Origin: a virus
Taxonomy: Duplodnaviria > Caudoviricetes
Virus record (IMG/VR): IMGVR_UViG_3300024181_000006
Coordinates: 1-53,617 of that record
Direction: 5' to 3' (one strand)
DNA length: 53,617 bases
Below the pieces are notes generated by a model. That model did not search any database. It was not told the origin of the DNA and saw nothing but the letters and a program-made list of their open reading frames with translations. The position numbers and the translations under genes were made by a program. Positions within the stretch are counted from its first letter, which is position 1, and the number at the start of each line of letters is the position of its first letter. This document shows, one piece after another, positions 1 through 53,617 of this stretch.

Positions 1-133
1 ATACCAACCTAACGATATATATTCCATCCAAATAGAAGATGAAAGAATGTCTCCACGGTTCTCTATTGATATAACTGAAATGATGAATATCGCCAAATCT
101 AATGAGCACTGAACGATTAGAAAGATATATCAA
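1..133. repeat. Terminal direct repeat, left copy (circular assembly overlap)
   Basis: 8..133 is identical to 53492..53617 (126 bp); the first 7 nt differ at 2 positions (ATACCAA vs ATACTAT). Confidence 0.95.
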
Positions 134-425
134 AGATTGGATTGATTGGGCATATAATATACAGAAAGAAATATCCAGAATCAATCGTCTCTACAATAAA
201 GGAGCAATTACAAACGAACAGAGAGATTTTGAACTAAAACATGCACAGGTTGTTAAACTTCTTCTAGAAATGAGAAAGTGTGGACTTAATGAAGAAGAAA
301 AAGATACAGTATTCTCATGGCTTAAAATGGATGCAACTGGATGGCCTGATGAATTAATTAGAATAGCAAAAGAATATTATCCAGAGCATCCATTACTTAA
401 ACTACAATCAATCAATCAAAGATAA
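102..425 (+). CDS. Hypothetical early protein
   Basis: 107 aa ORF in a tightly packed + strand run; overlaps the end of 53267..53596 across the circular junction. Confidence 0.65.
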   Translation: MSTERLERYIKDWIDWAYNIQKEISRINRLYNKGAITNEQRDFELKHAQVVKLLLEMRKCGLNEEEKDTVFSWLKMDATGWPDELIRIAKEYYPEHPLLKLQSINQR

Positions 426-436
426 AGAAGATACCG

Positions 437-2331
437 ATGAAAACATTAGCACTGACTGAAGAACAATTCAATACAATCTATCAATCTCTTAGAGATATGG
501 AATCTGTATTAAAAATAACAATGCATCTTACCTCAATTCCATTTATAGAAGGACATATTGACCCTAATCTTAATCTCAATATTGAATGTGTGGAGTATCT
601 TAAAAGGATAGACAACACTATCAAAGCATTAAAACCTACGAGCGAAGCGAGCCTCAGGTGACTAACTTAATGACTAACTAAATTCACAATCAAATGAGCA
701 CACTAGCAACACCACATACTCTTAAATACTTCATTGCTCTCCCTAAAGAAACAATTGAAGTATCATTTCAGACATTCAATGAAATTGCAATTAAGGGATG
801 GGAATCCATAGAGATAATCAATCTTGATTCCAGCGGTAAACAGACGGCACTCAACAGTCCTACTAAAAACATAAAACAGAAAATTCTAATATTCAAATGA
901 GCCAAGCACACAAACCATGCACTGAATGGACCATTCAAATTAAAATGGATGGTATGATGTTTCATATAACAGATATACATTTCTCAGATATTGCAGAAGC
1001 TTGTGCAGATGGGATTAGAGCCAAATATCCTCAAGCGGAAGTTAAAGTGTATCTAGCAGGAAGAATCGAAGAATCATGAGCACAGCACCAAAATCAACAA
1101 TCGAAATAGAGAAGATAGACCAAGGAGATATAGAAGACACTTCTCTAGTAGAATATGATTGGATTATTCGCATTAATCTGTTCTGCCATCATCGTCATAT
1201 TCGATTATCTAAAGAGGAAATACTAAAACTTCATGAAGCATTAACATTGTGGAGAGGATTTGAAGAGCAGAAAAACAAACCAAACAAAAAGAACCAAAAA
1301 TGAGTGAAGATATAAACAAACCAGAGGACTTGAAGAATCTTCAAGTAAGGTCATTAACAATTCAACGTTCATCATCATGGGATAAAAATGCTCCCTGGGA
1401 AGCTACAGCATGGTTAGCAGCTAAGACAGGTTCAGCTAAGGAACTAAAGATAGAACTAGAGGAGAACATAGCCCAAGAAATCATGAAGTTGCTGGCACCT
1501 CACATTGTAAAGTCGGCTAGTGATGCAGCACAAGCATTAGCTGATGAAGCTAAAAGAATGGCTGAGGCACTTGGTGATAGGATGATTAAATCTATTGAGG
1601 ACCAGAAATGAACTCTGAAGGCACAGGCAAATTATTACATCTAGATTTTATTGCATTAAAGCAAATCAAGGAGCATGTAGACAATATTGTCTATAATCTA
1701 AATGCAATGAATTCTGGTGCAGCTTACCATGAAGCAATGATTCTAGATGCTAAACTCAGCACATGGATTTCAAAATCACAGCAAGAAACAAAACAACAAA
1801 TACTAGGAAGGATAAAAAGAAACATGCCACAAGAACTACCACAAACAACACAGAGACATACAGCATACGACGAAGCCAGAAAGTTTGACCAGCAAATAGG
1901 AGAACTGATGCAGAAGTATCCAGTTGAATCCAATGTATATTTCTGGATTACGTTCTGTAGAACAGTTAGTTCTGGTCTGGATATAATCAACACAATATGT
2001 ATGGAATCACTTAAATCAGATATGAGATATCATGTTTGAATTTAAGGATGACAATACACGTAAGCTCTACGAAGATGCATGGAATGAATATATGAAAAAT
2101 CAAGAAGAAAAATCAGTTCGTAATATAAAAGCTGGTCAAATGTTTGTAGTTGTAGATGCTGAAATGACAGCACTACCTCCCTCATTTGTTGGAGAAATAG
2201 CCAGAACTCTGGATAATAAAGAGCATTACATTGAATTCATATTTCATCCTTATTATCCTGATAATAACATGGCAATGTGGTATAAGATTCATCCTTCGTG
2301 GTTCAACAAAGGATGGCTCAGAAAGATTTAG
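437..2331 (+). other. Cluster of small hypothetical early genes (437..661, 694..900, 897..1079, 1076..1303, 1300..1611, 1608..2039, 2032..2331)
   Basis: Co-oriented ORFs, mostly joined by ATGA stop/start overlaps; no recognisable motifs. Confidence 0.7.
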
Positions 2332-2368
2332 TTGATAGTCAACAACAAACCAAAGAAAGAACCGTAAT

Positions 2369-2731
2369 ATGGGACAGAGAAAAGTAACACAAGAACAAGA
2401 GAGATTAATTCTAGCAGAACTTCTGCTCATTAGAAATGACCCTGGACTACTTAATCGAAAGGAAAAGGTTCAAATAGCATTCGAGAAAGTGTTTGGTGCA
2501 GGGAATATTCCAATCAAACTTTCCTCATCAACAGTATATCGATACTGGGAAAAGCTTCCTAAGAATCCAGTGCAACCTAAAATGAAAAGAGAGCCTTCTA
2601 ATCTTCCACTCAATCAACTAAAAACTATGGAAGCTTTCTCAACAATGCGAAGACTCAAGTATTGTCCTTTCTGTGGGCTGAATCTTGATGTTATAATAGC
2701 AGCAATGTCAATGGTGGAGGCGCAGAGATGA
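2369..2731 (+). CDS. Putative DNA-binding protein with C-terminal CxxC
   Basis: LSSSTVYRYW resembles an HTH recognition helix; YCPFCG zinc-knuckle half. Confidence 0.45.
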   Translation: MGQRKVTQEQERLILAELLLIRNDPGLLNRKEKVQIAFEKVFGAGNIPIKLSSSTVYRYWEKLPKNPVQPKMKREPSNLPLNQLKTMEAFSTMRRLKYCPFCGLNLDVIIAAMSMVEAQR

Positions 2732-2812
2732 AGAAACCTGTTAAACGTAGATTATTAGGATTCCCTCGTAATCGAAGAGAAAGAGGAGTTTCAAAAAGAG
2801 AAAAGGAAAGAA

Positions 2813-3109
2813 ATGAAAGACAAACCAACAGTAGCACCATTTCTAAATGAGAATGCGGATAGACAAGATATCCAAGTTCTAATCATGGCTAAATTCTTTG
2901 GATTTTCTTGGAAAACAATAGCCAAAGCAACAGGCAAGTCTGTATCGCAAGTTGGATATAGACTCAAGTGTGCTGGAATCAAGACTTCGGATTTCAGAAG
3001 AGGAGAAACAGCAATAGCAAATAGAGCAATAGAGTTCTGTCGTCAAGAATCGGCGGAATACTTCAACTCTATACAATCAGAGATACGCAAGTATCTGAAG
3101 GACCAATGA
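2813..3109 (+). CDS. HTH DNA-binding protein
   Basis: FSWKTIAKATGKSVSQVGYRL is a typical HTH pattern. Confidence 0.6.
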   Translation: MKDKPTVAPFLNENADRQDIQVLIMAKFFGFSWKTIAKATGKSVSQVGYRLKCAGIKTSDFRRGETAIANRAIEFCRQESAEYFNSIQSEIRKYLKDQ

Positions 3110-3712
3110 CATATCAAGAATTTCATACAAGACTAGGAGAGGTTCTAGAACATTATTCAGAACTTAAATCTCAAACAGCAGAAGTATGGGAGCCTCATTC
3201 ATGGGGTTCGCCAAATATAACTGAAGTTAAGGTAGAAATAGATGAAGAGCAAAAACCTAATTTATTTATTACAGTGGAGGAAAAATGAGCAACGAAGCAG
3301 AATCAATAGAATCCAGAGTGGAGAAGATTGAGAAGATACTTCTGGAACAATCTATATCAGGCATTCACACTTTCGAACTGATTAAAGCAATGCATACAAC
3401 AATTCAGAGTCAGCAGGAGATAATCAAGGTTCTGCATGAAGCTGATAATATTCTAAAAGAGTATATCGATAAGGTTGTTGGACATATCATCAAGACAGGA
3501 GGAAGGCTGGAATGAAAATCTTAATACATGATTCGGAAGGAACTCTACTATTGGAGAAGCATCTTGTCCAAGTAACCAGCATAATAATAGACCCAGAAGC
3601 ATGGTCTATGCAGATTACCGATGGATTAAATCTTAATACGGTAGTAGACTTAGAATCGGAGGATACTTTCGCTATTTCATTTCTCAATGATGAGAAGCTT
3701 GGCGGCAAATAG
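3106..3712 (+). other. Three small hypothetical genes (3106..3288, 3285..3515, 3512..3712)
   Basis: ORFs coupled by ATGA overlaps. Confidence 0.65.
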
Positions 3713-3724
3713 TTTGTATAAGGC

Positions 3725-3741
3725 TTGGCACACTTAATGCT
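3725..3741 (+). promoter_or_regulatory. sigma54 (-24/-12) promoter P1
   Basis: TTGGCACACTTAATGCT, GG-N10-GC spacing, intergenic, upstream of 3839. Confidence 0.8.
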
Positions 3742-3838
3742 ATATAGATTTCGTCATGCAAAGAATCTTAGAGGCGTAACTCAGTGTAAAGTTAGCTTCT
3801 AGTGTCAGTAAACCAAACAACAAAACAAAGTAAAACAT

Positions 3839-4393
3839 ATGGCTGAACAAACAGCACAACACGCTAATCCAACATCACCAAAGAAACGTGAGAAGATTCC
3901 TTCTATCGAAGTCGATAGGAACGAAGTGAAACTGAAGTTCGTTGATACTGAAGTAATGAAAGGCAAATCAAAAGGTTGGCCTTATCTTGCTCCAGAGAAA
4001 ACTACTCCAGATTCTTTGGACACGCTAATTGGTTGGATGGGAAGAGATGTTGCGGCACAGAAACTTCATGCTTTCGTCAAAGGTCTATCACAGGGCTGGA
4101 TGGAGGAAGCTGAATCACAAGCAACTGGTGAAGATGGCAAAGTTGACAACACAAAGTTGCTGGAAGTATTCGGAACACTTGCCAAAGAATTCTCTGCTCG
4201 TGGAGAATCAATTCCGAAGTTGAAGGAAGAAATCGAAGAACTCACCAATCAGATGACTGGTTTGGATTTGGATTCTCCAGACTTCCAGAAAGATTTCAAG
4301 GCATTTGCCGAAGAAATCAAACGCTTGCAAGTTGCTATTCAGAGCAAGCGCCGCAAGTCAGACGAAGAAGAGAACGCTGCTGCAAATGGTTAA
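3839..4393 (+). CDS. Hypothetical protein (monocistronic, coiled-coil C-terminus)
   Basis: 184 aa; has its own promoter, A-rich leader and terminator. Confidence 0.8.
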   Translation: MAEQTAQHANPTSPKKREKIPSIEVDRNEVKLKFVDTEVMKGKSKGWPYLAPEKTTPDSLDTLIGWMGRDVAAQKLHAFVKGLSQGWMEEAESQATGEDGKVDNTKLLEVFGTLAKEFSARGESIPKLKEEIEELTNQMTGLDLDSPDFQKDFKAFAEEIKRLQVAIQSKRRKSDEEENAAANG

Positions 4394-4442
4394 TTGGTTA
4401 CGCTAGGTTCTCAACGGTTCTCCTAGAGTAATTAATACAGAG

Positions 4443-4484
4443 ACTCCCGGTAGGTTGAAAGACTACTTACCGGGAGTTTTCTTT
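4443..4484 (+). terminator. Rho-independent terminator
   Basis: 13-bp stem ACTCCCGGTAGGT/ACTTACCGGGAGT followed by TTTCTTT. Confidence 0.85.
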
Positions 4485-4491
4485 CTCAAAC

Positions 4492-4521
4492 TTGACATGG
4501 TAATATAACCTAGTATAACAT
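4492..4521 (+). promoter_or_regulatory. Putative sigma70 promoter in tandem with P2
   Basis: TTGACA at 4492, then TATAAC (16-nt spacer) or TAACAT (18-nt spacer). Confidence 0.5.
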
Positions 4522-4525
4522 TAAC

Positions 4526-4542
4526 TTGGCACGATTCCTGCT
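4526..4542 (+). promoter_or_regulatory. sigma54 promoter P2
   Basis: TTGGCACGATTCCTGCT; heads the gene run containing the helicase and the bEBP. Confidence 0.88.
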
Positions 4543-5009
4543 GTATAAAGGCACCCTTCACTTTTATGAATGAAAAACGCACGCTAGTCAAACATAACTT
4601 AACCAATAAACTTGTAGAAAGAGAAGCACGCTGGAGAGATAAACATGGAACTATCTCCGCAAAACAGTGTGAGGTATGGCAGAAACAGAAGAAAGCAGCG
4701 GACTTACTTAAGCCAAGTGCATCTCTGATACGTCGAGCAGGTCAACGTCAGCACTCCAGAGCAACTAAATGATTTACCTTCGGGTAAGAAATCAGAATTG
4801 TCCTGGATTAACCTTCATAGGAATAGGTCAGAATCTATCTGAGGCAGAGACAGGATTGCTTATATCTATCCTTACAGAGATACATAATAATCCTGAAATC
4901 TCTGGAGGACAAGAGATGCTTCGTAATTCCTATGCATTAATCAGTGCATCATATCCTCATCCACCTAGAGATTTCTGTGTAGGTGAATGGCATTTCCTAT
5001 ACTACAACT

Positions 5010-5423
5010 ATGACAAGAACTAGCTTTGCTGCTCTGCTTCTAATTCTAGCTGGATGCTCTGCACCACAACCTAAACCAAAGATTGCAGGTCCTTCATCTA
5101 TTCCTGTAATGAAGTTTAGACCTCTACGTATAGCAGAAGCGGAAGTTTCTGTTAAACCTCCCAATCTTCCCAGATATCTACCACCCTTACGTTATCCTAC
5201 AAATGCTCCTGCTGCATTCTGGGTTCTACAATGGTCAGATGACTTAAAGCATTGGCATGTGCTGGCTAGATTCTATGGTAATTATCCTGATACGGCATTT
5301 GTGCCACCTAAGACTGGCAATAGATTCTTCAGGTATATCGGAACTCCACAGAAGCCTGCTTACGATGGCTTCATGACAAATAGACCAGATTTATGGCTTA
5401 AGTTAGGAGGAGATAAAGAATGA
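5010..5423 (+). CDS. Lipoprotein
   Basis: MTRTSFAALLLILAG-C lipobox (start re-called from 4983); LQWSDDLKHW...NRFFR motif. Confidence 0.7.
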   Translation: MTRTSFAALLLILAGCSAPQPKPKIAGPSSIPVMKFRPLRIAEAEVSVKPPNLPRYLPPLRYPTNAPAAFWVLQWSDDLKHWHVLARFYGNYPDTAFVPPKTGNRFFRYIGTPQKPAYDGFMTNRPDLWLKLGGDKE

Positions 5424-6355
5424 GTGACAAAAAGATTACCCTTCCATTATCAAGAGTATTGGAGTGGTTATGGGGATACAAAGATAGAGCGCCTGTAGAT
5501 GAGGCAGATGCACTTCTCATTGCTGCGATAGATAAGGATGAAGCTATCTGCCATATTCAGTATGAATCTCTTGAAGATGGCTCCATTCTAGATAATCCTC
5601 TAATCTGGAGAGTAAAGGAATGGCGCACATATCATTTGAAAATGATGCTTGATAAGGAAAAGCAAGCCAAGCAGCGCAAGGAATGGAATTTGCAGTCTGA
5701 GAATACCGAAATGCTTATGCGTGCATTAGCTAGGAAGTATGGCATCGAAGATAGAGAGATACTCAGAGGTATTGCTCATAAACTAGCAAGAAGTAAGAAT
5801 CAGGAATACGTTAACAAACTAGATGTTCCAGCAAAACTGGACATGGGAGATTAATATGAAAATCGCGCTAATGACATTCGAGGGTAAGCTACACAAGACT
5901 GTAGAATGGGATGGCAAAACAGAGCACAATGGAATGTATCTTAGGATTCCTAATGAACCTGAATGTGACCATTTCAGTGCTGTGCTTGCTATTAGACCTG
6001 AAGATGTAGATGAGTATACTACTCATTGTGCAGCATTAAATGACCAAATTATTAATCTGCAACATACACTCAATCAATATAAAGCCTCTGTGCATCACAG
6101 ATTGATACCATTCAAATCGTGAACATCATCTACAAAGTATCCTCTCCTCACGGTTATGCTTTTGTTGATACCTACGAGAATGCTTACAAATCTATGTTGG
6201 AAACATATCCTGAAGCAAATATTGGCATGATTCCTATAGAACAAAGAGATAAAACTATTAAAAGTTTTAATAGGATAGACAAAGGATGGTTCCTGATAGA
6301 AAAAATCGAAGTCAAAGATACACCACAAAGATTAATGCCATATACTAAGGTATGA
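5420..6355 (+). other. Hypothetical genes 5420..5854, 5823..6122, 6119..6355
   Basis: Overlapping or adjacent + strand ORFs. Confidence 0.6.
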
Positions 6356-8619
6356 GCAAACCACAACTGAGTCCTGAAGAGAAAGCAGATAAGCGTTTAC
6401 GCGACCAGATACGATATCTGGATAATAAGGTAAAGGGTGCGTGGTCATGGGGTCATCTAGTTACCTTTCAGGACTTATACAATCTTTATGAGTGGCAGCT
6501 TGTAGATGGTTGCACTCAGTCACATCTAGATACTAAGTTAACCTTCCAAGATATCAAGGATTTTCTAGAAGATAGACGAATAGAAGCAGAATGCTATATC
6601 TGGCTCAAACATAATCCTCCCTTTAATATACCTGAGCTAGATAAGATGATAGACCAAGTTGTAGAATCCAAAATAGCCAATCTTTCACTAGTTCCCGCCA
6701 ATCAGTTAGGAGATGTGCCGCCAATTAAGGCTGAGGTAGAGGTAAGACGCTGGGAACTAGAACCGTGTCCTCTAGATAAGAGTTTCCTGTATTGGTTCCA
6801 GAAGAAGGCTGTCTATCAACTCCTGAATAATATCCGTAAGTTAAATCATCGAGCGGATTTGCTTATAGCTGCAACTGGTTCAGGTAAGACATATATTGTA
6901 GGTGCTCTGCTGGCTAGATTGTATCATTCCAAGTGGCATGAAGGAAGAACACTTACACCTTGGCCTTATGTTTATGTAACCAAGGCATCTGTAGTTGAGC
7001 AAACTCAGAGAGTTCTTAAGAGACATTTTGGATTAACAGAGAATGAAGTTCTAGTAATCAATATAGACCAGCTTCGTTCACACTTCGGAACTAGATTTGT
7101 TAAGCCCGAAATTACAGTTGAGGATTGCGTAGAGTCCTGTAAATGGATATGGCGTCCACATGTATTTCCTGTAGTAATTGTTTGGGATGAGTGTCAGGCA
7201 CTTAAGAATCATTGGTCACAACAATCAGAGATTGCACAATCATACAATGATATACCGACCGAGAATACGTATCAGTTATTTGTTTCTGCAACACCCTTCG
7301 TTCGCGTCAGTGAAGCTAAGTGTTTTGTGGTTGCATCTAGGGTTCCTTATACGTTTGGATTGTCGAAAGATGCACCAATGTGTAATGAACATTGGAATGA
7401 TTTCGCGAAGAATATTGCTAGTGATTTTGGTAGATTAGAGACTAAGCCAGAGAATTACTCTCCCGGCGCGATGAATCGTCTGATGGCTTATATGTCAGAA
7501 TACATACATCGTGTTAAGGGAATTAAGACGCAGTTCAAGCCATTCAACACAATCAAAGTTATTAGCTTTGAGACAGAGAGAGGCCGTAAAGAATATGAGG
7601 AAGCATGGGAAAGATTTCAGAAGGAGAAAGCAGAACTTGAAGGAGATGAGTCTCTATCCAGTTCACAGGCAGCTTTCAACATACTCGCACAATTACAGGT
7701 CTTTCTCAAGGCAGCAGAAACAAACTACGATAGAGTGCATAAGATTGCTAGAGATATGTATCATGGAGTTCAAGAAGGATTTGCCTCTGTCGCTGCTGTG
7801 CGATTTAAGCTTACAATATGTAAGGTCGTTGAGATTCTCATCAAGGATTATGGAGTTAAACGCGATGAGATTAGTCTTATTTGGGGTGGAGCGCCAACTG
7901 CTAATAAGAAACAAAAGCTTAAAAAGTCCATTCTTGATTCCCCTCAGTTTCTAGAACAGATGGCCGCTACTGGATTAACATTCGAGGATTTAGATTTGGA
8001 TGAAGTAGAAGCTACTGAAGTTGCGGCATGGCCTAAGGAATATAGATTAGGTAATCAGAACTTTAAGGAGAGACAGAGAGAGATTGATAGATTCCAAAGA
8101 GGACAATCTCTATATTGCATATATACTTTCCGTGCTGGTGGAGTAGGACTTTCACTACATCATACGGATGACCTAACAAAAGAGAAAGTCAGACATAGAG
8201 AGAGTGGTTATGCGTTTGAAGAAGATATACCTAAGATTCCTACCAGACCCAGAAGAGTTGTCGTTACTCCTACGTGGTCTGCCATTGAACTTGTCCAAGG
8301 AGTTGGCCGCTGTCCAAGACTTACTTCACTTTCAGATACAAATCAGATTATGGAGTTCTACAGAGGAACGGTCGAAGAAAGACAGGCTAGAGTTGTTGGA
8401 GTTAAACTACACTGCCTCTCCAAGGTTGTTCGTAATAAGGAATCATGGGAAGACCTTATTATCGGTAGAAAAGGAATGTCTGAAGAAGAAGTTGAGCAAA
8501 AGCTCATCGAAGGTAGACAAGAAGTAGGTAATGAGGAACCTAAAGGTAATGGAGATGAAGAGACAGAGGGAACGTGGACTGGAGATGAAGATGAGAATGA
8601 CGAAGAAGATGATGATTGA
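6352..8619 (+). CDS. Superfamily 2 helicase (strawberry-notch-like C-terminal motifs)
   Basis: AATGSGKT, WDECQ, SATP, AGGVGLSLH, PTWSA..QGVGRCPR; acidic tail. Confidence 0.88.
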   Translation: MSKPQLSPEEKADKRLRDQIRYLDNKVKGAWSWGHLVTFQDLYNLYEWQLVDGCTQSHLDTKLTFQDIKDFLEDRRIEAECYIWLKHNPPFNIPELDKMIDQVVESKIANLSLVPANQLGDVPPIKAEVEVRRWELEPCPLDKSFLYWFQKKAVYQLLNNIRKLNHRADLLIAATGSGKTYIVGALLARLYHSKWHEGRTLTPWPYVYVTKASVVEQTQRVLKRHFGLTENEVLVINIDQLRSHFGTRFVKPEITVEDCVESCKWIWRPHVFPVVIVWDECQALKNHWSQQSEIAQSYNDIPTENTYQLFVSATPFVRVSEAKCFVVASRVPYTFGLSKDAPMCNEHWNDFAKNIASDFGRLETKPENYSPGAMNRLMAYMSEYIHRVKGIKTQFKPFNTIKVISFETERGRKEYEEAWERFQKEKAELEGDESLSSSQAAFNILAQLQVFLKAAETNYDRVHKIARDMYHGVQEGFASVAAVRFKLTICKVVEILIKDYGVKRDEISLIWGGAPTANKKQKLKKSILDSPQFLEQMAATGLTFEDLDLDEVEATEVAAWPKEYRLGNQNFKERQREIDRFQRGQSLYCIYTFRAGGVGLSLHHTDDLTKEKVRHRESGYAFEEDIPKIPTRPRRVVVTPTWSAIELVQGVGRCPRLTSLSDTNQIMEFYRGTVEERQARVVGVKLHCLSKVVRNKESWEDLIIGRKGMSEEEVEQKLIEGRQEVGNEEPKGNGDEETEGTWTGDEDENDEEDDD

Positions 8620-8864
8620 GGGATTCATCTTTGTCTTGGAATGCGTTACTGCTATTGTGGTGCTATTAACAATCGTTTATCTTATCTGTCATAAACTCTT
8701 ATGAATAAAGAAATTCAAGTAATACTGGATGAATTGGATGAACAACTTGATAAACTTTACTATCAAGCAGCACAAATTACTCCAAATGTAATCTCTCTTA
8801 GAAGTATATGGAATGAACTTAGAGTGATTAGAGCTAGAATTAATTCCCTAAAGAAAGAGCCTGA

Positions 8865-9558
8865 ATGATTTCTCTCCAAGACTACATAGATGCACTAATG
8901 CAATGTCAGGAACATTATGTGCAGCTTTCTGTTCGTCAATCCAGATTGCTTATAGATAATTGGGGAGATGCTGTTCATGCCTTATATGTTCTTGAGGATG
9001 AGAAAGACACAATTTATCCCAATACAGGAGCAACACTTCCTGCATTGACAGATGGCTCTAAACGATTATGGTATAGAACATCTTGGGAAGAATTTAATAG
9101 TCCACAAAAGAAGAAAGAACGTCTCATTAAACAAATGCTACAGGAACATTTAAAATCATGAAATTCACTGTAACTTGCTTGACTCGATTAACAAAATGTC
9201 ACGTTAAAGATTGTGATATATATGCTCAAATTCAAATTCGATTTGAGGATTGTGGTTATCTTTATCTTTGTCAGGCACACTATAATGTCATTCTTAATCT
9301 CTCTAAATTCATAGAAGAATCAAAACAAACTAAATCATGAAAATAAAGAACATGAATCAAGTTGGAGTTGTGCCACTAAATACTCTTGCTAGAGGAGAAT
9401 GTTTTAGTCACGGAGATACAGTTCTAATGGTAGTTGGTATACCTGATGGACATGCTATTCAAGCTGTAGGATTAGAATCAGGACTTATAACATCCTGGGA
9501 CCCAGTTCATCTGGTGCAAAGGGTCAATGGAATTTACAATTATGAAATTATAGCCTGA
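8865..9558 (+). other. Small hypothetical genes 8865..9161, 9158..9340, 9337..9558
   Basis: ATGA-coupled ORFs; 9158..9340 has C..C/C..H ligands. Confidence 0.6.
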
Positions 9559-9564
9559 TTATTT

Positions 9565-10431
9565 ATGAGCAACGGAAACAAGAAAGATTCCCCACCAGCA
9601 CCTCCTGATATCATTGAGAAGATACAGGCATTTCTAGATAATAATCTGCCAGACCTTGCTCTAGCTCTGATAGAGAAGTTTGGATTGCAGATTGATATTC
9701 AGGATGGTAGAATTGTAGATAAGCTCAATAGCACAGAGTTCTGGCTTAAGAAGTTTATCACTATAGACAATCAAACTACAGCCATGAAGGATTCAATTCG
9801 CAAACTTGCGAAAGTTGATGATGAAGTTCTAATTACAGGTCCATCAGGTTCTGGCAAAGAACTAATTGCACATGCCTTAATGGGTAATCGTGAGGGAAGT
9901 TTTGTTCCAGTTAATTGTGCAGGATTGCCAGATACTCTAATTGATTCTCTGTTATTCGGACATAAGAAGGGTTCATTTACTGGCGCAGATACAGATAAAG
10001 CTGGATTCTGTGTAGCGGCAAGAGACGGAATTCTATTCCTTGATGAAATTGGTGAATTGCCAATCACTTTACAAGCTAAGCTTCTAAGAGCTATTCAGGA
10101 GAAGAAGATTTTACCCATAGGTGATACAAAAGAAAGAGAGATATCCTGTAGATTTGTATTCGCAACTCATAGGAATCTCCAGCAGATGATTGCTGAGTCA
10201 CAATTTAGGATAGATTTATTTGCTAGGATATCTACATTTGAAATAGCTATTAAAGGATTGAAGGATAGGAAATGTGATATCATTCCAATCATAGAATCTC
10301 TGGATGGTGGACATGCGTATATCAATTATATGCAATCAAGAGGAAAGATTAATCCAGAAACTATTGATGTTAATTTAGGCGTGCGTTCTCTTCAACAATT
10401 GGTAAGGAGACATAAAGTCTTGCATACATGA
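9565..10431 (+). CDS. sigma54-dependent transcriptional activator (bEBP AAA+), lacking receiver and HTH domains
   Basis: VLITGPSGSGKELIA, FVPVNCA, LFGHKKGSFTGA (GAFTGA loop), LFLDEIGEL, LQAKLLR, ATHRNL, FRIDLFARI; the protein ends just after the lid helix (GVRSL). Confidence 0.95.
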   Translation: MSNGNKKDSPPAPPDIIEKIQAFLDNNLPDLALALIEKFGLQIDIQDGRIVDKLNSTEFWLKKFITIDNQTTAMKDSIRKLAKVDDEVLITGPSGSGKELIAHALMGNREGSFVPVNCAGLPDTLIDSLLFGHKKGSFTGADTDKAGFCVAARDGILFLDEIGELPITLQAKLLRAIQEKKILPIGDTKEREISCRFVFATHRNLQQMIAESQFRIDLFARISTFEIAIKGLKDRKCDIIPIIESLDGGHAYINYMQSRGKINPETIDVNLGVRSLQQLVRRHKVLHT

Positions 10432-10625
10432 GAATTAAATTTGAACCTAACTATTTCTTTATAGGACTTCATGTAATATGTAAGGAACAAACTATGACAA
10501 TGTGGTATGTAATCGTAGATAGAACATATCATCTTTGCATAATTCCGTTCTTTCCTATTGTATGGGAGAAGTCTAAGTTGATTTCTCGACATTGAGATGT
10601 TATATAAAGTTATATCAAATCTATT

Positions 10626-10642
10626 TTGGCACGATTCTTGCT
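10626..10642 (+). promoter_or_regulatory. sigma54 promoter P3
   Basis: TTGGCACGATTCTTGCT, near-perfect consensus; heads the GroES/recombination/replication run. Confidence 0.92.
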
Positions 10643-10693
10643 CTATAAGAATGTGAATAAGTCAGCTTGTCTTAACTAAATCATTAACACATT

Positions 10694-11086
10694 ATGCCAA
10701 CCAAAGCAGAAATTGCGGCTCAAAATGCTGCCAAAGAAAATCTAACTTCTGATGCTGAATCTCATAAACAAGTTAGCCAAACATTCGATGAAACAGCAAT
10801 CAAAAAGAAAATCCAAACTATCGAGGAGAATGTTAACAAGATAGTAGGTAGAAAAGGATACAATCCTCACTTTTGGCTTAATCAATCAGTTCATCCGCTA
10901 GTTAATCGATTTCTTGCTGGTGAACGAACTTCTGAACTTCAAGATGCTATTCTTGCTCTTCCTGATTCTCCACCCAAACTTGATATTAATTTGGGAATGA
11001 CTGAAGATGAGCAACGAAAGAAGTATGCTGAACTTCAAAGAGAGCAAGCTGCTTCGCCAATCGGTTTGATGATGCCTAAACATTAA
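10694..11086 (+). CDS. Hypothetical protein
   Basis: 130 aa, first gene after P3. Confidence 0.75.
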   Translation: MPTKAEIAAQNAAKENLTSDAESHKQVSQTFDETAIKKKIQTIEENVNKIVGRKGYNPHFWLNQSVHPLVNRFLAGERTSELQDAILALPDSPPKLDINLGMTEDEQRKKYAELQREQAASPIGLMMPKH

Positions 11087-11094
11087 GTATTTAT

Positions 11095-11171
11095 GGTGGG
11101 TATAAGTTTAACGACTTGTATGAAGGAACTAATCATCCTCTCACTGGAGTGATTACCAGTGCCCACTGCCA
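11095..11171 (+). ncRNA. Degenerate tRNA-like cloverleaf ending in CCA
   Basis: GGTGGGT/GCCCACT acceptor-like stem plus G-CCA, three internal hairpins, 77 nt; lacks the TTC T-loop. Confidence 0.4.
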
Positions 11172-11173
11172 AT

Positions 11174-11510
11174 TTCTACACTGTATAACAGTCCAGTGTA
11201 GAATAATTGTTAGGCAGTATTTACAATGCCCCGCCAAAATAAAAATCTGCCTCTTTCGCAGGGTATATAGGAAACTCTGCTACAATCCATCTTGAATACT
11301 ATACCGAACTTTGGTTCTATATGTTGAGATAGATGGTGATAACCCGACCACTAGCCACCCTGCAAGGTTAAACTAATGAGTCGGTTGACTTAAGTCTGAG
11401 TTGAACAGTAACATACAGACTAGGCGATTCAGGTCTACGCTAGTATCTATCATCATCGCTGAAACTCTAGGTTAGTAAGCCGTTTCGCATAAGGCTCATC
11501 ATAGATGATT
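11174..11510 (+). ncRNA. Structured non-coding region
   Basis: TTCTACACTG/CAGTGTAGAA, AGGCAG/CTGCCT, GCAGGGT/ACCCTGC enclosing CCATCT/AGATGG, AGTCTG/CAGACT; no ORF in the track. Confidence 0.4.
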
Positions 11511-11537
11511 GTAAGAATCTAGCATATAATAGAATTT

Positions 11538-11915
11538 ATGTCAACTGAACTAAGCAAAATAACCACGCTACTCAAAGATGTTGTAATCCTCAAACTTCAC
11601 AAGAGGCCAACTGGAACTATATCTGGACTAGTTCTTCCAGAAGCACACAGAGTTCCTATCGAACTGATTCCAGGTGAAGTTATAATGATTGGTTCCAAGT
11701 TCAGATTCAAAAATGAAGTAGATTTAGGAGATATACTTTGGGTGCCTTCACAGTTTGGGAATGCTGTGAATCAATTTGATGAATCCATAAGGTTCTATGA
11801 TGGGGAAGATTGTCACGCTATAATGAAGAAAAAGGATTATGTTCAACAACAGCATCATGTAGCTGCTGCAATCGTTGAAAAGCATCCAATGTCGGAGTAT
11901 CAAAAAGATGAGTAA
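11538..11915 (+). CDS. groES: GroES/Cpn10-like co-chaperonin
   Basis: LLKDVVIL..TISGLVLP..GEVIMIG..VDLGDIL..EDCHAIM matches the Cpn10 pattern. Confidence 0.75.
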   Translation: MSTELSKITTLLKDVVILKLHKRPTGTISGLVLPEAHRVPIELIPGEVIMIGSKFRFKNEVDLGDILWVPSQFGNAVNQFDESIRFYDGEDCHAIMKKKDYVQQQHHVAAAIVEKHPMSEYQKDE

Positions 11916-12540
11916 CACTGTAGATAGACCAGCAACTTGGTCACGAAGAGCTAACGCACCTTATTATAGGGAACGTTATGCTCTAGAGGTAAAGCACGTT
12001 CTAGATGAAATGATTCTAGCAGCAGAATCAGGGGATAGAGAGCCACGTATACTCAAGTATACTGATTATCCAGAGATATCTCATGTCACTCTCTATCTCA
12101 AAATTAATCAAGCTATGATGTATCTTCTGGATAAGCTTGATACAGATGAAAAGACCTACTTCAATTTCCGGCAACTCATAAACATCTCTCGCTTAAGGTC
12201 TATCGGTATCAAAATTGGATTTGCCCACGGAGTCGATAATAAATCCTTGGCAGCATACAAGGTATCTTCCACTGATATTCCTCAAGAGAAGCCTAAAGAG
12301 GTAAAACTTCCAGAGTCTAAACCTTTAGTTCAAACTGATTGGAAAGAACAGTTAGCTAACTTCGTAGAGATAGCTCAAGTCGGGCAATCCCTTAAGCTAA
12401 CTGGATTACAGCTTACAATGGTAGATGGTGAATATATCAGGGACCATATTCCTGATGATAAGTGCATCATTTACGAAGCCAAGACTGATTCTTTAATGTG
12501 TATTAAGTTAACACCTGAAGAATACGCAAAGACGAAATGA
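11875..12540 (+). CDS. Hypothetical protein
   Basis: ~210-221 aa ORF in operon; the true start is probably the MSNTVD ATG overlapping the groES end. Confidence 0.7.
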   Translation: MKSIQCRSIKKMSNTVDRPATWSRRANAPYYRERYALEVKHVLDEMILAAESGDREPRILKYTDYPEISHVTLYLKINQAMMYLLDKLDTDEKTYFNFRQLINISRLRSIGIKIGFAHGVDNKSLAAYKVSSTDIPQEKPKEVKLPESKPLVQTDWKEQLANFVEIAQVGQSLKLTGLQLTMVDGEYIRDHIPDDKCIIYEAKTDSLMCIKLTPEEYAKTK

Positions 12541-12791
12541 CTCTACTACAGGCTATCAATGGCAAATCAGCAAAAGAACTTGCAGAGTTGGATGAGAAAC
12601 AGTTGCTTGAACACTTTGCTCCTTTACTTAATGTTACACGACCTGAACTTGCCCCTAAGCCAGAGAAATCTACGTATAGGTCGAAAGGTTCTTCTCTCTC
12701 CAAAGTTGAGGAATCCCTTAAGGATGCTAAGAAACGAATGGCGGAGAGACTTGCTCAACAAATGGGGATAGATTTAAAGTTCGATGATTAA
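12537..12791 (+). CDS. Hypothetical protein
   Basis: ATGA-coupled 84 aa ORF. Confidence 0.65.
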   Translation: MTLLQAINGKSAKELAELDEKQLLEHFAPLLNVTRPELAPKPEKSTYRSKGSSLSKVEESLKDAKKRMAERLAQQMGIDLKFDD

Positions 12792-12805
12792 AATACCCAC
12801 ACGCT

Positions 12806-13831
12806 ATGCCAAAAACAATAGTTAAGGTAGATGCTAGTGCATTGAAAGAATCTTCATGTGAATGGAGATTTGATGCAATAGTTAATCAAGGATGGAGAGA
12901 GAAGATAACCTACAATGATACAGTGTATGGCACATCTGTTCATAGATATCTTTCCAGGATGGAAGAATCTGGAGGTAAGTTTGATGAAGCTGTTAGAGCA
13001 TGTCTTAGAATATGGAGACAGGGAGGATTTAAGATTAGAAATAAGAAGGACCATCTAACAGAGAACCATCTAATCACAACTTGCTTCGACTATTGGCAAC
13101 ACATCACTACAAAGCAATCTGAATTTCAACTTATACAGAATCCTCATGCTAAGTGTTGGCAATGTGAGGGGACAGGATTAGTAGGACATGAAGAAGTAGG
13201 TGGATTATGTAATATTTGTGCAGGCAAAGGCACAAGAGAGCAACCTGTAGTTGAAGTTAAATTCTCTATTCCCTGGGAGATATCAGATGATTACGAAGCG
13301 TATATCGAAGGCACAATAGATAGAGTTGGAAAGATTATTAATGGTTGCTATTGTGTTAGAGATTTCAAGACTACATCTTCGTGGGATAGTAAAAAGTTTC
13401 TTGCAGGATTTCGTTCTTCTCCTCAACTTAAGCTATATCTTTGGTCAGTTCGTAAGGAAGCTGAACGAGAAGGTAGTGCTCTAGCTCAACTTAGGGGACA
13501 AAGAATTGGTGCAGCAATAGATGGTATCTTTCTCAAATCATCCTCTGAAACTATCTTCGATTCTTCGGAAGTGTTCTTCTTTAGTCCTGCACAAGATGTA
13601 GAGTTTGAATTTCTACTTGCAGATAAAATGGAAGAAATTAAAAGTTATGCTTTAAAGGAAAAGACTCCTAGAAAGACAGGCAAGATAGAAGGCACTTGTC
13701 ACAATCTATTCTCATGTAAGTTTCATGATGTATGTCATGCTCTTGATGAGAAGGTAGGAAAGTTTGTTCTTATGTCTAACTTCAATCAACGTCCATATGA
13801 ACCCTTAAAACATGGAGAAGTGCAGGAATGA
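12806..13831 (+). CDS. Cas4/AddB-like PD-(D/E)xK exonuclease with CxxCxGxG zinc-finger insert
   Basis: YGTSVH, EGTIDRV, RDFKT; N-terminal Cys plus C-terminal C..C..C; CWQCEGTG/CNICAGKG. Confidence 0.85.
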   Translation: MPKTIVKVDASALKESSCEWRFDAIVNQGWREKITYNDTVYGTSVHRYLSRMEESGGKFDEAVRACLRIWRQGGFKIRNKKDHLTENHLITTCFDYWQHITTKQSEFQLIQNPHAKCWQCEGTGLVGHEEVGGLCNICAGKGTREQPVVEVKFSIPWEISDDYEAYIEGTIDRVGKIINGCYCVRDFKTTSSWDSKKFLAGFRSSPQLKLYLWSVRKEAEREGSALAQLRGQRIGAAIDGIFLKSSSETIFDSSEVFFFSPAQDVEFEFLLADKMEEIKSYALKEKTPRKTGKIEGTCHNLFSCKFHDVCHALDEKVGKFVLMSNFNQRPYEPLKHGEVQE

Positions 13832-14367
13832 AACGTGTAATAGTAGGATTATCTGGCCTTAAAGGTTCCGGCAAAGATACTGTCTGTCAGATTCTTCTTG
13901 AAGAACTTGAAGAATTCTTTCCTAAGAGAATAGCTTTTGCAGATGCACTCAAAGCTGAAGTAGCAAAAGCTTGTGGAGTTACTGTGGAAGCTATTAATGC
14001 ATATAAAGAAGTGTATAGACCTATACTTCAATGGTGGGGAACAGATTTTCGTAGGCAACATTGTTGTAATAATAACTATTGGGTAGATAAAGTCAGAGAT
14101 AAAATTGATGACCTCTGTTTAACTGGAGTAGTTATTATTACTGATGTTCGATTTTTAAATGAAGTAGCTTTAATCCGGGAGTATGGTGGAGAACTTTGGA
14201 GAATAATTAGGTCTAATCAATACAATGCTGATGACCATCATAGGTCTGAAACAGAACTTGCAAACTATCAGAGATTTGATAGAGTTATTATCAATGCAGA
14301 TACTCTCGAAAGATTAAAGGAAGTAGTTAGAACAAATCTTGTTTCGGAAATTAGAAAGAAGTTATGA
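13828..14367 (+). CDS. Deoxynucleoside monophosphate kinase
   Basis: GLSGLKGSGKDT, FADALK, LQWWGTD, ITDVRFLNE, HRSE. Confidence 0.9.
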   Translation: MKRVIVGLSGLKGSGKDTVCQILLEELEEFFPKRIAFADALKAEVAKACGVTVEAINAYKEVYRPILQWWGTDFRRQHCCNNNYWVDKVRDKIDDLCLTGVVIITDVRFLNEVALIREYGGELWRIIRSNQYNADDHHRSETELANYQRFDRVIINADTLERLKEVVRTNLVSEIRKKL

Positions 14368-15224
14368 CAGATACGCTATATATTCCACCAGACGCAAAGA
14401 AAGTAGATACGATTCATGCTGCTCAATTTCGTTTAGGTATTCAAGGTAAGCCCGGAGAAGGTAAAACTCAGGGAGCTTCAACATTTCCACATTGCTTATT
14501 TGGTAATGTTGATAGAGGGTTAGGTGGAATCTTTGGAGAGAATGTAATAGAGATACCATTCTATTCTCCTGAATGGTGTAAATCTATGAAAGTTACCTGG
14601 AAACCTGGAGAAGCCATTAATAGAAGGGATGCTATTATGGATTGGTGTAGAAAGGAATTGCCCAAACTTTCATCTCTACAGACTTTTGTAATGGATACCG
14701 TCGGAGGACTTGAGTCAGCTTTCGATATTGAGGAAGCAAAGTATCCAGTTTATACTAAGGGTGGTGAACTCGATAAGTTTGCTCCTTGGCGTCATAAACT
14801 TGAATGGTTTCAGGAGATGTTTGAGGATATCTTCAAATCAGCATCATGCAATATCATCTGTATCTTTCATGAACAGATGGAACGTAATTCGCAGGGAGAT
14901 TTAACTGGTAAGAATGTTCCTCTGTTTACAGGTCAATTTAAGGATAAGATTCTAGGACACTTAACTGACCACTTTCGTCAACACTGTATAGCAAAGAAAC
15001 CTCTAGAGAAGGTAGATGAGAAGGTTCTTAAGGCTTGGGGAATGAAATCTAAAGAGGAATTTCTAGCAATGCAGAATACATTTATAGGAGATGCTGTTTA
15101 TTGCTGGCAAACTGAAGGTGATGATATCTTCTCTGCTAAGAAATCCTCACTTAAACCTGGAACTCCTAAATTTATTCCATCTAACTACGAATCATTTATG
15201 AAGTGGAGAAAGCCTGTTACATGA
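14364..15224 (+). CDS. Sak4/AAA_24-like P-loop recombination ATPase
   Basis: GKPGEGKT, DRG, FVMDT, IFHE; lies between the nuclease and an SSB-like gene. Confidence 0.75.
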   Translation: MTDTLYIPPDAKKVDTIHAAQFRLGIQGKPGEGKTQGASTFPHCLFGNVDRGLGGIFGENVIEIPFYSPEWCKSMKVTWKPGEAINRRDAIMDWCRKELPKLSSLQTFVMDTVGGLESAFDIEEAKYPVYTKGGELDKFAPWRHKLEWFQEMFEDIFKSASCNIICIFHEQMERNSQGDLTGKNVPLFTGQFKDKILGHLTDHFRQHCIAKKPLEKVDEKVLKAWGMKSKEEFLAMQNTFIGDAVYCWQTEGDDIFSAKKSSLKPGTPKFIPSNYESFMKWRKPVT

Positions 15225-15442
15225 GCGAAAACTCTTTCTGTAATTATTGCACATTCAAGAGATTAAAGGATGATGCAAAGGCTGAGAACTCAAAGCTCAT
15301 AATTAGACCTTGTGCTATGGGTGGAATTTATGTATTTCGTATTCCAAAGAATATGGATATACCTCCCATTATGACAGAAGAATTTATTCAGAAGTATATG
15401 GCAGCTTGGTTTATGGAATTACCAGACCATTGCTGTTGTTAA
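15221..15442 (+). CDS. Small Cys-rich protein
   Basis: CNYC...HCCC; ATGA overlap at 15221. Confidence 0.6.
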   Translation: MSENSFCNYCTFKRLKDDAKAENSKLIIRPCAMGGIYVFRIPKNMDIPPIMTEEFIQKYMAAWFMELPDHCCC

Positions 15443-15515
15443 ATCAAACAATTTCGACTGCTCATTATGAATGGGACAGCCGATGCAGAGACAAAAACAA
15501 ACTAAGTAAAAACAT

Positions 15516-16082
15516 ATGGCAATCCGTAAAGTTAGTGAAGGGGTTAGTCAGTGGAACTCTAAGATGGAGTTCCCAAAGGACCGATACATTCTTCATTGTG
15601 TTGAAGAAGAGTTCGGTATCTCCAAAGGTTCATCTAATCCCATGATAACACGCACATGGGAAATAGTTGGACATGAAGGTGGTGAAACAGTTACCATCGG
15701 AGATAAAGTTGTAGGTATTGCTGGAGCAAAAGTTACCCAGTATCGTCCTACAAAAGTCAGAACTGAAGATAAGGAAGGATGGGACCCTGCAAAATCAGAT
15801 AAAGCATTCGGCGCATTTCGTGATGAACTGATTGCTTGTGGTTTTGAGGGGGATGAGATTGATGATGAAAATCCTCCAATCTTCATGAAAGGTAAAACTG
15901 TTGAGGCAGTTGTATATGGGAAGAAAGACGTTTCTCGTAAGCCTCAGACGCCAGAACAGAAGAAAGCTAATCAACCTGGAGATTCAATCAAAGATGCAGG
16001 AGGTAAAGAGATTGCCACTTACCAACTGCAAATTGAAATGATTCTTGGTATTTCCGAAACCAAGGTTAATTCGCCTTATTGA
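15516..16082 (+). CDS. Putative ssDNA-binding protein (DUF669-like)
   Basis: Follows the Sak4-like gene; FPKDRY..SKGSSNPMI..WEIV beta-strand pattern; aromatic C-terminus. Confidence 0.6.
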   Translation: MAIRKVSEGVSQWNSKMEFPKDRYILHCVEEEFGISKGSSNPMITRTWEIVGHEGGETVTIGDKVVGIAGAKVTQYRPTKVRTEDKEGWDPAKSDKAFGAFRDELIACGFEGDEIDDENPPIFMKGKTVEAVVYGKKDVSRKPQTPEQKKANQPGDSIKDAGGKEIATYQLQIEMILGISETKVNSPY

Positions 16083-16097
16083 TTAGGCATAACTATT

Positions 16098-16140
16098 CTA
16101 GTGGTTGGTAGGTATCTGTTGTTGGCCTGCTAGCCACTAG
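16098..16140 (+). promoter_or_regulatory. RNA hairpin between SSB and polymerase genes
   Basis: 16-bp stem with 4 G-U pairs and no U-tract; attenuator, stabiliser or processing site. Confidence 0.6.
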
Positions 16141-16153
16141 ACTAGATATTCCA

Positions 16154-17698
16154 ATGAACTTCCGAGCTAAACCTAAATTAAGTTATTGTGGATTGACACT
16201 AGTCCTACGCAATCCATCTAGATTTGACTTAAAGCAGGGCAGACTTTTATCTGCCAACGGCGGAAACTATCTTAATGAATGTCTAGCTCCAGACTTTAAT
16301 ATTCATCAGTGCGATATTAGAGTTAAGGAAGATAGAGAGAATCTTTTACCTGGAACTAAGGCAGTTCTACTTCTAGGCGAGGAAGCTGCACAAGTATGGC
16401 TCAACAATAAGGAGAACACACTCAATGAAATTCGTGGCTCTGTTTATCGCATCAATGAGATACCACATATCTCTTCATTCTTTCCGCAAGATGCCGTCGA
16501 TATCAAAGACTACGAGTCTACACATAATGAAGAGTATGAACGGGAAGAAGATGAAGATGATAAGGCACCTATAGATGAGAAGCGCAGGCATGGTAAAACT
16601 CGACGTAAGAACTACAGATTCTGGTTGCAAAGAGATGTTCAAAAATGTAAGTTAATTCTCAAAGATAAGATTTCTCCTAATCCTATTCCTGACCCAGAAT
16701 ATGTAATTTATCCATCTTCGGATTTAGTAATAAGCACGCTATCAAATACGGAGAACAAACTAATGTTCTTCGACATAGAAACTGATGAGCGTCTTAATAT
16801 TCTGTGTTTTAGCTATTCCTTCGGTGATAGGAATATATATTGCGTCCCTACCCTTGACCATAATTGGAAGTGGGCCTATCATAATCTTCATCATATTTAT
16901 AGAGCCTTGGCTAGAGCAGTTGAAAGAAACACGGTTGTTGCACACAATGGTGCAAACTTCGATTTCTACGTCCTTGGAAAGAAATACAAAATTGCAATCA
17001 GAGATGTTAAAGATACAATGCTCCAGCAACATAGATGTTTCCCAGAGGCAGAGAGAAGTCTTGGGCATTGCACATCTTTGTGGACCTTTGAACCATTCCA
17101 TAAGGATGAAGGAGATGGTGGATACTACTCATCAGAACAAGTTAGAGATAAATTAAGGTATTGTGGGAAAGATGTTTACACAATGATGCTTATCTATTAT
17201 GCACAACTTGAACATGCTCGCAGAAATCCGGGACTTCGAGAATCTTTCGACCAAGTCAATGCAGCAATACGTCCTTATCTTACTACTTGTCTTACTGGTA
17301 TTCATTATGACCAGCAGAAGGTCAAAGAAATAATGGCTGAGAATGATGGTTTGATGATGCAGTATATCAGAATTATAAATTGGTTTGTTGGCGAGAAAAC
17401 AATCTCAGAATTGAGAAAACGATTCAAGAGTTCATTACCAGGAAGTAATCCTCAATGCTGCATCTACTTTCATGAGAAGCTTGGATATCCAGTTGTAGGT
17501 AGAGGTAAAGAGAAGAAAGATGGCTCCAGAAATCCATCACTAGCAAAAAAGAATTTATTTAAGCTAAAGCTTAAGCACGATAATCCTGTTATTGACCTGA
17601 TTATTGCTTATCGTGAAACTCAAAAAGAATCAGGGGCACTTAAATTCAATCCATTACATGCTGATGAAGTTGACAATCCAATACAACAAGAGAAATGA
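16154..17698 (+). CDS. DNA polymerase A, N-terminal part (UDG-like domain + 3'-5' exonuclease + thumb)
   Basis: AVLLLGEEA..RGSVY..FFPQ (UDG-like); FFDIET, AHNGANFD, YCGKDV (ExoI-III); GIHYD, SNPQ, HDNPVIDLIIAYR. Confidence 0.85.
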   Translation: MNFRAKPKLSYCGLTLVLRNPSRFDLKQGRLLSANGGNYLNECLAPDFNIHQCDIRVKEDRENLLPGTKAVLLLGEEAAQVWLNNKENTLNEIRGSVYRINEIPHISSFFPQDAVDIKDYESTHNEEYEREEDEDDKAPIDEKRRHGKTRRKNYRFWLQRDVQKCKLILKDKISPNPIPDPEYVIYPSSDLVISTLSNTENKLMFFDIETDERLNILCFSYSFGDRNIYCVPTLDHNWKWAYHNLHHIYRALARAVERNTVVAHNGANFDFYVLGKKYKIAIRDVKDTMLQQHRCFPEAERSLGHCTSLWTFEPFHKDEGDGGYYSSEQVRDKLRYCGKDVYTMMLIYYAQLEHARRNPGLRESFDQVNAAIRPYLTTCLTGIHYDQQKVKEIMAENDGLMMQYIRIINWFVGEKTISELRKRFKSSLPGSNPQCCIYFHEKLGYPVVGRGKEKKDGSRNPSLAKKNLFKLKLKHDNPVIDLIIAYRETQKESGALKFNPLHADEVDNPIQQEK

Positions 17699-17888
17699 AT
17701 GGTATACAGTTATTTATCCTGGAGGAAGCAGGAGAAACTATGGTTCCTTGAAAACTCTTTTGAATGCTTTATCAGACTACTATGAAAATCAAAACTCGAA
17801 AAAAGTTGGATAGAGAGGCATTCTTTCATCTATCTCCTGACAAGTATAAGATATTTAAACATGCCCTCAAAACAAAGAATGCTCAATT

Positions 17889-18230
17889 ATGCAAAGATGT
17901 GCTAACTGCCGCGAAAGAAAACCAATAGTTTTTAAACACATTTACCACACGCTAGACAAAAAATGCTATCAGATTCGTCTTTGTGCTGATTGTTGTAGTC
18001 TATTAATGCATCAATTATTTGATTACACTATTGGTTGCGAATACGATAAGATGGTTACAAGATACGGAGTGGAGGTGAATAAAGATGCCACATGCGTTCA
18101 AGATGATGGAGAAAGCAATGCAAAAGCAATACGGAAAAAAGAAAGGCGTAAAAATAGCAAGCATGAAGTGGAACAAAGAACACAAAGGAACAGGTCAAAC
18201 AGTAGGAAGAGGAAGAAAGTAAAATGCTAA
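17889..18230 (+). CDS. Zinc-finger protein
   Basis: CANC...CADC, basic tail. Confidence 0.5.
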   Translation: MQRCANCRERKPIVFKHIYHTLDKKCYQIRLCADCCSLLMHQLFDYTIGCEYDKMVTRYGVEVNKDATCVQDDGESNAKAIRKKERRKNSKHEVEQRTQRNRSNSRKRKKVKC

Positions 18231-18496
18231 TATCAATACCAGAACAACAGGATATAGAGAATAGGTTTACATATCATGCTCCTAAACCTGGACAACCTGA
18301 ACAGTATCAGAAATTAAGAGAACATGCTAAATCTCTTGCTTATCTGATACTTGACAATTGTCCTAGAAGTAGAGAAGCATCTTTAGCTCTAACAAAGTTG
18401 GAAGAATCAATCTTCTGGGCTAATGCTTCTATAGCTCGTTTTCCTGTTGTAAATGAGGAACAAGGAGTAACTACTCAGGAGGTCACTAAAAAGTGA
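18224..18496 (+). CDS. Acb2/Tad1-like hairpin protein (candidate immune-signal sponge)
   Basis: ENRFTYHAP..CPRSREASLALTKLEESIFWANASIAR resembles the Tad1 SRExxxALTxxEExxxW helix. Confidence 0.65.
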   Translation: MLISIPEQQDIENRFTYHAPKPGQPEQYQKLREHAKSLAYLILDNCPRSREASLALTKLEESIFWANASIARFPVVNEEQGVTTQEVTKK

Positions 18497-18939
18497 TAAT
18501 TGTCCCCTATAGGATAACAGAGAAGTTTATCAGGGACCATCCTGAGCTTACTTTCGTTTATTCTTCTGACCTAGAGGGTAAGGGTGGACTGGGTATGCAA
18601 TGGTTTATGGCAGGGCCATCCAATTCATATCCAGTTCCAACCCTTGTTAAGTTTTGTGCTAATTCTGTATACTTTCAGGATGCACAGGAGTATGGTAATT
18701 ATCATCCATTTGGTTATCATGCCATTCCAGAATCAGGACTTAAATACAATCAGAGTAAAATAGATGAAGCAATTTCTTTTATTCCTAAGAACAATCCTAT
18801 AATAGTGCCTCCCAAAATCGGTTTAGGTTGCGCTAGAATGAAGGAATATTGCCCTAGAACTTACGCTTACTTACGAAGTGAACTCAATAAGATAATGTGC
18901 AAAGATGTTAAAATCGACTACAGTTACATATCAGGATGA
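18493..18939 (+). CDS. Putative macro-like domain protein
   Basis: TFVYSSDLEGKGGLG..YPVPT..IVPPKIGLGCA; two Gly loops like those of phage macro-like families. Confidence 0.45.
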   Translation: MIIVPYRITEKFIRDHPELTFVYSSDLEGKGGLGMQWFMAGPSNSYPVPTLVKFCANSVYFQDAQEYGNYHPFGYHAIPESGLKYNQSKIDEAISFIPKNNPIIVPPKIGLGCARMKEYCPRTYAYLRSELNKIMCKDVKIDYSYISG

Positions 18940-19123
18940 TTCTCCATTTCCTTTCGGAAAGTATAAGAACTATGCTTTCAAGGAAATTCCTGCTGATTAC
19001 TTTCATTGGTTATGGCATAACGTCAAACCTATAACTGGAGAAATGAAGGGTGTATTCGCATACATCGAAAGAAATATTGATGCATTCAAATCAGAAAACT
19101 CAGATTTATTATGGTCGAAATAA
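18905..19123 (+). CDS. DUF3820/QSregVF_b-like small protein
   Basis: FPFGKYK...IPADYFHWL. Confidence 0.7.
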   Translation: MLKSTTVTYQDDSPFPFGKYKNYAFKEIPADYFHWLWHNVKPITGEMKGVFAYIERNIDAFKSENSDLLWSK

Positions 19124-19377
19124 ACTTTGAAATAAGAGATGTTGACGAAGAGAATATGGTAGTAACTGGTAGAGCTTCTATCTATTCTCCTCATAGTGAT
19201 GATGAACTAAATGTAGGTAGATTCTTAGTTCCATTACTAGGTGAAGTATGCTTTAAACTTCGAGAGCAATTTCCAGGAAAGAATATCAGAATAGCAGAAT
19301 TTGATTCTCCACTTGATACAAAATCAAATCCTCCTATAGATGTAGATAAACCCTGGAGAAGAGGTGGATTGATATAA
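19111..19377 (+). CDS. Hypothetical protein
   Basis: 88 aa; its stop codon abuts the ATG of the polymerase C-terminal gene. Confidence 0.6.
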   Translation: MVEINFEIRDVDEENMVVTGRASIYSPHSDDELNVGRFLVPLLGEVCFKLREQFPGKNIRIAEFDSPLDTKSNPPIDVDKPWRRGGLI

Positions 19378-20508
19378 ATGGGAATTAACACAACAATGTA
19401 TCATCAGGAGGGCACGAATACATATCGTCGCTCCTCTAAGGCAATAGTAGAAGGGTTTGGCGATTATCTATTTAAGATAGGGACCAATCTTCAGAACATT
19501 GAGAAAGAGCTTAGAAGAATCTACCATGCCAAAGGATACAAAGCTGCATTGCATTTCGAGAAATGTTTACACTATCTCAAGACGAATCAATATGACCACT
19601 TCACAGCAGAAGAACTCGCTATTATCCGTATTTTTAATCAAGTTGACCAAAGTGGTGCGGAAGCTCTTATTGTTGCCTATCTGTGTGAGCATGGTAAATT
19701 TAGAGATTTGTTCCTCAATGGTGTTAAGCCTCATGTCTTTGTTGCTTTGCATCTATTTTCTGCTGTATGGCAGGATGAACTTAATAAGATATCAAGTGGA
19801 GACTTTAAGATTGACATTAAGGATTTCTTGGATAGTCCGATACCAGACTTGCAGAAGCATTCTTACTGGAAGGCCCTCGACAAGATTATCAAATCTAGCG
19901 ATAACTGGGAAGGTGGAAGAAGATACTACTACATAGGAAAGAAGGTGTGTCATGCCGGAAATTATGGGATGCGTGGAAATACATTTCAGCTTGCAGTTCT
20001 TGAAGAATCAAGAGGACAAATTGCTCTTACCAAACGGCAAGCAGATGAATATATCGGATTTTATCACACACTATTTCCAGAAATTTCCGAATGGCACAGA
20101 GATGTTATTCGACAACTTGAGGCAACTAGAACTCTCTATAACTTGTTCGGATACCCAAAATACTTCGGACAAGAAATCAGAGATGGAATGTTCAACGAAG
20201 CTTATAGCTTTGTGCCTCAATCAACTGTCGCCTGCATTACTGCAAAAGCTTTCTGTAAGTTGCAAGATTTCATAGAAGGCACAAATAGGGATTGGGATAT
20301 ATTAGCAGATACTCATGATTCATATATGAATCAAACACCCATTCCCGAATCTATAGAATCACTTAAGATAATGAAGGATTTTATAGAACAAGATTTAGTA
20401 TCTCCTCGTGGAGAAAAGTTTAAGATGAAGTCTGAGGGCCAACATGGATTTCTATGGTGTCCTGCTAAAGAGAAGTATCCAGAGGGAATGACTGAAGTTA
20501 AACTATAA
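19378..20508 (+). CDS. DNA polymerase A, C-terminal catalytic part
   Basis: GTNTYRRSS..NLQNI; motif A DQSGAE; motif B KKVCHAGNYG; PQSTVA; motif C THDS. Confidence 0.92.
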   Translation: MGINTTMYHQEGTNTYRRSSKAIVEGFGDYLFKIGTNLQNIEKELRRIYHAKGYKAALHFEKCLHYLKTNQYDHFTAEELAIIRIFNQVDQSGAEALIVAYLCEHGKFRDLFLNGVKPHVFVALHLFSAVWQDELNKISSGDFKIDIKDFLDSPIPDLQKHSYWKALDKIIKSSDNWEGGRRYYYIGKKVCHAGNYGMRGNTFQLAVLEESRGQIALTKRQADEYIGFYHTLFPEISEWHRDVIRQLEATRTLYNLFGYPKYFGQEIRDGMFNEAYSFVPQSTVACITAKAFCKLQDFIEGTNRDWDILADTHDSYMNQTPIPESIESLKIMKDFIEQDLVSPRGEKFKMKSEGQHGFLWCPAKEKYPEGMTEVKL

Positions 20509-20551
20509 TACGTCGGTTTATGAACACGCTAAAGAACCTAAAAGAACCCCC

Positions 20552-21943
20552 ATGTCACAAGAAGAAAGTGAACTATCAAATTATGAAAAATGGCGTCTAT
20601 ACACGGATGGTCTTATATCGCCCGATAATTTTATTGATTTTGGTTGGTATTTCCTTATTTCTGCTGCACTCCAGCGCAGAGTATGGCTTGGGCCACCTCA
20701 TATGCAACTATATCCTAACATCTATGTTATTCCTGTTGCTGAGCCTGGAATTGGTAAGGGATTAGTAATTAAGCAAGTTGCTGAACTTCTAAAGTTCCAT
20801 AAGCTTCCAGACCCTAAATCAAATGGTGCGCTTAGAAATGTTAAAGATATCGATAGACAAGCAATGGAAGCTGTTGCAGAAGCAGACTATAAGATGGCTC
20901 AAGGATTAATGGATGAAACCGATAAGAAAAAGAAACTACGTAACAAAAGTTTTGAGAAGCCTCTCTTGTTTCCAGTTGCTGCTGATGCTACTACTTATGA
21001 AGCTCTTGTTAAAGCTGTTTCTCAAAGTATTCGGAGAATCAACTATTATGAGCCAAATGCTAAGACCGGCGAGCAAGAGCTTAAGGTGTATACTCACTCA
21101 TCTATCGCTTTTTGTCTTGAAGAAATATCATCACTTATACGAAGAAGAACCGAAGATGTAATTCATTTCATGATTCAAGCATATGACTGCGGAGATTACA
21201 TTTACGATACAAAAACACAAGGTAAAGATAGAATTAAAAAATGTTGTGTTTCATTCTTCGGAGGAACTACACCCGGATTTCTACAATCAACCTTTGATGA
21301 CAGATTGCTTACCGAAGGCTTTAGCTCAAGAACTTTCTTTGTATTTGCTTCGTCTAATAGAAAATCAACACTATGGGTTCCCGATTTAACTCCTAAACAA
21401 AAGTCAGCTTATGTTGATATTCAGCTTCATCTGGAAAAACTTTCATATCTTCACGGTAGAGTTACCGTTGAGCAAGATGCTCTTCAAGAATTGGAGAAAT
21501 GGTGGGCAGATACACAGGGTAAGAAAGCTAATACTTCACCGAAACTATTACCCTATTATTCGAGAAAGAATATACACTTTCAAAAGCTTGCGATGGCTAT
21601 TCATTTTGGTGAGTCGTTAGAGATGAATATACCTCTGAAAACATTCATGAGAGCAATAGATATATTAGAGAAGGAAGAGAAGAACATGCATCTTGCGTTA
21701 GGAGTAGATAGAGCTAATCCCTTATCTGTTCCCGCCGAAAGAGTTTACAAGAACTTAGTAGCTAACGGAAAGAAAACCAGAAAGGAACTACTGTTAGACC
21801 ATTGGGAAGAATTACCATTAGGAGGAGATTCTCTTGATGAAATTCTAGAACATCTCAAGATTGGTGGAAAGGTTAGAGATTTTACAGAACGGATGATAGA
21901 CCACACAGACAGAATATTCTATGATGCAATTCGTAAAAAGTAG
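20552..21943 (+). CDS. DUF3987-like P-loop NTPase (putative replicative helicase)
   Basis: LYPNIYVIPVAEPGIGKG, TYEAL, LEE, GGTTP, GFSSR; C-terminal winged-helix-like region. Confidence 0.7.
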   Translation: MSQEESELSNYEKWRLYTDGLISPDNFIDFGWYFLISAALQRRVWLGPPHMQLYPNIYVIPVAEPGIGKGLVIKQVAELLKFHKLPDPKSNGALRNVKDIDRQAMEAVAEADYKMAQGLMDETDKKKKLRNKSFEKPLLFPVAADATTYEALVKAVSQSIRRINYYEPNAKTGEQELKVYTHSSIAFCLEEISSLIRRRTEDVIHFMIQAYDCGDYIYDTKTQGKDRIKKCCVSFFGGTTPGFLQSTFDDRLLTEGFSSRTFFVFASSNRKSTLWVPDLTPKQKSAYVDIQLHLEKLSYLHGRVTVEQDALQELEKWWADTQGKKANTSPKLLPYYSRKNIHFQKLAMAIHFGESLEMNIPLKTFMRAIDILEKEEKNMHLALGVDRANPLSVPAERVYKNLVANGKKTRKELLLDHWEELPLGGDSLDEILEHLKIGGKVRDFTERMIDHTDRIFYDAIRKK

Positions 21944-22452
21944 TCTAATACCATTCCTAATTGGTGCAGGAGTTTGTGGATTTATATTCATTGCTCATGA
22001 ATATAATAAACCTGCATTCCTATCCAAATGGCAAGTTATAGGTGGATATTCGACAGAGCATCCTACTATGATGGGAGTTTCTGTTAGACCTTTATTACCA
22101 AATGAAGGTGCCACTTCTAGAGTATTCTACATAGAAACTAATGCTGTAATCATCCTCGAAATAACAGACGAAGGTAAACAGTTCTCCTACAAATACCAAA
22201 TATTAACCAACGCACTACATGACTAAAATCAAAACAAAAGACCTCATTATTCCCATATTCACGGGCACTATTGGAATTGGAATAGCCGAAACATTCTTCT
22301 ATCTTCTAACTAGAGATAAAGATAGAGACACCTTTGTAGCAACTAATGAGATAATAGCTCTCATTGTAGGCATAATTATCATCTTTCTCAGTCTTGCGCT
22401 ATTTATGGCTATGGTTGATGATATCAATGAACAAAAGAAAAAGAAGAAATGA
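21921..22452 (+). other. Two small membrane proteins (21921..22226, 22219..22452)
   Basis: One and two hydrophobic helices respectively. Confidence 0.6.
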
Positions 22453-22631
22453 ATCCTCACAAGGATACTAACGGAAAGAAGAATGCTTGGGCAATACGGA
22501 GTTACATTGAAGTAGCACGTATCCTAAAGATATCTCCTCAGGCAGTTTGGGAAACTGAGAAGAGAGCTTTTGAGAAAATCAGAACAGCACTTCTTACAGG
22601 GATGGTATCATCCCAGACTTTGCATGATTGA
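22449..22631 (+). CDS. Sigma region-4-like HTH protein
   Basis: RSYIEVARILKISPQAVWETEKRAFEKIR. Confidence 0.7.
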   Translation: MNPHKDTNGKKNAWAIRSYIEVARILKISPQAVWETEKRAFEKIRTALLTGMVSSQTLHD

Positions 22632-25600
22632 TAGCTTTCTTAGTGAAGTAATCAACCATCAAATCTGATGCTTCTTTAGGTCCAAGTTCCTTGGATATGA
22701 AGTTGTAGTATTTCCCGAATGTATATGGATTAGATTCGGGGTCCGGCATTGTCTCATATACATTTGCTTTAATCTTGTGTAGAAGAGCACGTATGGTATC
22801 AGGATTACCTTGTGCTCTCTCTATCGCATTCTCAATTAATTCTGGAACTTCCTGAGCAGCTTCTCCTATATCCTGAGTATGCTTAAACTTCTTCAACTGT
22901 AGGTCCATATAAGGATTACCAGTTGAAGCAGTCTGTGCTTCGTAAGGCTTACCTTCTACCATCTTATATCTTCTTAGCTGAGAAGTTTTCTGATTCAGCA
23001 TCTTGTAGTAATTCTCAGTTGGCATCAAATCAGGATTTCTTGCTAACCAAGATACAGCAATACGTCCGAATTGAATATTCTCCTTCGTAATATCAGTAGC
23101 AAGCTTAGTTACGATATTAACGTAATCATCCATTGAATGAACATTTGGGTCATTAATCATTGCTGAGATGGCCTGCAATGGACGATGAACTACACCTGAA
23201 ATTACTTCATCTAGTGGGAAGGTTGCACTTTGAGGTATGTTCTTAAAGGCCACATCTCCAACAATCTTACCTGCTTGAGAAAGAATTCCAGCAAATCCTA
23301 CATAGCTAGAGAGTGCCATAGCTTTGTATGCAGCTAGAGGAATATTACCCTCTATACCTTTATCTGAATTAGCCATCTCAACAAAAGATGGAATTGGAGA
23401 TTTCTTATCACCGATAGTCTCTCTTAATTTGTTAATTACATACCCACCTCCCAATGCACCAAGAGTAGACATGAGGAAAGGAACAGCATTACCCTTCTGT
23501 AAAGGTGTCCAAACATGCTTCATCCAAGCATTAGTCTGGGCTATATTCCAAGATGCAAGTTGAAAGAATGGTTGAACTGCTGTATCTCTTAGCATCCAAG
23601 CAGGAAGAGTTCTAGCATCATGTGTTCCATGAATCATTCCTGCAAATCCAGATGCCATCTTCTGTAACTCATCAGCAGAGTAAGTTTTGCTAGTAGTCCA
23701 ATCTGGGTCAACTTGCTTCATGATTCTAATAGCATCTGCATTTCCAGCATTAGCAGCAGCTTGTTTTGCATTAATTACAAACTCACCAATGTTCTGTAGA
23801 AATCCCTTGGTAAATGCATTAGTTGCATCTCTACCGTTAATCCTCGATATCAAAGAGGCAGCACTTTGAACTTTCTCAAGTAGAGTAGCATTCTTATCAA
23901 GTATGTCGCTAAACGTTGAAAGATTCTTTCTCTCATATCCCTGCTGTAAAGCTTTCTCGTATCCTGAAGTAAGATTACTCAGAGCCTTAGTATAAGCAGG
24001 AACCACTTCACCAGGATGCAAGTATTGTAAGCTATTAGCAATAGATGATGCAGCAATATGCATGTTTGTAAGTGGCCCAAGGAATAAAGATGTGGCTACT
24101 CTATTTAGAGTCTTAAGCCAGCTTTCATCTTTATTGAATGGTTCACCGTAAATTTTGCTTAAGGCATGTTCAACATCTTCAGCGCCGGATAATGAACCAC
24201 CTTTCTCTATAGCAGCTTTAACAGGAGCATTCTGTGTAAAGTTACTCTCAAATGCTAAATCTGCTGCTGCTCTATTAAAGAATCCAGACATACCCTTAAG
24301 TAGTCCGTTTCTCATCCATGAGTTAGGAAGTTGAGTTCTATCTAGAGTTCTAATCTCTCTGAATCTGGAAAGATTAGGTCTATTTGAATCGTAAGCATCA
24401 ATGATAGATTTCAGAGTTGCTTGAGCATCAGCTAAGGATTTACCTTGTTGCTGTGTTTGGAAATCGAGGAAGTCCTGCTTAAGATTCTGAACAGCAGTAG
24501 AATTAGGACGTTCTGTTAGAGTTTCTATAGCATCAGGATTAATCTTATTAGGATGATAGAATTCATTACCCTGATTGAATGGCCTAAGAGCATCTGTAAT
24601 AGCATTATACAGGTCCATCTGCTTAGCATTCAGAAGATTAGGTGCAATGGAACGATTATCTCTGTATTCCTGAATACGAACATTCTCAACTTTATTCAAG
24701 TCTCCCTTAGATAATCCTTTAGCTGCATCAAGGATTCCCTTCATTCCTTCACCATAGACAGCATCCTTATCTTGTGCATATTTAATGTATGCATCAGAGA
24801 ATAAGTCACCAATAGAACCATGATTACTTCTGATATCATCCAGAAGAGTTCTAGTTAATCCTATAGTAGCGTAAGGTAATCTATTGGCTGTATGAGATTC
24901 TCTCAATTCATCTACACGAAGATTCATGTCAGATGGATTAGATGCTAGATTTGAGGAAATAGCATACTTAGGAAGTTCCTCAACTTTAGCATCAATTCCA
25001 TGCTGTCTTTGTAGAGTATCAAGTTGTGCTCTAATTCTAATTTGCTGAGCACGAAGATAATCTCCTTCAGTCTTATTAGGATTATGCTCGAACTGAAACT
25101 GCAAATCTATGTATTTAGTTCGGAGATTCTCAGCAAGTTTCTCAGCATCTTTGGGATTAGTAACTCTATCTACAGTTTCCCAGCTAGTCTTAGCTGCTTT
25201 AGCTTTTGCTTTAGCTTCCTTAGATGTGGAAAGTTCTTTCCTGTCTCTCTCAAAATTATATTCCTTACCAGGCTCAAACTCTTGTTTAATGTAAGGAGTC
25301 TTGGACTTCTCAGGTTTACTAACTTTAGCTTCAATAGGTTCAGAAGGACTTTCCTCTTCAGCATGAACTTGTCTGGCCTCAATAGATTTCTTTAACTGTT
25401 CAGCAACAGAAGGAGCATTAGCCTCTTCTTCAGCTTTCATCTGTCGGCGGACATTCTTGAATCGTTCTACTAATTCAGGAGTATATTTAGTTCCTTTTTC
25501 TCTATGTGCAGCCATCTCAGCTTGAACAGCTTCATGTTCAGCATTTAAGTCAGTTATTGGTAATGCTTTAGTTGGTTTAGGTGAAGGAGGAACTTCTTCC

Positions 25601-28206
25601 TTAACTTGCGGCGTAACTTTTTCCTTTTTAGGCAAGGGCAAAGGTCGCTCCGTAGGAACTTGCTTAGCTTCCTCTTTAAGCTTTTCTCTACGGCGCGCTT
25701 TAGCCTCTTCTTCAGGGCTTTCATATTTAAACTGCTCTTCATTATAGAAGTTCTGAATTGCTTTCCAATGTTCTACATCTTCTGGGTCGAAGTCCTTATT
25801 CTTAAGTCCTGCAAGAACTCTTGAATTCTTATCCCATTTAACCTGATTGATAAGAGTATCTCTAGCTTCCTGTAATTCCTCAGGAGACAGTTCTCCTACA
25901 TCTGATTTAGTAACAGCTGTATGGATAAGAGTAACAACAGAATCATCTCTAGGATTAACTAGATTAGATTTCTCGGCATTCTTTACAGGAGGCAATCCAC
26001 CATGCCTATTCTTGATTTCTTCATTCTCTGCAAAAGCTTTAGCTAAAGCATCATTATCTCCAGCATGAAAAGCTCTCCTCATCTCTGCTTGAGCAGCTTG
26101 ATACTTATCGTAATCAGAAGGCTCTTTAAGATTGGATTGCTCTGCATTAACAACTCTAGGAGCTACAATAGCACCAGTTCCTTCCCCGAACACTTTTGAG
26201 AATGCCGGGTCATGAAGCAACTTATAGTGCATGATTCTTTGGAAATCCTCTATAGTGCCATGTTCACCAAATCGAGTTTTAGCATAGGCAGACATATCTT
26301 TCCACCATTGCTGCCATTTGGTATCATTGGATATAGCACGATTAACTGCTTCTTGACCTGCATTTGTAGCTTGAAATTCCTCAACATTAGACTCTAAGCC
26401 AGCTGCTTTTCGTTTGGCGGCCCATGCTTGATAATCAGGATTATCTGCTACTAGCTTATCATATTTCTCAACAATAGCATTATCTCTCCCACGAGGAGAA
26501 TTACGCATATCGTTAACAAACGAATGAAATTCTTCATGCACTGGAGTATCAGCACCAGCAAGTGCAGGATTAACTTTAGCTATGACTTCCTTAAGTCCTT
26601 GTCTAGCTGCTGTTTGACCAGCTACAGGTTCATCTGTATCTATGTTCTTAATGGTGCCATCTTCAACAACTTTGATATTACGAAGAATACCAAGCTTTTG
26701 TGCAAAATCAAGCCAACGTCTAGTTAGATTACCAGATAATCCTTCTTTCTCTAAGGCTTCTCTGGTTTCTACTTCTTGGGGAGTTTTGATTGAAGAAGGT
26801 TCAGAATATCTTTGACCTTTTCCAAAATTAGATTCTCGTAGAGTATTTGCTAATCCTCTAACAATATCTTCAAATTCCTGAGATTTATTGATATCAAGTT
26901 TATTTCTTGAAACAAGAATATCCATTACCCTTCTTCCTACTGGGTCACGTTTCTGAATTGCTTCAATAGCATTCTTACCTATTCTAATCTGTTCATCAGG
27001 AGTTTTATCAGGAAATAAAGCTTGTCCAATAAATGCAGCATGGTCCTCCCATTTATCATAAACATCTGCATATTCCTTATGACTTATAGGAGGAGTTTCT
27101 TCGTGGAGATTTGATTCTTCTGAGTAGACTGGTTTCTTTCCTGCTTCAAACAAATCTTCATCCGTCGGTTGAGTTGCTTCAACTTTAGAAATATAATCAC
27201 TTTTAGGAGCTTCAGTTGGGTATTGACCAAAGGGCTGTGATTTGAGCTTTGCAAGTTTCTCATCCCTTCTTGCTTTAAGTTCTGCAAATGCTTGCATCTG
27301 TTCATCTGATAATTTAGGAAATCCAAAAGTTTGTAGCTCAGGTTCAGGTTGCTCTGGAATACGAATTATAGGTTCTTTAGCAGGAGATGGAATTCTAGAC
27401 TGCTTAGCAAGCATTTCTCTTGTAAATTCATCCTGAATATCAGGAGAATGGAATCCTAGCCTTTTACCAATAGCATTAGGTTTATTGAATACAGCACCAC
27501 CTAATGCACTACCAACTACTTCATTAGTAGGAAATGGAGTTCCTTCAGGAGATAGAGCATATTGTGCTATTGGTTGAGCAGCACCAACTCCAGCACCTAT
27601 ACCAACATTGAGAAGATTACCAAGTTCTTCTGCTTTAGGTGCCATTCCCATAAATAGTTTAGGAATAGCTCTTGCCGCCGAGCCAACATTAGCTGGACTA
27701 GGATTTAATCCTCCTAGTGGCATAGTAGCTAAGGAACCAAGAATTGCAGCATTAGGATGCTCTTGTTCTGCTTGGGCAACATTCTCCTGAATTGATTGAG
27801 GAAGTATCTTATTCTGAATTCCTCTTCCAACATATCCACCAGTTAATGCTCCAGCTATTCCTACACCAATAGGAAGTAGCATAGAAGCACCCATTGTTTC
27901 AGGTGCTAAAGCTGCTCCTAAAGCTAAAGCTCCACCTGCACCAGCACCAGCTGTAAGAGAAGGAAATGCAGAAGTAGCAGCAGCTTTTGCAAATGTCTCT
28001 AGAGCACTATTCTGATTCCCAGAATTCTGGGAAGTGAATCCTGGATTGGGGGATAACTTTGCTTCGTAAGGTGTAGAATTTAAAGATGGTTGGTCCTTGG
28101 TAGGTTTAGGAATGATATTCTCTTCATTCCCATCAAGAGTATATTTATCAGGGTCTAATCCCTGCTGTTGAATTAACCAGTTTCTCTGGTAATCAGTAAG
28201 TGGCAT
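22594..28206 (-). CDS. Large internal virion / DNA ejection protein
   Basis: 1870 aa, last gene of the virion operon; Gly/Ala-rich hydrophobic N-terminus; HEEFH motif. Confidence 0.7.
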   Translation of the reverse strand: MPLTDYQRNWLIQQQGLDPDKYTLDGNEENIIPKPTKDQPSLNSTPYEAKLSPNPGFTSQNSGNQNSALETFAKAAATSAFPSLTAGAGAGGALALGAALAPETMGASMLLPIGVGIAGALTGGYVGRGIQNKILPQSIQENVAQAEQEHPNAAILGSLATMPLGGLNPSPANVGSAARAIPKLFMGMAPKAEELGNLLNVGIGAGVGAAQPIAQYALSPEGTPFPTNEVVGSALGGAVFNKPNAIGKRLGFHSPDIQDEFTREMLAKQSRIPSPAKEPIIRIPEQPEPELQTFGFPKLSDEQMQAFAELKARRDEKLAKLKSQPFGQYPTEAPKSDYISKVEATQPTDEDLFEAGKKPVYSEESNLHEETPPISHKEYADVYDKWEDHAAFIGQALFPDKTPDEQIRIGKNAIEAIQKRDPVGRRVMDILVSRNKLDINKSQEFEDIVRGLANTLRESNFGKGQRYSEPSSIKTPQEVETREALEKEGLSGNLTRRWLDFAQKLGILRNIKVVEDGTIKNIDTDEPVAGQTAARQGLKEVIAKVNPALAGADTPVHEEFHSFVNDMRNSPRGRDNAIVEKYDKLVADNPDYQAWAAKRKAAGLESNVEEFQATNAGQEAVNRAISNDTKWQQWWKDMSAYAKTRFGEHGTIEDFQRIMHYKLLHDPAFSKVFGEGTGAIVAPRVVNAEQSNLKEPSDYDKYQAAQAEMRRAFHAGDNDALAKAFAENEEIKNRHGGLPPVKNAEKSNLVNPRDDSVVTLIHTAVTKSDVGELSPEELQEARDTLINQVKWDKNSRVLAGLKNKDFDPEDVEHWKAIQNFYNEEQFKYESPEEEAKARRREKLKEEAKQVPTERPLPLPKKEKVTPQVKEEVPPSPKPTKALPITDLNAEHEAVQAEMAAHREKGTKYTPELVERFKNVRRQMKAEEEANAPSVAEQLKKSIEARQVHAEEESPSEPIEAKVSKPEKSKTPYIKQEFEPGKEYNFERDRKELSTSKEAKAKAKAAKTSWETVDRVTNPKDAEKLAENLRTKYIDLQFQFEHNPNKTEGDYLRAQQIRIRAQLDTLQRQHGIDAKVEELPKYAISSNLASNPSDMNLRVDELRESHTANRLPYATIGLTRTLLDDIRSNHGSIGDLFSDAYIKYAQDKDAVYGEGMKGILDAAKGLSKGDLNKVENVRIQEYRDNRSIAPNLLNAKQMDLYNAITDALRPFNQGNEFYHPNKINPDAIETLTERPNSTAVQNLKQDFLDFQTQQQGKSLADAQATLKSIIDAYDSNRPNLSRFREIRTLDRTQLPNSWMRNGLLKGMSGFFNRAAADLAFESNFTQNAPVKAAIEKGGSLSGAEDVEHALSKIYGEPFNKDESWLKTLNRVATSLFLGPLTNMHIAASSIANSLQYLHPGEVVPAYTKALSNLTSGYEKALQQGYERKNLSTFSDILDKNATLLEKVQSAASLISRINGRDATNAFTKGFLQNIGEFVINAKQAAANAGNADAIRIMKQVDPDWTTSKTYSADELQKMASGFAGMIHGTHDARTLPAWMLRDTAVQPFFQLASWNIAQTNAWMKHVWTPLQKGNAVPFLMSTLGALGGGYVINKLRETIGDKKSPIPSFVEMANSDKGIEGNIPLAAYKAMALSSYVGFAGILSQAGKIVGDVAFKNIPQSATFPLDEVISGVVHRPLQAISAMINDPNVHSMDDYVNIVTKLATDITKENIQFGRIAVSWLARNPDLMPTENYYKMLNQKTSQLRRYKMVEGKPYEAQTASTGNPYMDLQLKKFKHTQDIGEAAQEVPELIENAIERAQGNPDTIRALLHKIKANVYETMPDPESNPYTFGKYYNFISKELGPKEASDLMVDYFTKKAINHAKSGMIPSL

Positions 28207-28209
28207 AAC

Positions 28210-29295
28210 TTAGAATGCACCAATAAGACTTGCAGGATTGAATTGACTACCTTGACGTTGAAAATTCTGGAGAAGATTCTGATACCATTCTCTGAATCCT
28301 TGTCCTTGTTGCATCTCTTGAGGATTATAGAATCTTTTAGGAGTTCCAGAAGGAGTTTGGTCATTAGCTGGCATAGGAGATATCCCCATAGGACCAGCTA
28401 AAGGATTATCTTGAGGCAATCCAGGATTAGGAGGAGAATCAGTAGATAAGAATCCACCAGGATTCATAGCTGCTCCAGCAGGAAAGTTAGGTGATGGATT
28501 GAGTTGAGAAGAGGCAGGTGGACCTTGCATCTTTGCTTGGTCATATTGCATCTTATCGATTGGTAAAGTAATTCCCGCAGGACTATAGTCTTGCATAGTT
28601 TTAACTCCCATTGGAATGTATGTTCCATCTTTACCAGTAATTCCATAAGGTAGAGATGTTTGTCTTGGAGTTGCACCGACAATAGTTCCAACTCCACCAT
28701 TAGGATTACGAAAAGCAGCTATACCCCCAGATTGTGCTGTAGGAATAGGAACATTAGGATTGATATTAGATTGTTCAAATCCAACTCCAGTATCAGTAGC
28801 TTTCTGAGCTTCAGGCTTATTAAGAGAATTACCCCTTAATTGTTGCTGCTTAAGAGTATTAGCTGTAACTTGTTGCATGATATCTCCAACATATTGTTCA
28901 GGAGTTACACCATATTTAGCAGCAATATCCTGAACATTCTTCAATTTAGCCATCTCTTTAACAGCTTCATTATGCATCTTCTCGATAGCTGCTTGATGTT
29001 CATTAATCATCTTTTGCAAGTCTTTATTCCCTTGAATCTCTGTCATCTGTGAGCCATGCTGAGCATTAAGCATAGTAGCCAATCTTCGAGATTGACCACC
29101 AAATATTCCAGATGAACCCTGATATGGAGTATACATATCCTCTCCATTAGTAGGGTCAATATCTAATCCGCCACTTATTGCATCTTGTCCAAATAGTGAA
29201 CTAAGCAATGATGGATTGCCATATAAATCATTGCGAGATGTAAATGATGGACCACCAGAACCAGTGTATAATCTACCCATTGCTTTCGTGCTCAT
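28210..29295 (-). CDS. Internal virion (ejection) protein
   Basis: G/Q/P-rich, typical position in podoviruses. Confidence 0.55.
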   Translation of the reverse strand: MSTKAMGRLYTGSGGPSFTSRNDLYGNPSLLSSLFGQDAISGGLDIDPTNGEDMYTPYQGSSGIFGGQSRRLATMLNAQHGSQMTEIQGNKDLQKMINEHQAAIEKMHNEAVKEMAKLKNVQDIAAKYGVTPEQYVGDIMQQVTANTLKQQQLRGNSLNKPEAQKATDTGVGFEQSNINPNVPIPTAQSGGIAAFRNPNGGVGTIVGATPRQTSLPYGITGKDGTYIPMGVKTMQDYSPAGITLPIDKMQYDQAKMQGPPASSQLNPSPNFPAGAAMNPGGFLSTDSPPNPGLPQDNPLAGPMGISPMPANDQTPSGTPKRFYNPQEMQQGQGFREWYQNLLQNFQRQGSQFNPASLIGAF

Positions 29296-29358
29296 ATTCT
29301 TTTAAATGCTTAGCTGCTTTGTATATTTTAACTGCAAGATTCTCCAAATCTATATATG

Positions 29359-30921
29359 TTAGATTTTTACAGTATTCCAACACAACATGGCCATACTCAT
29401 CGATTTTGACGTTAAGTTCGCTCCGAAACTCATCAGGTCCTGCTCTTTTAGCTGACATATTCTTTTATCCATCCACTTTCGTATAAGGGATTTAAGTAAT
29501 GGTTTATCTGAGATAAAGTGAGCAATTTTCGGGCCAAACTTAATGTAACCCCTGAGTAACCAATTAGGAGCTTTTGTCATAAGCCATGTTCTAAAGAGCA
29601 TCCATTTAGGATTTTCTTCACCATAGACTTCTCTAGCAACCCAACATAGAGCAGCACCAGCAACTCCACCTGCTAGATTACCAACAGAACCCATAACTTG
29701 TCCGAGATAATCAGCCCAATCTTTCTTCTGAGCATTAATCTGTTTCATTCCCAGAGTGAATTGATTTTGCTGACCCTGTAATCCAGTCATGTTACCCATT
29801 AAGCCAGACATAACATTGTTTGCAGTTTGGTCAGGCTGTTGAACGCCTGTAAATTGACCAGCACCTTGATTAGTTGTTGAAGGTCTACCAGTAGCAACTT
29901 GAAATACATCAACACCAGATTTTGCAGTAGGTAGAAATGATGATGCTGTAGATATAGCAGAACCAAGCAAGGATTGTTGTTGCACTTTTCTCTGATATCC
30001 AGCTTGACCATACTGCATTGCATTAGCTACAGTTTCAGTAGCAGAAGGAGCATTTGCAGTTCCACGAGCATAGCTATCTCTAGCTAATCCTTGAGCTATC
30101 TCATTACGTTCCGTATCAGATAATCCACCATTAAGATTGATACTACCAAGCAAATCTTGCAATCTTCCAGCAGTAGTAGCACGAGTATCATAGTATGGTT
30201 TATCAAATACCTGCGATAGACCATATGCTTGATTAACTAAATCTGCACCAGGTCCAGCCATTACCTGACGTTCAGTATTAGCCTGTGCTAATGCATTCTG
30301 TCTATTAATAGCATTACCAATAGCATTAAGTTGTGGCCCATATTGATTAAACAATTGGGTCATCAACTGTGCATATCCGGGAGATGTAGCCTGAGAAATT
30401 CCTAAATCGGACAGCGAATTCTGAAGTTTACCCTTATTAGTAGCATCAAGAAGATATGGTAAAAGTGTCTGTAGAGTCCTAATCTGATTAGCTTGACCTA
30501 CAGCTGGACCTTTCCATTGCTGATTAGCACCAGGAACATTAGATACAGGAGTTGGATTCTGATATGGTGCTTTATTAGGGTCAGTAGAGTAAACTTGTCC
30601 ATTCTTGATGTATGGATTAAATGATGGCTTATTTCCTCCACCACCAAATAGACCACTAAGTAATCCAGTTGGGTCCATAGCATCCCACATATTGAAGTTA
30701 CCAGAAGTTAAGTCTGATAACTGTTGTGCTCCAGGACCTGCCATAAATCCCATGTCACCGAGAAATCCTCTTCCATTAGTTGCACCACTCATAGGCTGAT
30801 TAGGATTTCCAGCATATCTAGGAGGAGTATATCCACCCGGTAAAAATGATTGTGGATTATAGTTCTGTCCAGGAGGAAGAACTGGAACAGCTGCACTGTA
30901 TAGGTCTGAATAGTCAGGCAT
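29359..30921 (-). CDS. Internal virion (ejection) protein with C-terminal CWVAREVYG domain
   Basis: G/Q/N/A-rich helical body; CFI-box-CTERM-like tail. Confidence 0.6.
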   Translation of the reverse strand: MPDYSDLYSAAVPVLPPGQNYNPQSFLPGGYTPPRYAGNPNQPMSGATNGRGFLGDMGFMAGPGAQQLSDLTSGNFNMWDAMDPTGLLSGLFGGGGNKPSFNPYIKNGQVYSTDPNKAPYQNPTPVSNVPGANQQWKGPAVGQANQIRTLQTLLPYLLDATNKGKLQNSLSDLGISQATSPGYAQLMTQLFNQYGPQLNAIGNAINRQNALAQANTERQVMAGPGADLVNQAYGLSQVFDKPYYDTRATTAGRLQDLLGSINLNGGLSDTERNEIAQGLARDSYARGTANAPSATETVANAMQYGQAGYQRKVQQQSLLGSAISTASSFLPTAKSGVDVFQVATGRPSTTNQGAGQFTGVQQPDQTANNVMSGLMGNMTGLQGQQNQFTLGMKQINAQKKDWADYLGQVMGSVGNLAGGVAGAALCWVAREVYGEENPKWMLFRTWLMTKAPNWLLRGYIKFGPKIAHFISDKPLLKSLIRKWMDKRICQLKEQDLMSFGANLTSKSMSMAMLCWNTVKI

Positions 30922-30924
30922 AAT

Positions 30925-31251
30925 CTATTGGCTTTCTTGAATGTATCCAGCAGTTTTCATTGCTGTTCTTAAGTCTTGGTATGATTGGTCAAGAGCAGCA
31001 ACTTGTGCTTTCAAAGTATTAAACTGTGCAAGGGATGGCAAATACACTTCTACCCCATCGATATTCAACAATTCTGTGTTTGTTGTATTGTCAAATGGTG
31101 ATGGCACATATTTTGCGTTTGCAGCAGGAGTAAACGTGGCAGTCATCTGAATACCCTGCCAGTAGTTAGACCATGCAGCAGCATTAATAAACCAATAATC
31201 ATTATCGGGTAATGCTGGAACTACGAGTGCTAGTTGTGCTGTAAGTGCCAT
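30925..31251 (-). CDS. Small virion/tail protein
   Basis: Position in the tail block; C-terminal short coiled coil. Confidence 0.5.
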   Translation of the reverse strand: MALTAQLALVVPALPDNDYWFINAAAWSNYWQGIQMTATFTPAANAKYVPSPFDNTTNTELLNIDGVEVYLPSLAQFNTLKAQVAALDQSYQDLRTAMKTAGYIQESQ

Positions 31252-31254
31252 ATG

Positions 31255-32976
31255 CTATTCTTGATTTGTGTAAACTTGTTGCTGTTGCTTTCCTGATGTT
31301 TGAGCACCAGTATTATCAGATGAATACTCATACTCAATTAGTTGAGCATCATTGTTCCATATGATAATACAAGAAATCTTCTTTCCTCTTAGACCTTCTG
31401 TTAGAGAGAACATTGGATTATCTACCTGCTGGTCAGTATCAGGTCTAATTGGAGGTCTAACTGGAAATTTAACACCGGAGACAACACCCTTTAAAGGTTT
31501 AGTTTCCGTATTATTAGCAGATAATTGCTCATCTACTGTCTCTAAAACTGTGCATCTTCCGTCGAATGTTCCAGAGTTAAACATAAGTCTAAGATACGTG
31601 CTCTTATGCTCAATAGTCGTAGTCTTAAGTCCGCCTTCATTAGATGGTTCCGAAGCAGTGTAAGCCTTAGTCTTAAGCATTGCTGTCTCTGTTGTTGGAC
31701 CAGCGAATAATTGAAATAATTCATCGTTCCATGTGATAGCATAAAGCTTAGAGGTAGTCAGGGTTTCAACTATGGCAAACTGTTTAATCTGAGATACAAC
31801 AGTAATATCCAGAGCTACCCACTTCTCATAGAGCGTATCATAGATACACATGATATTACCATAACGTGTATCAAGATTGAAAATAGCATAATCATCGAAC
31901 GAAACACAGACTGAACGAGTCTGTTTTATCTTCTTTGTGGCGCTAGTCTTGAGTAACTTAGATATACTCAAGCTGAAAACGCTATTTCTTCCACGAAATC
32001 TAAGTTGCTGGACAGCATTGAATGACCTAACACCATCGAAATCAATAGAGGCTGTGTCATTGAGAATATCAACAACGGCGTATTGATTGATAATCCCTGA
32101 AGTAAGCTTAGTAGTAACACTGAATCTAGGTTCTCCGAAGATTGTAATTGTATAATCGAAGGTGCAGATTCGTGTATTTCTTGCTGTGCCATAGATGAAT
32201 GATTGAGGGATTGATGTAGCTTGTAGACAGGTGATGATATCAGAATCAAACTGGAATGCAACATTATCTGCTCTACCCTGTAATGGGTCAGATAACTTGT
32301 TACCATTAAAATCTACAATAACCATGAAATCTAGAGGTCTACCAGTGATTGACCTAAAGACCTTAGTTCCATCTGAAGATACAATAAAGAGTATTCCATC
32401 AATAAAAGCCATCTGTTTACCAATAGGAACATACTCTCTGTCATTCAAATCCTGCGATACATTAGACCATTGTGCATAGTCATGAGATTGTCTGGCTGTA
32501 AAGACTTGATTAACTGTATCATAAATAATCAACCAAGGCTGTGTGATACCATCTTGCACAACTACACACTGGGGAGTGCCGGACACTTTAAAGTCTGTAG
32601 TAAGATTGATTGGCGAATTGATATTTGTAGCAGCCTTACGCACAAAGTGCATATTGGATTCTGGAACAGCTTGAGTCCAATATTGGTCTACTAAACCATC
32701 CATTGCAAAGTCTTGAAGTCTTGTCCAAGCAGTATCTCCATCTTGCTTGTAATATGCAAGTCCTCCAACAAATGCTAGCAAAGTATTCCCTACACCAGTT
32801 ATATTCTGAACTTTTCCTACAGGTAATCCATCAGTTAAATCTTGATGCTTAAGAATTGGTTCGTTATAACCAAATCTCTGTCTAGCATTGATTAACCAAA
32901 GATACTCACCCTGACTTAATGCCGTGTCAGAGGCAAGAAGGTTAAGATTAGTAAATACTGCTTGTGATGCTAACAT
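31255..32976 (-). CDS. Tail nozzle / stabilisation protein (beta-propeller type)
   Basis: 573 aa, beta-rich, follows the adaptor-like gene. Confidence 0.6.
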   Translation of the reverse strand: MLASQAVFTNLNLLASDTALSQGEYLWLINARQRFGYNEPILKHQDLTDGLPVGKVQNITGVGNTLLAFVGGLAYYKQDGDTAWTRLQDFAMDGLVDQYWTQAVPESNMHFVRKAATNINSPINLTTDFKVSGTPQCVVVQDGITQPWLIIYDTVNQVFTARQSHDYAQWSNVSQDLNDREYVPIGKQMAFIDGILFIVSSDGTKVFRSITGRPLDFMVIVDFNGNKLSDPLQGRADNVAFQFDSDIITCLQATSIPQSFIYGTARNTRICTFDYTITIFGEPRFSVTTKLTSGIINQYAVVDILNDTASIDFDGVRSFNAVQQLRFRGRNSVFSLSISKLLKTSATKKIKQTRSVCVSFDDYAIFNLDTRYGNIMCIYDTLYEKWVALDITVVSQIKQFAIVETLTTSKLYAITWNDELFQLFAGPTTETAMLKTKAYTASEPSNEGGLKTTTIEHKSTYLRLMFNSGTFDGRCTVLETVDEQLSANNTETKPLKGVVSGVKFPVRPPIRPDTDQQVDNPMFSLTEGLRGKKISCIIIWNNDAQLIEYEYSSDNTGAQTSGKQQQQVYTNQE

Positions 32977-33965
32977 TATGATTGGACGTTGTGGTCAACA
33001 TTTGTAACAGAACCCGGAAAGTAACGATACTTGCGGAACAATCCGTAGAATTTATTTCTACCGAACTGTATCCTCTTCATTATTCCTTGCTCAGATGAAT
33101 CTTTAGCAGCTTCTATCATAGCTAGTGCCGCCACTCGATATCCTTGGGCATCTTGTTGTCTACTCTGGATATTCCTAAGATACTGATACATTGACATTGA
33201 ATACCAGGGTTCATCATAATCTTCTCCAGCATAAAATGAATCTGTATCATTCTTAAGTTTTGTCTTGGGAAGCTTATATAGAACATCAATAAGAGAACCT
33301 TGGTCTACAGTATCAAGAGTCCAGAAGATTAGAGATACATCAACCCATTTATAACGAGTCTTAGTTTGATTATTGCCAAGCACTGCAAGCAAAGTGCCAT
33401 CAACTGTCTGAGTTGCTAGAACATCAAATACTCTATCATCTCCAGAGGAGATTGATGTTACATCTGTAAAGATGTTAGTGGTTGAATTAGAACCATTGGA
33501 TAAAGTGATATCTTCCTCGATATAAGTAGAAGATGCAGTAGGACCAGCAATCTTATAAACTATATCTGCTTCATTAGTTTCAACATTGCTATTTGGAATA
33601 GAAAGAGTTATCTGGGAGGCTTCTGTCATACTCAACTGTATAGCAGATTCGCCCAAGTCTCTCCAATTCTTAAACTTGTGAGCAAGTGTAGTTGAGACGT
33701 ATCGTGGTTGAGATATAGCATTTAAATCAAATGGCAACTCATTAGTGTGCATTCTCATGCCACGTAATTCACCAATAAAGGAAGGAAGAGTAACAACCTT
33801 ATTAGGTGGAACTACAAGTGTAACTTCTCGATACATTTTATTGCATTCGAGAAGCTTGTGCATCTCTTCAGCTGCTTGCCCCATATGAGCAAGTATAGTC
33901 TCCCTCTTCTGGACAACATGAAGTCCAGTATCAGCTGAAATTCTTTTAAGAACGTCTAGTAACAT
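32976..33965 (-). CDS. Head-tail adaptor (tail tubular protein A-like)
   Basis: Helical N- and C-termini around a beta core; position. Confidence 0.55.
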   Translation of the reverse strand: MLLDVLKRISADTGLHVVQKRETILAHMGQAAEEMHKLLECNKMYREVTLVVPPNKVVTLPSFIGELRGMRMHTNELPFDLNAISQPRYVSTTLAHKFKNWRDLGESAIQLSMTEASQITLSIPNSNVETNEADIVYKIAGPTASSTYIEEDITLSNGSNSTTNIFTDVTSISSGDDRVFDVLATQTVDGTLLAVLGNNQTKTRYKWVDVSLIFWTLDTVDQGSLIDVLYKLPKTKLKNDTDSFYAGEDYDEPWYSMSMYQYLRNIQSRQQDAQGYRVAALAMIEAAKDSSEQGIMKRIQFGRNKFYGLFRKYRYFPGSVTNVDHNVQS

Positions 33966-33966
33966 A

Positions 33967-35076
33967 TTATGTTAGCTTGATGATTATCACTTTGGTGTAT
34001 ACTTCGACACTCGCTGCTGGAAAGTTAGCTCCACCATTTGAAGCTGCTAGTCCAAGTTTTCCTAGCGCGGCGGAAGAATGCATATCTATGCGAATTGTTT
34101 CTCCTGGTGCTGAGATATTAATAATACCTTCAGCAATAGTATATTTAGTATTACCTCCATTTGCAGCTACAACTGAAGTTCCTTGAACTAATAAGGAATT
34201 ATCTGAATCCTTTTTAATGTAGGATTGTAAACTAATTGCTCCACCATTAGGAACAAAAGGAATAATTGCTTTGATGTAGTAATTGCCAACTGCAACAAAA
34301 TTGATTTTGCCAGCAGCAAGAGTAACCAATCCTCTGTTATCAGAATTAACAGTATTGATATCTCTTGTATTCTGTCCTGCTGCTATATTCCCTAAATCAA
34401 CAGTTTGAGGTGCTTGTTCAGCTAATGCTGCAAACGATTGATGCAGAGCATTGATTGTGGGAATGTTAGTGTTTACTACAGTATTAACTTGTCCCGATAG
34501 AGTAGCAACTGAAGCAGTAAGATTAGCAACATCAGTAGTTGCTTGGTCAGCAGAAGCTTTAGCTTGATTTGCTGTTGTAACTGCTCCCGCAATCTGATTT
34601 AAAGCATTCTGAGAATTGGTATTTGCGGTGTTAGCTGTCGTGTTTGCTTGATTGGCAATAGTCTGAGCATTAACAGCGGTAGATTGAACTGTTGCTATTT
34701 GATTAGCAAGATTGGTAATCTGAGTTTGAAGTCCAGCAGTATCAGATATAACTTGAACCCATTTCAGGAAAGTGATATGGTTAGGAGCATTATCATTCCA
34801 AACATAGAGTATAGGAACGAAGGTTAATGCAACAGGATGAGGAATTCTAGTCCAAGTATAACGTTTCCACTTAGTAGCACCAAGTCCTGTAGGGTCAGGA
34901 ACTCTTGGAGTATCAATAGCAGAATCAATTGACCACAGATTTAATCCTTTACCTTCAAAGATTGTATCAGCTATAGGAGCAGCTAAATCAACTAAATCAT
35001 TGTGGTCGCCACCTGTTGCTGGATTGATTCCAGTAAAGTCTATGCCATGAGCTAAATCTTGAATTGTAAATGCCAT
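33967..35076 (-). CDS. Tail fibre/spike
   Basis: A/N/T/Q heptad coiled coil followed by a beta-sandwich-like C-terminus. Confidence 0.65.
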   Translation of the reverse strand: MAFTIQDLAHGIDFTGINPATGGDHNDLVDLAAPIADTIFEGKGLNLWSIDSAIDTPRVPDPTGLGATKWKRYTWTRIPHPVALTFVPILYVWNDNAPNHITFLKWVQVISDTAGLQTQITNLANQIATVQSTAVNAQTIANQANTTANTANTNSQNALNQIAGAVTTANQAKASADQATTDVANLTASVATLSGQVNTVVNTNIPTINALHQSFAALAEQAPQTVDLGNIAAGQNTRDINTVNSDNRGLVTLAAGKINFVAVGNYYIKAIIPFVPNGGAISLQSYIKKDSDNSLLVQGTSVVAANGGNTKYTIAEGIINISAPGETIRIDMHSSAALGKLGLAASNGGANFPAASVEVYTKVIIIKLT

Positions 35077-35088
35077 AAGTAAATGTGA

Positions 35089-35799
35089 TTAGTTATCTAG
35101 CCAAACAATATCATCCTGTGTGTAAGGTAAATTTTCTGGCAAAGCAACACCTAGGGTATGAGTAGCTATTGGAATACTAATAGGGTCAATAGCTTGATAA
35201 ATTACAGCAGCATCATCAGCTGTAACAGGATTACTCTTAATTGAGGTTTGAATTAGGATGGGTGTAGCAAATCCTGAAGTTTTTCCAAGCTGTCCAGATG
35301 CAACTTGGTCAAAGAATGAAGTCCAGAATTCTATAACACAATTTGCAGGAATTACTTGATTTGAGTAATCAGGCATTGATGGAACAAATGAAACCTTGTT
35401 CTGATGATTAATATAATACTGTAGAGGCCCTTTCCATTGCTTATTCAGGAAGCAATATCTCTTAACAGCAGTTCCATTTCTCCATTTAATAGCACCTACA
35501 GATTGCATTCCACGAGTAACTATCCCAGAGGTCTTGAATGCAGGAGCACCAGATACACCAATAATGTAGAATGGTGCAGGCATTGTAATGTTGTATTGAA
35601 ATACAAGCCTACCTCCGATAGCTCCAGATACTTGATAAGGTTGCAACTGGATATACCAATAGAGTTTCTTGATAGCTCTAGTTGGAACCTTCCCATAGAA
35701 TTTATCAAAGGGAATATTAGCGTTGAGTGCTTCAGTATACGAAGCTACTCTAACTGGACCTTTATCCAGGTATTTCACTACATCAACAAAATCACTCAT
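35089..35799 (-). CDS. Hypothetical virion protein
   Basis: 236 aa in the late operon. Confidence 0.55.
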   Translation of the reverse strand: MSDFVDVVKYLDKGPVRVASYTEALNANIPFDKFYGKVPTRAIKKLYWYIQLQPYQVSGAIGGRLVFQYNITMPAPFYIIGVSGAPAFKTSGIVTRGMQSVGAIKWRNGTAVKRYCFLNKQWKGPLQYYINHQNKVSFVPSMPDYSNQVIPANCVIEFWTSFFDQVASGQLGKTSGFATPILIQTSIKSNPVTADDAAVIYQAIDPISIPIATHTLGVALPENLPYTQDDIVWLDN

Positions 35800-35821
35800 A
35801 CGCTAATATCCCATTCCAACC

Positions 35822-36070
35822 CTAGATACCCGACTTATCCCCCAGAACAGCTAACTCGGCAGCTTTCTCATCTAGCTCAGCTTGAGTTAAAGGATTTCCC
35901 TGAATCATTCCATCAACAGCAGCAACTAAGCCTGGAACAACTTTGCCCACAGCTTTACCGATAGCAATGAATGGAACTAATTGAGGGTCAAGGATACCAG
36001 CATAGTCAGCAGCAATACTGATATCAGTGACAACGTTGTTTAGAAGGTCTTTCAATTCAGCTTGTGTCAT
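35822..36070 (-). CDS. Hypothetical protein
   Basis: 82 aa, amphipathic. Confidence 0.6.
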   Translation of the reverse strand: MTQAELKDLLNNVVTDISIAADYAGILDPQLVPFIAIGKAVGKVVPGLVAAVDGMIQGNPLTQAELDEKAAELAVLGDKSGI

Positions 36071-36074
36071 AAAT

Positions 36075-36473
36075 TTATGGTTGATTGTTCTTAACGTAAT
36101 TAACCAGCCATACGATATTGCTACCGTTAGCTAACGTAGAAGCTACTACAGCTTGAACTTCTGCCTTTGTAACTAAATTGGATTGATAGGCTAGAAGCCA
36201 ACTATCAAGCACTCCAATAGAGGCAGCATATTCCAGACGCGCCTGCTTAATCTTAAGACGCATCTCTTCGAGTTTAGCTAGTGCATTAGTATCACCAGCA
36301 TATGTATTAGTTGCCTGTATATAGTAGTTGGTCCATCCAACATATGCACCATATACTAGGTGTGTAGTAGTTATCTCTCCTCGTTGCGTGTTAGTCACGA
36401 AATTAGCGCATCCACAAAGGACTGCTAATGACAACATGGAAACAATAACAACTTTTGTTATTTCTTTTCTCAT
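36075..36473 (-). CDS. Lipoprotein (possible spanin-like)
   Basis: LSLAVLCG-C lipobox; helical; near the holin. Confidence 0.6.
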   Translation of the reverse strand: MRKEITKVVIVSMLSLAVLCGCANFVTNTQRGEITTTHLVYGAYVGWTNYYIQATNTYAGDTNALAKLEEMRLKIKQARLEYAASIGVLDSWLLAYQSNLVTKAEVQAVVASTLANGSNIVWLVNYVKNNQP

Positions 36474-36495
36474 TTGTTTTTTGTTTAACGGTTCT

Positions 36496-37023
36496 TTACC
36501 AAAAGTTACGAATGATGAGATTTGTCATACCATATCCCAGATGAAATTCATATTGGGATACTTGAGCATTAGTAACATAGTTTACTCTAGCTCCTGTAGT
36601 TGTCCGGCACTCAGTAGGAACAGTTACAGTATGAGTTGAATTATCATGATTAGTGAACCATATTGTTGAGCATGGGTCATTAGTAGCAAAGCTTCCTGTA
36701 TACGTAAATCCAGTTATGGTAATGTTCCCAGAGACAGAATCAATGGTAAATCCATAACTTTGATTAGTTGATAAGTCAACTGTGCCTGCGTTGGCCCATA
36801 CATTTGTAGTTGGATGAAATGAGGGAAAGATTGCATTTCCATTACCTAGAACATTGGAAACTCCAGAAAGTCCAGGATATTCAGATAATACAAATGGAAT
36901 GTTAGTCCTAATAACAATCATTGTCCTGTTGGTAGTCCACAGGGCATTTGTGTTAGTAGACTGTGCTCTAGCCAGATTAAGGCTTAGAAGCAGTGGAATC
37001 AGTATCAGTGGTAGATTTTTCAT
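36496..37023 (-). CDS. Secreted Thr/Asn-rich protein
   Basis: MKNLPLILIPLLLSLNLARA signal peptide (start re-called from 37053). Confidence 0.7.
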   Translation of the reverse strand: MKNLPLILIPLLLSLNLARAQSTNTNALWTTNRTMIVIRTNIPFVLSEYPGLSGVSNVLGNGNAIFPSFHPTTNVWANAGTVDLSTNQSYGFTIDSVSGNITITGFTYTGSFATNDPCSTIWFTNHDNSTHTVTVPTECRTTTGARVNYVTNAQVSQYEFHLGYGMTNLIIRNFW

Positions 37024-37378
37024 CTTTAGTAAATGTTCGAGTATCAGAACCAAATTTCTCTTTGAACCATCTCTCTATTCTGTAGAGAAAATAGTAATGT
37101 GCTCCCCAAGCTAGGGCAGCAATAACTAGACCTACAAGTAAATTACGTCCAACCCAAACTCTGGCAGACATTGTTGTAGACCTTGCATCAGCGATAAACA
37201 TCATGAAGAGTGGCCCCCAAAGTAGAATTACTAAGGGTATACTATCATTCGGAAACCTCTTGATAAACTTGAGAAGGTATCCAAGTCCAATACAAGAGAA
37301 GAATACAAGTGCACCAGCATTTAATCCTTCAAGTTTATTGAGAATTGATAGTATATTTTCTAGCCAATCGAAGCTCAT
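36977..37378 (-). CDS. Holin
   Basis: Three TM helices, FPNDSIPLVIL motif, charged C-terminus. Confidence 0.7.
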   Translation of the reverse strand: MSFDWLENILSILNKLEGLNAGALVFFSCIGLGYLLKFIKRFPNDSIPLVILLWGPLFMMFIADARSTTMSARVWVGRNLLVGLVIAALAWGAHYYFLYRIERWFKEKFGSDTRTFTKDEKSTTDTDSTASKP

Positions 37379-37629
37379 TGATGGTGATTACCCTTCTCCA
37401 TAGCTAACTCTATGGCAATTATTCGTGAACGAAGCAGATTCATTTCTGCCTTGATTGTTAGCATGTCTGTATCGTATTCTTTACGACTAATCATGTTAGC
37501 TTTGATTTCGATTACTGTGTCGTAAGTATACTCTGCTTTCATTACGGTCTTTTGACCAAAGAACCCCACCATTCCCATCAGACTGATGATAAATATGGTA
37601 TTGATGTTCATTTTGCGACTTGGAGTCAT
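37375..37629 (-). CDS. Single-TM coiled-coil protein (lysis cassette)
   Basis: N-terminal TM helix plus coiled coil, next to the holin. Confidence 0.55.
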   Translation of the reverse strand: MTPSRKMNINTIFIISLMGMVGFFGQKTVMKAEYTYDTVIEIKANMISRKEYDTDMLTIKAEMNLLRSRIIAIELAMEKGNHHQ

Positions 37630-37683
37630 AGTTTACAGCATTAAGGTTCATTTGTCTTGTAATGATGGGTTCAGTGACAAATC

Positions 37684-38214
37684 TTACTGAGGTATAGATG
37701 GTCGCACAGCAGGTTCTTGGAGTGCTCTACCGATTCTGAGTTTAAAGTATTGTTCATCCATTCCTGGCATAAGAGCATAATACATATTAGTATCAAGAAA
37801 TGTTCCATTAGGAGTAGGAGATGATTGAACAGTAAGAACTACAACAGGTTTCATTGTAGGCGGAGGAGGTCCAGCAGGAGCATTATAGTTCACTTCATTA
37901 CTGAATGGACTCTCTAATCCATTGTTATCTTGAGCAGTAACAGCAAAGTAGAATGAAACTCCTCTGGTTGGTAGAAGGAAAGTATAGTTGGTTACATTAC
38001 CACATGCAATTCTGTTGGTATATTGAAGTGACCCTACACCAACATATATATTATAGTTGGTTAGATTTGGCCTATTAACTGGATACCATCCCAGTGTTAC
38101 ATTTGCTGGTGGGTTAGTGTTAGGATAAAGGAACAATGTTTGTGCCCCTAACGAAGGAAGCACGACAGCGAAGAATGCTATACAAGCGAGTGTTTTGGTT
38201 AGTTTTGATTTCAT
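37684..38214 (-). CDS. Secreted fibronectin type III protein
   Basis: Signal peptide MKSKLTK..LGA; VTLGW..YNIYVG..YFAVTAQDNNGLESPFSNEV; start re-called from the ATGA overlap. Confidence 0.8.
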   Translation of the reverse strand: MKSKLTKTLACIAFFAVVLPSLGAQTLFLYPNTNPPANVTLGWYPVNRPNLTNYNIYVGVGSLQYTNRIACGNVTNYTFLLPTRGVSFYFAVTAQDNNGLESPFSNEVNYNAPAGPPPPTMKPVVVLTVQSSPTPNGTFLDTNMYYALMPGMDEQYFKLRIGRALQEPAVRPSIPQ

Positions 38215-38504
38215 TGAATTATTCTGGCGTTTGTTGGTGAAGGTATAGGATTTGTCCAAACTGCTATTGGTGTATTGGTATCTCCATCCATATACCATTC
38301 GATTCTAACTGGAGGATTAAAACCGCTCACAAGAGCAGTTAAATCTACTATATTACTGATAACCGTCCCATCAGGAGGATAGAGTATAGAGACTGTTAAT
38401 GGTGGATTAGAACCAATCACCATTATTAAACTGATACAAGTAAGAAAGAAAATTGTCTTAGATTCTTTTCTTATGTTAGAGCGTATGGTAGAGAAAGCTT
38501 TCAT
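38211..38504 (-). CDS. Ig-like (Big) domain protein with hydrophobic leader
   Basis: PPLTVSILYPPDG..VDLTALVS..RIEWYMDG. Confidence 0.65.
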   Translation of the reverse strand: MKAFSTIRSNIRKESKTIFFLTCISLIMVIGSNPPLTVSILYPPDGTVISNIVDLTALVSGFNPPVRIEWYMDGDTNTPIAVWTNPIPSPTNARIIQ

Positions 38505-39256
38505 TAAGGTATACCTCCGTAGGTATTAGTTGAGTAACGATGAACTGCTGCAATATCAGAAGCAGTAAATGTTACACCAGTATAACCTAAAATCTCGAAA
38601 ATGTATCCGCTGTAATATTGAGAACTACCTGAGTAGGCACCCATAAACTGAGTTGTGAAGGTCCCAGGATTTCCACCAGTCGCGCTCAACACTCCATTAG
38701 TGTAGAATTTATTATCAGCATTAAAGATAATATCATTTGTGCCGAACGTTATCGCGCTACTTATTGTAGTTCCAGAGCCACCACCATTTACTTCTCGCCA
38801 TGTTGTATTTGCGTAGTTAAGTTCAAATCCTATGCCAAACGCGGCACCAAACAGCAAACCAAAGGTTCCAGCAGGAGCACGATTAATAGGTCCCTGAATA
38901 GCAACTAGAACTATCCCATTAGACCAATCAATAGTAGATGGGCCATTACTAGCTTGTAGGAAGTTATTTGTTCCAGCAAAGTAAACTCCATTAGGTGTCC
39001 ATGTAGGAGCTAATGGAGTAGAAGCAGCATAATTAGTCCAGTTTCGGTGAACTACTTGGTCCTGCCAGTTAGTGACATATCCATTTGCATTGGTATTCAC
39101 TCCAAGATTATAAACCCATCGAAATAGAAGATTACCACTATTAGGTAACGCAGGAGGAATAGAGCCTTGTGCCATGAATGCTTGGTCATTCATAGTTAAA
39201 GGTTGTGCTATTGTGCTAGCACAGCAAAACAGGAAAGCTGGAAGTAGTCTAGTCAT
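38504..39256 (-). CDS. Secreted LamG/ConA-like protein
   Basis: Signal peptide; VTNWQD, FYTNG, YSGYIFEILGY. Confidence 0.7.
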   Translation of the reverse strand: MTRLLPAFLFCCASTIAQPLTMNDQAFMAQGSIPPALPNSGNLLFRWVYNLGVNTNANGYVTNWQDQVVHRNWTNYAASTPLAPTWTPNGVYFAGTNNFLQASNGPSTIDWSNGIVLVAIQGPINRAPAGTFGLLFGAAFGIGFELNYANTTWREVNGGGSGTTISSAITFGTNDIIFNADNKFYTNGVLSATGGNPGTFTTQFMGAYSGSSQYYSGYIFEILGYTGVTFTASDIAAVHRYSTNTYGGIP

Positions 39257-40167
39257 TATGAACTTACTCCCCATTTAGCAAGAATATATGCTTTCTGTTG
39301 TGTTACCTCTGATGCAGATAGAACTTTACCCCAGATATATATTCCAGCAATTCTACCTTTAAATCCACCAAATCCGCTAGATGGCCCAGGGGGAGATTGA
39401 CTATATCCACCAAGTAAAGAGCAGCTACCTCCATAATCAATATTCTGACTTGTTGTGCTAAATGTATAGGTGCTACTCGTAAAGAAATTCTCTGTATTAA
39501 TCCAGGCATTACAAGCTGTTCCATCTGCCTTAGTTTGAACCCTAAAAACACACCAGTTAGATACAGCAGTGCTAGGATTGCCCATATTGAATCTTGCAGC
39601 ACACCCCATTCCATTATAAACATTACCATCTTGAAATGGTGTATGCCATTCACCAAATGGTCCATTATTCTTATGAATCACCAAAGCAACTCCATTATTA
39701 GCACAAGGAGTAACATAGCTATTAAATCCAAGACTTGCACCATCAGGAGGGTCAAGGTCCTGTTTAAATACAAGCATAAATTCTACACCAGTAGGATAGT
39801 CAGTAGAACCTCCACTAGTTAATACACCATTACCAAGATGCCCATTACCTAGTGCACACTTTCCATTGAAGTAAACTACTGCATGACCATTAAGTAGATT
39901 TGTTTTATCAACAACTGGTATATCTCCACCAAATCCAGAATCCCAGAGATAGGCATTATCATTACTTAGTGCAGGCCATGCTCCAGTTGAGTCCCCATTA
40001 TTGTAGCTGTCAAATGAAGATGATTCCCAAGCTGCAACTAACGAAGATGTAACTAGGGTAGCAGCATTAGCCCCTTGTGACATGAAGGGATGGTCATTAA
40101 AGCTACCAAACTGAGCTTGTGCTTTAAGCCCTAACAGTAAGATACTAGATATAAGTAGTTTTCTCAC
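39256..40167 (-). CDS. Secreted LamG/ConA-like protein
   Basis: AQA signal cleavage site; LVAAWE, FKGRIAGIYIWGKVLSASE..YILAKWG. Confidence 0.75.
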   Translation of the reverse strand: MRKLLISSILLLGLKAQAQFGSFNDHPFMSQGANAATLVTSSLVAAWESSSFDSYNNGDSTGAWPALSNDNAYLWDSGFGGDIPVVDKTNLLNGHAVVYFNGKCALGNGHLGNGVLTSGGSTDYPTGVEFMLVFKQDLDPPDGASLGFNSYVTPCANNGVALVIHKNNGPFGEWHTPFQDGNVYNGMGCAARFNMGNPSTAVSNWCVFRVQTKADGTACNAWINTENFFTSSTYTFSTTSQNIDYGGSCSLLGGYSQSPPGPSSGFGGFKGRIAGIYIWGKVLSASEVTQQKAYILAKWGVSS

Positions 40168-40757
40168 GGTTGAACTGCTGTAACTAGATTAGAAGATGAC
40201 ATTCCTCTAGTTTGTCCTGAAATAATACCAACTTTTCCTGCACTTACATATATCTTATTAGTTGTATTAGGTCCAATAAGATGCCAAGGAAGAGTTGAAA
40301 GGTCACAGAAATGTGTTGCTGAATCTGAATTACTGAATTCAATAACTGACCAATTAATCAGATTGTTAGAGAGTCCTGCAATAGCAGTAATAGCAAAATC
40401 GTTATTGGTAGTGATGAATTGGTAAGGCTTAGAGAAATTCCAAGTTGACCCTGCTGCTAGAGGAAAAGCATTAGTTGTAAATTGAAGCTGATTGGTTACA
40501 GTTATATTGTTGAATGTTGCTTTGCCGGAAACAGAGATATTCTGATTAATAGTTACATTCGTGTTTACAGTAAGACTATCATATATAGTTACGTTGGAAA
40601 CACTGAATAAATTGAAAGTATTGTTGGTAAAGACTTGATTAAGAGTTGATGAAGAAATTATTGGTGTAACAGTAGGTCCAACATATACAGGAGTAAATGC
40701 TCCCAAACATGCAACAATGCAAATACCTAATCCAAAGCCTGTAAAAATCTGTTTCAT
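40164..40757 (-). CDS. Secreted/membrane-anchored Thr/Asn-rich beta protein
   Basis: Hydrophobic N-terminus; TN repeats. Confidence 0.65.
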   Translation of the reverse strand: MKQIFTGFGLGICIVACLGAFTPVYVGPTVTPIISSSTLNQVFTNNTFNLFSVSNVTIYDSLTVNTNVTINQNISVSGKATFNNITVTNQLQFTTNAFPLAAGSTWNFSKPYQFITTNNDFAITAIAGLSNNLINWSVIEFSNSDSATHFCDLSTLPWHLIGPNTTNKIYVSAGKVGIISGQTRGMSSSNLVTAVQP

Positions 40758-40768
40758 AAGTTTAAAGA

Positions 40769-40812
40769 GGGTGCTGCTACACCCACACGCTAATTAAGAT
40801 ATAGCAGCACCC
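40769..40812 (-). terminator. Terminator-like hairpin after the capsid and next gene
   Basis: 11-bp perfect stem GGGTGCTGCTA/TAGCAGCACCC followed by TCTTT on the - strand. Confidence 0.7.
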
Positions 40813-40833
40813 ATAGGAATCATTCCAGTCGGA

Positions 40834-41340
40834 CTAAGGACCGCCAGAACGATAATTCACTACAACTGCAACGTTTGTTCCGATACAGCGAACAGCTATA
40901 CCGTTAGCGAACAATGCATCAGTATTGTATACAGCATACGTTCCACCCGCTACAACTGCTCCAATCATCACAGGAAGAACGTTAGTGTTAGCTGCAACAG
41001 CGTTGTTGAGGGTCCATACTCCAGCATTAGTATACCAGTTGGTGTAACCATTATAGCCAACATAAGAGTAAACGTAATTTGTGGAATACGTTGACCGATT
41101 GGTATATGCAGAGTTGACGTAGTTTGTTCCGTAGTATGGTGCAGCTAATGAGGAGCTATCATAGAACTCCAACTGTGCATTTGCAGCAGCAGTAATCTCA
41201 ACAGAGTAGACGGAAGCTCTGTTGGTAGACATTAGGTATACACCATTTGTCGGAAGGTTTGTTGACAACACAGCAGCTTGAGTTGCTACACAAGCCAGCA
41301 GAAGTGCTGCCACCGTTGATAAACGAGAGAAGAATTTCAT
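40834..41340 (-). CDS. Signal-peptide protein co-transcribed with the major capsid (decoration-like)
   Basis: MKFFSRLSTVAALLLACVATQA; VYSVEI..FYD..LFANGIAV. Confidence 0.6.
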   Translation of the reverse strand: MKFFSRLSTVAALLLACVATQAAVLSTNLPTNGVYLMSTNRASVYSVEITAAANAQLEFYDSSSLAAPYYGTNYVNSAYTNRSTYSTNYVYSYVGYNGYTNWYTNAGVWTLNNAVAANTNVLPVMIGAVVAGGTYAVYNTDALFANGIAVRCIGTNVAVVVNYRSGGP

Positions 41341-41377
41341 AATCAGTTTAATTCCTTTCAGTGTTTCCTGAAGTTAA

Positions 41378-42676
41378 TTATTGACCCCTCTTCCGTTTGA
41401 AGTAGATGGGAATACCATAGCGAGGTTGCTTCGCAAGGTTGCCATAGGTGCATTGCGAGATGAACTTCAGATATTCACCATACTGGTTAGTTTCCCAGAA
41501 TAGATTACCTGCATCATCATAGCAAGGGATAAGGAAGTTCTTAGTGATTTCTACTTCACCATTCCAGAACATCTTACCGAAACCTTTAGGCATCCCATTT
41601 CCTGCAAATGCGGCAGGAGGAGGACCAACTTGAATCTGCTCATAACCTTCAGCACCCATAAAGAATGCCATTTCGTAAGGAGAACCATTGGCAGCATCCA
41701 ATAAGGTATAGAGAGGATTAGGAATAGATTCGCCAGCATTGTAAGCTGCTGGATTGAGTTCCCTTACTTCAGGAGCAGGGAAAGTTCCATCGGCTCGCAT
41801 CCTTAAGGGTTTATCCTCAAGAATACAAGTTAGGCGGCCAAACAATGAACCCTTGAATCGTCCATTAACTACATCAAGAGCGCAATTCTTGTTAGCTAAT
41901 AGCCAGGGGTCAAATGTGAACTGGTTGAATGCTTCACCAGAGGTAACAACAACATACTTATCAGACATGCCATCTTCACCTTTAGGAAGTCCGCTTCCTG
42001 AAAATGGAGGAATACGCTGATCAGTTTCAGCAGCCGTCAGAAGTTTGTTCAGGGATTCAAATGAAAGATATCCCCGACCACCAATGTTAGCTACAGTTGC
42101 TTGATTGAATGCTGTAGTCTTACCGTCTGTTCCAGCAGAATTACCAACACCTATTGGAGCAGCTTGAAGTTCGTTGTTCTGATTGTTTGTGGCATCAGTA
42201 ACCCAAACAAACGGTGAGCGATGGAATATACGTCCACGAGTGAAGATATCCTCAAATCGTTCCATCTTCTCCATAATATCCTTACCACATGCATCAACAT
42301 GGTCAGTAAGGAAGTCACGAAATGAGGGAACAAAGTTAAGAACATTTGATTCAAACCTGTGACGGTAAACCAGTTCATCAACTTTACGTTCGCGAACATC
42401 CATCACATCTTTCTTTGGTGCCGCTGAAATTTCAGCAGGGAAAGCAAACTGACGAATGTGCGGTGAAGGTTCCTTTGTAACACTTCTCATGGTAGGACCC
42501 ATATTAGGTGTCCATTTCTTCTTACCAAGAAAACGTGCCCAAGTAACCCATGTCTTACGACGGTCAACTTGCATCTTAGCTAGATAGAAATCTAACCTAT
42601 TATACAAGTTTACGTCTTGTTCAGTCCAGCCTGAGCAAATATTCGCATCTACGGCCGGAATTTGTGCTAATGGCAT
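41378..42676 (-). CDS. Major capsid protein
   Basis: 432 aa downstream of portal and scaffold; dedicated promoter and downstream terminator. Confidence 0.8.
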
Positions 42677-42800
42677 AAGTTTTGTAACAAAACAGTTATA
42701 AGGTAGAATTAACGATACCTCAGCGTTTGTTCTAGGCCCAGAAGAACTAAAAAAGAAGCCTGTAACCGTGCCCTAACGGTCGTAGAAGCAGGTTACAGGT

Positions 42801-42817
42801 AGCAGGTTTCGTGCCAA
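42801..42817 (-). promoter_or_regulatory. sigma54 promoter P4 (capsid)
   Basis: TTGGCACGAAACCTGCT on the - strand, 125 bp upstream of the MCP start. Confidence 0.9.
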
Positions 42818-42823
42818 GTTATC

Positions 42824-43432
42824 TCAAGGTTGAGATAGCTCAGTTCTCGGTAATGAGATATGCTTATTATGAAGTAAATGTCTAAGAACTTTACCAGTAG
42901 TTCTGGTATCGTATAGAGCATCATGCGCATCTGTCATCTTTAATCCAAGAAGTATCTCAGCAGCTTCCTCTAATTTAGGCCATTTAGGTCTATTAGAGCC
43001 TTGCTGCTTAAGACCACATATCTTAGTGGATGCTAGCATAGTGCAGATTCCCGAAGTGCCGTTCTCAATGTTGTATAATGGCCTACCTGTTATCATCACC
43101 TCTGTAGCAAGCAGATATGAATCAAACTTAAGTCCGTGAGCTACAACATAATCTGCAAGTTTTGAGAATTCATCGAAGATAGTTAGAGCAGATTCTATAG
43201 GTATACCATACTTCTGACACTTCTCTAATGATATACCATGCCTCGACTCAGCATTAGGAGACATGTTAACTCCTGGTGGAAGTTTAATTAAGGAGCAAAA
43301 TGCAGCAACTTCATCAAACTCTGGGGTTAGAAGAGTGCAAGCTAATTGCACAATTCTAGCTTTAGACATTCCCGGATTAGGTGCTCCCCAATCAGGTAAG
43401 TCTGTAGTTTCCGTATCAAATACAAGAAACAT
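42824..43432 (-). CDS. DEDDh 3'-5' exonuclease (DnaQ-like)
   Basis: FDTETT, AHGLKFD, ICTM, WPKLEE, AHDALYD. Confidence 0.92.
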   Translation of the reverse strand: MFLVFDTETTDLPDWGAPNPGMSKARIVQLACTLLTPEFDEVAAFCSLIKLPPGVNMSPNAESRHGISLEKCQKYGIPIESALTIFDEFSKLADYVVAHGLKFDSYLLATEVMITGRPLYNIENGTSGICTMLASTKICGLKQQGSNRPKWPKLEEAAEILLGLKMTDAHDALYDTRTTGKVLRHLLHNKHISLPRTELSQP

Positions 43433-43434
43433 GG

Positions 43435-44760
43435 CTACTCACTCTCCTTAACTCTATTGAAGTCATCCATTGATACTTCATTTCCCTTCCCCTTCTCTCC
43501 ACCACCAGTATCAGCACCAACATCTGCTACTGTAGGTCCTGCTCTACGTTGCTGTTTAACTACAGAAGCAGGTTTACCGTTAGGTGCAGTTGTAGTTTGA
43601 GTTCCCTGTTGTTGAATCACTCCACCAACTTTACCTGAATTCTGCGTGATGAGAGTTGCAAGATGAACATTAGTTGCAATAGATTTTGCCAGAGTTTTTG
43701 CAAGCGGATGATTCTTGAATTCAGGAGGAAACTCATCCATAATTGACTTGAGTTGTGGAGTAAACTGTTTACCTTGCTCAGTATCAAAGTGTGCAAATGC
43801 TTTGGATTCATAATTGTTAAGCCATCCAAGAGCATTTGTATGTCTACCTTTAAAGGTTTCCTTGATTGCTTCAGCTTTACCAGCAACCTTGAATACTTGC
43901 TGTTGAGCATTATTAACAATCTGAAGAATGTTCATTTCAGCATCCTTATCAGCAGGTTGTTTACCTGTGATTGCTAATTGTCCATGCTGATTGTAGCCAA
44001 GAACATTAAATTCGGTAGCACCATCCCGAACTTTCTTATATTGGTCTTGCCAATGTGCAAGAATAGCTTGAGCTTGACTTGTTAAGTTTTCAGCTTGTTG
44101 ATATTCAGGGTCAAGAACGAATCCGTAGGGATTATCATAATAGGAATCAGGTATCGCACCTTTGCGAAGTCTTTCAAGTTCTTGTTCCTGCGCAGCAGTT
44201 TTCTCTTTTAAGGTTTTATGTTCGAGAACAATAGGTTTAACCTTATCGAATGCAGCACGACTCATATCCTTCTGAAAATGAGGCACTAATTCTTCAGGTA
44301 ATCCTGTAAGGTCCCTTGATTTAAGGTCTTGCTCTACCTTCTGTTTGAGCGTCGCTTTAGTAACTTGCTGAGTTTTATCTTGAGTTTCGGCGGGCTTTTG
44401 AACTTCACCTTCAGGAGTTTCTTTAGCCTTCTGTTTCTGTATTTCATCTGTTGGTTCCCCTGTATCCTTTATCTTAAGGAATTCAGTGAAATCAGTAACC
44501 TTCTCTTGTTCTACAGCGGGAGTTTCCTCTGTAACGGGAGACTGTTCATCAGTAGGTGTTGGTGGTGTTTGTTCATCAACTTGAGTTTCATTTTCAGATT
44601 CATCTACAGTTGGCGCATCTGCCATTGTAGCAGGTTTAGGAGCTACTCGTGGTGCATGAGTGGGTGCAGCCATCTGAGTAATAATTCCTCCATCAGGAGA
44701 AATCTCCATTCCTTCGTCTGTTTTAGGTTGATGACTAGCGCGTGTTGGTGTTTCGGCCAT
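43435..44760 (-). CDS. Capsid scaffolding protein
   Basis: Acidic, disordered N-terminus and coiled coil; lies between portal and MCP. Confidence 0.65.
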   Translation of the reverse strand: MAETPTRASHQPKTDEGMEISPDGGIITQMAAPTHAPRVAPKPATMADAPTVDESENETQVDEQTPPTPTDEQSPVTEETPAVEQEKVTDFTEFLKIKDTGEPTDEIQKQKAKETPEGEVQKPAETQDKTQQVTKATLKQKVEQDLKSRDLTGLPEELVPHFQKDMSRAAFDKVKPIVLEHKTLKEKTAAQEQELERLRKGAIPDSYYDNPYGFVLDPEYQQAENLTSQAQAILAHWQDQYKKVRDGATEFNVLGYNQHGQLAITGKQPADKDAEMNILQIVNNAQQQVFKVAGKAEAIKETFKGRHTNALGWLNNYESKAFAHFDTEQGKQFTPQLKSIMDEFPPEFKNHPLAKTLAKSIATNVHLATLITQNSGKVGGVIQQQGTQTTTAPNGKPASVVKQQRRAGPTVADVGADTGGGEKGKGNEVSMDDFNRVKESE

Positions 44761-45076
44761 AATGATGTATTAGGTTACGGAGTTCACTTGCTTTGTTTAA
44801 TAGTTGAATTATTCTCCACGGATTTTGATGTGAAGAGAATGATGTAGCTAACTTCATAGCTTCATTTATGGATTCCTCAACTTGAGAACCCAAATCTTTT
44901 AAAAGTGCAGATGTAACTGGCGATTGTAACCAGTTAATTCTTTCCTGTGCTGAAGCCGCATCTTCTGCCGGCGAGACGTTATTTGTTGGCTTAGCCTCTA
45001 ACTCAGGGAGATTCAATTTTTCCCTATCTTGCGGAGTTAGAGATATTGCGTCGGAGTATATCTTACCGAATTTCAT
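44735..45076 (-). CDS. Hypothetical head-module protein
   Basis: 113 aa directly after the portal. Confidence 0.6.
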   Translation of the reverse strand: MKFGKIYSDAISLTPQDREKLNLPELEAKPTNNVSPAEDAASAQERINWLQSPVTSALLKDLGSQVEESINEAMKLATSFSSHQNPWRIIQLLNKASELRNLIHHYGRNTNTR

Positions 45077-45088
45077 AGCGTGTGATGT

Positions 45089-47101
45089 TTATTGTTGAGG
45101 AACTGGCTGACTTTGCTGCTGTTGAGGAGAACTTCCAGGAGAAGGAACACCAGATAATTGTCCAGCTTGCATAATCATCTGCTGTAACTGTTGCTTCTCA
45201 TCTGGATTGATTGTCTGAAGAATGTCTGGATGCTGTTGAAGTATTGCACCAGTGATGTGAGCTAATCCACCAAGCAATCCTTTCATCTGCTGTATCTGGT
45301 CCATCTGCCCAAGTATCTCAGCATATTGTTCACCAGTATCAGGATACTCAAGTTTCATTAAATCCTGAAGGAATCTGGTAGCAAGAGGAGTATTTTGAAT
45401 TACAGGCCAATCTTGCTTCATCTGCTGAATCTTCTCAGCACGTTGAACAACATCAACATCTCCTGCCGCTCTTAGTTCCCAAGTTTGAGATATAGTGTCT
45501 ATATCATTAACAAACTGAGGATTATCCTGACCAGGAGGCATCTGAGGATTGAACTGAGGATTAGGAATCAATAGAAACTTAATCTCTCCCTGCAAAGCTT
45601 GACTTTGCACAATAAGCCAAGCAAAAGAGTAAACTTCTCGAATATGTGTGCTATACAGAGTTAGCTGAACACTATTCAATATCTGTTGTTGACTCTGTGC
45701 AGCAGATATTTCTGTAGCTGTTTTGCGGGAATCTTGACGATTCATTGTCGCAAAGTTGACTTGATTGGTTTCCTCCGAATTGGCGGAATCCATGTATTCA
45801 AGTGCTTTGATAGTTTCAGGTGGAGGATAAGGAGGACTCCAGAACTGGATAGGTTTAGACATATACCTACCACCACGAATAACTAAATCCTCATACTCCT
45901 TTAGAGATGAACCTGTTCCATCCTCTTGAGCAGGACTAGCATAAATATTTGAAGAACGAGTAAGACCATTAATGTAGCCAGAAAGAATGGCCGTTTGAGA
46001 TTCTTGTTTGGGTTCATCATAGAAACATCTTCCCTTCTTATCTACCTCTTTAGGCTCCTCAGATTCACGATATGGAAGTAGAAATAGAGGATACTCAAGT
46101 AGAGGTGACTCTTCCCATTGCTCCTGCATTTGAGTAATAGGTGGCTGAGGTATCATTGCAATACCAGCAGGAGTTTGCATTGGCATATCAGGTTGAGGAA
46201 CCTGCACAGGCACCTGAACTTTATGTTTGATACCAACATAATGTTTCTCAGGCTGCTTAAGCCAGTCATCTACTTGGTCTGTAGTTGCAAACCATGAAAC
46301 ATATACTATACCCTCTTTCTTAAAGAATAGTTTATAGATACGAACAGTTTCATTCTCTTTCTGTGTATCTTTTCTGGAAGCAAGAAGTTTATTAACTTGT
46401 GCCTCATCAAATCCGAAATTTCTAACCCACTCACGAAGTTTGGTAATAGTTACATCATATGCACGAATGATTCGCGGCGCATCTCTTAAATTCTCGACTG
46501 TTCTGCCCCAAAACAGTTTATCATGTGCGACATACTCTAACCCAACATTTAAGGGTTTGGAAGAATCGAACACAACTTCAAGAGCAGCCCATCCATGTGC
46601 AGCAGAACCATCAATCTCTTTGAAGTGTGACTTCTCCCATGCAGTGTAAGTCATTCCTCTAGCAAAATCTGATTCAATTGCTTGAGGATCTTTCCCTGGA
46701 ACAGTTAAACAAAAGAATGTTGCTATCCTTCTTGAATTCTTAAGATAGTTGACATAAGCTGGAAGTTCCCTCTGTATATTAGTGTCAATAGTCCTTACAG
46801 GAACAATGGTTTCATCCTCATCCAAATCACCCTTCTGACGCAAACCTTCAACATCTAACTCAACTTTCCTTGTTTTGCGGCGCACTTCTGTATCTTCGAC
46901 TTCTGTATTCCAATCATCGATGATACGCTTAAGATGCACATATGCTTCAGACCAAGCATAAAGCTTCTCTTGTTCTGTATCAGAACCTGGAGGTGGCTCA
47001 GGTTTACCTGTTAGGGAATTTGGTAAATCCTGTAATCCAGCAGAAGTATTAATACTTCCAGGCTGTTGATGTTCACCTGGCCCGATATATTCTGGGTTCA
47101 T
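45089..47101 (-). CDS. Portal protein
   Basis: 670 aa downstream of TerL; KTATEI motif; Q/P-rich C-terminus. Confidence 0.8.
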   Translation of the reverse strand: MNPEYIGPGEHQQPGSINTSAGLQDLPNSLTGKPEPPPGSDTEQEKLYAWSEAYVHLKRIIDDWNTEVEDTEVRRKTRKVELDVEGLRQKGDLDEDETIVPVRTIDTNIQRELPAYVNYLKNSRRIATFFCLTVPGKDPQAIESDFARGMTYTAWEKSHFKEIDGSAAHGWAALEVVFDSSKPLNVGLEYVAHDKLFWGRTVENLRDAPRIIRAYDVTITKLREWVRNFGFDEAQVNKLLASRKDTQKENETVRIYKLFFKKEGIVYVSWFATTDQVDDWLKQPEKHYVGIKHKVQVPVQVPQPDMPMQTPAGIAMIPQPPITQMQEQWEESPLLEYPLFLLPYRESEEPKEVDKKGRCFYDEPKQESQTAILSGYINGLTRSSNIYASPAQEDGTGSSLKEYEDLVIRGGRYMSKPIQFWSPPYPPPETIKALEYMDSANSEETNQVNFATMNRQDSRKTATEISAAQSQQQILNSVQLTLYSTHIREVYSFAWLIVQSQALQGEIKFLLIPNPQFNPQMPPGQDNPQFVNDIDTISQTWELRAAGDVDVVQRAEKIQQMKQDWPVIQNTPLATRFLQDLMKLEYPDTGEQYAEILGQMDQIQQMKGLLGGLAHITGAILQQHPDILQTINPDEKQQLQQMIMQAGQLSGVPSPGSSPQQQQSQPVPQQ

Positions 47102-48009
47102 TTAGAGTTTTGCTTTGCGTGATGGTTTAACTGAGGAAAGACTAGGTTGCATCGATGGTGTAGCAAGTGGATGATAATTGGGATGACCTGCATGTCGAAG
47201 TTCCTTCTGTATTGTGGAGTCGAACTTCTTCTTACTCATTAGGTTGAATTTCTTCATATTTACGATGCTTAATTTCTTGTGGTGAGTTACCAACTACAGG
47301 TATACTACAACCTGTTACGAATATCATTGTAAGCATACCACATACCATTACGATACGCACCATTGATATCATCTCCCGCTGCTGCCCATTCATGAGACGA
47401 CTTATCAGCAAGGTAAGCTTGCTCATTGACATAATCAATAAGTTCCTGCTTCTCCTTCTTCGTTGTCGTCGTCAACATCTTCTTTCTTTTTGTTCTCGAA
47501 ATCTTCGATAGTGACATTATTTTCAGCCACCTCTCGAAGTTTGTTGGCTTTCGCATGGAAGTAATCTCCTAAGTCACGAAGTTGTGATATGGTTAACTCA
47601 TCATGAATCTTCTCACAGTAATCTTGAACTTCTTTTGGAAGTCTATCAATGGAGCCGTATTCAGATGGGAATGATGTTGGTGCAGATTCAAGTGTAGCAT
47701 TCATAATTTTGGTATTTTGATTTCTATATGTTTACAAGGAGATTCAGTAACATTTGTTCCTTCTCCACCACTAAACAGTCTTTTAGCTGTGTCAGTGCAT
47801 TCACATTCAAATTTGTGCCATAAGTCACCAGTCAATTCTTGAATAAACATTGGAGGACTTTCAAATCTAATTCTTTTGAATGGTGGTTGTGCTGTTAATG
47901 CTTCAGCAATAAACTTAACTTTATCTCCAAAGTAATTAGGAATGTATGAATTATCGTCTAGTTTAAGAAAGATATCCCTTGTTGCAAATGATTTAAGCGT
48001 GATTTCCAT
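47102..48009 (-). other. Small hypothetical genes (47701..48009, 47435..47704, 47232..47438, probably 47102..~47240)
   Basis: Coupled - strand ORFs between TerL and portal. Confidence 0.55.
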
Positions 48010-48023
48010 AAGCGTGTGTTTGA

Positions 48024-49733
48024 TTAATTGTTATTCATGGCAACAGAAATAGACCCTCTAACTCTACCTTTACTACCTGTCTTTTCTTTCATATTGTCAT
48101 AGTTTGAGTATGTTACTGAGTTCTCAAAGTGTTCATATGCAGCTTGCATAGTATCGAACTTCTCTTTCTGTCTATCATCTTTCTTCTCGGGTCTATCAAG
48201 AGAAAGGAAGTCATCTAGTGTAAGTCCAGTGTATGCTAGTATAAGTCCGTCTGCTCTGTCTGGGGAAGGTCGTCCTTCTGCTTTAGCTTCTTTCTTCGAT
48301 TCAAGAAATAATCTTCCGCTTGTATTCGTTTTCTTATAATGGCGAGTATAAAGTTGTTCGCGGCACAAAGGAGAAATAGTTGTAACATCAAAAAAACGCT
48401 CTTCGAGAATTCTAGAGAAACGATACCAATTCTCGGCTCCTTTATTACCATATAGCTTTTTAGAGACAGCAGGAGATTGATTAAGCACACGATTGATATT
48501 CCAACCCATATGCACGAGTTTATCAATAATAGCGCGTCCAACACCTCCATCATCCGCATAAATATACTTGTGGATTTTCGCGATTCCATATGTTTTAAGC
48601 TCCTTATCGATACGTAAAGCTGTAACTTCAGTATCTACTTCTCGAAATGCTATTTCTTTCTTGCACTTGTTACCATTACAGAATAGAATTGTATTTTCAT
48701 CACCGCCAGCAGCTAAGTCTATTCCAACTCTATCTTCCGGCAAAGCAGTATGTTCTTGAGGGTTGTTCTTAAAGAGTGCAAGTAAATCATCAATAAGTTT
48801 CTGAGGAATAACAGTTTCACCCGAAAGGGAAGTGAAGAGTGCAAGATAGATAGACCTGAATAGAGCAGAATTTTCACCCAAATCAATCTTGGCCTGCTCA
48901 ATTTCATCTTTGGAAATATGAGGACAATCATAAGATGTAACTCTTCTAGTGTTCTTCCAGTTAGTATAAGCTTTATAGAAATCTCCAGCAGGTTCACCTG
49001 CACTAGATATCTCAAACCAGTAGTTGTATCCAGTGCATCTCCTAAGTGCTCCATGAATCTCAGGAACTACAGATTTAGCTTCGTTGACTATAATAGTCAT
49101 CTCAGCATTAGGTTCTAGAGGATGATATCCTTCAGCTTTACCTGCTTCATCAGTAGCAAACAAACGAATCTCAGAACCCGATAGCATACATTTGATATAT
49201 CGCTGTCTAATTCTGAATATCTCACAACCATGAAAATCATTAACCTTCCTGCATAAAGATGCAATGTAGTTCTCAGTTTGACCTGTAAGCTGAACCCCCG
49301 AAGCAGAAGTTATGATACATCTAGACTTAATCTTTGATGCACAGAACCACGCTGCCCATCCTGCAATGATGAATGCATCTTTACCAGAACCATTGCATGT
49401 TAGTAAACAGAATCTATATGGATGCTGAGATGTAGACTTTGCCCCCGCAGCAGATTCATGAAACTCTGTTTGCCATTTGTGAAGGGTTACTGTTCCATTT
49501 GCTATTGACTTATCGTAGAACGCAAGAAATAGCGCCGGGTCGGGAAACTCTAGAACTTGATATTCTCCTTTAAGTGGGCCATCGCTATCTATGTAATCAC
49601 CTGGATATTGTTTCTCTGGAGAAGGTGTCTGCCCTATAGACGATTCTACGGTAATAGCCTCCTTTGCTAAGTCACGCATTAGACCATTGTTCGGAGCCTC
49701 TCCAGAGAAATTAGAAATTAAAAGTTCACTCAT
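48024..49733 (-). CDS. terL: Terminase large subunit
   Basis: LHKWQ, CNGSGKD, IIVNEA, GIDLAAGGDEN, DDGGVG, SPDRADG. Confidence 0.93.
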   Translation of the reverse strand: MSELLISNFSGEAPNNGLMRDLAKEAITVESSIGQTPSPEKQYPGDYIDSDGPLKGEYQVLEFPDPALFLAFYDKSIANGTVTLHKWQTEFHESAAGAKSTSQHPYRFCLLTCNGSGKDAFIIAGWAAWFCASKIKSRCIITSASGVQLTGQTENYIASLCRKVNDFHGCEIFRIRQRYIKCMLSGSEIRLFATDEAGKAEGYHPLEPNAEMTIIVNEAKSVVPEIHGALRRCTGYNYWFEISSAGEPAGDFYKAYTNWKNTRRVTSYDCPHISKDEIEQAKIDLGENSALFRSIYLALFTSLSGETVIPQKLIDDLLALFKNNPQEHTALPEDRVGIDLAAGGDENTILFCNGNKCKKEIAFREVDTEVTALRIDKELKTYGIAKIHKYIYADDGGVGRAIIDKLVHMGWNINRVLNQSPAVSKKLYGNKGAENWYRFSRILEERFFDVTTISPLCREQLYTRHYKKTNTSGRLFLESKKEAKAEGRPSPDRADGLILAYTGLTLDDFLSLDRPEKKDDRQKEKFDTMQAAYEHFENSVTYSNYDNMKEKTGSKGRVRGSISVAMNNN

Positions 49734-49846
49734 GGCTCACCCCATCTAGACAAGATAGGCGAATGTATTCAGATGGCGTGGCATACTCAGTAACAACAAT
49801 CGCGGTTCCAGAACTAACAAGTCTGACACATTGGCCATGAGTAAAT

Positions 49847-50290
49847 TCATTTACCATTAACAAGCTCCTTCACTTCAGCAGGAATCTCTATTACCTGCTC
49901 TTTAGAACGTTGCTTGGCTGCTATAGCTTTACGCATTTGCTCGTTAAATGATATGACGTTAATGTTAAGACCGCTTAGCTGCTTACCGATATCAAGTCTA
50001 CCTCGGCGGTCATTTCTAAGAAACATTGCTGCACGAAGCTGAGTTCTTTCATCAGCATCAGTATAGCCTCTGGCGATATTCGATATAACATCGACTACAG
50101 CCTGTTCTTGTTCATCAGTGAACCCTATCTCTTTAGGTGCTTTACCAGCAGCTTGTCTAAAGAGTGTAGAGAACTGCATTAGAATGGCCTTAACTGAGGT
50201 CAATTCTAACTCTTGGTCATCCGCAATTTCTTCCGGTGACATACCTAGTTCTTCATAGGCAGTTATGATTTGTTGGTCAGCTCCGCTCAT
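49847..50290 (-). CDS. Putative terminase small subunit
   Basis: N-terminal HTH (GMSPEEIA), helical, directly upstream of TerL. Confidence 0.55.
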   Translation of the reverse strand: MSGADQQIITAYEELGMSPEEIADDQELELTSVKAILMQFSTLFRQAAGKAPKEIGFTDEQEQAVVDVISNIARGYTDADERTQLRAAMFLRNDRRGRLDIGKQLSGLNINVISFNEQMRKAIAAKQRSKEQVIEIPAEVKELVNGK

Positions 50291-50586
50291 ACCGTTGATA
50301 CATCTACTAATGTTCTACTGTAGAATCGGTCTCTTCTGTAATGGTAGCTGCACCTTAAACCATGTGCTGGTTTTCCACAATCAATGCAATAGCATTTCTT
50401 CTTGAGTCTCTGCCTAACCTGACTAAGTAATCGAAGCAATTCCTCATTTCCACTTTGGTTCGCAAGGATGAGTTGCTCTTTAACTGCTGATAGAGTTGGA
50501 TAGAGTCTGAGTAACCTTCTGATTTTCCGAATATCAGATATTTTTAAAGGCTCCGTTATTCTTGAGCCAAAGTATAAGTTCAGCAT
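50287..50586 (-). CDS. Zinc-finger protein
   Basis: CIDCG...CSYH. Confidence 0.5.
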   Translation of the reverse strand: MLNLYFGSRITEPLKISDIRKIRRLLRLYPTLSAVKEQLILANQSGNEELLRLLSQVRQRLKKKCYCIDCGKPAHGLRCSYHYRRDRFYSRTLVDVSTV

Positions 50587-50871
50587 CTTTAAGATCCCAG
50601 GGAACCAGATTCTTTGTGGCTAGAGGTATAACGTTTGTATAGAACTCTCGCCAAATAACCTCAATGGGTAGATTGAAGTATTTAAGACCGATTCTTACGA
50701 TTCGATGTAGTCTGAGGTAACACATAATTTTCCTCCACTTTTTGTTTTGCTTTCCGTATTTCAGATAGCATCTCTTCGGATATAACCATCCCAGGAGAAC
50801 GTTTAGTTACTATCCTCCCCTCCCCACTAATATCCAGATATTTAGATGCATTTCTCAACCATGCAATAGAT

Positions 50872-50888
50872 AGCAAGAGTCATGCCAA
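50872..50888 (-). promoter_or_regulatory. sigma54 promoter P5 (late/packaging operon)
   Basis: TTGGCATGACTCTTGCT on the - strand, at the head of the whole virion arm. Confidence 0.88.
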
Positions 50889-51174
50889 GGTTCTCAGAGT
50901 TGCAATACAGTATAAGTAAGAAGTCATGCCCACCTAAAGCAAGGTTGAGATACAGTGCATCTCAAGGATGAGAGTTATATTAGAAATATTTGAGTTAGGG
51001 ACAATTATAGAGAAAATTCTACGAGTAAGTCAGGGGCCCCATGTCAACTAATTTCGGGGTGCCTACTGGCTTAATTTGCTCAGACTGGACCATACCAATG
51101 CTCAATAATCGCCACTAACTTAGTGATGACTACAACATATAGTGTTACATAGAACTAAACGATACCACTAATAG

Positions 51175-51191
51175 TTGGCATAGGACTAGCT
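51175..51191 (+). promoter_or_regulatory. sigma54 promoter P6
   Basis: TTGGCATAGGACTAGCT, divergent from P5. Confidence 0.7.
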
Positions 51192-51204
51192 ATATGTGAC
51201 TTGC

Positions 51205-51590
51205 AGTTGATGAGCATTCTGCCTTGTCCTGCGTGGGCACTTTCGCCCTAGATAGTAGATTTATTGTGTTCACAGAACACTCACCGCTAAGTCCGGGTAG
51301 GGCGGTATATAAAACAAGGTCATAGGGTAACAGTAAATCCGCTGGCTCATTAGTCAAGCAGGGAATGAAACGATATACCTGAAAGTGAGGCAACACCATC
51401 ACAAAGTATGCTAGACTGTTAGCATAGTCCCTAGCTTGGGCAAAGCAACGCTACCAGACATAGATAGTATCCTTCTAAAACTGGTCTCAAATCCAAGCTA
51501 CGCTCGGTAGATTAATAAAGATATCTACTCGGCAGCATAGGCTTCTATGATACTAGAGTAACACCTATGTTGCCCAAGCTGGGGATTGTG
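51205..51590 (+). ncRNA. Highly structured RNA / long leader
   Basis: 21-bp helix 51423-51443/51570-51590 with 3 G-U pairs; CACTTTC/GAAAGTG; CGCCCTA/TAGGGCG. Confidence 0.6.
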
Positions 51591-51637
51591 TGATTCCTAG
51601 CAAGCTAGCTAGAAACCAAATAACAGTTAAATCATAT

Positions 51638-52246
51638 ATGAGCAAAGCATTAACTCAAAACGCTACAGAGTTGGCTCCTTCTCTACATGGAGAAGAAGAC
51701 TATGACTTCAATGCAAGCGTCAAACGCCAAGCTACTAAAACAGCTAAAGGCACTACACGCGAAAGATTGACGTTAAATCGCAACAAGCTTATTTCCCATG
51801 TGTGCGGCGAATTCAGAATGAACTTCGCTAGCATCTATGGCAAGTCTGAGAAGCTTCCTCGCGATATCTTCGACAAGGTGGAGATTGCGGTAGACAACTA
51901 CCTAACAGAGCAACTCAAACAGGTCAACAGCCTGAATGTTATTAGCTCGCGACGTGCCTTCTATCACGTTGCAAGACAGGTTGAGATTGTTGAGCGCGTG
52001 ACCATCATCGGTGAGAACAAGCTTGTCCTGCAAGAGCAGCTACTTGGAGTTGACTTGATGATTAACGCAGCTGAAAAGCGATTGCGGGATTTGTATGCCA
52101 AGAACACTCCCAACTTCGACCGGGAGAAATCAGTTCAAGCGCAAATCATGCAGCTTAATCTTACCAAGCAGTATATACTGGGTGAGATTGGCCAGCAGGA
52201 GAAACTTAAGAAAGAAGCTTCTGCAACACAGACTTCCGCCAGTTAG
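51638..52246 (+). CDS. Hypothetical basic protein with coiled-coil C-terminus
   Basis: Open frame 51590..52246; ATG at 51638 follows an A-rich leader. Confidence 0.75.
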   Translation: MSKALTQNATELAPSLHGEEDYDFNASVKRQATKTAKGTTRERLTLNRNKLISHVCGEFRMNFASIYGKSEKLPRDIFDKVEIAVDNYLTEQLKQVNSLNVISSRRAFYHVARQVEIVERVTIIGENKLVLQEQLLGVDLMINAAEKRLRDLYAKNTPNFDREKSVQAQIMQLNLTKQYILGEIGQQEKLKKEASATQTSAS

Positions 52247-52329
52247 AAGGATACGAGTTAGGGCTGTGCTAACAGTCTAGCATATTGAATGCTATGAGCA
52301 TATCTGCTATAATCGAAACAGACTCTTTA

Positions 52330-52731
52330 GCCTAAAGTAGATTATCTATTAATTGCAGAGCCATCGCAGCCTATGAAATACTTAGGTGATGGGTAGGTAA
52401 AGTTAGCGTGCAATACGTCAACTGTAATCTATTTTTACACAATATGCGACTTGGTGTGTCTAGCAATTTCCACTTCATAGAAACCGATTATAGATAAGCA
52501 GGCTTATGGTATTCACGTTAAAATGGAAATCTCCATACTCTAATATATACTTGCGTTAAATCAGAAAAACTCAGCTATTGCCTAAAGTTCCTGAATACAA
52601 CAAACAGCGAGTCTGCTGCAAAAGGTTCAGTTATGAGTTATCCGAAGTGGAAAGCATTTTTGCGGAAAACTTCAAAATAACAAAGGGAGCCAGAGTTCAC
52701 GATATGTTGTATATTAGAGTTCTCTTAACGT
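52330..52731 (+). ncRNA. Two further structured non-coding elements
   Basis: Nested TAGATTA/TAATCTA, ATTGCA/TGCAAT, CCATCGC/GTGATGG plus T-tract; ACGTTAA/TTAACGT enclosing ACTCTAATATA/TATATTAGAGT. Confidence 0.45.
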
Positions 52732-52748
52732 ATGGCACGCTTTATGCC
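52732..52748 (+). promoter_or_regulatory. sigma54 promoter-like site P7
   Basis: ATGGCACGCTTTATGCC, GG-N10-GC. Confidence 0.6.
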
Positions 52749-52780
52749 TAAAGTGATATAAACCAGTATACGTGTCGTTA

Positions 52781-52878
52781 TATATATAACCTTATATAAC
52801 ATAGGGCCTTCTTAAAATGTTTGAAATGAAAAAAAGTTGTTTTTGTGGCCTCACGAGAGTTATATAAGGTTATATATA
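52781..52878. repeat. Perfect 20-bp inverted repeat (origin/operator candidate)
   Basis: TATATATAACCTTATATAAC (52781-52800) / GTTATATAAGGTTATATATA (52859-52878). Confidence 0.85.
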
Positions 52879-53012
52879 AAGAGATAGTAGAGGGTGGAGG
52901 GGATTATATACCAGTATACCTATAACGACCGTTATATCTCATTATATATCTTTCCATTAAGGTCTACATTCATTTCTAGTATAATCTAATTTCAACATCA
53001 CACAAACCTAAT

Positions 53013-53051
53013 TTCTCATTCTTGCGAACTCAAACATTCTCATTCTTGCGA
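53013..53051. repeat. 15-bp direct repeat x2
   Basis: TTCTCATTCTTGCGA at 53013 and 53037, just upstream of P8. Confidence 0.8.
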
Positions 53052-53078
53052 TGCTTAAAAATTATTAATCTAGAAAGG

Positions 53079-53095
53079 TTGGCACAAATTATGCT
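53079..53095 (+). promoter_or_regulatory. sigma54 promoter P8 (early small-gene cluster)
   Basis: TTGGCACAAATTATGCT. Confidence 0.8.
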
Positions 53096-53266
53096 ACCTA
53101 GCATCAGTCAAAGTTCTACAAAAACATGCTATATAGTTATATCCTGGTTAGCTTCAAATCGCACCCTTGCGAGATGCCTTACGTGACCTTTAACATGACT
53201 TACCAGTATACTCACTTGCATATTTTGATATAACTTGTGACATAAACGTTATACTATAGTTATATT

Positions 53267-53596
53267 ATGCCACACATTGAAATCACTAAAACACTCCTTA
53301 TAACTCCCGTTCGATATAAAATCAAGAAGTTCTCTGATTATAAACCAGGACTTGCAATCTTCATCATTAATAAAACGGAAGATAACTGCATTGATTACTG
53401 GAAAACGCCATACATCATAATTCCCCTCTCTACGGATTTTGAAGAATTAGATTCCCTATTTACAACACACAAATTAGGAGCAATATACTATCCTAACGAT
53501 ATATATTCCATCCAAATAGAAGATGAAAGAATGTCTCCACGGTTCTCTATTGATATAACTGAAATGATGAATATCGCCAAATCTAATGAGCACTGA
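53267..53596 (+). CDS. Hypothetical early protein
   Basis: 109 aa, first ORF of the early cluster. Confidence 0.65.
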   Translation: MPHIEITKTLLITPVRYKIKKFSDYKPGLAIFIINKTEDNCIDYWKTPYIIIPLSTDFEELDSLFTTHKLGAIYYPNDIYSIQIEDERMSPRFSIDITEMMNIAKSNEH

Positions 53597-53617
53597 ACGA
53601 TTAGAAAGATATATCAA
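53485..53617. repeat. Terminal direct repeat, right copy
   Basis: Matches 1..133 apart from 2 mismatches in the first 7 nt. Confidence 0.95.

Follow-up and report, generated by a model that had tools for sequence, protein, structure and literature searches.

RNA polymerase carrying sigma54 binds −24/−12 sites as a closed complex, which a bEBP has to open at the cost of ATP. T4 MotA/AsiA and gp55/gp33/gp45, the SPO1 sigma factors, Mu Mor/C and P2 Ogr switch the host polymerase to phage promoters. To our knowledge, these factors act on or replace sigma70-family factors, and none of them is an ATP-driven sigma54 remodeller. Among the cellular activators, FleT needs a partner bEBP, FleQ. The Pseudomonas phage YuA (Yuavirus) resembles the phage studied here: it is lytic, has no polymerase of its own and makes use of host sigma54 promoters. 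It is described as using sigma70 and phage-specific promoters too, and long-read mapping linked just one of its start sites to a sigma54-like promoter (PMC10914365). The GenBank record of YuA annotates three −24/−12 promoters in the virion/lysis region. The first-pass annotation of our DNA, which knew of no characterised case of this strategy in phages, therefore overstated its novelty, since sigma54 promoter use is known from YuA. The two phages also differ: YuA has no activator gene (no profile match at E ≤ 1) whereas our phage carries one, and none of the YuA sites fits the strict motif, whereas our sites are near-consensus and cover the early, replication and late blocks. The family-conserved, phage-encoded activator without an HTH is the new element, beyond the known use of sigma54 promoters; the first-pass annotation, correct that a bEBP gene is present, had mentioned it only in passing.

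The window, the whole 53.6 kb stretch of DNA analysed here, is a near-complete phage, and its sites were compared with a hand-chosen gene model covering 93% of it (Table 1). All eight sigma54-type motifs listed by the first-pass annotation are present with the exact GG-N10-GC spacing, and they match the consensus YTGGCACG-N4-TTGCW with 0–3 mismatches. They had been described as intergenic or at ORF edges and as pointing along the genes; all eight lie outside the gene model, each directed towards the next co-directional gene. The claim that they precede the main transcription units also holds, with sites of sigma54 consensus heading the early, replication, packaging and capsid blocks. No full sigma factor had been visible, and a domain search of the genome finds neither a sigma54 nor a sigma70-r2 domain.

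Table 1. Candidate promoters and other features of the window, with predicted functions
Feature	Coordinates	Strand	Remarks
Sigma54-type promoter before the 184-aa ORF 3839–4393	3725–3741	+	predicted +1 ~3752
Sigma54-type promoter in autoregulatory position, ahead of the helicase/activator run	4526–4542	+	1 mismatch; predicted +1 ~4553
Sigma54-type promoter just past the activator run, heading the replication block	10626–10642	+	0 mismatches; predicted +1 ~10653
Sigma54-type promoter upstream of the capsid gene, at 125 nt	42801–42817	−	predicted +1 ~42790
Sigma54-type promoter heading the packaging/portal block	50872–50888	−	predicted +1 ~50861
Divergent sigma54-type promoter before ORF 51590/51638–52246	51175–51191	+	3 mismatches; predicted +1 ~51202
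Weakest candidate site, ATGG...GCC	52732–52748	+	3 mismatches; predicted +1 ~52759
Sigma54-type promoter before ORF 53267 and, via the circular junction, small-gene cluster 102–3712	53079–53095	+	predicted +1 ~53106
Possible ninth site, intragenic, 226 nt before ORF 28210–29295	29521–29537	−	1 mismatch
Sigma54 activator, bEBP-type AAA+ ATPase, 288 aa	9565–10431	+	PF00158 E 8e-55, 185.5 bits vs cut-off 20.2
SF2 helicase, in the activator operon	6352–8619	+	ResIII E 9e-8, DEAD E 3e-5
Major capsid protein, HK97-type	41378–42676	−	Foldseek on a low-confidence model
Large terminase	48024–49733	−	tblastn to annotated terminases, best Akkermansia phages
Terminator-like hairpin and T-run, between ORF 3839 and the 4526 promoter	4443–4484	+	read by eye from the sequence

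Regarding the number of sites, the enrichment over shuffled sequence suggested as a check is found in part. The raw pattern TGGCA-N8-GC is borderline, with 11 matches against a shuffle mean of 4.4 (maximum 11, 200 shuffles). Allowing at most two mismatches to YTGGCACG-N4-TTGCW gives eight matches against a mean of 1.05 (maximum 5); six of these are sites of the first-pass annotation, and the other two, at 29521 and 33384 on the minus strand, are intragenic. Intergenic enrichment is clear, as 8 of the 11 TGGCA-N8-GC sites are non-coding (binomial p 9e-8, calculated post hoc). The striking feature of the window sites is their placement rather than their raw count. The 29521 site was absent from the first-pass list, and three relatives (G010, G015 and G034) have sites in the same block.

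Conservation in related phages, the other check suggested, is found as well: the sites recur in position across dozens of relatives. In 59 non-redundant loci (1.02 Mb) there are 206 motif matches, 150 of them intergenic and 121 of these sense, and the wrong spacers N5, N6, N8 and N9 give 44–58 matches each with only 6–8 intergenic. The spacing of these sites is therefore as strict as that of sigma54 promoters, the shifted-spacer variants not being enriched. The positions left free by the pattern also fit the sigma54 consensus, with T before the GC in 90% and T after it in 95%. In the intergenic DNA of the family the motif occurs 82 times in sense and 14 times in antisense orientation, against 1.8 in shuffles. 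The sigma70 pattern TTGAC-N17-19-TAnn[AT]T is not enriched there (5 vs 3.6), nor is TAnnTTTG (41 vs 40), which we take to be the Bacteroidota-type promoter pattern, and sigma70 scans of the window stay at chance level (34 vs 38.0 in 1–12000; 12 vs 11.2 in 49500–53617). One sigma70-like match, TTGACA...TATAAC/TAACAT, lies at 4492–4521 and is not conserved in the relative L001.

The conserved positions are tied to particular genes. Of 58 relatives, 53 have a site within 750 nt after the activator stop codon and five have none, whereas each wrong spacer gives such a site in 1 of 58. A site lies 149–278 nt upstream of the capsid gene in all nine capsid-recruited loci with a whole ORF, and one lies within 3.5 kb upstream of the terminase in 38 of the 42 loci tested. 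Some family members have only 2–4 strict sites. For individual window sites, the 3725 site has a counterpart ahead of the homologous ORF in 8 of 10 blast rows (one row being a short second match in L040), G001, G031 and G015 also have a site before the gene that follows 51175, and a site similar to 53079 precedes the small-gene cluster in G001 and G002.

The promoter set and the activator are conserved together across the phage family. Of 37 near-complete phages recruited by their terminase, that is, not chosen by the activator, 35 carry the activator gene, and these 35 contain 267 sites against 13 for the reversed control. One bEBP gene is present per record (that of G041 is cut by the record ends). 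The exception G046 has only the terminase in common with the window, and its five motif matches all lie inside ORFs. In a second near-complete set not selected by the activator, all eight phages carry it. By a heuristic search of the co-directional run of the activator, a sense site lies upstream in 29 of 41 loci, against one in the control, and the other 12 have no such site.

The predicted activator consists of a variable N-terminal piece of ~60 aa and a AAA+ domain, with no receiver and no HTH. It has the motifs GPSGSGKE, NCAG, GSFTGA, LFLDE, FRIDLFAR and GVRSL, so that Walker A, the switch Asn, Walker B, the arginine fingers and sensor II are all present, and K98, N117, D160, E161, R215, R221 and R274 are invariant in 114 of 114 homologues. 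The L1 loop reads G[AS]FTGA in 108 of 114 aligned homologues; the A2-to-S change is listed as functional in LevR, and all variants seen, bar a few at the first position, are among the functional or putatively functional substitutions given in PMC3162934. The structural model (pLDDT 94.9) matches the AAA+ domains of FleQ, FlrC, NtrC1 and PspF (Foldseek E 4e-23 to FleQ). In domain, fold, L1 loop and catalytic motifs, ORF 9565–10431 thus appears as a bEBP clade 6 AAA+ protein. PF02954 (HTH) is found neither in the window protein nor among the 120 homologues listed, which places the protein outside the canonical groups 1–4 (NtrC, DmpR, NifA, PspF) with their enhancer-binding HTH; residues 1–67 have no Pfam family match and do not qualify as a receiver domain. 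Across relatives the N-terminal piece varies from 17 to 131 aa. The C-terminal side is also altered: the sensor-II context is xNVRSL instead of WPGNVREL, 113 of 114 homologues end 14–23 residues past the sensor-II Arg, and the model ends in a helix at 273–286. With this shortened lid and altered sensor-II motif, activity of the protein is not guaranteed.

The architecture, a AAA+ domain without either outer domain, fits that of FleT. FleT of Rhodobacter sphaeroides and DctD250 are likewise bEBPs without a signal or DNA-binding domain (PMC7175178, PMC3162934, PMC3844500); however, DctD250 is an engineered protein and FleT one individual flagellar regulator of a cell, whereas the phage proteins form a phage-borne clade with a shortened lid. 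The group 5 bEBPs FlgR and CtcC also lack the HTH and are enhancer-independent, as proposed for the phage protein, but have a kinase-controlled receiver domain that the phage protein does not. RtcR, the RNA-repair activator, is the best NCBIfam match (E 3e-65) and has in common with the phage activators FRxDL[FY]ARI and, with the window protein, SxLFGH. The window protein scores 221 against a cut-off of 650, covers only profile positions 176–369 and has neither the N-terminal sensor domain nor the HTH of RtcR, so an RtcR identity is rejected; conversely, RtcR cores score 165 bits against the phage profile, below other bEBPs at 222 bits. Among phage proteins, Htm/Gp204 is an HTH-less AAA+ protein with a fold like that of bEBPs and is hypothesised to act on sigma54 polymerase; unlike the window protein, it has no GAFTGA loop, its Walker B is altered and its targets are host genes, and the accessible text of the preprint describes no phage sigma54 promoter set (bioRxiv 10.64898/2026.10.06.757011). 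Our literature search found no phage-encoded GAFTGA-type activator.

Taken together, the phage probably runs most of its transcription through host sigma54-RNA polymerase and supplies its own activator. The first-pass annotation had proposed that the whole lytic programme runs on this polymerase; position conservation and spacing controls bear out sigma54-type promoters at the main units, and dependence of the whole programme is what we infer. Our best model is that a phage-made, enhancer-independent activator would open host sigma54 polymerase at the phage promoters, with positive feedback. Closed sigma54-polymerase complexes would assemble on the incoming phage DNA, and host activators or weak non-sigma54 transcription would prime a first round. 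Since sigma54 sites precede the activator gene, its product would raise its own synthesis and then act from solution to open every phage promoter, an amplifying switch that would need no host signal. An isolated AAA+ domain, DctD250, works without an enhancer, promiscuously and constitutively, although activation by isolated AAA+ domains is weak, ~10-fold lower than by the cognate activator (PMC3844500). As a side effect, the phage activator may fire host sigma54 promoters too. The priming step lacks a candidate promoter class, neither the sigma70 nor the Bacteroidota-type motif being enriched. Among the relatives' rows compared, just L001 and L002 share the dedicated promoter position of 4526, which speaks against the model.

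Other explanations differ in how the activator works or in what reads the motif. The protein could be a FleT-like co-activator, inactive alone, that joins a host bEBP in mixed rings or is aimed at phage DNA by another phage protein (e.g. the HTH protein 2813–3109). In the account of PMC7175178, FleT is the only bEBP described without both outer domains, and the shortened lid and the well-folded N-terminal piece of the window's subgroup, which could bind a partner, fit such a role. We consider it unlikely, since conservation extends to Walker A, Walker B, the L1 loop and both arginine fingers, six relatives have only 17–24 residues before the AAA+ domain, and neither the 121 promoter flanks nor the intergenic 7-mers contain a conserved enhancer-like motif. 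Slightly less likely still, host bEBPs would open the promoters, as in YuA with its −24/−12 promoters and no activator gene, and the phage protein would serve as a decoy or modulator, diverting sigma54 transcription of the host or shutting it down; HTH-less cellular activators of Bacteroidota and Chthonomonas could act on phage promoters from solution. The invariant catalytic residues would then be needless, and in 35 of 37 records the activator occurs together with promoters spread over the genome; its gene adjoins the strongest site.

It is very improbable that the motif merely resembles the sigma54 consensus and that a phage-specific factor or a polymerase of the sigma70 family reads it. 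There are small HTH proteins that match sigma70-r4 weakly (2813–3109, E 5e-5, below cut-off), and the bEBP-like proteins TyrR and DhaR are known to act on sigma70; however, these have defective GAFTGA loops, unlike the phage activators (PMC3162934), and the strict spacing, the full sigma54 consensus and the missing sigma70-r2 domain argue for sigma54. Chance matches have next to no claim: the loose-pattern count in the window alone equals the maximum of 200 shuffles, but position, strand, spacing controls and family-wide conservation refute a chance origin at the family level.

To a preferred reading of host sigma54 polymerase opened by a phage activator we would add, with a slight lean in its favour, that sigma54 promoters drive essentially the whole genome of a widespread uncultured family that probably infects Verrucomicrobiota, with a stand-alone, always-on activator ATPase, a positive-feedback loop and no sigma70 phase, phage polymerase or phage sigma factor. 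If true, this is a new route of takeover, in which the phage supplies the ATP-driven key to the locked sigma54 polymerase of the host, whereas the known phage routes use a sigma factor, an anti-sigma factor or a polymerase. Because sigma54 promoters stay tightly shut as long as no activator is present, the phage would control a clean switch, and rpoN mutants should resist phages of this family. The family offers many natural AAA+-only activators, an architecture so far described only for FleT; they could show how enhancer-independent activation works and, if promiscuous as proposed, provide many sigma54 activators from a natural source as tools for mapping sigma54 regulons.

In the trees, one of which was a quick version whose filter dropped four Bacteroidota rows, a branch separates the phage activators from the other proteins (SH-aLRT 99, 94, 97), and RtcR adjoins them only on a long branch (FastTree). 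HTH-less cellular activators occur in Bacteroidota and Chthonomonas loci, and a link to them is not rejected, the constrained tree scoring above the quick free tree (p-AU 0.74). Among the best 150 clusters at 50% identity, ~92 are of the short AAA+-only type by our own filter. Activator matches in deposited phages are partial, and where annotation exists it names cellular regulators, the records being bacterial or mixed; H37 is a record that matches without annotation at that stretch. Among the matches listed, a GTDB scan gave cellular bEBPs only and no provirus of this phage family. We lean towards Verrucomicrobiota as the host of the family.

Regarding the other genes, the capsid model has a mean pLDDT of only 58.6, and Foldseek matches it to phage capsids (best E 3e-7), including those of cyanophage A4, GP4 and N4. 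The capsid protein has no match in deposited phages, and an Atlas lead gives PF13252 on 11% of one cluster. The terminase has weak profile matches to solved terminases. The portal label of 45089–47101 rests on position and size because its profile search gave unrelated matches only. The window contains no tRNAs, an Rfam search of its long intergenic stretches gave no match, and the automated terminator scan did not list the 4443–4484 hairpin. Lastly, the 133-nt end repeat of the window passes through ORFs and therefore looks like the assembly overlap of a circle; read as a circle, the window has the 52732 and 53079 sites at the head of the small-gene cluster formed by 53267 and 102–3712.

The first-pass annotation read eight −24/−12 motifs as sigma54 promoters that would run the phage lytic programme on host sigma54-RNAP. 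We recovered all eight in the window with exact GG-N10-GC spacing, and 8/8 lie outside the gene model, which was chosen by hand and covers 93% of the sequence. The record (53,617 bases, 38.8% GC, rated a 98% complete virus record) is best read as a circle, since its 133-nt end repeat runs through ORFs. There are 11 loose TGGCA-N8-GC matches; shuffled sequence averages 4.4 and reaches 11 at most, so this count is borderline when taken alone. The non-coding share of these matches is 8/11 (p = 9e-8, post hoc), and at two mismatches or fewer, eight sites are observed compared with a shuffle mean of 1.05. The other three loose matches lie inside genes, as does a one-mismatch match at 29521 (−).

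The motif was compared across 81 viral loci recruited by the activator, ORF 9565-10431. L008, L100 and L105, which share at most the activator with the window, were dropped, and the remaining 78 loci were reduced to 59 at <90% identity. The strict site, TGGCAY-N7-GC, has 206 matches in these 59 loci, with 150 intergenic and 121 of those in the sense direction; four wrong spacers give 44–58 matches, with 6–8 intergenic. It lies within 750 nt after the activator stop in 53/58 loci (1/58 for each control), ahead of the capsid gene in all nine loci with the whole ORF, and within 3.5 kb before the terminase in 38 of 42 loci picked from 61 by upstream length and low redundancy, where two wrong spacers jointly give nine. 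Among the promoter classes tested, the sigma54 motif alone is enriched in family intergenic DNA (82 versus 1.8; sigma70, 5 versus 3.6).

We also recruited records by terminase, so that sampling was not conditioned on the activator; 49 mostly longest records were taken and 48 searched. The activator is present in 40/48, and in 35/37 of those at least 90% complete. In these 35 records the strict site occurs 267 times (median 8 per record, range 2–12), compared with 13 for the reversed pattern. The two without an activator are G046 and G047; G046 has only the terminase in common with the window, and its five motif matches are all intra-ORF. On these genome comparisons, the pairing of sigma54 sites with an activator is real and conserved across the phage family.

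By sequence, ORF 9565-10431 is a bEBP outside all five described bEBP groups. It matches PF00158 (E = 8e-55), and its model (pLDDT 94.9) fits the AAA+ domains of FleQ, FlrC, NtrC1 and PspF. An alignment of 114 of the 120 listed homologues shows no change at the Walker A Lys, the switch Asn, the Walker B DE, either arginine finger or the sensor-II Arg; the L1 loop reads GAFTGA in 58 of them and GSFTGA in 50. The tail after sensor II has 14–23 residues in 113/114, and HTH_8 is absent from 120/120 listed homologues. The N-terminal piece varies (17–131 aa), with merely 17–24 aa in six relatives. By our own filter, this short, AAA+-only type accounts for about 92 of the top 150 clusters at 50% identity, and nearly all of their loops are among variants classed as functional or putative in PMC3162934. 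In each of three trees, a single branch separates the phage activators from cellular bEBPs. The AAA+ domain is also matched by PHROG 7998, which has no assigned function, so related proteins exist among those already catalogued for phages or prophages. Five further loci (L112, L134, L153, L161 and L128) are cellular, FlgR/CtcC-like bEBPs of 383–396 aa without HTH, from Bacteroidota and Chthonomonas.

The sigma54 holoenzyme stays closed until it is remodelled by a bEBP, and we infer that the phage-supplied AAA+ domain would do this at phage promoters. Sense sigma54 sites precede the activator gene in 29/41 loci compared with one for the control, an arrangement that allows positive feedback, by which the product would raise its own expression. 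The first copy could come from host activators acting in solution, or from weak sigma70 promoters such as the match at 4492-4521, which is not conserved. PMC3844500 describes an isolated AAA+ domain that opens the holoenzyme with no need for an enhancer, at about a tenth of the strength of the cognate activator; the phage system would resemble such an enhancer-independent bEBP/sigma54 pair, with all functional steps inferred.

The annotation knew of no characterised phage case of this strategy, but sigma54 use is already known: phage YuA relies on both sigma70 and sigma54, according to PMC10914365, and its GenBank record has three annotated −24/−12 promoters. However, YuA lacks both an activator and the strict site, whereas the window phage has both. 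An rpoN-mutant test was reportedly part of the original YuA paper. The observation itself is upheld as real and family-wide, and its anatomy exceeds the claim; the promoters alone are less new, and what this phage family adds is its own activator. Neither a sigma54 nor a sigma70-r2 domain was found in the window; the annotation likewise saw no full sigma factor. Htm, a phage AAA+ protein described in a 2026 preprint, is bEBP-like but lacks the GAFTGA loop, unlike the window activator (GSFTGA). Two reviews (PMC7175178, PMC3162934) single out FleT as the one described bEBP that lacks both outer domains, and PMC12316311 yielded nothing further on phages. Searches of open full-text papers found no case of a phage that encodes an activator of the GAFTGA type alongside its own sigma54 promoters; supplements, for example the start-site table of PMC10914365 or virome annotation tables, may mention such genes.

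For the host, we lean slightly towards Verrucomicrobiota. Among deposited sequences, the terminase matches those of three Akkermansia phages best (E = 2e-31 to 2e-38), with the next match at 1e-17. Shine-Dalgarno-like words, counted on crude first-ATG gene calls, are rare before family genes (14%), and also low in an Akkermansia phage (9%) and in Bacteroidota loci (5%), unlike the 29–50% of Proteobacteria, Planctomycetota or Bacillota loci. A Bacteroidota host seems considerably less likely.

Features of the window
Feature	Position	Strand	Remark
Sigma54-type sites	3725, 4526, 10626, 51175, 52732, 53079	+	
Sigma54-type sites	42801, 50872	−	
Intragenic sigma54-type sites	29521-29537, 33384-33400	−	good matches; late genes, sense direction
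Coiled-coil protein	3839-4393	+	184 aa, no assigned function
Run after 4526			SF2 helicase, activator
Activator	9565-10431	+	288 aa
Run after 10626			GroES-like protein, dNMP kinase, AAA_24 protein, split family A polymerase, DUF3987 protein
GroES-like protein	11538-11915	+	Cpn10 E = 5e-4, just under cut-off
Family A DNA polymerase, seemingly split	16154-17698, 19378-20508	+	exonuclease and polymerase genes, small ORFs between
HK97-type capsid fold	41378-42676		low-confidence structure model
DNA polymerase exonuclease-like protein	42824-43432	−	phrog_192, E = 2e-29
Large terminase	48024-49733		
Long non-coding stretches	11086-11538, 50890-51590, 52250-53267		hairpins present

Relatives have sites in the same late block as the two intragenic matches, so the window may hold nine or ten sigma54-type promoters. 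Antisense or back-to-back sites also occur in relatives: L001 has one at 11482-11496 (−), G002 has a divergent pair ahead of its capsid gene at 26057 (−) and 26120 (+), and the opposite sites of G034 overlap at 49144-49187, where they could block each other. The exonuclease-like gene lies among the virion genes, immediately ahead of the capsid promoter, a position kept in relatives. The long non-coding stretches have no Rfam or tRNA matches; phage RNAs, an origin or the true genome ends are possible there. The coiled-coil protein has its own sigma54-type promoter and a terminator-like hairpin; this unit is kept together in relatives, and the protein is probably highly expressed.

Follow-up and report, generated by a model that had tools for sequence, protein, structure and literature searches.

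What does a bacteriophage do with a sigma54 activator that has neither a receiver domain nor a C-terminal helix-turn-helix (HTH)? The question is raised by an open reading frame (ORF) at positions 9565–10431 (plus strand, 288 amino acids, with the boundaries first given for it) in a DNA stretch of 53,617 nucleotides, in the following called the window. [quoted passage not shown] The initial annotation saw in it the master activator of eight phage promoters. The window is a complete phage of approximately 53.5 kb, the ends of the genome overlapping by approximately 120 bases (CheckV 98%).

The Activator Protein

All sequence and structure tests that could be run place the protein in the bEBP family, with an architecture like that of FleT. 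The Pfam model Sigma54_activat covers residues 67–227 (E = 8.2e-55; 185.5 bits versus a curated cut-off of 20.2), and Response_reg, HTH_8, GAF and PAS are all absent at E ≤ 1, the outcome that the initial annotation had expected for Sigma54_activat, Response_reg and HTH_8. The closest solved sequences are the central domains of FleQ, NtrC1, NtrC4 and PspF. In an AF2 model built from a 119-row alignment (pLDDT 94.4), residues 59–288 superpose on residues 142–377 of FleQ (6jdi) with Z 27.4 and rmsd 1.8 over 225 aligned residues; against FleQ, NtrC1 and PspF together the values are Z 25–27 and rmsd 1.8–2.0 over approximately 214–225 residues, and the fold is that of an AAA+ domain with an alpha-helical lid and a pre-sensor I insertion. 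Since the superposition on FleQ reaches residue 288, the chain ends with the lid, approximately 14 residues past R274, and the earlier description of a protein that stops right after the lid without a Fis-type HTH holds. By anatomy it is FleT-like, an activator domain alone; the NCBIfam model for FlgR scores it with 156 bits versus a cut-off of 750. A complex prediction with residues 1–60 of E. coli RpoN and three copies of the activator gave a score of 0.00, which is evidence neither way. All 56 phage copies compared terminate 14–39 residues from the sensor II region, and a loss of the HTH by frameshift is ruled out because all of them stop at the lid.

The N-terminal domain (residues 15–63; 9607–9753, plus strand) is predicted to fold as helix-helix-hairpin-helix, is near-neutral in charge and is family-specific. 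It had been described as an extension of approximately 60 residues; the length is right, and the term is too modest for a segment that is predicted to be folded and is conserved in part of the activator family, five members having just 11–18 residues ahead of the AAA domain. A fold search with the model of this domain (pLDDT 66) yielded no clear match (best Z 3.4 among 48,161 chains), the leads from the Atlas were all below threshold, and the likeness to an HTH was low (Prob 0.2%). Its profile found 29 matches among 1.84 billion proteins, the strong ones being family-sized proteins or fragments thereof.

Catalytic Residues and the Predicted Sigma54 Contact Loop

The motifs reported at first sight are all present in the translated ORF (plus strand): Walker A GPSGSGKE (residues 92–99; 9838–9861), the L1 loop GSFTGA predicted to contact region I of sigma54 (residues 136–141; 9970–9987), in which Thr139 is invariant, Walker B ILFLDE (residues 156–161; 10030–10047) and the arginine-finger region R215–R221 (FRIDLFAR; 10207–10227). 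To these can be added the switch asparagine (Asn117), the sensor II arginine R274 (10384–10386) and, beyond it, R282. K98, E99, N117, T139, D160, E161, R215, R221, R274 and R282 are invariant among 119 homologues of 45–75% identity. In the 56 phage copies K98, E99, N117, T139, D160, E161, R221 and R274 are found in 100%, as is Phe or Tyr at position 138, R215 in 95% and R282 in 86%.

There are also departures from the textbook protein. The equivalents of the PspF switch residues E81, E97 and R131 are missing and are replaced by K134, V150 and P184, where K134 and V150 are what we take to be the counterparts of E81 and E97 in PspF numbering. The second Glu of ESELFG, which is Glu in 77% of the phage and 89% of the cellular copies, is Leu in the window protein. 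In PspF the exchange R131A is described as abolishing ATPase activity (PMC2745333). Pro is found at the R131 position in 41% of the cellular controls, however, and since the PspF switch positions vary in cellular activators, too, the E81/E97/R131 switch is not family-defining. Ser at the second position of the loop occurs in 33% of the cellular controls and, according to the relevant part of PMC3162934, in LevR, which is a functional activator. As judged from these sequences, GSFTGA is within the functional range of L1 loops. The bEBP homologues that act with sigma70 (TyrR, DhaR and VpsR) are described in the same source as having a broken or deleted GAFTGA loop, a feature absent from the phage activator, whose loop is intact.

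These residues bear on whether the protein could be a dominant-negative decoy or trap, which binds RpoN or poisons the rings of host bEBPs and so turns off sigma54 responses of the host, while activators of the host or other factors drive the phage promoters. The altered PspF-type L1/L2 switch and ESELFG motif of the window protein would fit such a role; the Walker B Glu, both arginines and sensor II are nevertheless kept across the family, and a decoy could do without the invariant residues for catalysis and sigma54 contact. In addition, a block of RpoN would silence the phage's own −24/−12 sites ahead of the capsid and packaging genes (see below). We consider a decoy very unlikely; the conservation of the hydrolysis machinery over the divergence of the family speaks for an enzyme that is active.

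A Core Gene of an Uncultured Phage Group

Among the matches listed in the protein search there were 120 activator clusters, 119 of them with 271–324 residues and one, P0102, with 396; their longest contigs were often of 48–58 kb. In all of the 119 members that form alignment A1, from which P0102 was omitted, Sigma54_activat was matched, and in none of them HTH_8 or Response_reg. P0102 is a singleton on a 1.3-kb contig with an N-terminal extension of approximately 105 residues that matches HTH_7 weakly (E = 0.001, below the cut-off); the extension is possibly a fusion or the result of a mis-called start.

Scans of IMG/VR yielded 81 loci (one scan giving the best 80 of 283), four of them without a complete ORF; dereplication at 80% identity and removal of the cellular-type loci L008 and L075 and of the window locus left 55 phage loci. 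In these, which derive from the best 80 of 283, a helicase gene lies upstream of the activator gene in 53 and an exonuclease gene downstream in 52. In a quick maximum likelihood tree of the AAA core with a midpoint root, a branch with an SH-aLRT of 96 separates 56 phage proteins from 80 cellular-type rows; FleT was not among the rows, and no donor is inferred. Cellular proteins that combine a receiver with an AAA domain and have a short C-terminus (L094, L116, L135 and L143) group with the cellular rows and not with the phage branch. Contamination with host DNA, or a fragment of a cellular gene, is ruled out by the core synteny together with the phage-only branch. Host genes were not found in the parts of G039 and G033 examined, nor were phage neighbours at the 79 scorable of 80 genome loci.

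The association was also approached from another gene. The putative capsid gene is common to 46 of 49 records searched and to all 40 of those that are at least 90% complete. Because alignments of the exonuclease and of all capsids were too divergent for scanning, three capsid sub-alignments were used, and of the 19 longest new records found with them 15 encode the activator, as do all 13 complete ones. It should be noted that this test was not fully blind, since 6 of the 13 complete genomes belong to one close lineage and the capsid alignments were derived from activator-bearing phages. GenBank (50,697 phage records) contained no match covering 80% of the activator, the annotated matches being host-type regulators, and no match to the putative capsid. 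The activator matches PHROG 7998 (unknown function) with E = 4e-38; the members of this group are related domains. The activator is thus a core gene of a widespread uncultured phage group.

The Genome Around the Activator Gene

The left arm of the genome carries genes for a helicase, an exonuclease, a Sak4-like protein, DNA polymerase and primase (PHROG matches), and the right arm, on the opposite strand, that for the large terminase (profile matches to PDB terminases with E = 1e-4; phrog_2). The names portal, scaffold and major capsid are putative, given from size, position and conservation: the capsid (41378–42676) and portal (45089–47101) genes, both on the minus strand, find no support from PHROG, NCBIfam or PDB, and as these proteins are without database match the phage group seems to be without a cultured member. 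Neither sigma70 region 2 (Sigma70_r2) nor a sigma54 gene (Sigma54_DBD) was found in the genome by searches in which the controls were detected. A search for a T7-type RNA polymerase gave no match, the control likewise remaining undetected, and an ORF of 1870 residues had no match in PDB or NCBIfam.

Some further genes may be mentioned here. Three small ORFs (2813–3109, 22449–22631 and 49847–50290, the last at the small-terminase position) show weak matches, below the cut-off, to HTHs of the sigma70 region 4 type. The family A DNA polymerase is split into two ORFs (16154–17698 and 19378–20508, plus strand), both matching phrog_17 and separated by approximately 1.7 kb of small genes; in the relatives L049, L058, L060, L062, L072, L073 and L079 it is a single ORF. 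In 7 of 19 relatives a gene for a DnaQ-like exonuclease (in the window 42824–43432, minus strand) is located between the positions of scaffold and capsid. The core genes 3839–4393, 5420–5854 and 12537–12791 (plus strand), whose function is unassigned, occur in 18–19 of 19 genomes, the first being the first gene behind a conserved sigma54 site. Just downstream of the activator gene lies another core ORF (11875–12540, plus strand; 18 of 19 genomes) with a basic arm and a helix S-x-x-TLY-x-x-INQ that resembles an HTH recognition helix (Prob 4.8%); PDB, PHROG, Pfam and the Atlas give it no support.

Sigma54-Type Promoter Sites in the Window and in Relatives

In the window TGGCAC-N5-TTGC is matched with at most one mismatch 10 times versus 2.26 expected, a number that none of 100 shuffles reached, and 7 of the 11 sites scoring at least 10/12 fall in non-coding DNA, which makes up 8.9% of the window and in which they are oriented toward downstream genes. 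Sigma70-type sites are not enriched (52 versus 55 expected and, in a second test, 23 versus 35). On the plus strand, a 12/12 site after the activator gene (10627–10642) heads the block for exonuclease, Sak4, DNA polymerase and primase; a 10/12 site (3726–3741) precedes core gene 3839–4393 and heads a gene run whose last members are the helicase and the activator; and an 11/12 site (4527–4542) lies in the same run and overlaps a sigma70-like site (4492–4521). Two sites with 10/12 are found at 52733–52748, in a long non-coding region, and at 53080–53095, before ORF 53267–53596, which crosses the circular junction and leads on into the leftmost genes. On the minus strand, 11/12 sites are found 140 bp ahead of the putative gene for the major capsid protein (42801–42816) and at the head of the packaging operon (50872–50887), the terminase of which is confirmed by profile. 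Divergent from the latter is a weaker plus-strand site with 9/12 (51176–51191) that has counterparts in G001 and G002. The eight promoters first counted are therefore real as sequence: seven score at least 10/12 in non-coding DNA and the eighth, at 51176, 9/12.

The survey of viral genomes that had been called for shows that the activator co-occurs with correctly oriented −24/−12 sites at four gene positions in dozens of divergent genomes. In 39 of the 55 dereplicated phage loci (from the best 80 of 283) a co-oriented site of at least 10/12 is found within 300 bp after the activator stop codon; the reverse strand has such a site in 0 of 55 loci, and the values behind other ORFs and behind cellular activators are 39 of 1004 and 12 of 78; sites of at least 11/12 number 82 in the phage loci versus 5 expected. 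Of the 30 best capsid loci 29 contain a complete putative capsid gene, and 28 of these genes are preceded by a site at a distance of at most 400 bp (1 on the reverse strand, 0 downstream), the sole miss showing a 9/12 site at the same place. The gene at the small-terminase position is preceded by a site in 16 of 18 genomes (1-kb window; the 4 on the reverse strand are the divergent promoter), gene 3839 in 16 of 19 and gene 5420 in 3 of 19; before the helicase, activator, scaffold and portal positions there was none in 18–19 genomes. As read from these sequences, −24/−12 sites stand at four conserved places, namely behind the activator gene, before the capsid gene, before the packaging genes and at the head of the activator's own operon.

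The strength of the sites varies. The exact 12-base motif is present in 39 of 43 records (2 control matches in total) and in only 6 of the 13 complete genomes found via the capsid. In the capsid-found set the capsid site scores at least 10/12 at 23 of 32 loci and 9/12 at the remaining nine, eight of which belong to one lineage. In the distant lineage G057–G064 the capsid site has just 9/12, and no site of at least 9/12 lies within 700 bp after the activator.

A different main role would be to reprogram the genes that the host controls through sigma54 (metabolism, surface, motility), with phage sites that are incidental or served by host activators. Activators consisting of an AAA domain alone are promiscuous, and cellular activator genes, too, are often near a site (the 12 of 78 mentioned above), as one would expect if this were so. 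The phage activator, however, does not behave as a mobile auxiliary gene: it is fixed between helicase and exonuclease, it forms a single phage-only branch, and it is essential operons of the phage to which the sites are linked. This makes a primary role in host reprogramming very unlikely.

The Upstream Palindrome and Other Repeated Elements

The initial annotation pointed to HTH-less bEBPs that activate without enhancers. A lack of any enhancer-like input cannot be taken for granted in the window lineage, since a palindrome lies at a fixed position upstream of five promoters. The palindrome, TCTCA-N4-TGAGA, is present with at most one mismatch in 15 copies versus 4.2 expected in the window, five of which are centered 35–37 bp before a −24/−12 site, at approximately −62 from the start; others are at 13, 59 and 80 bp. 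Before the 3726 site there is an exact copy (3682–3695, center 37 bp) and before the 10627 site one with one mismatch (10584–10597, center 36 bp). Another with one mismatch precedes the 4527 site (4484–4497, center 36 bp) and overlaps the TTGACA of the sigma70-like site. Two copies each are found before the capsid-promoter site (42822–42858, centers 13 and 36 bp) and the 53080 site (53014–53051, centers 59 and 35 bp), and a further exact copy is centered 80 bp before the 50887 site (50960–50973).

When each genome was searched blind and by itself, TCTCA-N4-TGAGA emerged at 5 of 7 promoters scored in the window, a result equalled by none of 60 shuffles, and at 4 of 8 in G002, and a different palindrome at 3 of 7 promoters in G007; in the remaining 19 of 22 genomes there was no significant shared palindrome. 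Isolated copies at the same spacing occur in G001 and G010. A scan of the collection for the palindrome together with TGGCAY used too loose a pattern and gave single scattered matches. No gene was found to track with the palindrome; candidates for a binding protein, including 11875–12540 and 5420–5854, are unsupported, the latter having neither HTH nor database support. A second DNA-binding factor probably modulates the palindrome-bearing promoters of the window lineage. Since the element is limited to this lineage and the activator and promoters are family-wide, we read the palindrome as a modulator (a repressor, a timing switch or a helper) rather than as a required enhancer.

A second kind of repeat, TATAAC/GTTATA, often recurs at 10–11 bp (4500–4525, 10599–10615, 52777–52875 and 53136–53266) and is also seen in relatives. 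Many early and middle promoters have phased TATAAC repeats directly upstream, compared with only 1 of 31 capsid promoters; the enrichment is overstated, because the background included coding DNA. The repeats, which are dense in the long non-coding region, are possibly protein-binding sites or an origin.

It is from these elements that the alternative of a true activator that is gated or tethered must be judged, in which a separate DNA-binding protein of the phage or the host, or the activator's own N-terminal domain, would bind an operator near −62 and recruit or license the ring in the manner of a split bEBP. The fixed distance in the window, the palindromes of G002 and G007, the isolated copies in G001 and G010, the phased TATAAC repeats and the weak HTH_7 match of P0102 are all consistent with it. 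There is also a cellular analogy: Borrelia Rrp2 is described as not binding an enhancer, whereas BosR binds beside the −24/−12 site and both are needed (PMC3037356). A factor bound to the palindrome may be required in a BosR-like way, the analogy extending to the −62 palindrome alone; no binding protein was found in the window phage. Against gating, a significant shared palindrome exists in just 3 of 22 genomes, with the activator and promoters being family-wide; the N-terminal domain is almost absent from five members and, where present, near-neutral and without likeness to an HTH; the extension of P0102 is a singleton; and no gene tracks the palindrome. Moreover, one palindrome sits on a sigma70 −35 box and two lie 12–13 bp from the −24 element, positions which a repressor or switch fits at least equally well. 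Gating or tethering appears to us rather doubtful.

The 5′ leader of the capsid gene (42677–42800, minus strand; L169–L198 in the relatives) contains repeats of another type, in which GCTTCT stands before a short hairpin whose loop is GGGC or GAGC. Of 27 capsid leaders 19 have one such unit or more and 11 have two, with none on the reverse strand; Rfam has no match for the leader. The unit could be a translational operator bound by a protein or a nut-like antitermination site. An inverted repeat with a T-run (42750–42800, minus strand), whose conservation is not clear, overlaps the melting region of the capsid promoter. It could stop read-through from upstream, and transcripts starting at the sigma54 promoter would miss its 5′ arm.

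Proposed Mode of Action

Taken together, the activator very likely activates the phage −24/−12 promoters, be it largely free of enhancers or in a gated or tethered form. Its assignment as master activator of these promoters gains support from the survey, from the invariant residues and from the lack of a gene for sigma70 region 2 or sigma54 in the genome. In its most specific form our reading is that the protein is probably a constitutive master activator of middle and late genes, which opens promoters from solution.

The activator would first be expressed at a low level from a sigma70-type promoter, for which 4492–4521 is a weak candidate, or by read-through. The AAA+ ring would then assemble without a signal, and the GSFTGA loop would contact closed complexes of host RpoN-RNA polymerase from solution, which would be opened by ATP hydrolysis. 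Via the 3726 and 4527 promoters the activator would feed back positively on its own operon, and firing would then extend to the replication block, to the genes for packaging and to those for head and tail, presumably in this order. Selectivity for phage DNA would come from the near-consensus promoters and the increasing number of genome copies, and lineage-specific upstream operators would tune the timing. As a side effect host sigma54 promoters would probably be fired, too, since AAA-only activators are promiscuous.

As a wider picture, which we put forward tentatively, a whole uncultured phage family could run its middle and late program on host sigma54 by means of a self-encoded and self-amplifying activator; in the window lineage a separate protein at the −62 operator would provide in trans the DNA-binding module that the activator lacks, so that the two would form a natural split enhancer-binding system.

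Comparison With Known Systems

With the bEBPs (PF00158; FleQ, NtrC1, PspF and ZraR) the phage activator shares the AAA+ fold with lid, Walker A and B, the switch Asn, a GAFTGA-type loop, arginine fingers and sensor II; it differs from them in having no sensory domain and no Fis-type HTH, in its small novel N-terminal domain and in forming a branch of its own. [quoted passage not shown] Of the precedents originally invoked, all are without HTH, but FlgR and CtcC retain a receiver and are controlled by phosphorylation, and only FleT is described as lacking both domains (PMC3162934, PMC7175178, in the parts dealing with these proteins). FlgR, CtcC and FleT are all chromosomal, whereas the activator is encoded by a phage. 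The engineered AAA-only activator DctD250 is reported to be constitutive, promiscuous and independent of enhancers and to yield approximately 10-fold less transcription than enhancer-bound NtrC (PMC3844500); a solution-acting activator may therefore be weak. DctD250 is a laboratory truncation, of which the phage protein is the natural, conserved equivalent.

Among phages, YuA of Pseudomonas is reported to use one sigma54-like promoter (bioRxiv 10.1101/2023.10.13.562163), compared with a genome-wide program in the window phage. Neither the YuA record nor any Pseudomonas was among the matches listed in a tblastn search with the activator (best 60 of 65), which suggests that YuA itself has no detectable activator. 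A sigma54 activator encoded by a phage was not found described in the full-text literature searched (PMC12316311 included); supplements and most subscription papers lay outside this literature, so that an annotation table may mention one.

What is new is the use of a bEBP-family protein as a core regulator of a phage, and this borders on a new phage transcription strategy. It would add to the ways of phage takeover one in which the host sigma54 polymerase is powered by a phage ATPase. Since sigma54 promoters remain locked in the absence of an activator, a single gene for 288 residues could provide a tight, self-amplifying off/on switch. The activator is a family-level hallmark of a widespread uncultured phage group without GenBank isolate, and the hosts of activator-bearing phages are predicted to have rpoN. 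More than 100 natural minimal activators become available for testing how bEBPs function without enhancer or sensor, a question that also concerns FlgR, CtcC and FleT, and the compact activator-promoter parts may be of use in synthetic biology.

The known routes of phage takeover include the RNA polymerase of T7, gp55 and AsiA-MotA of T4, the sigma factors of SPO1, Ogr of P2, C of Mu and Q of lambda. As in these phages, a phage protein would redirect transcription to middle and late promoters. The switch proposed here would be neither a polymerase nor a sigma factor, a sigma70 co-activator or an antiterminator but a protein that uses ATP to remodel the sigma54 closed complex of the host, and its role would be the one played in T7 by the phage polymerase and in T4 by a late sigma factor.
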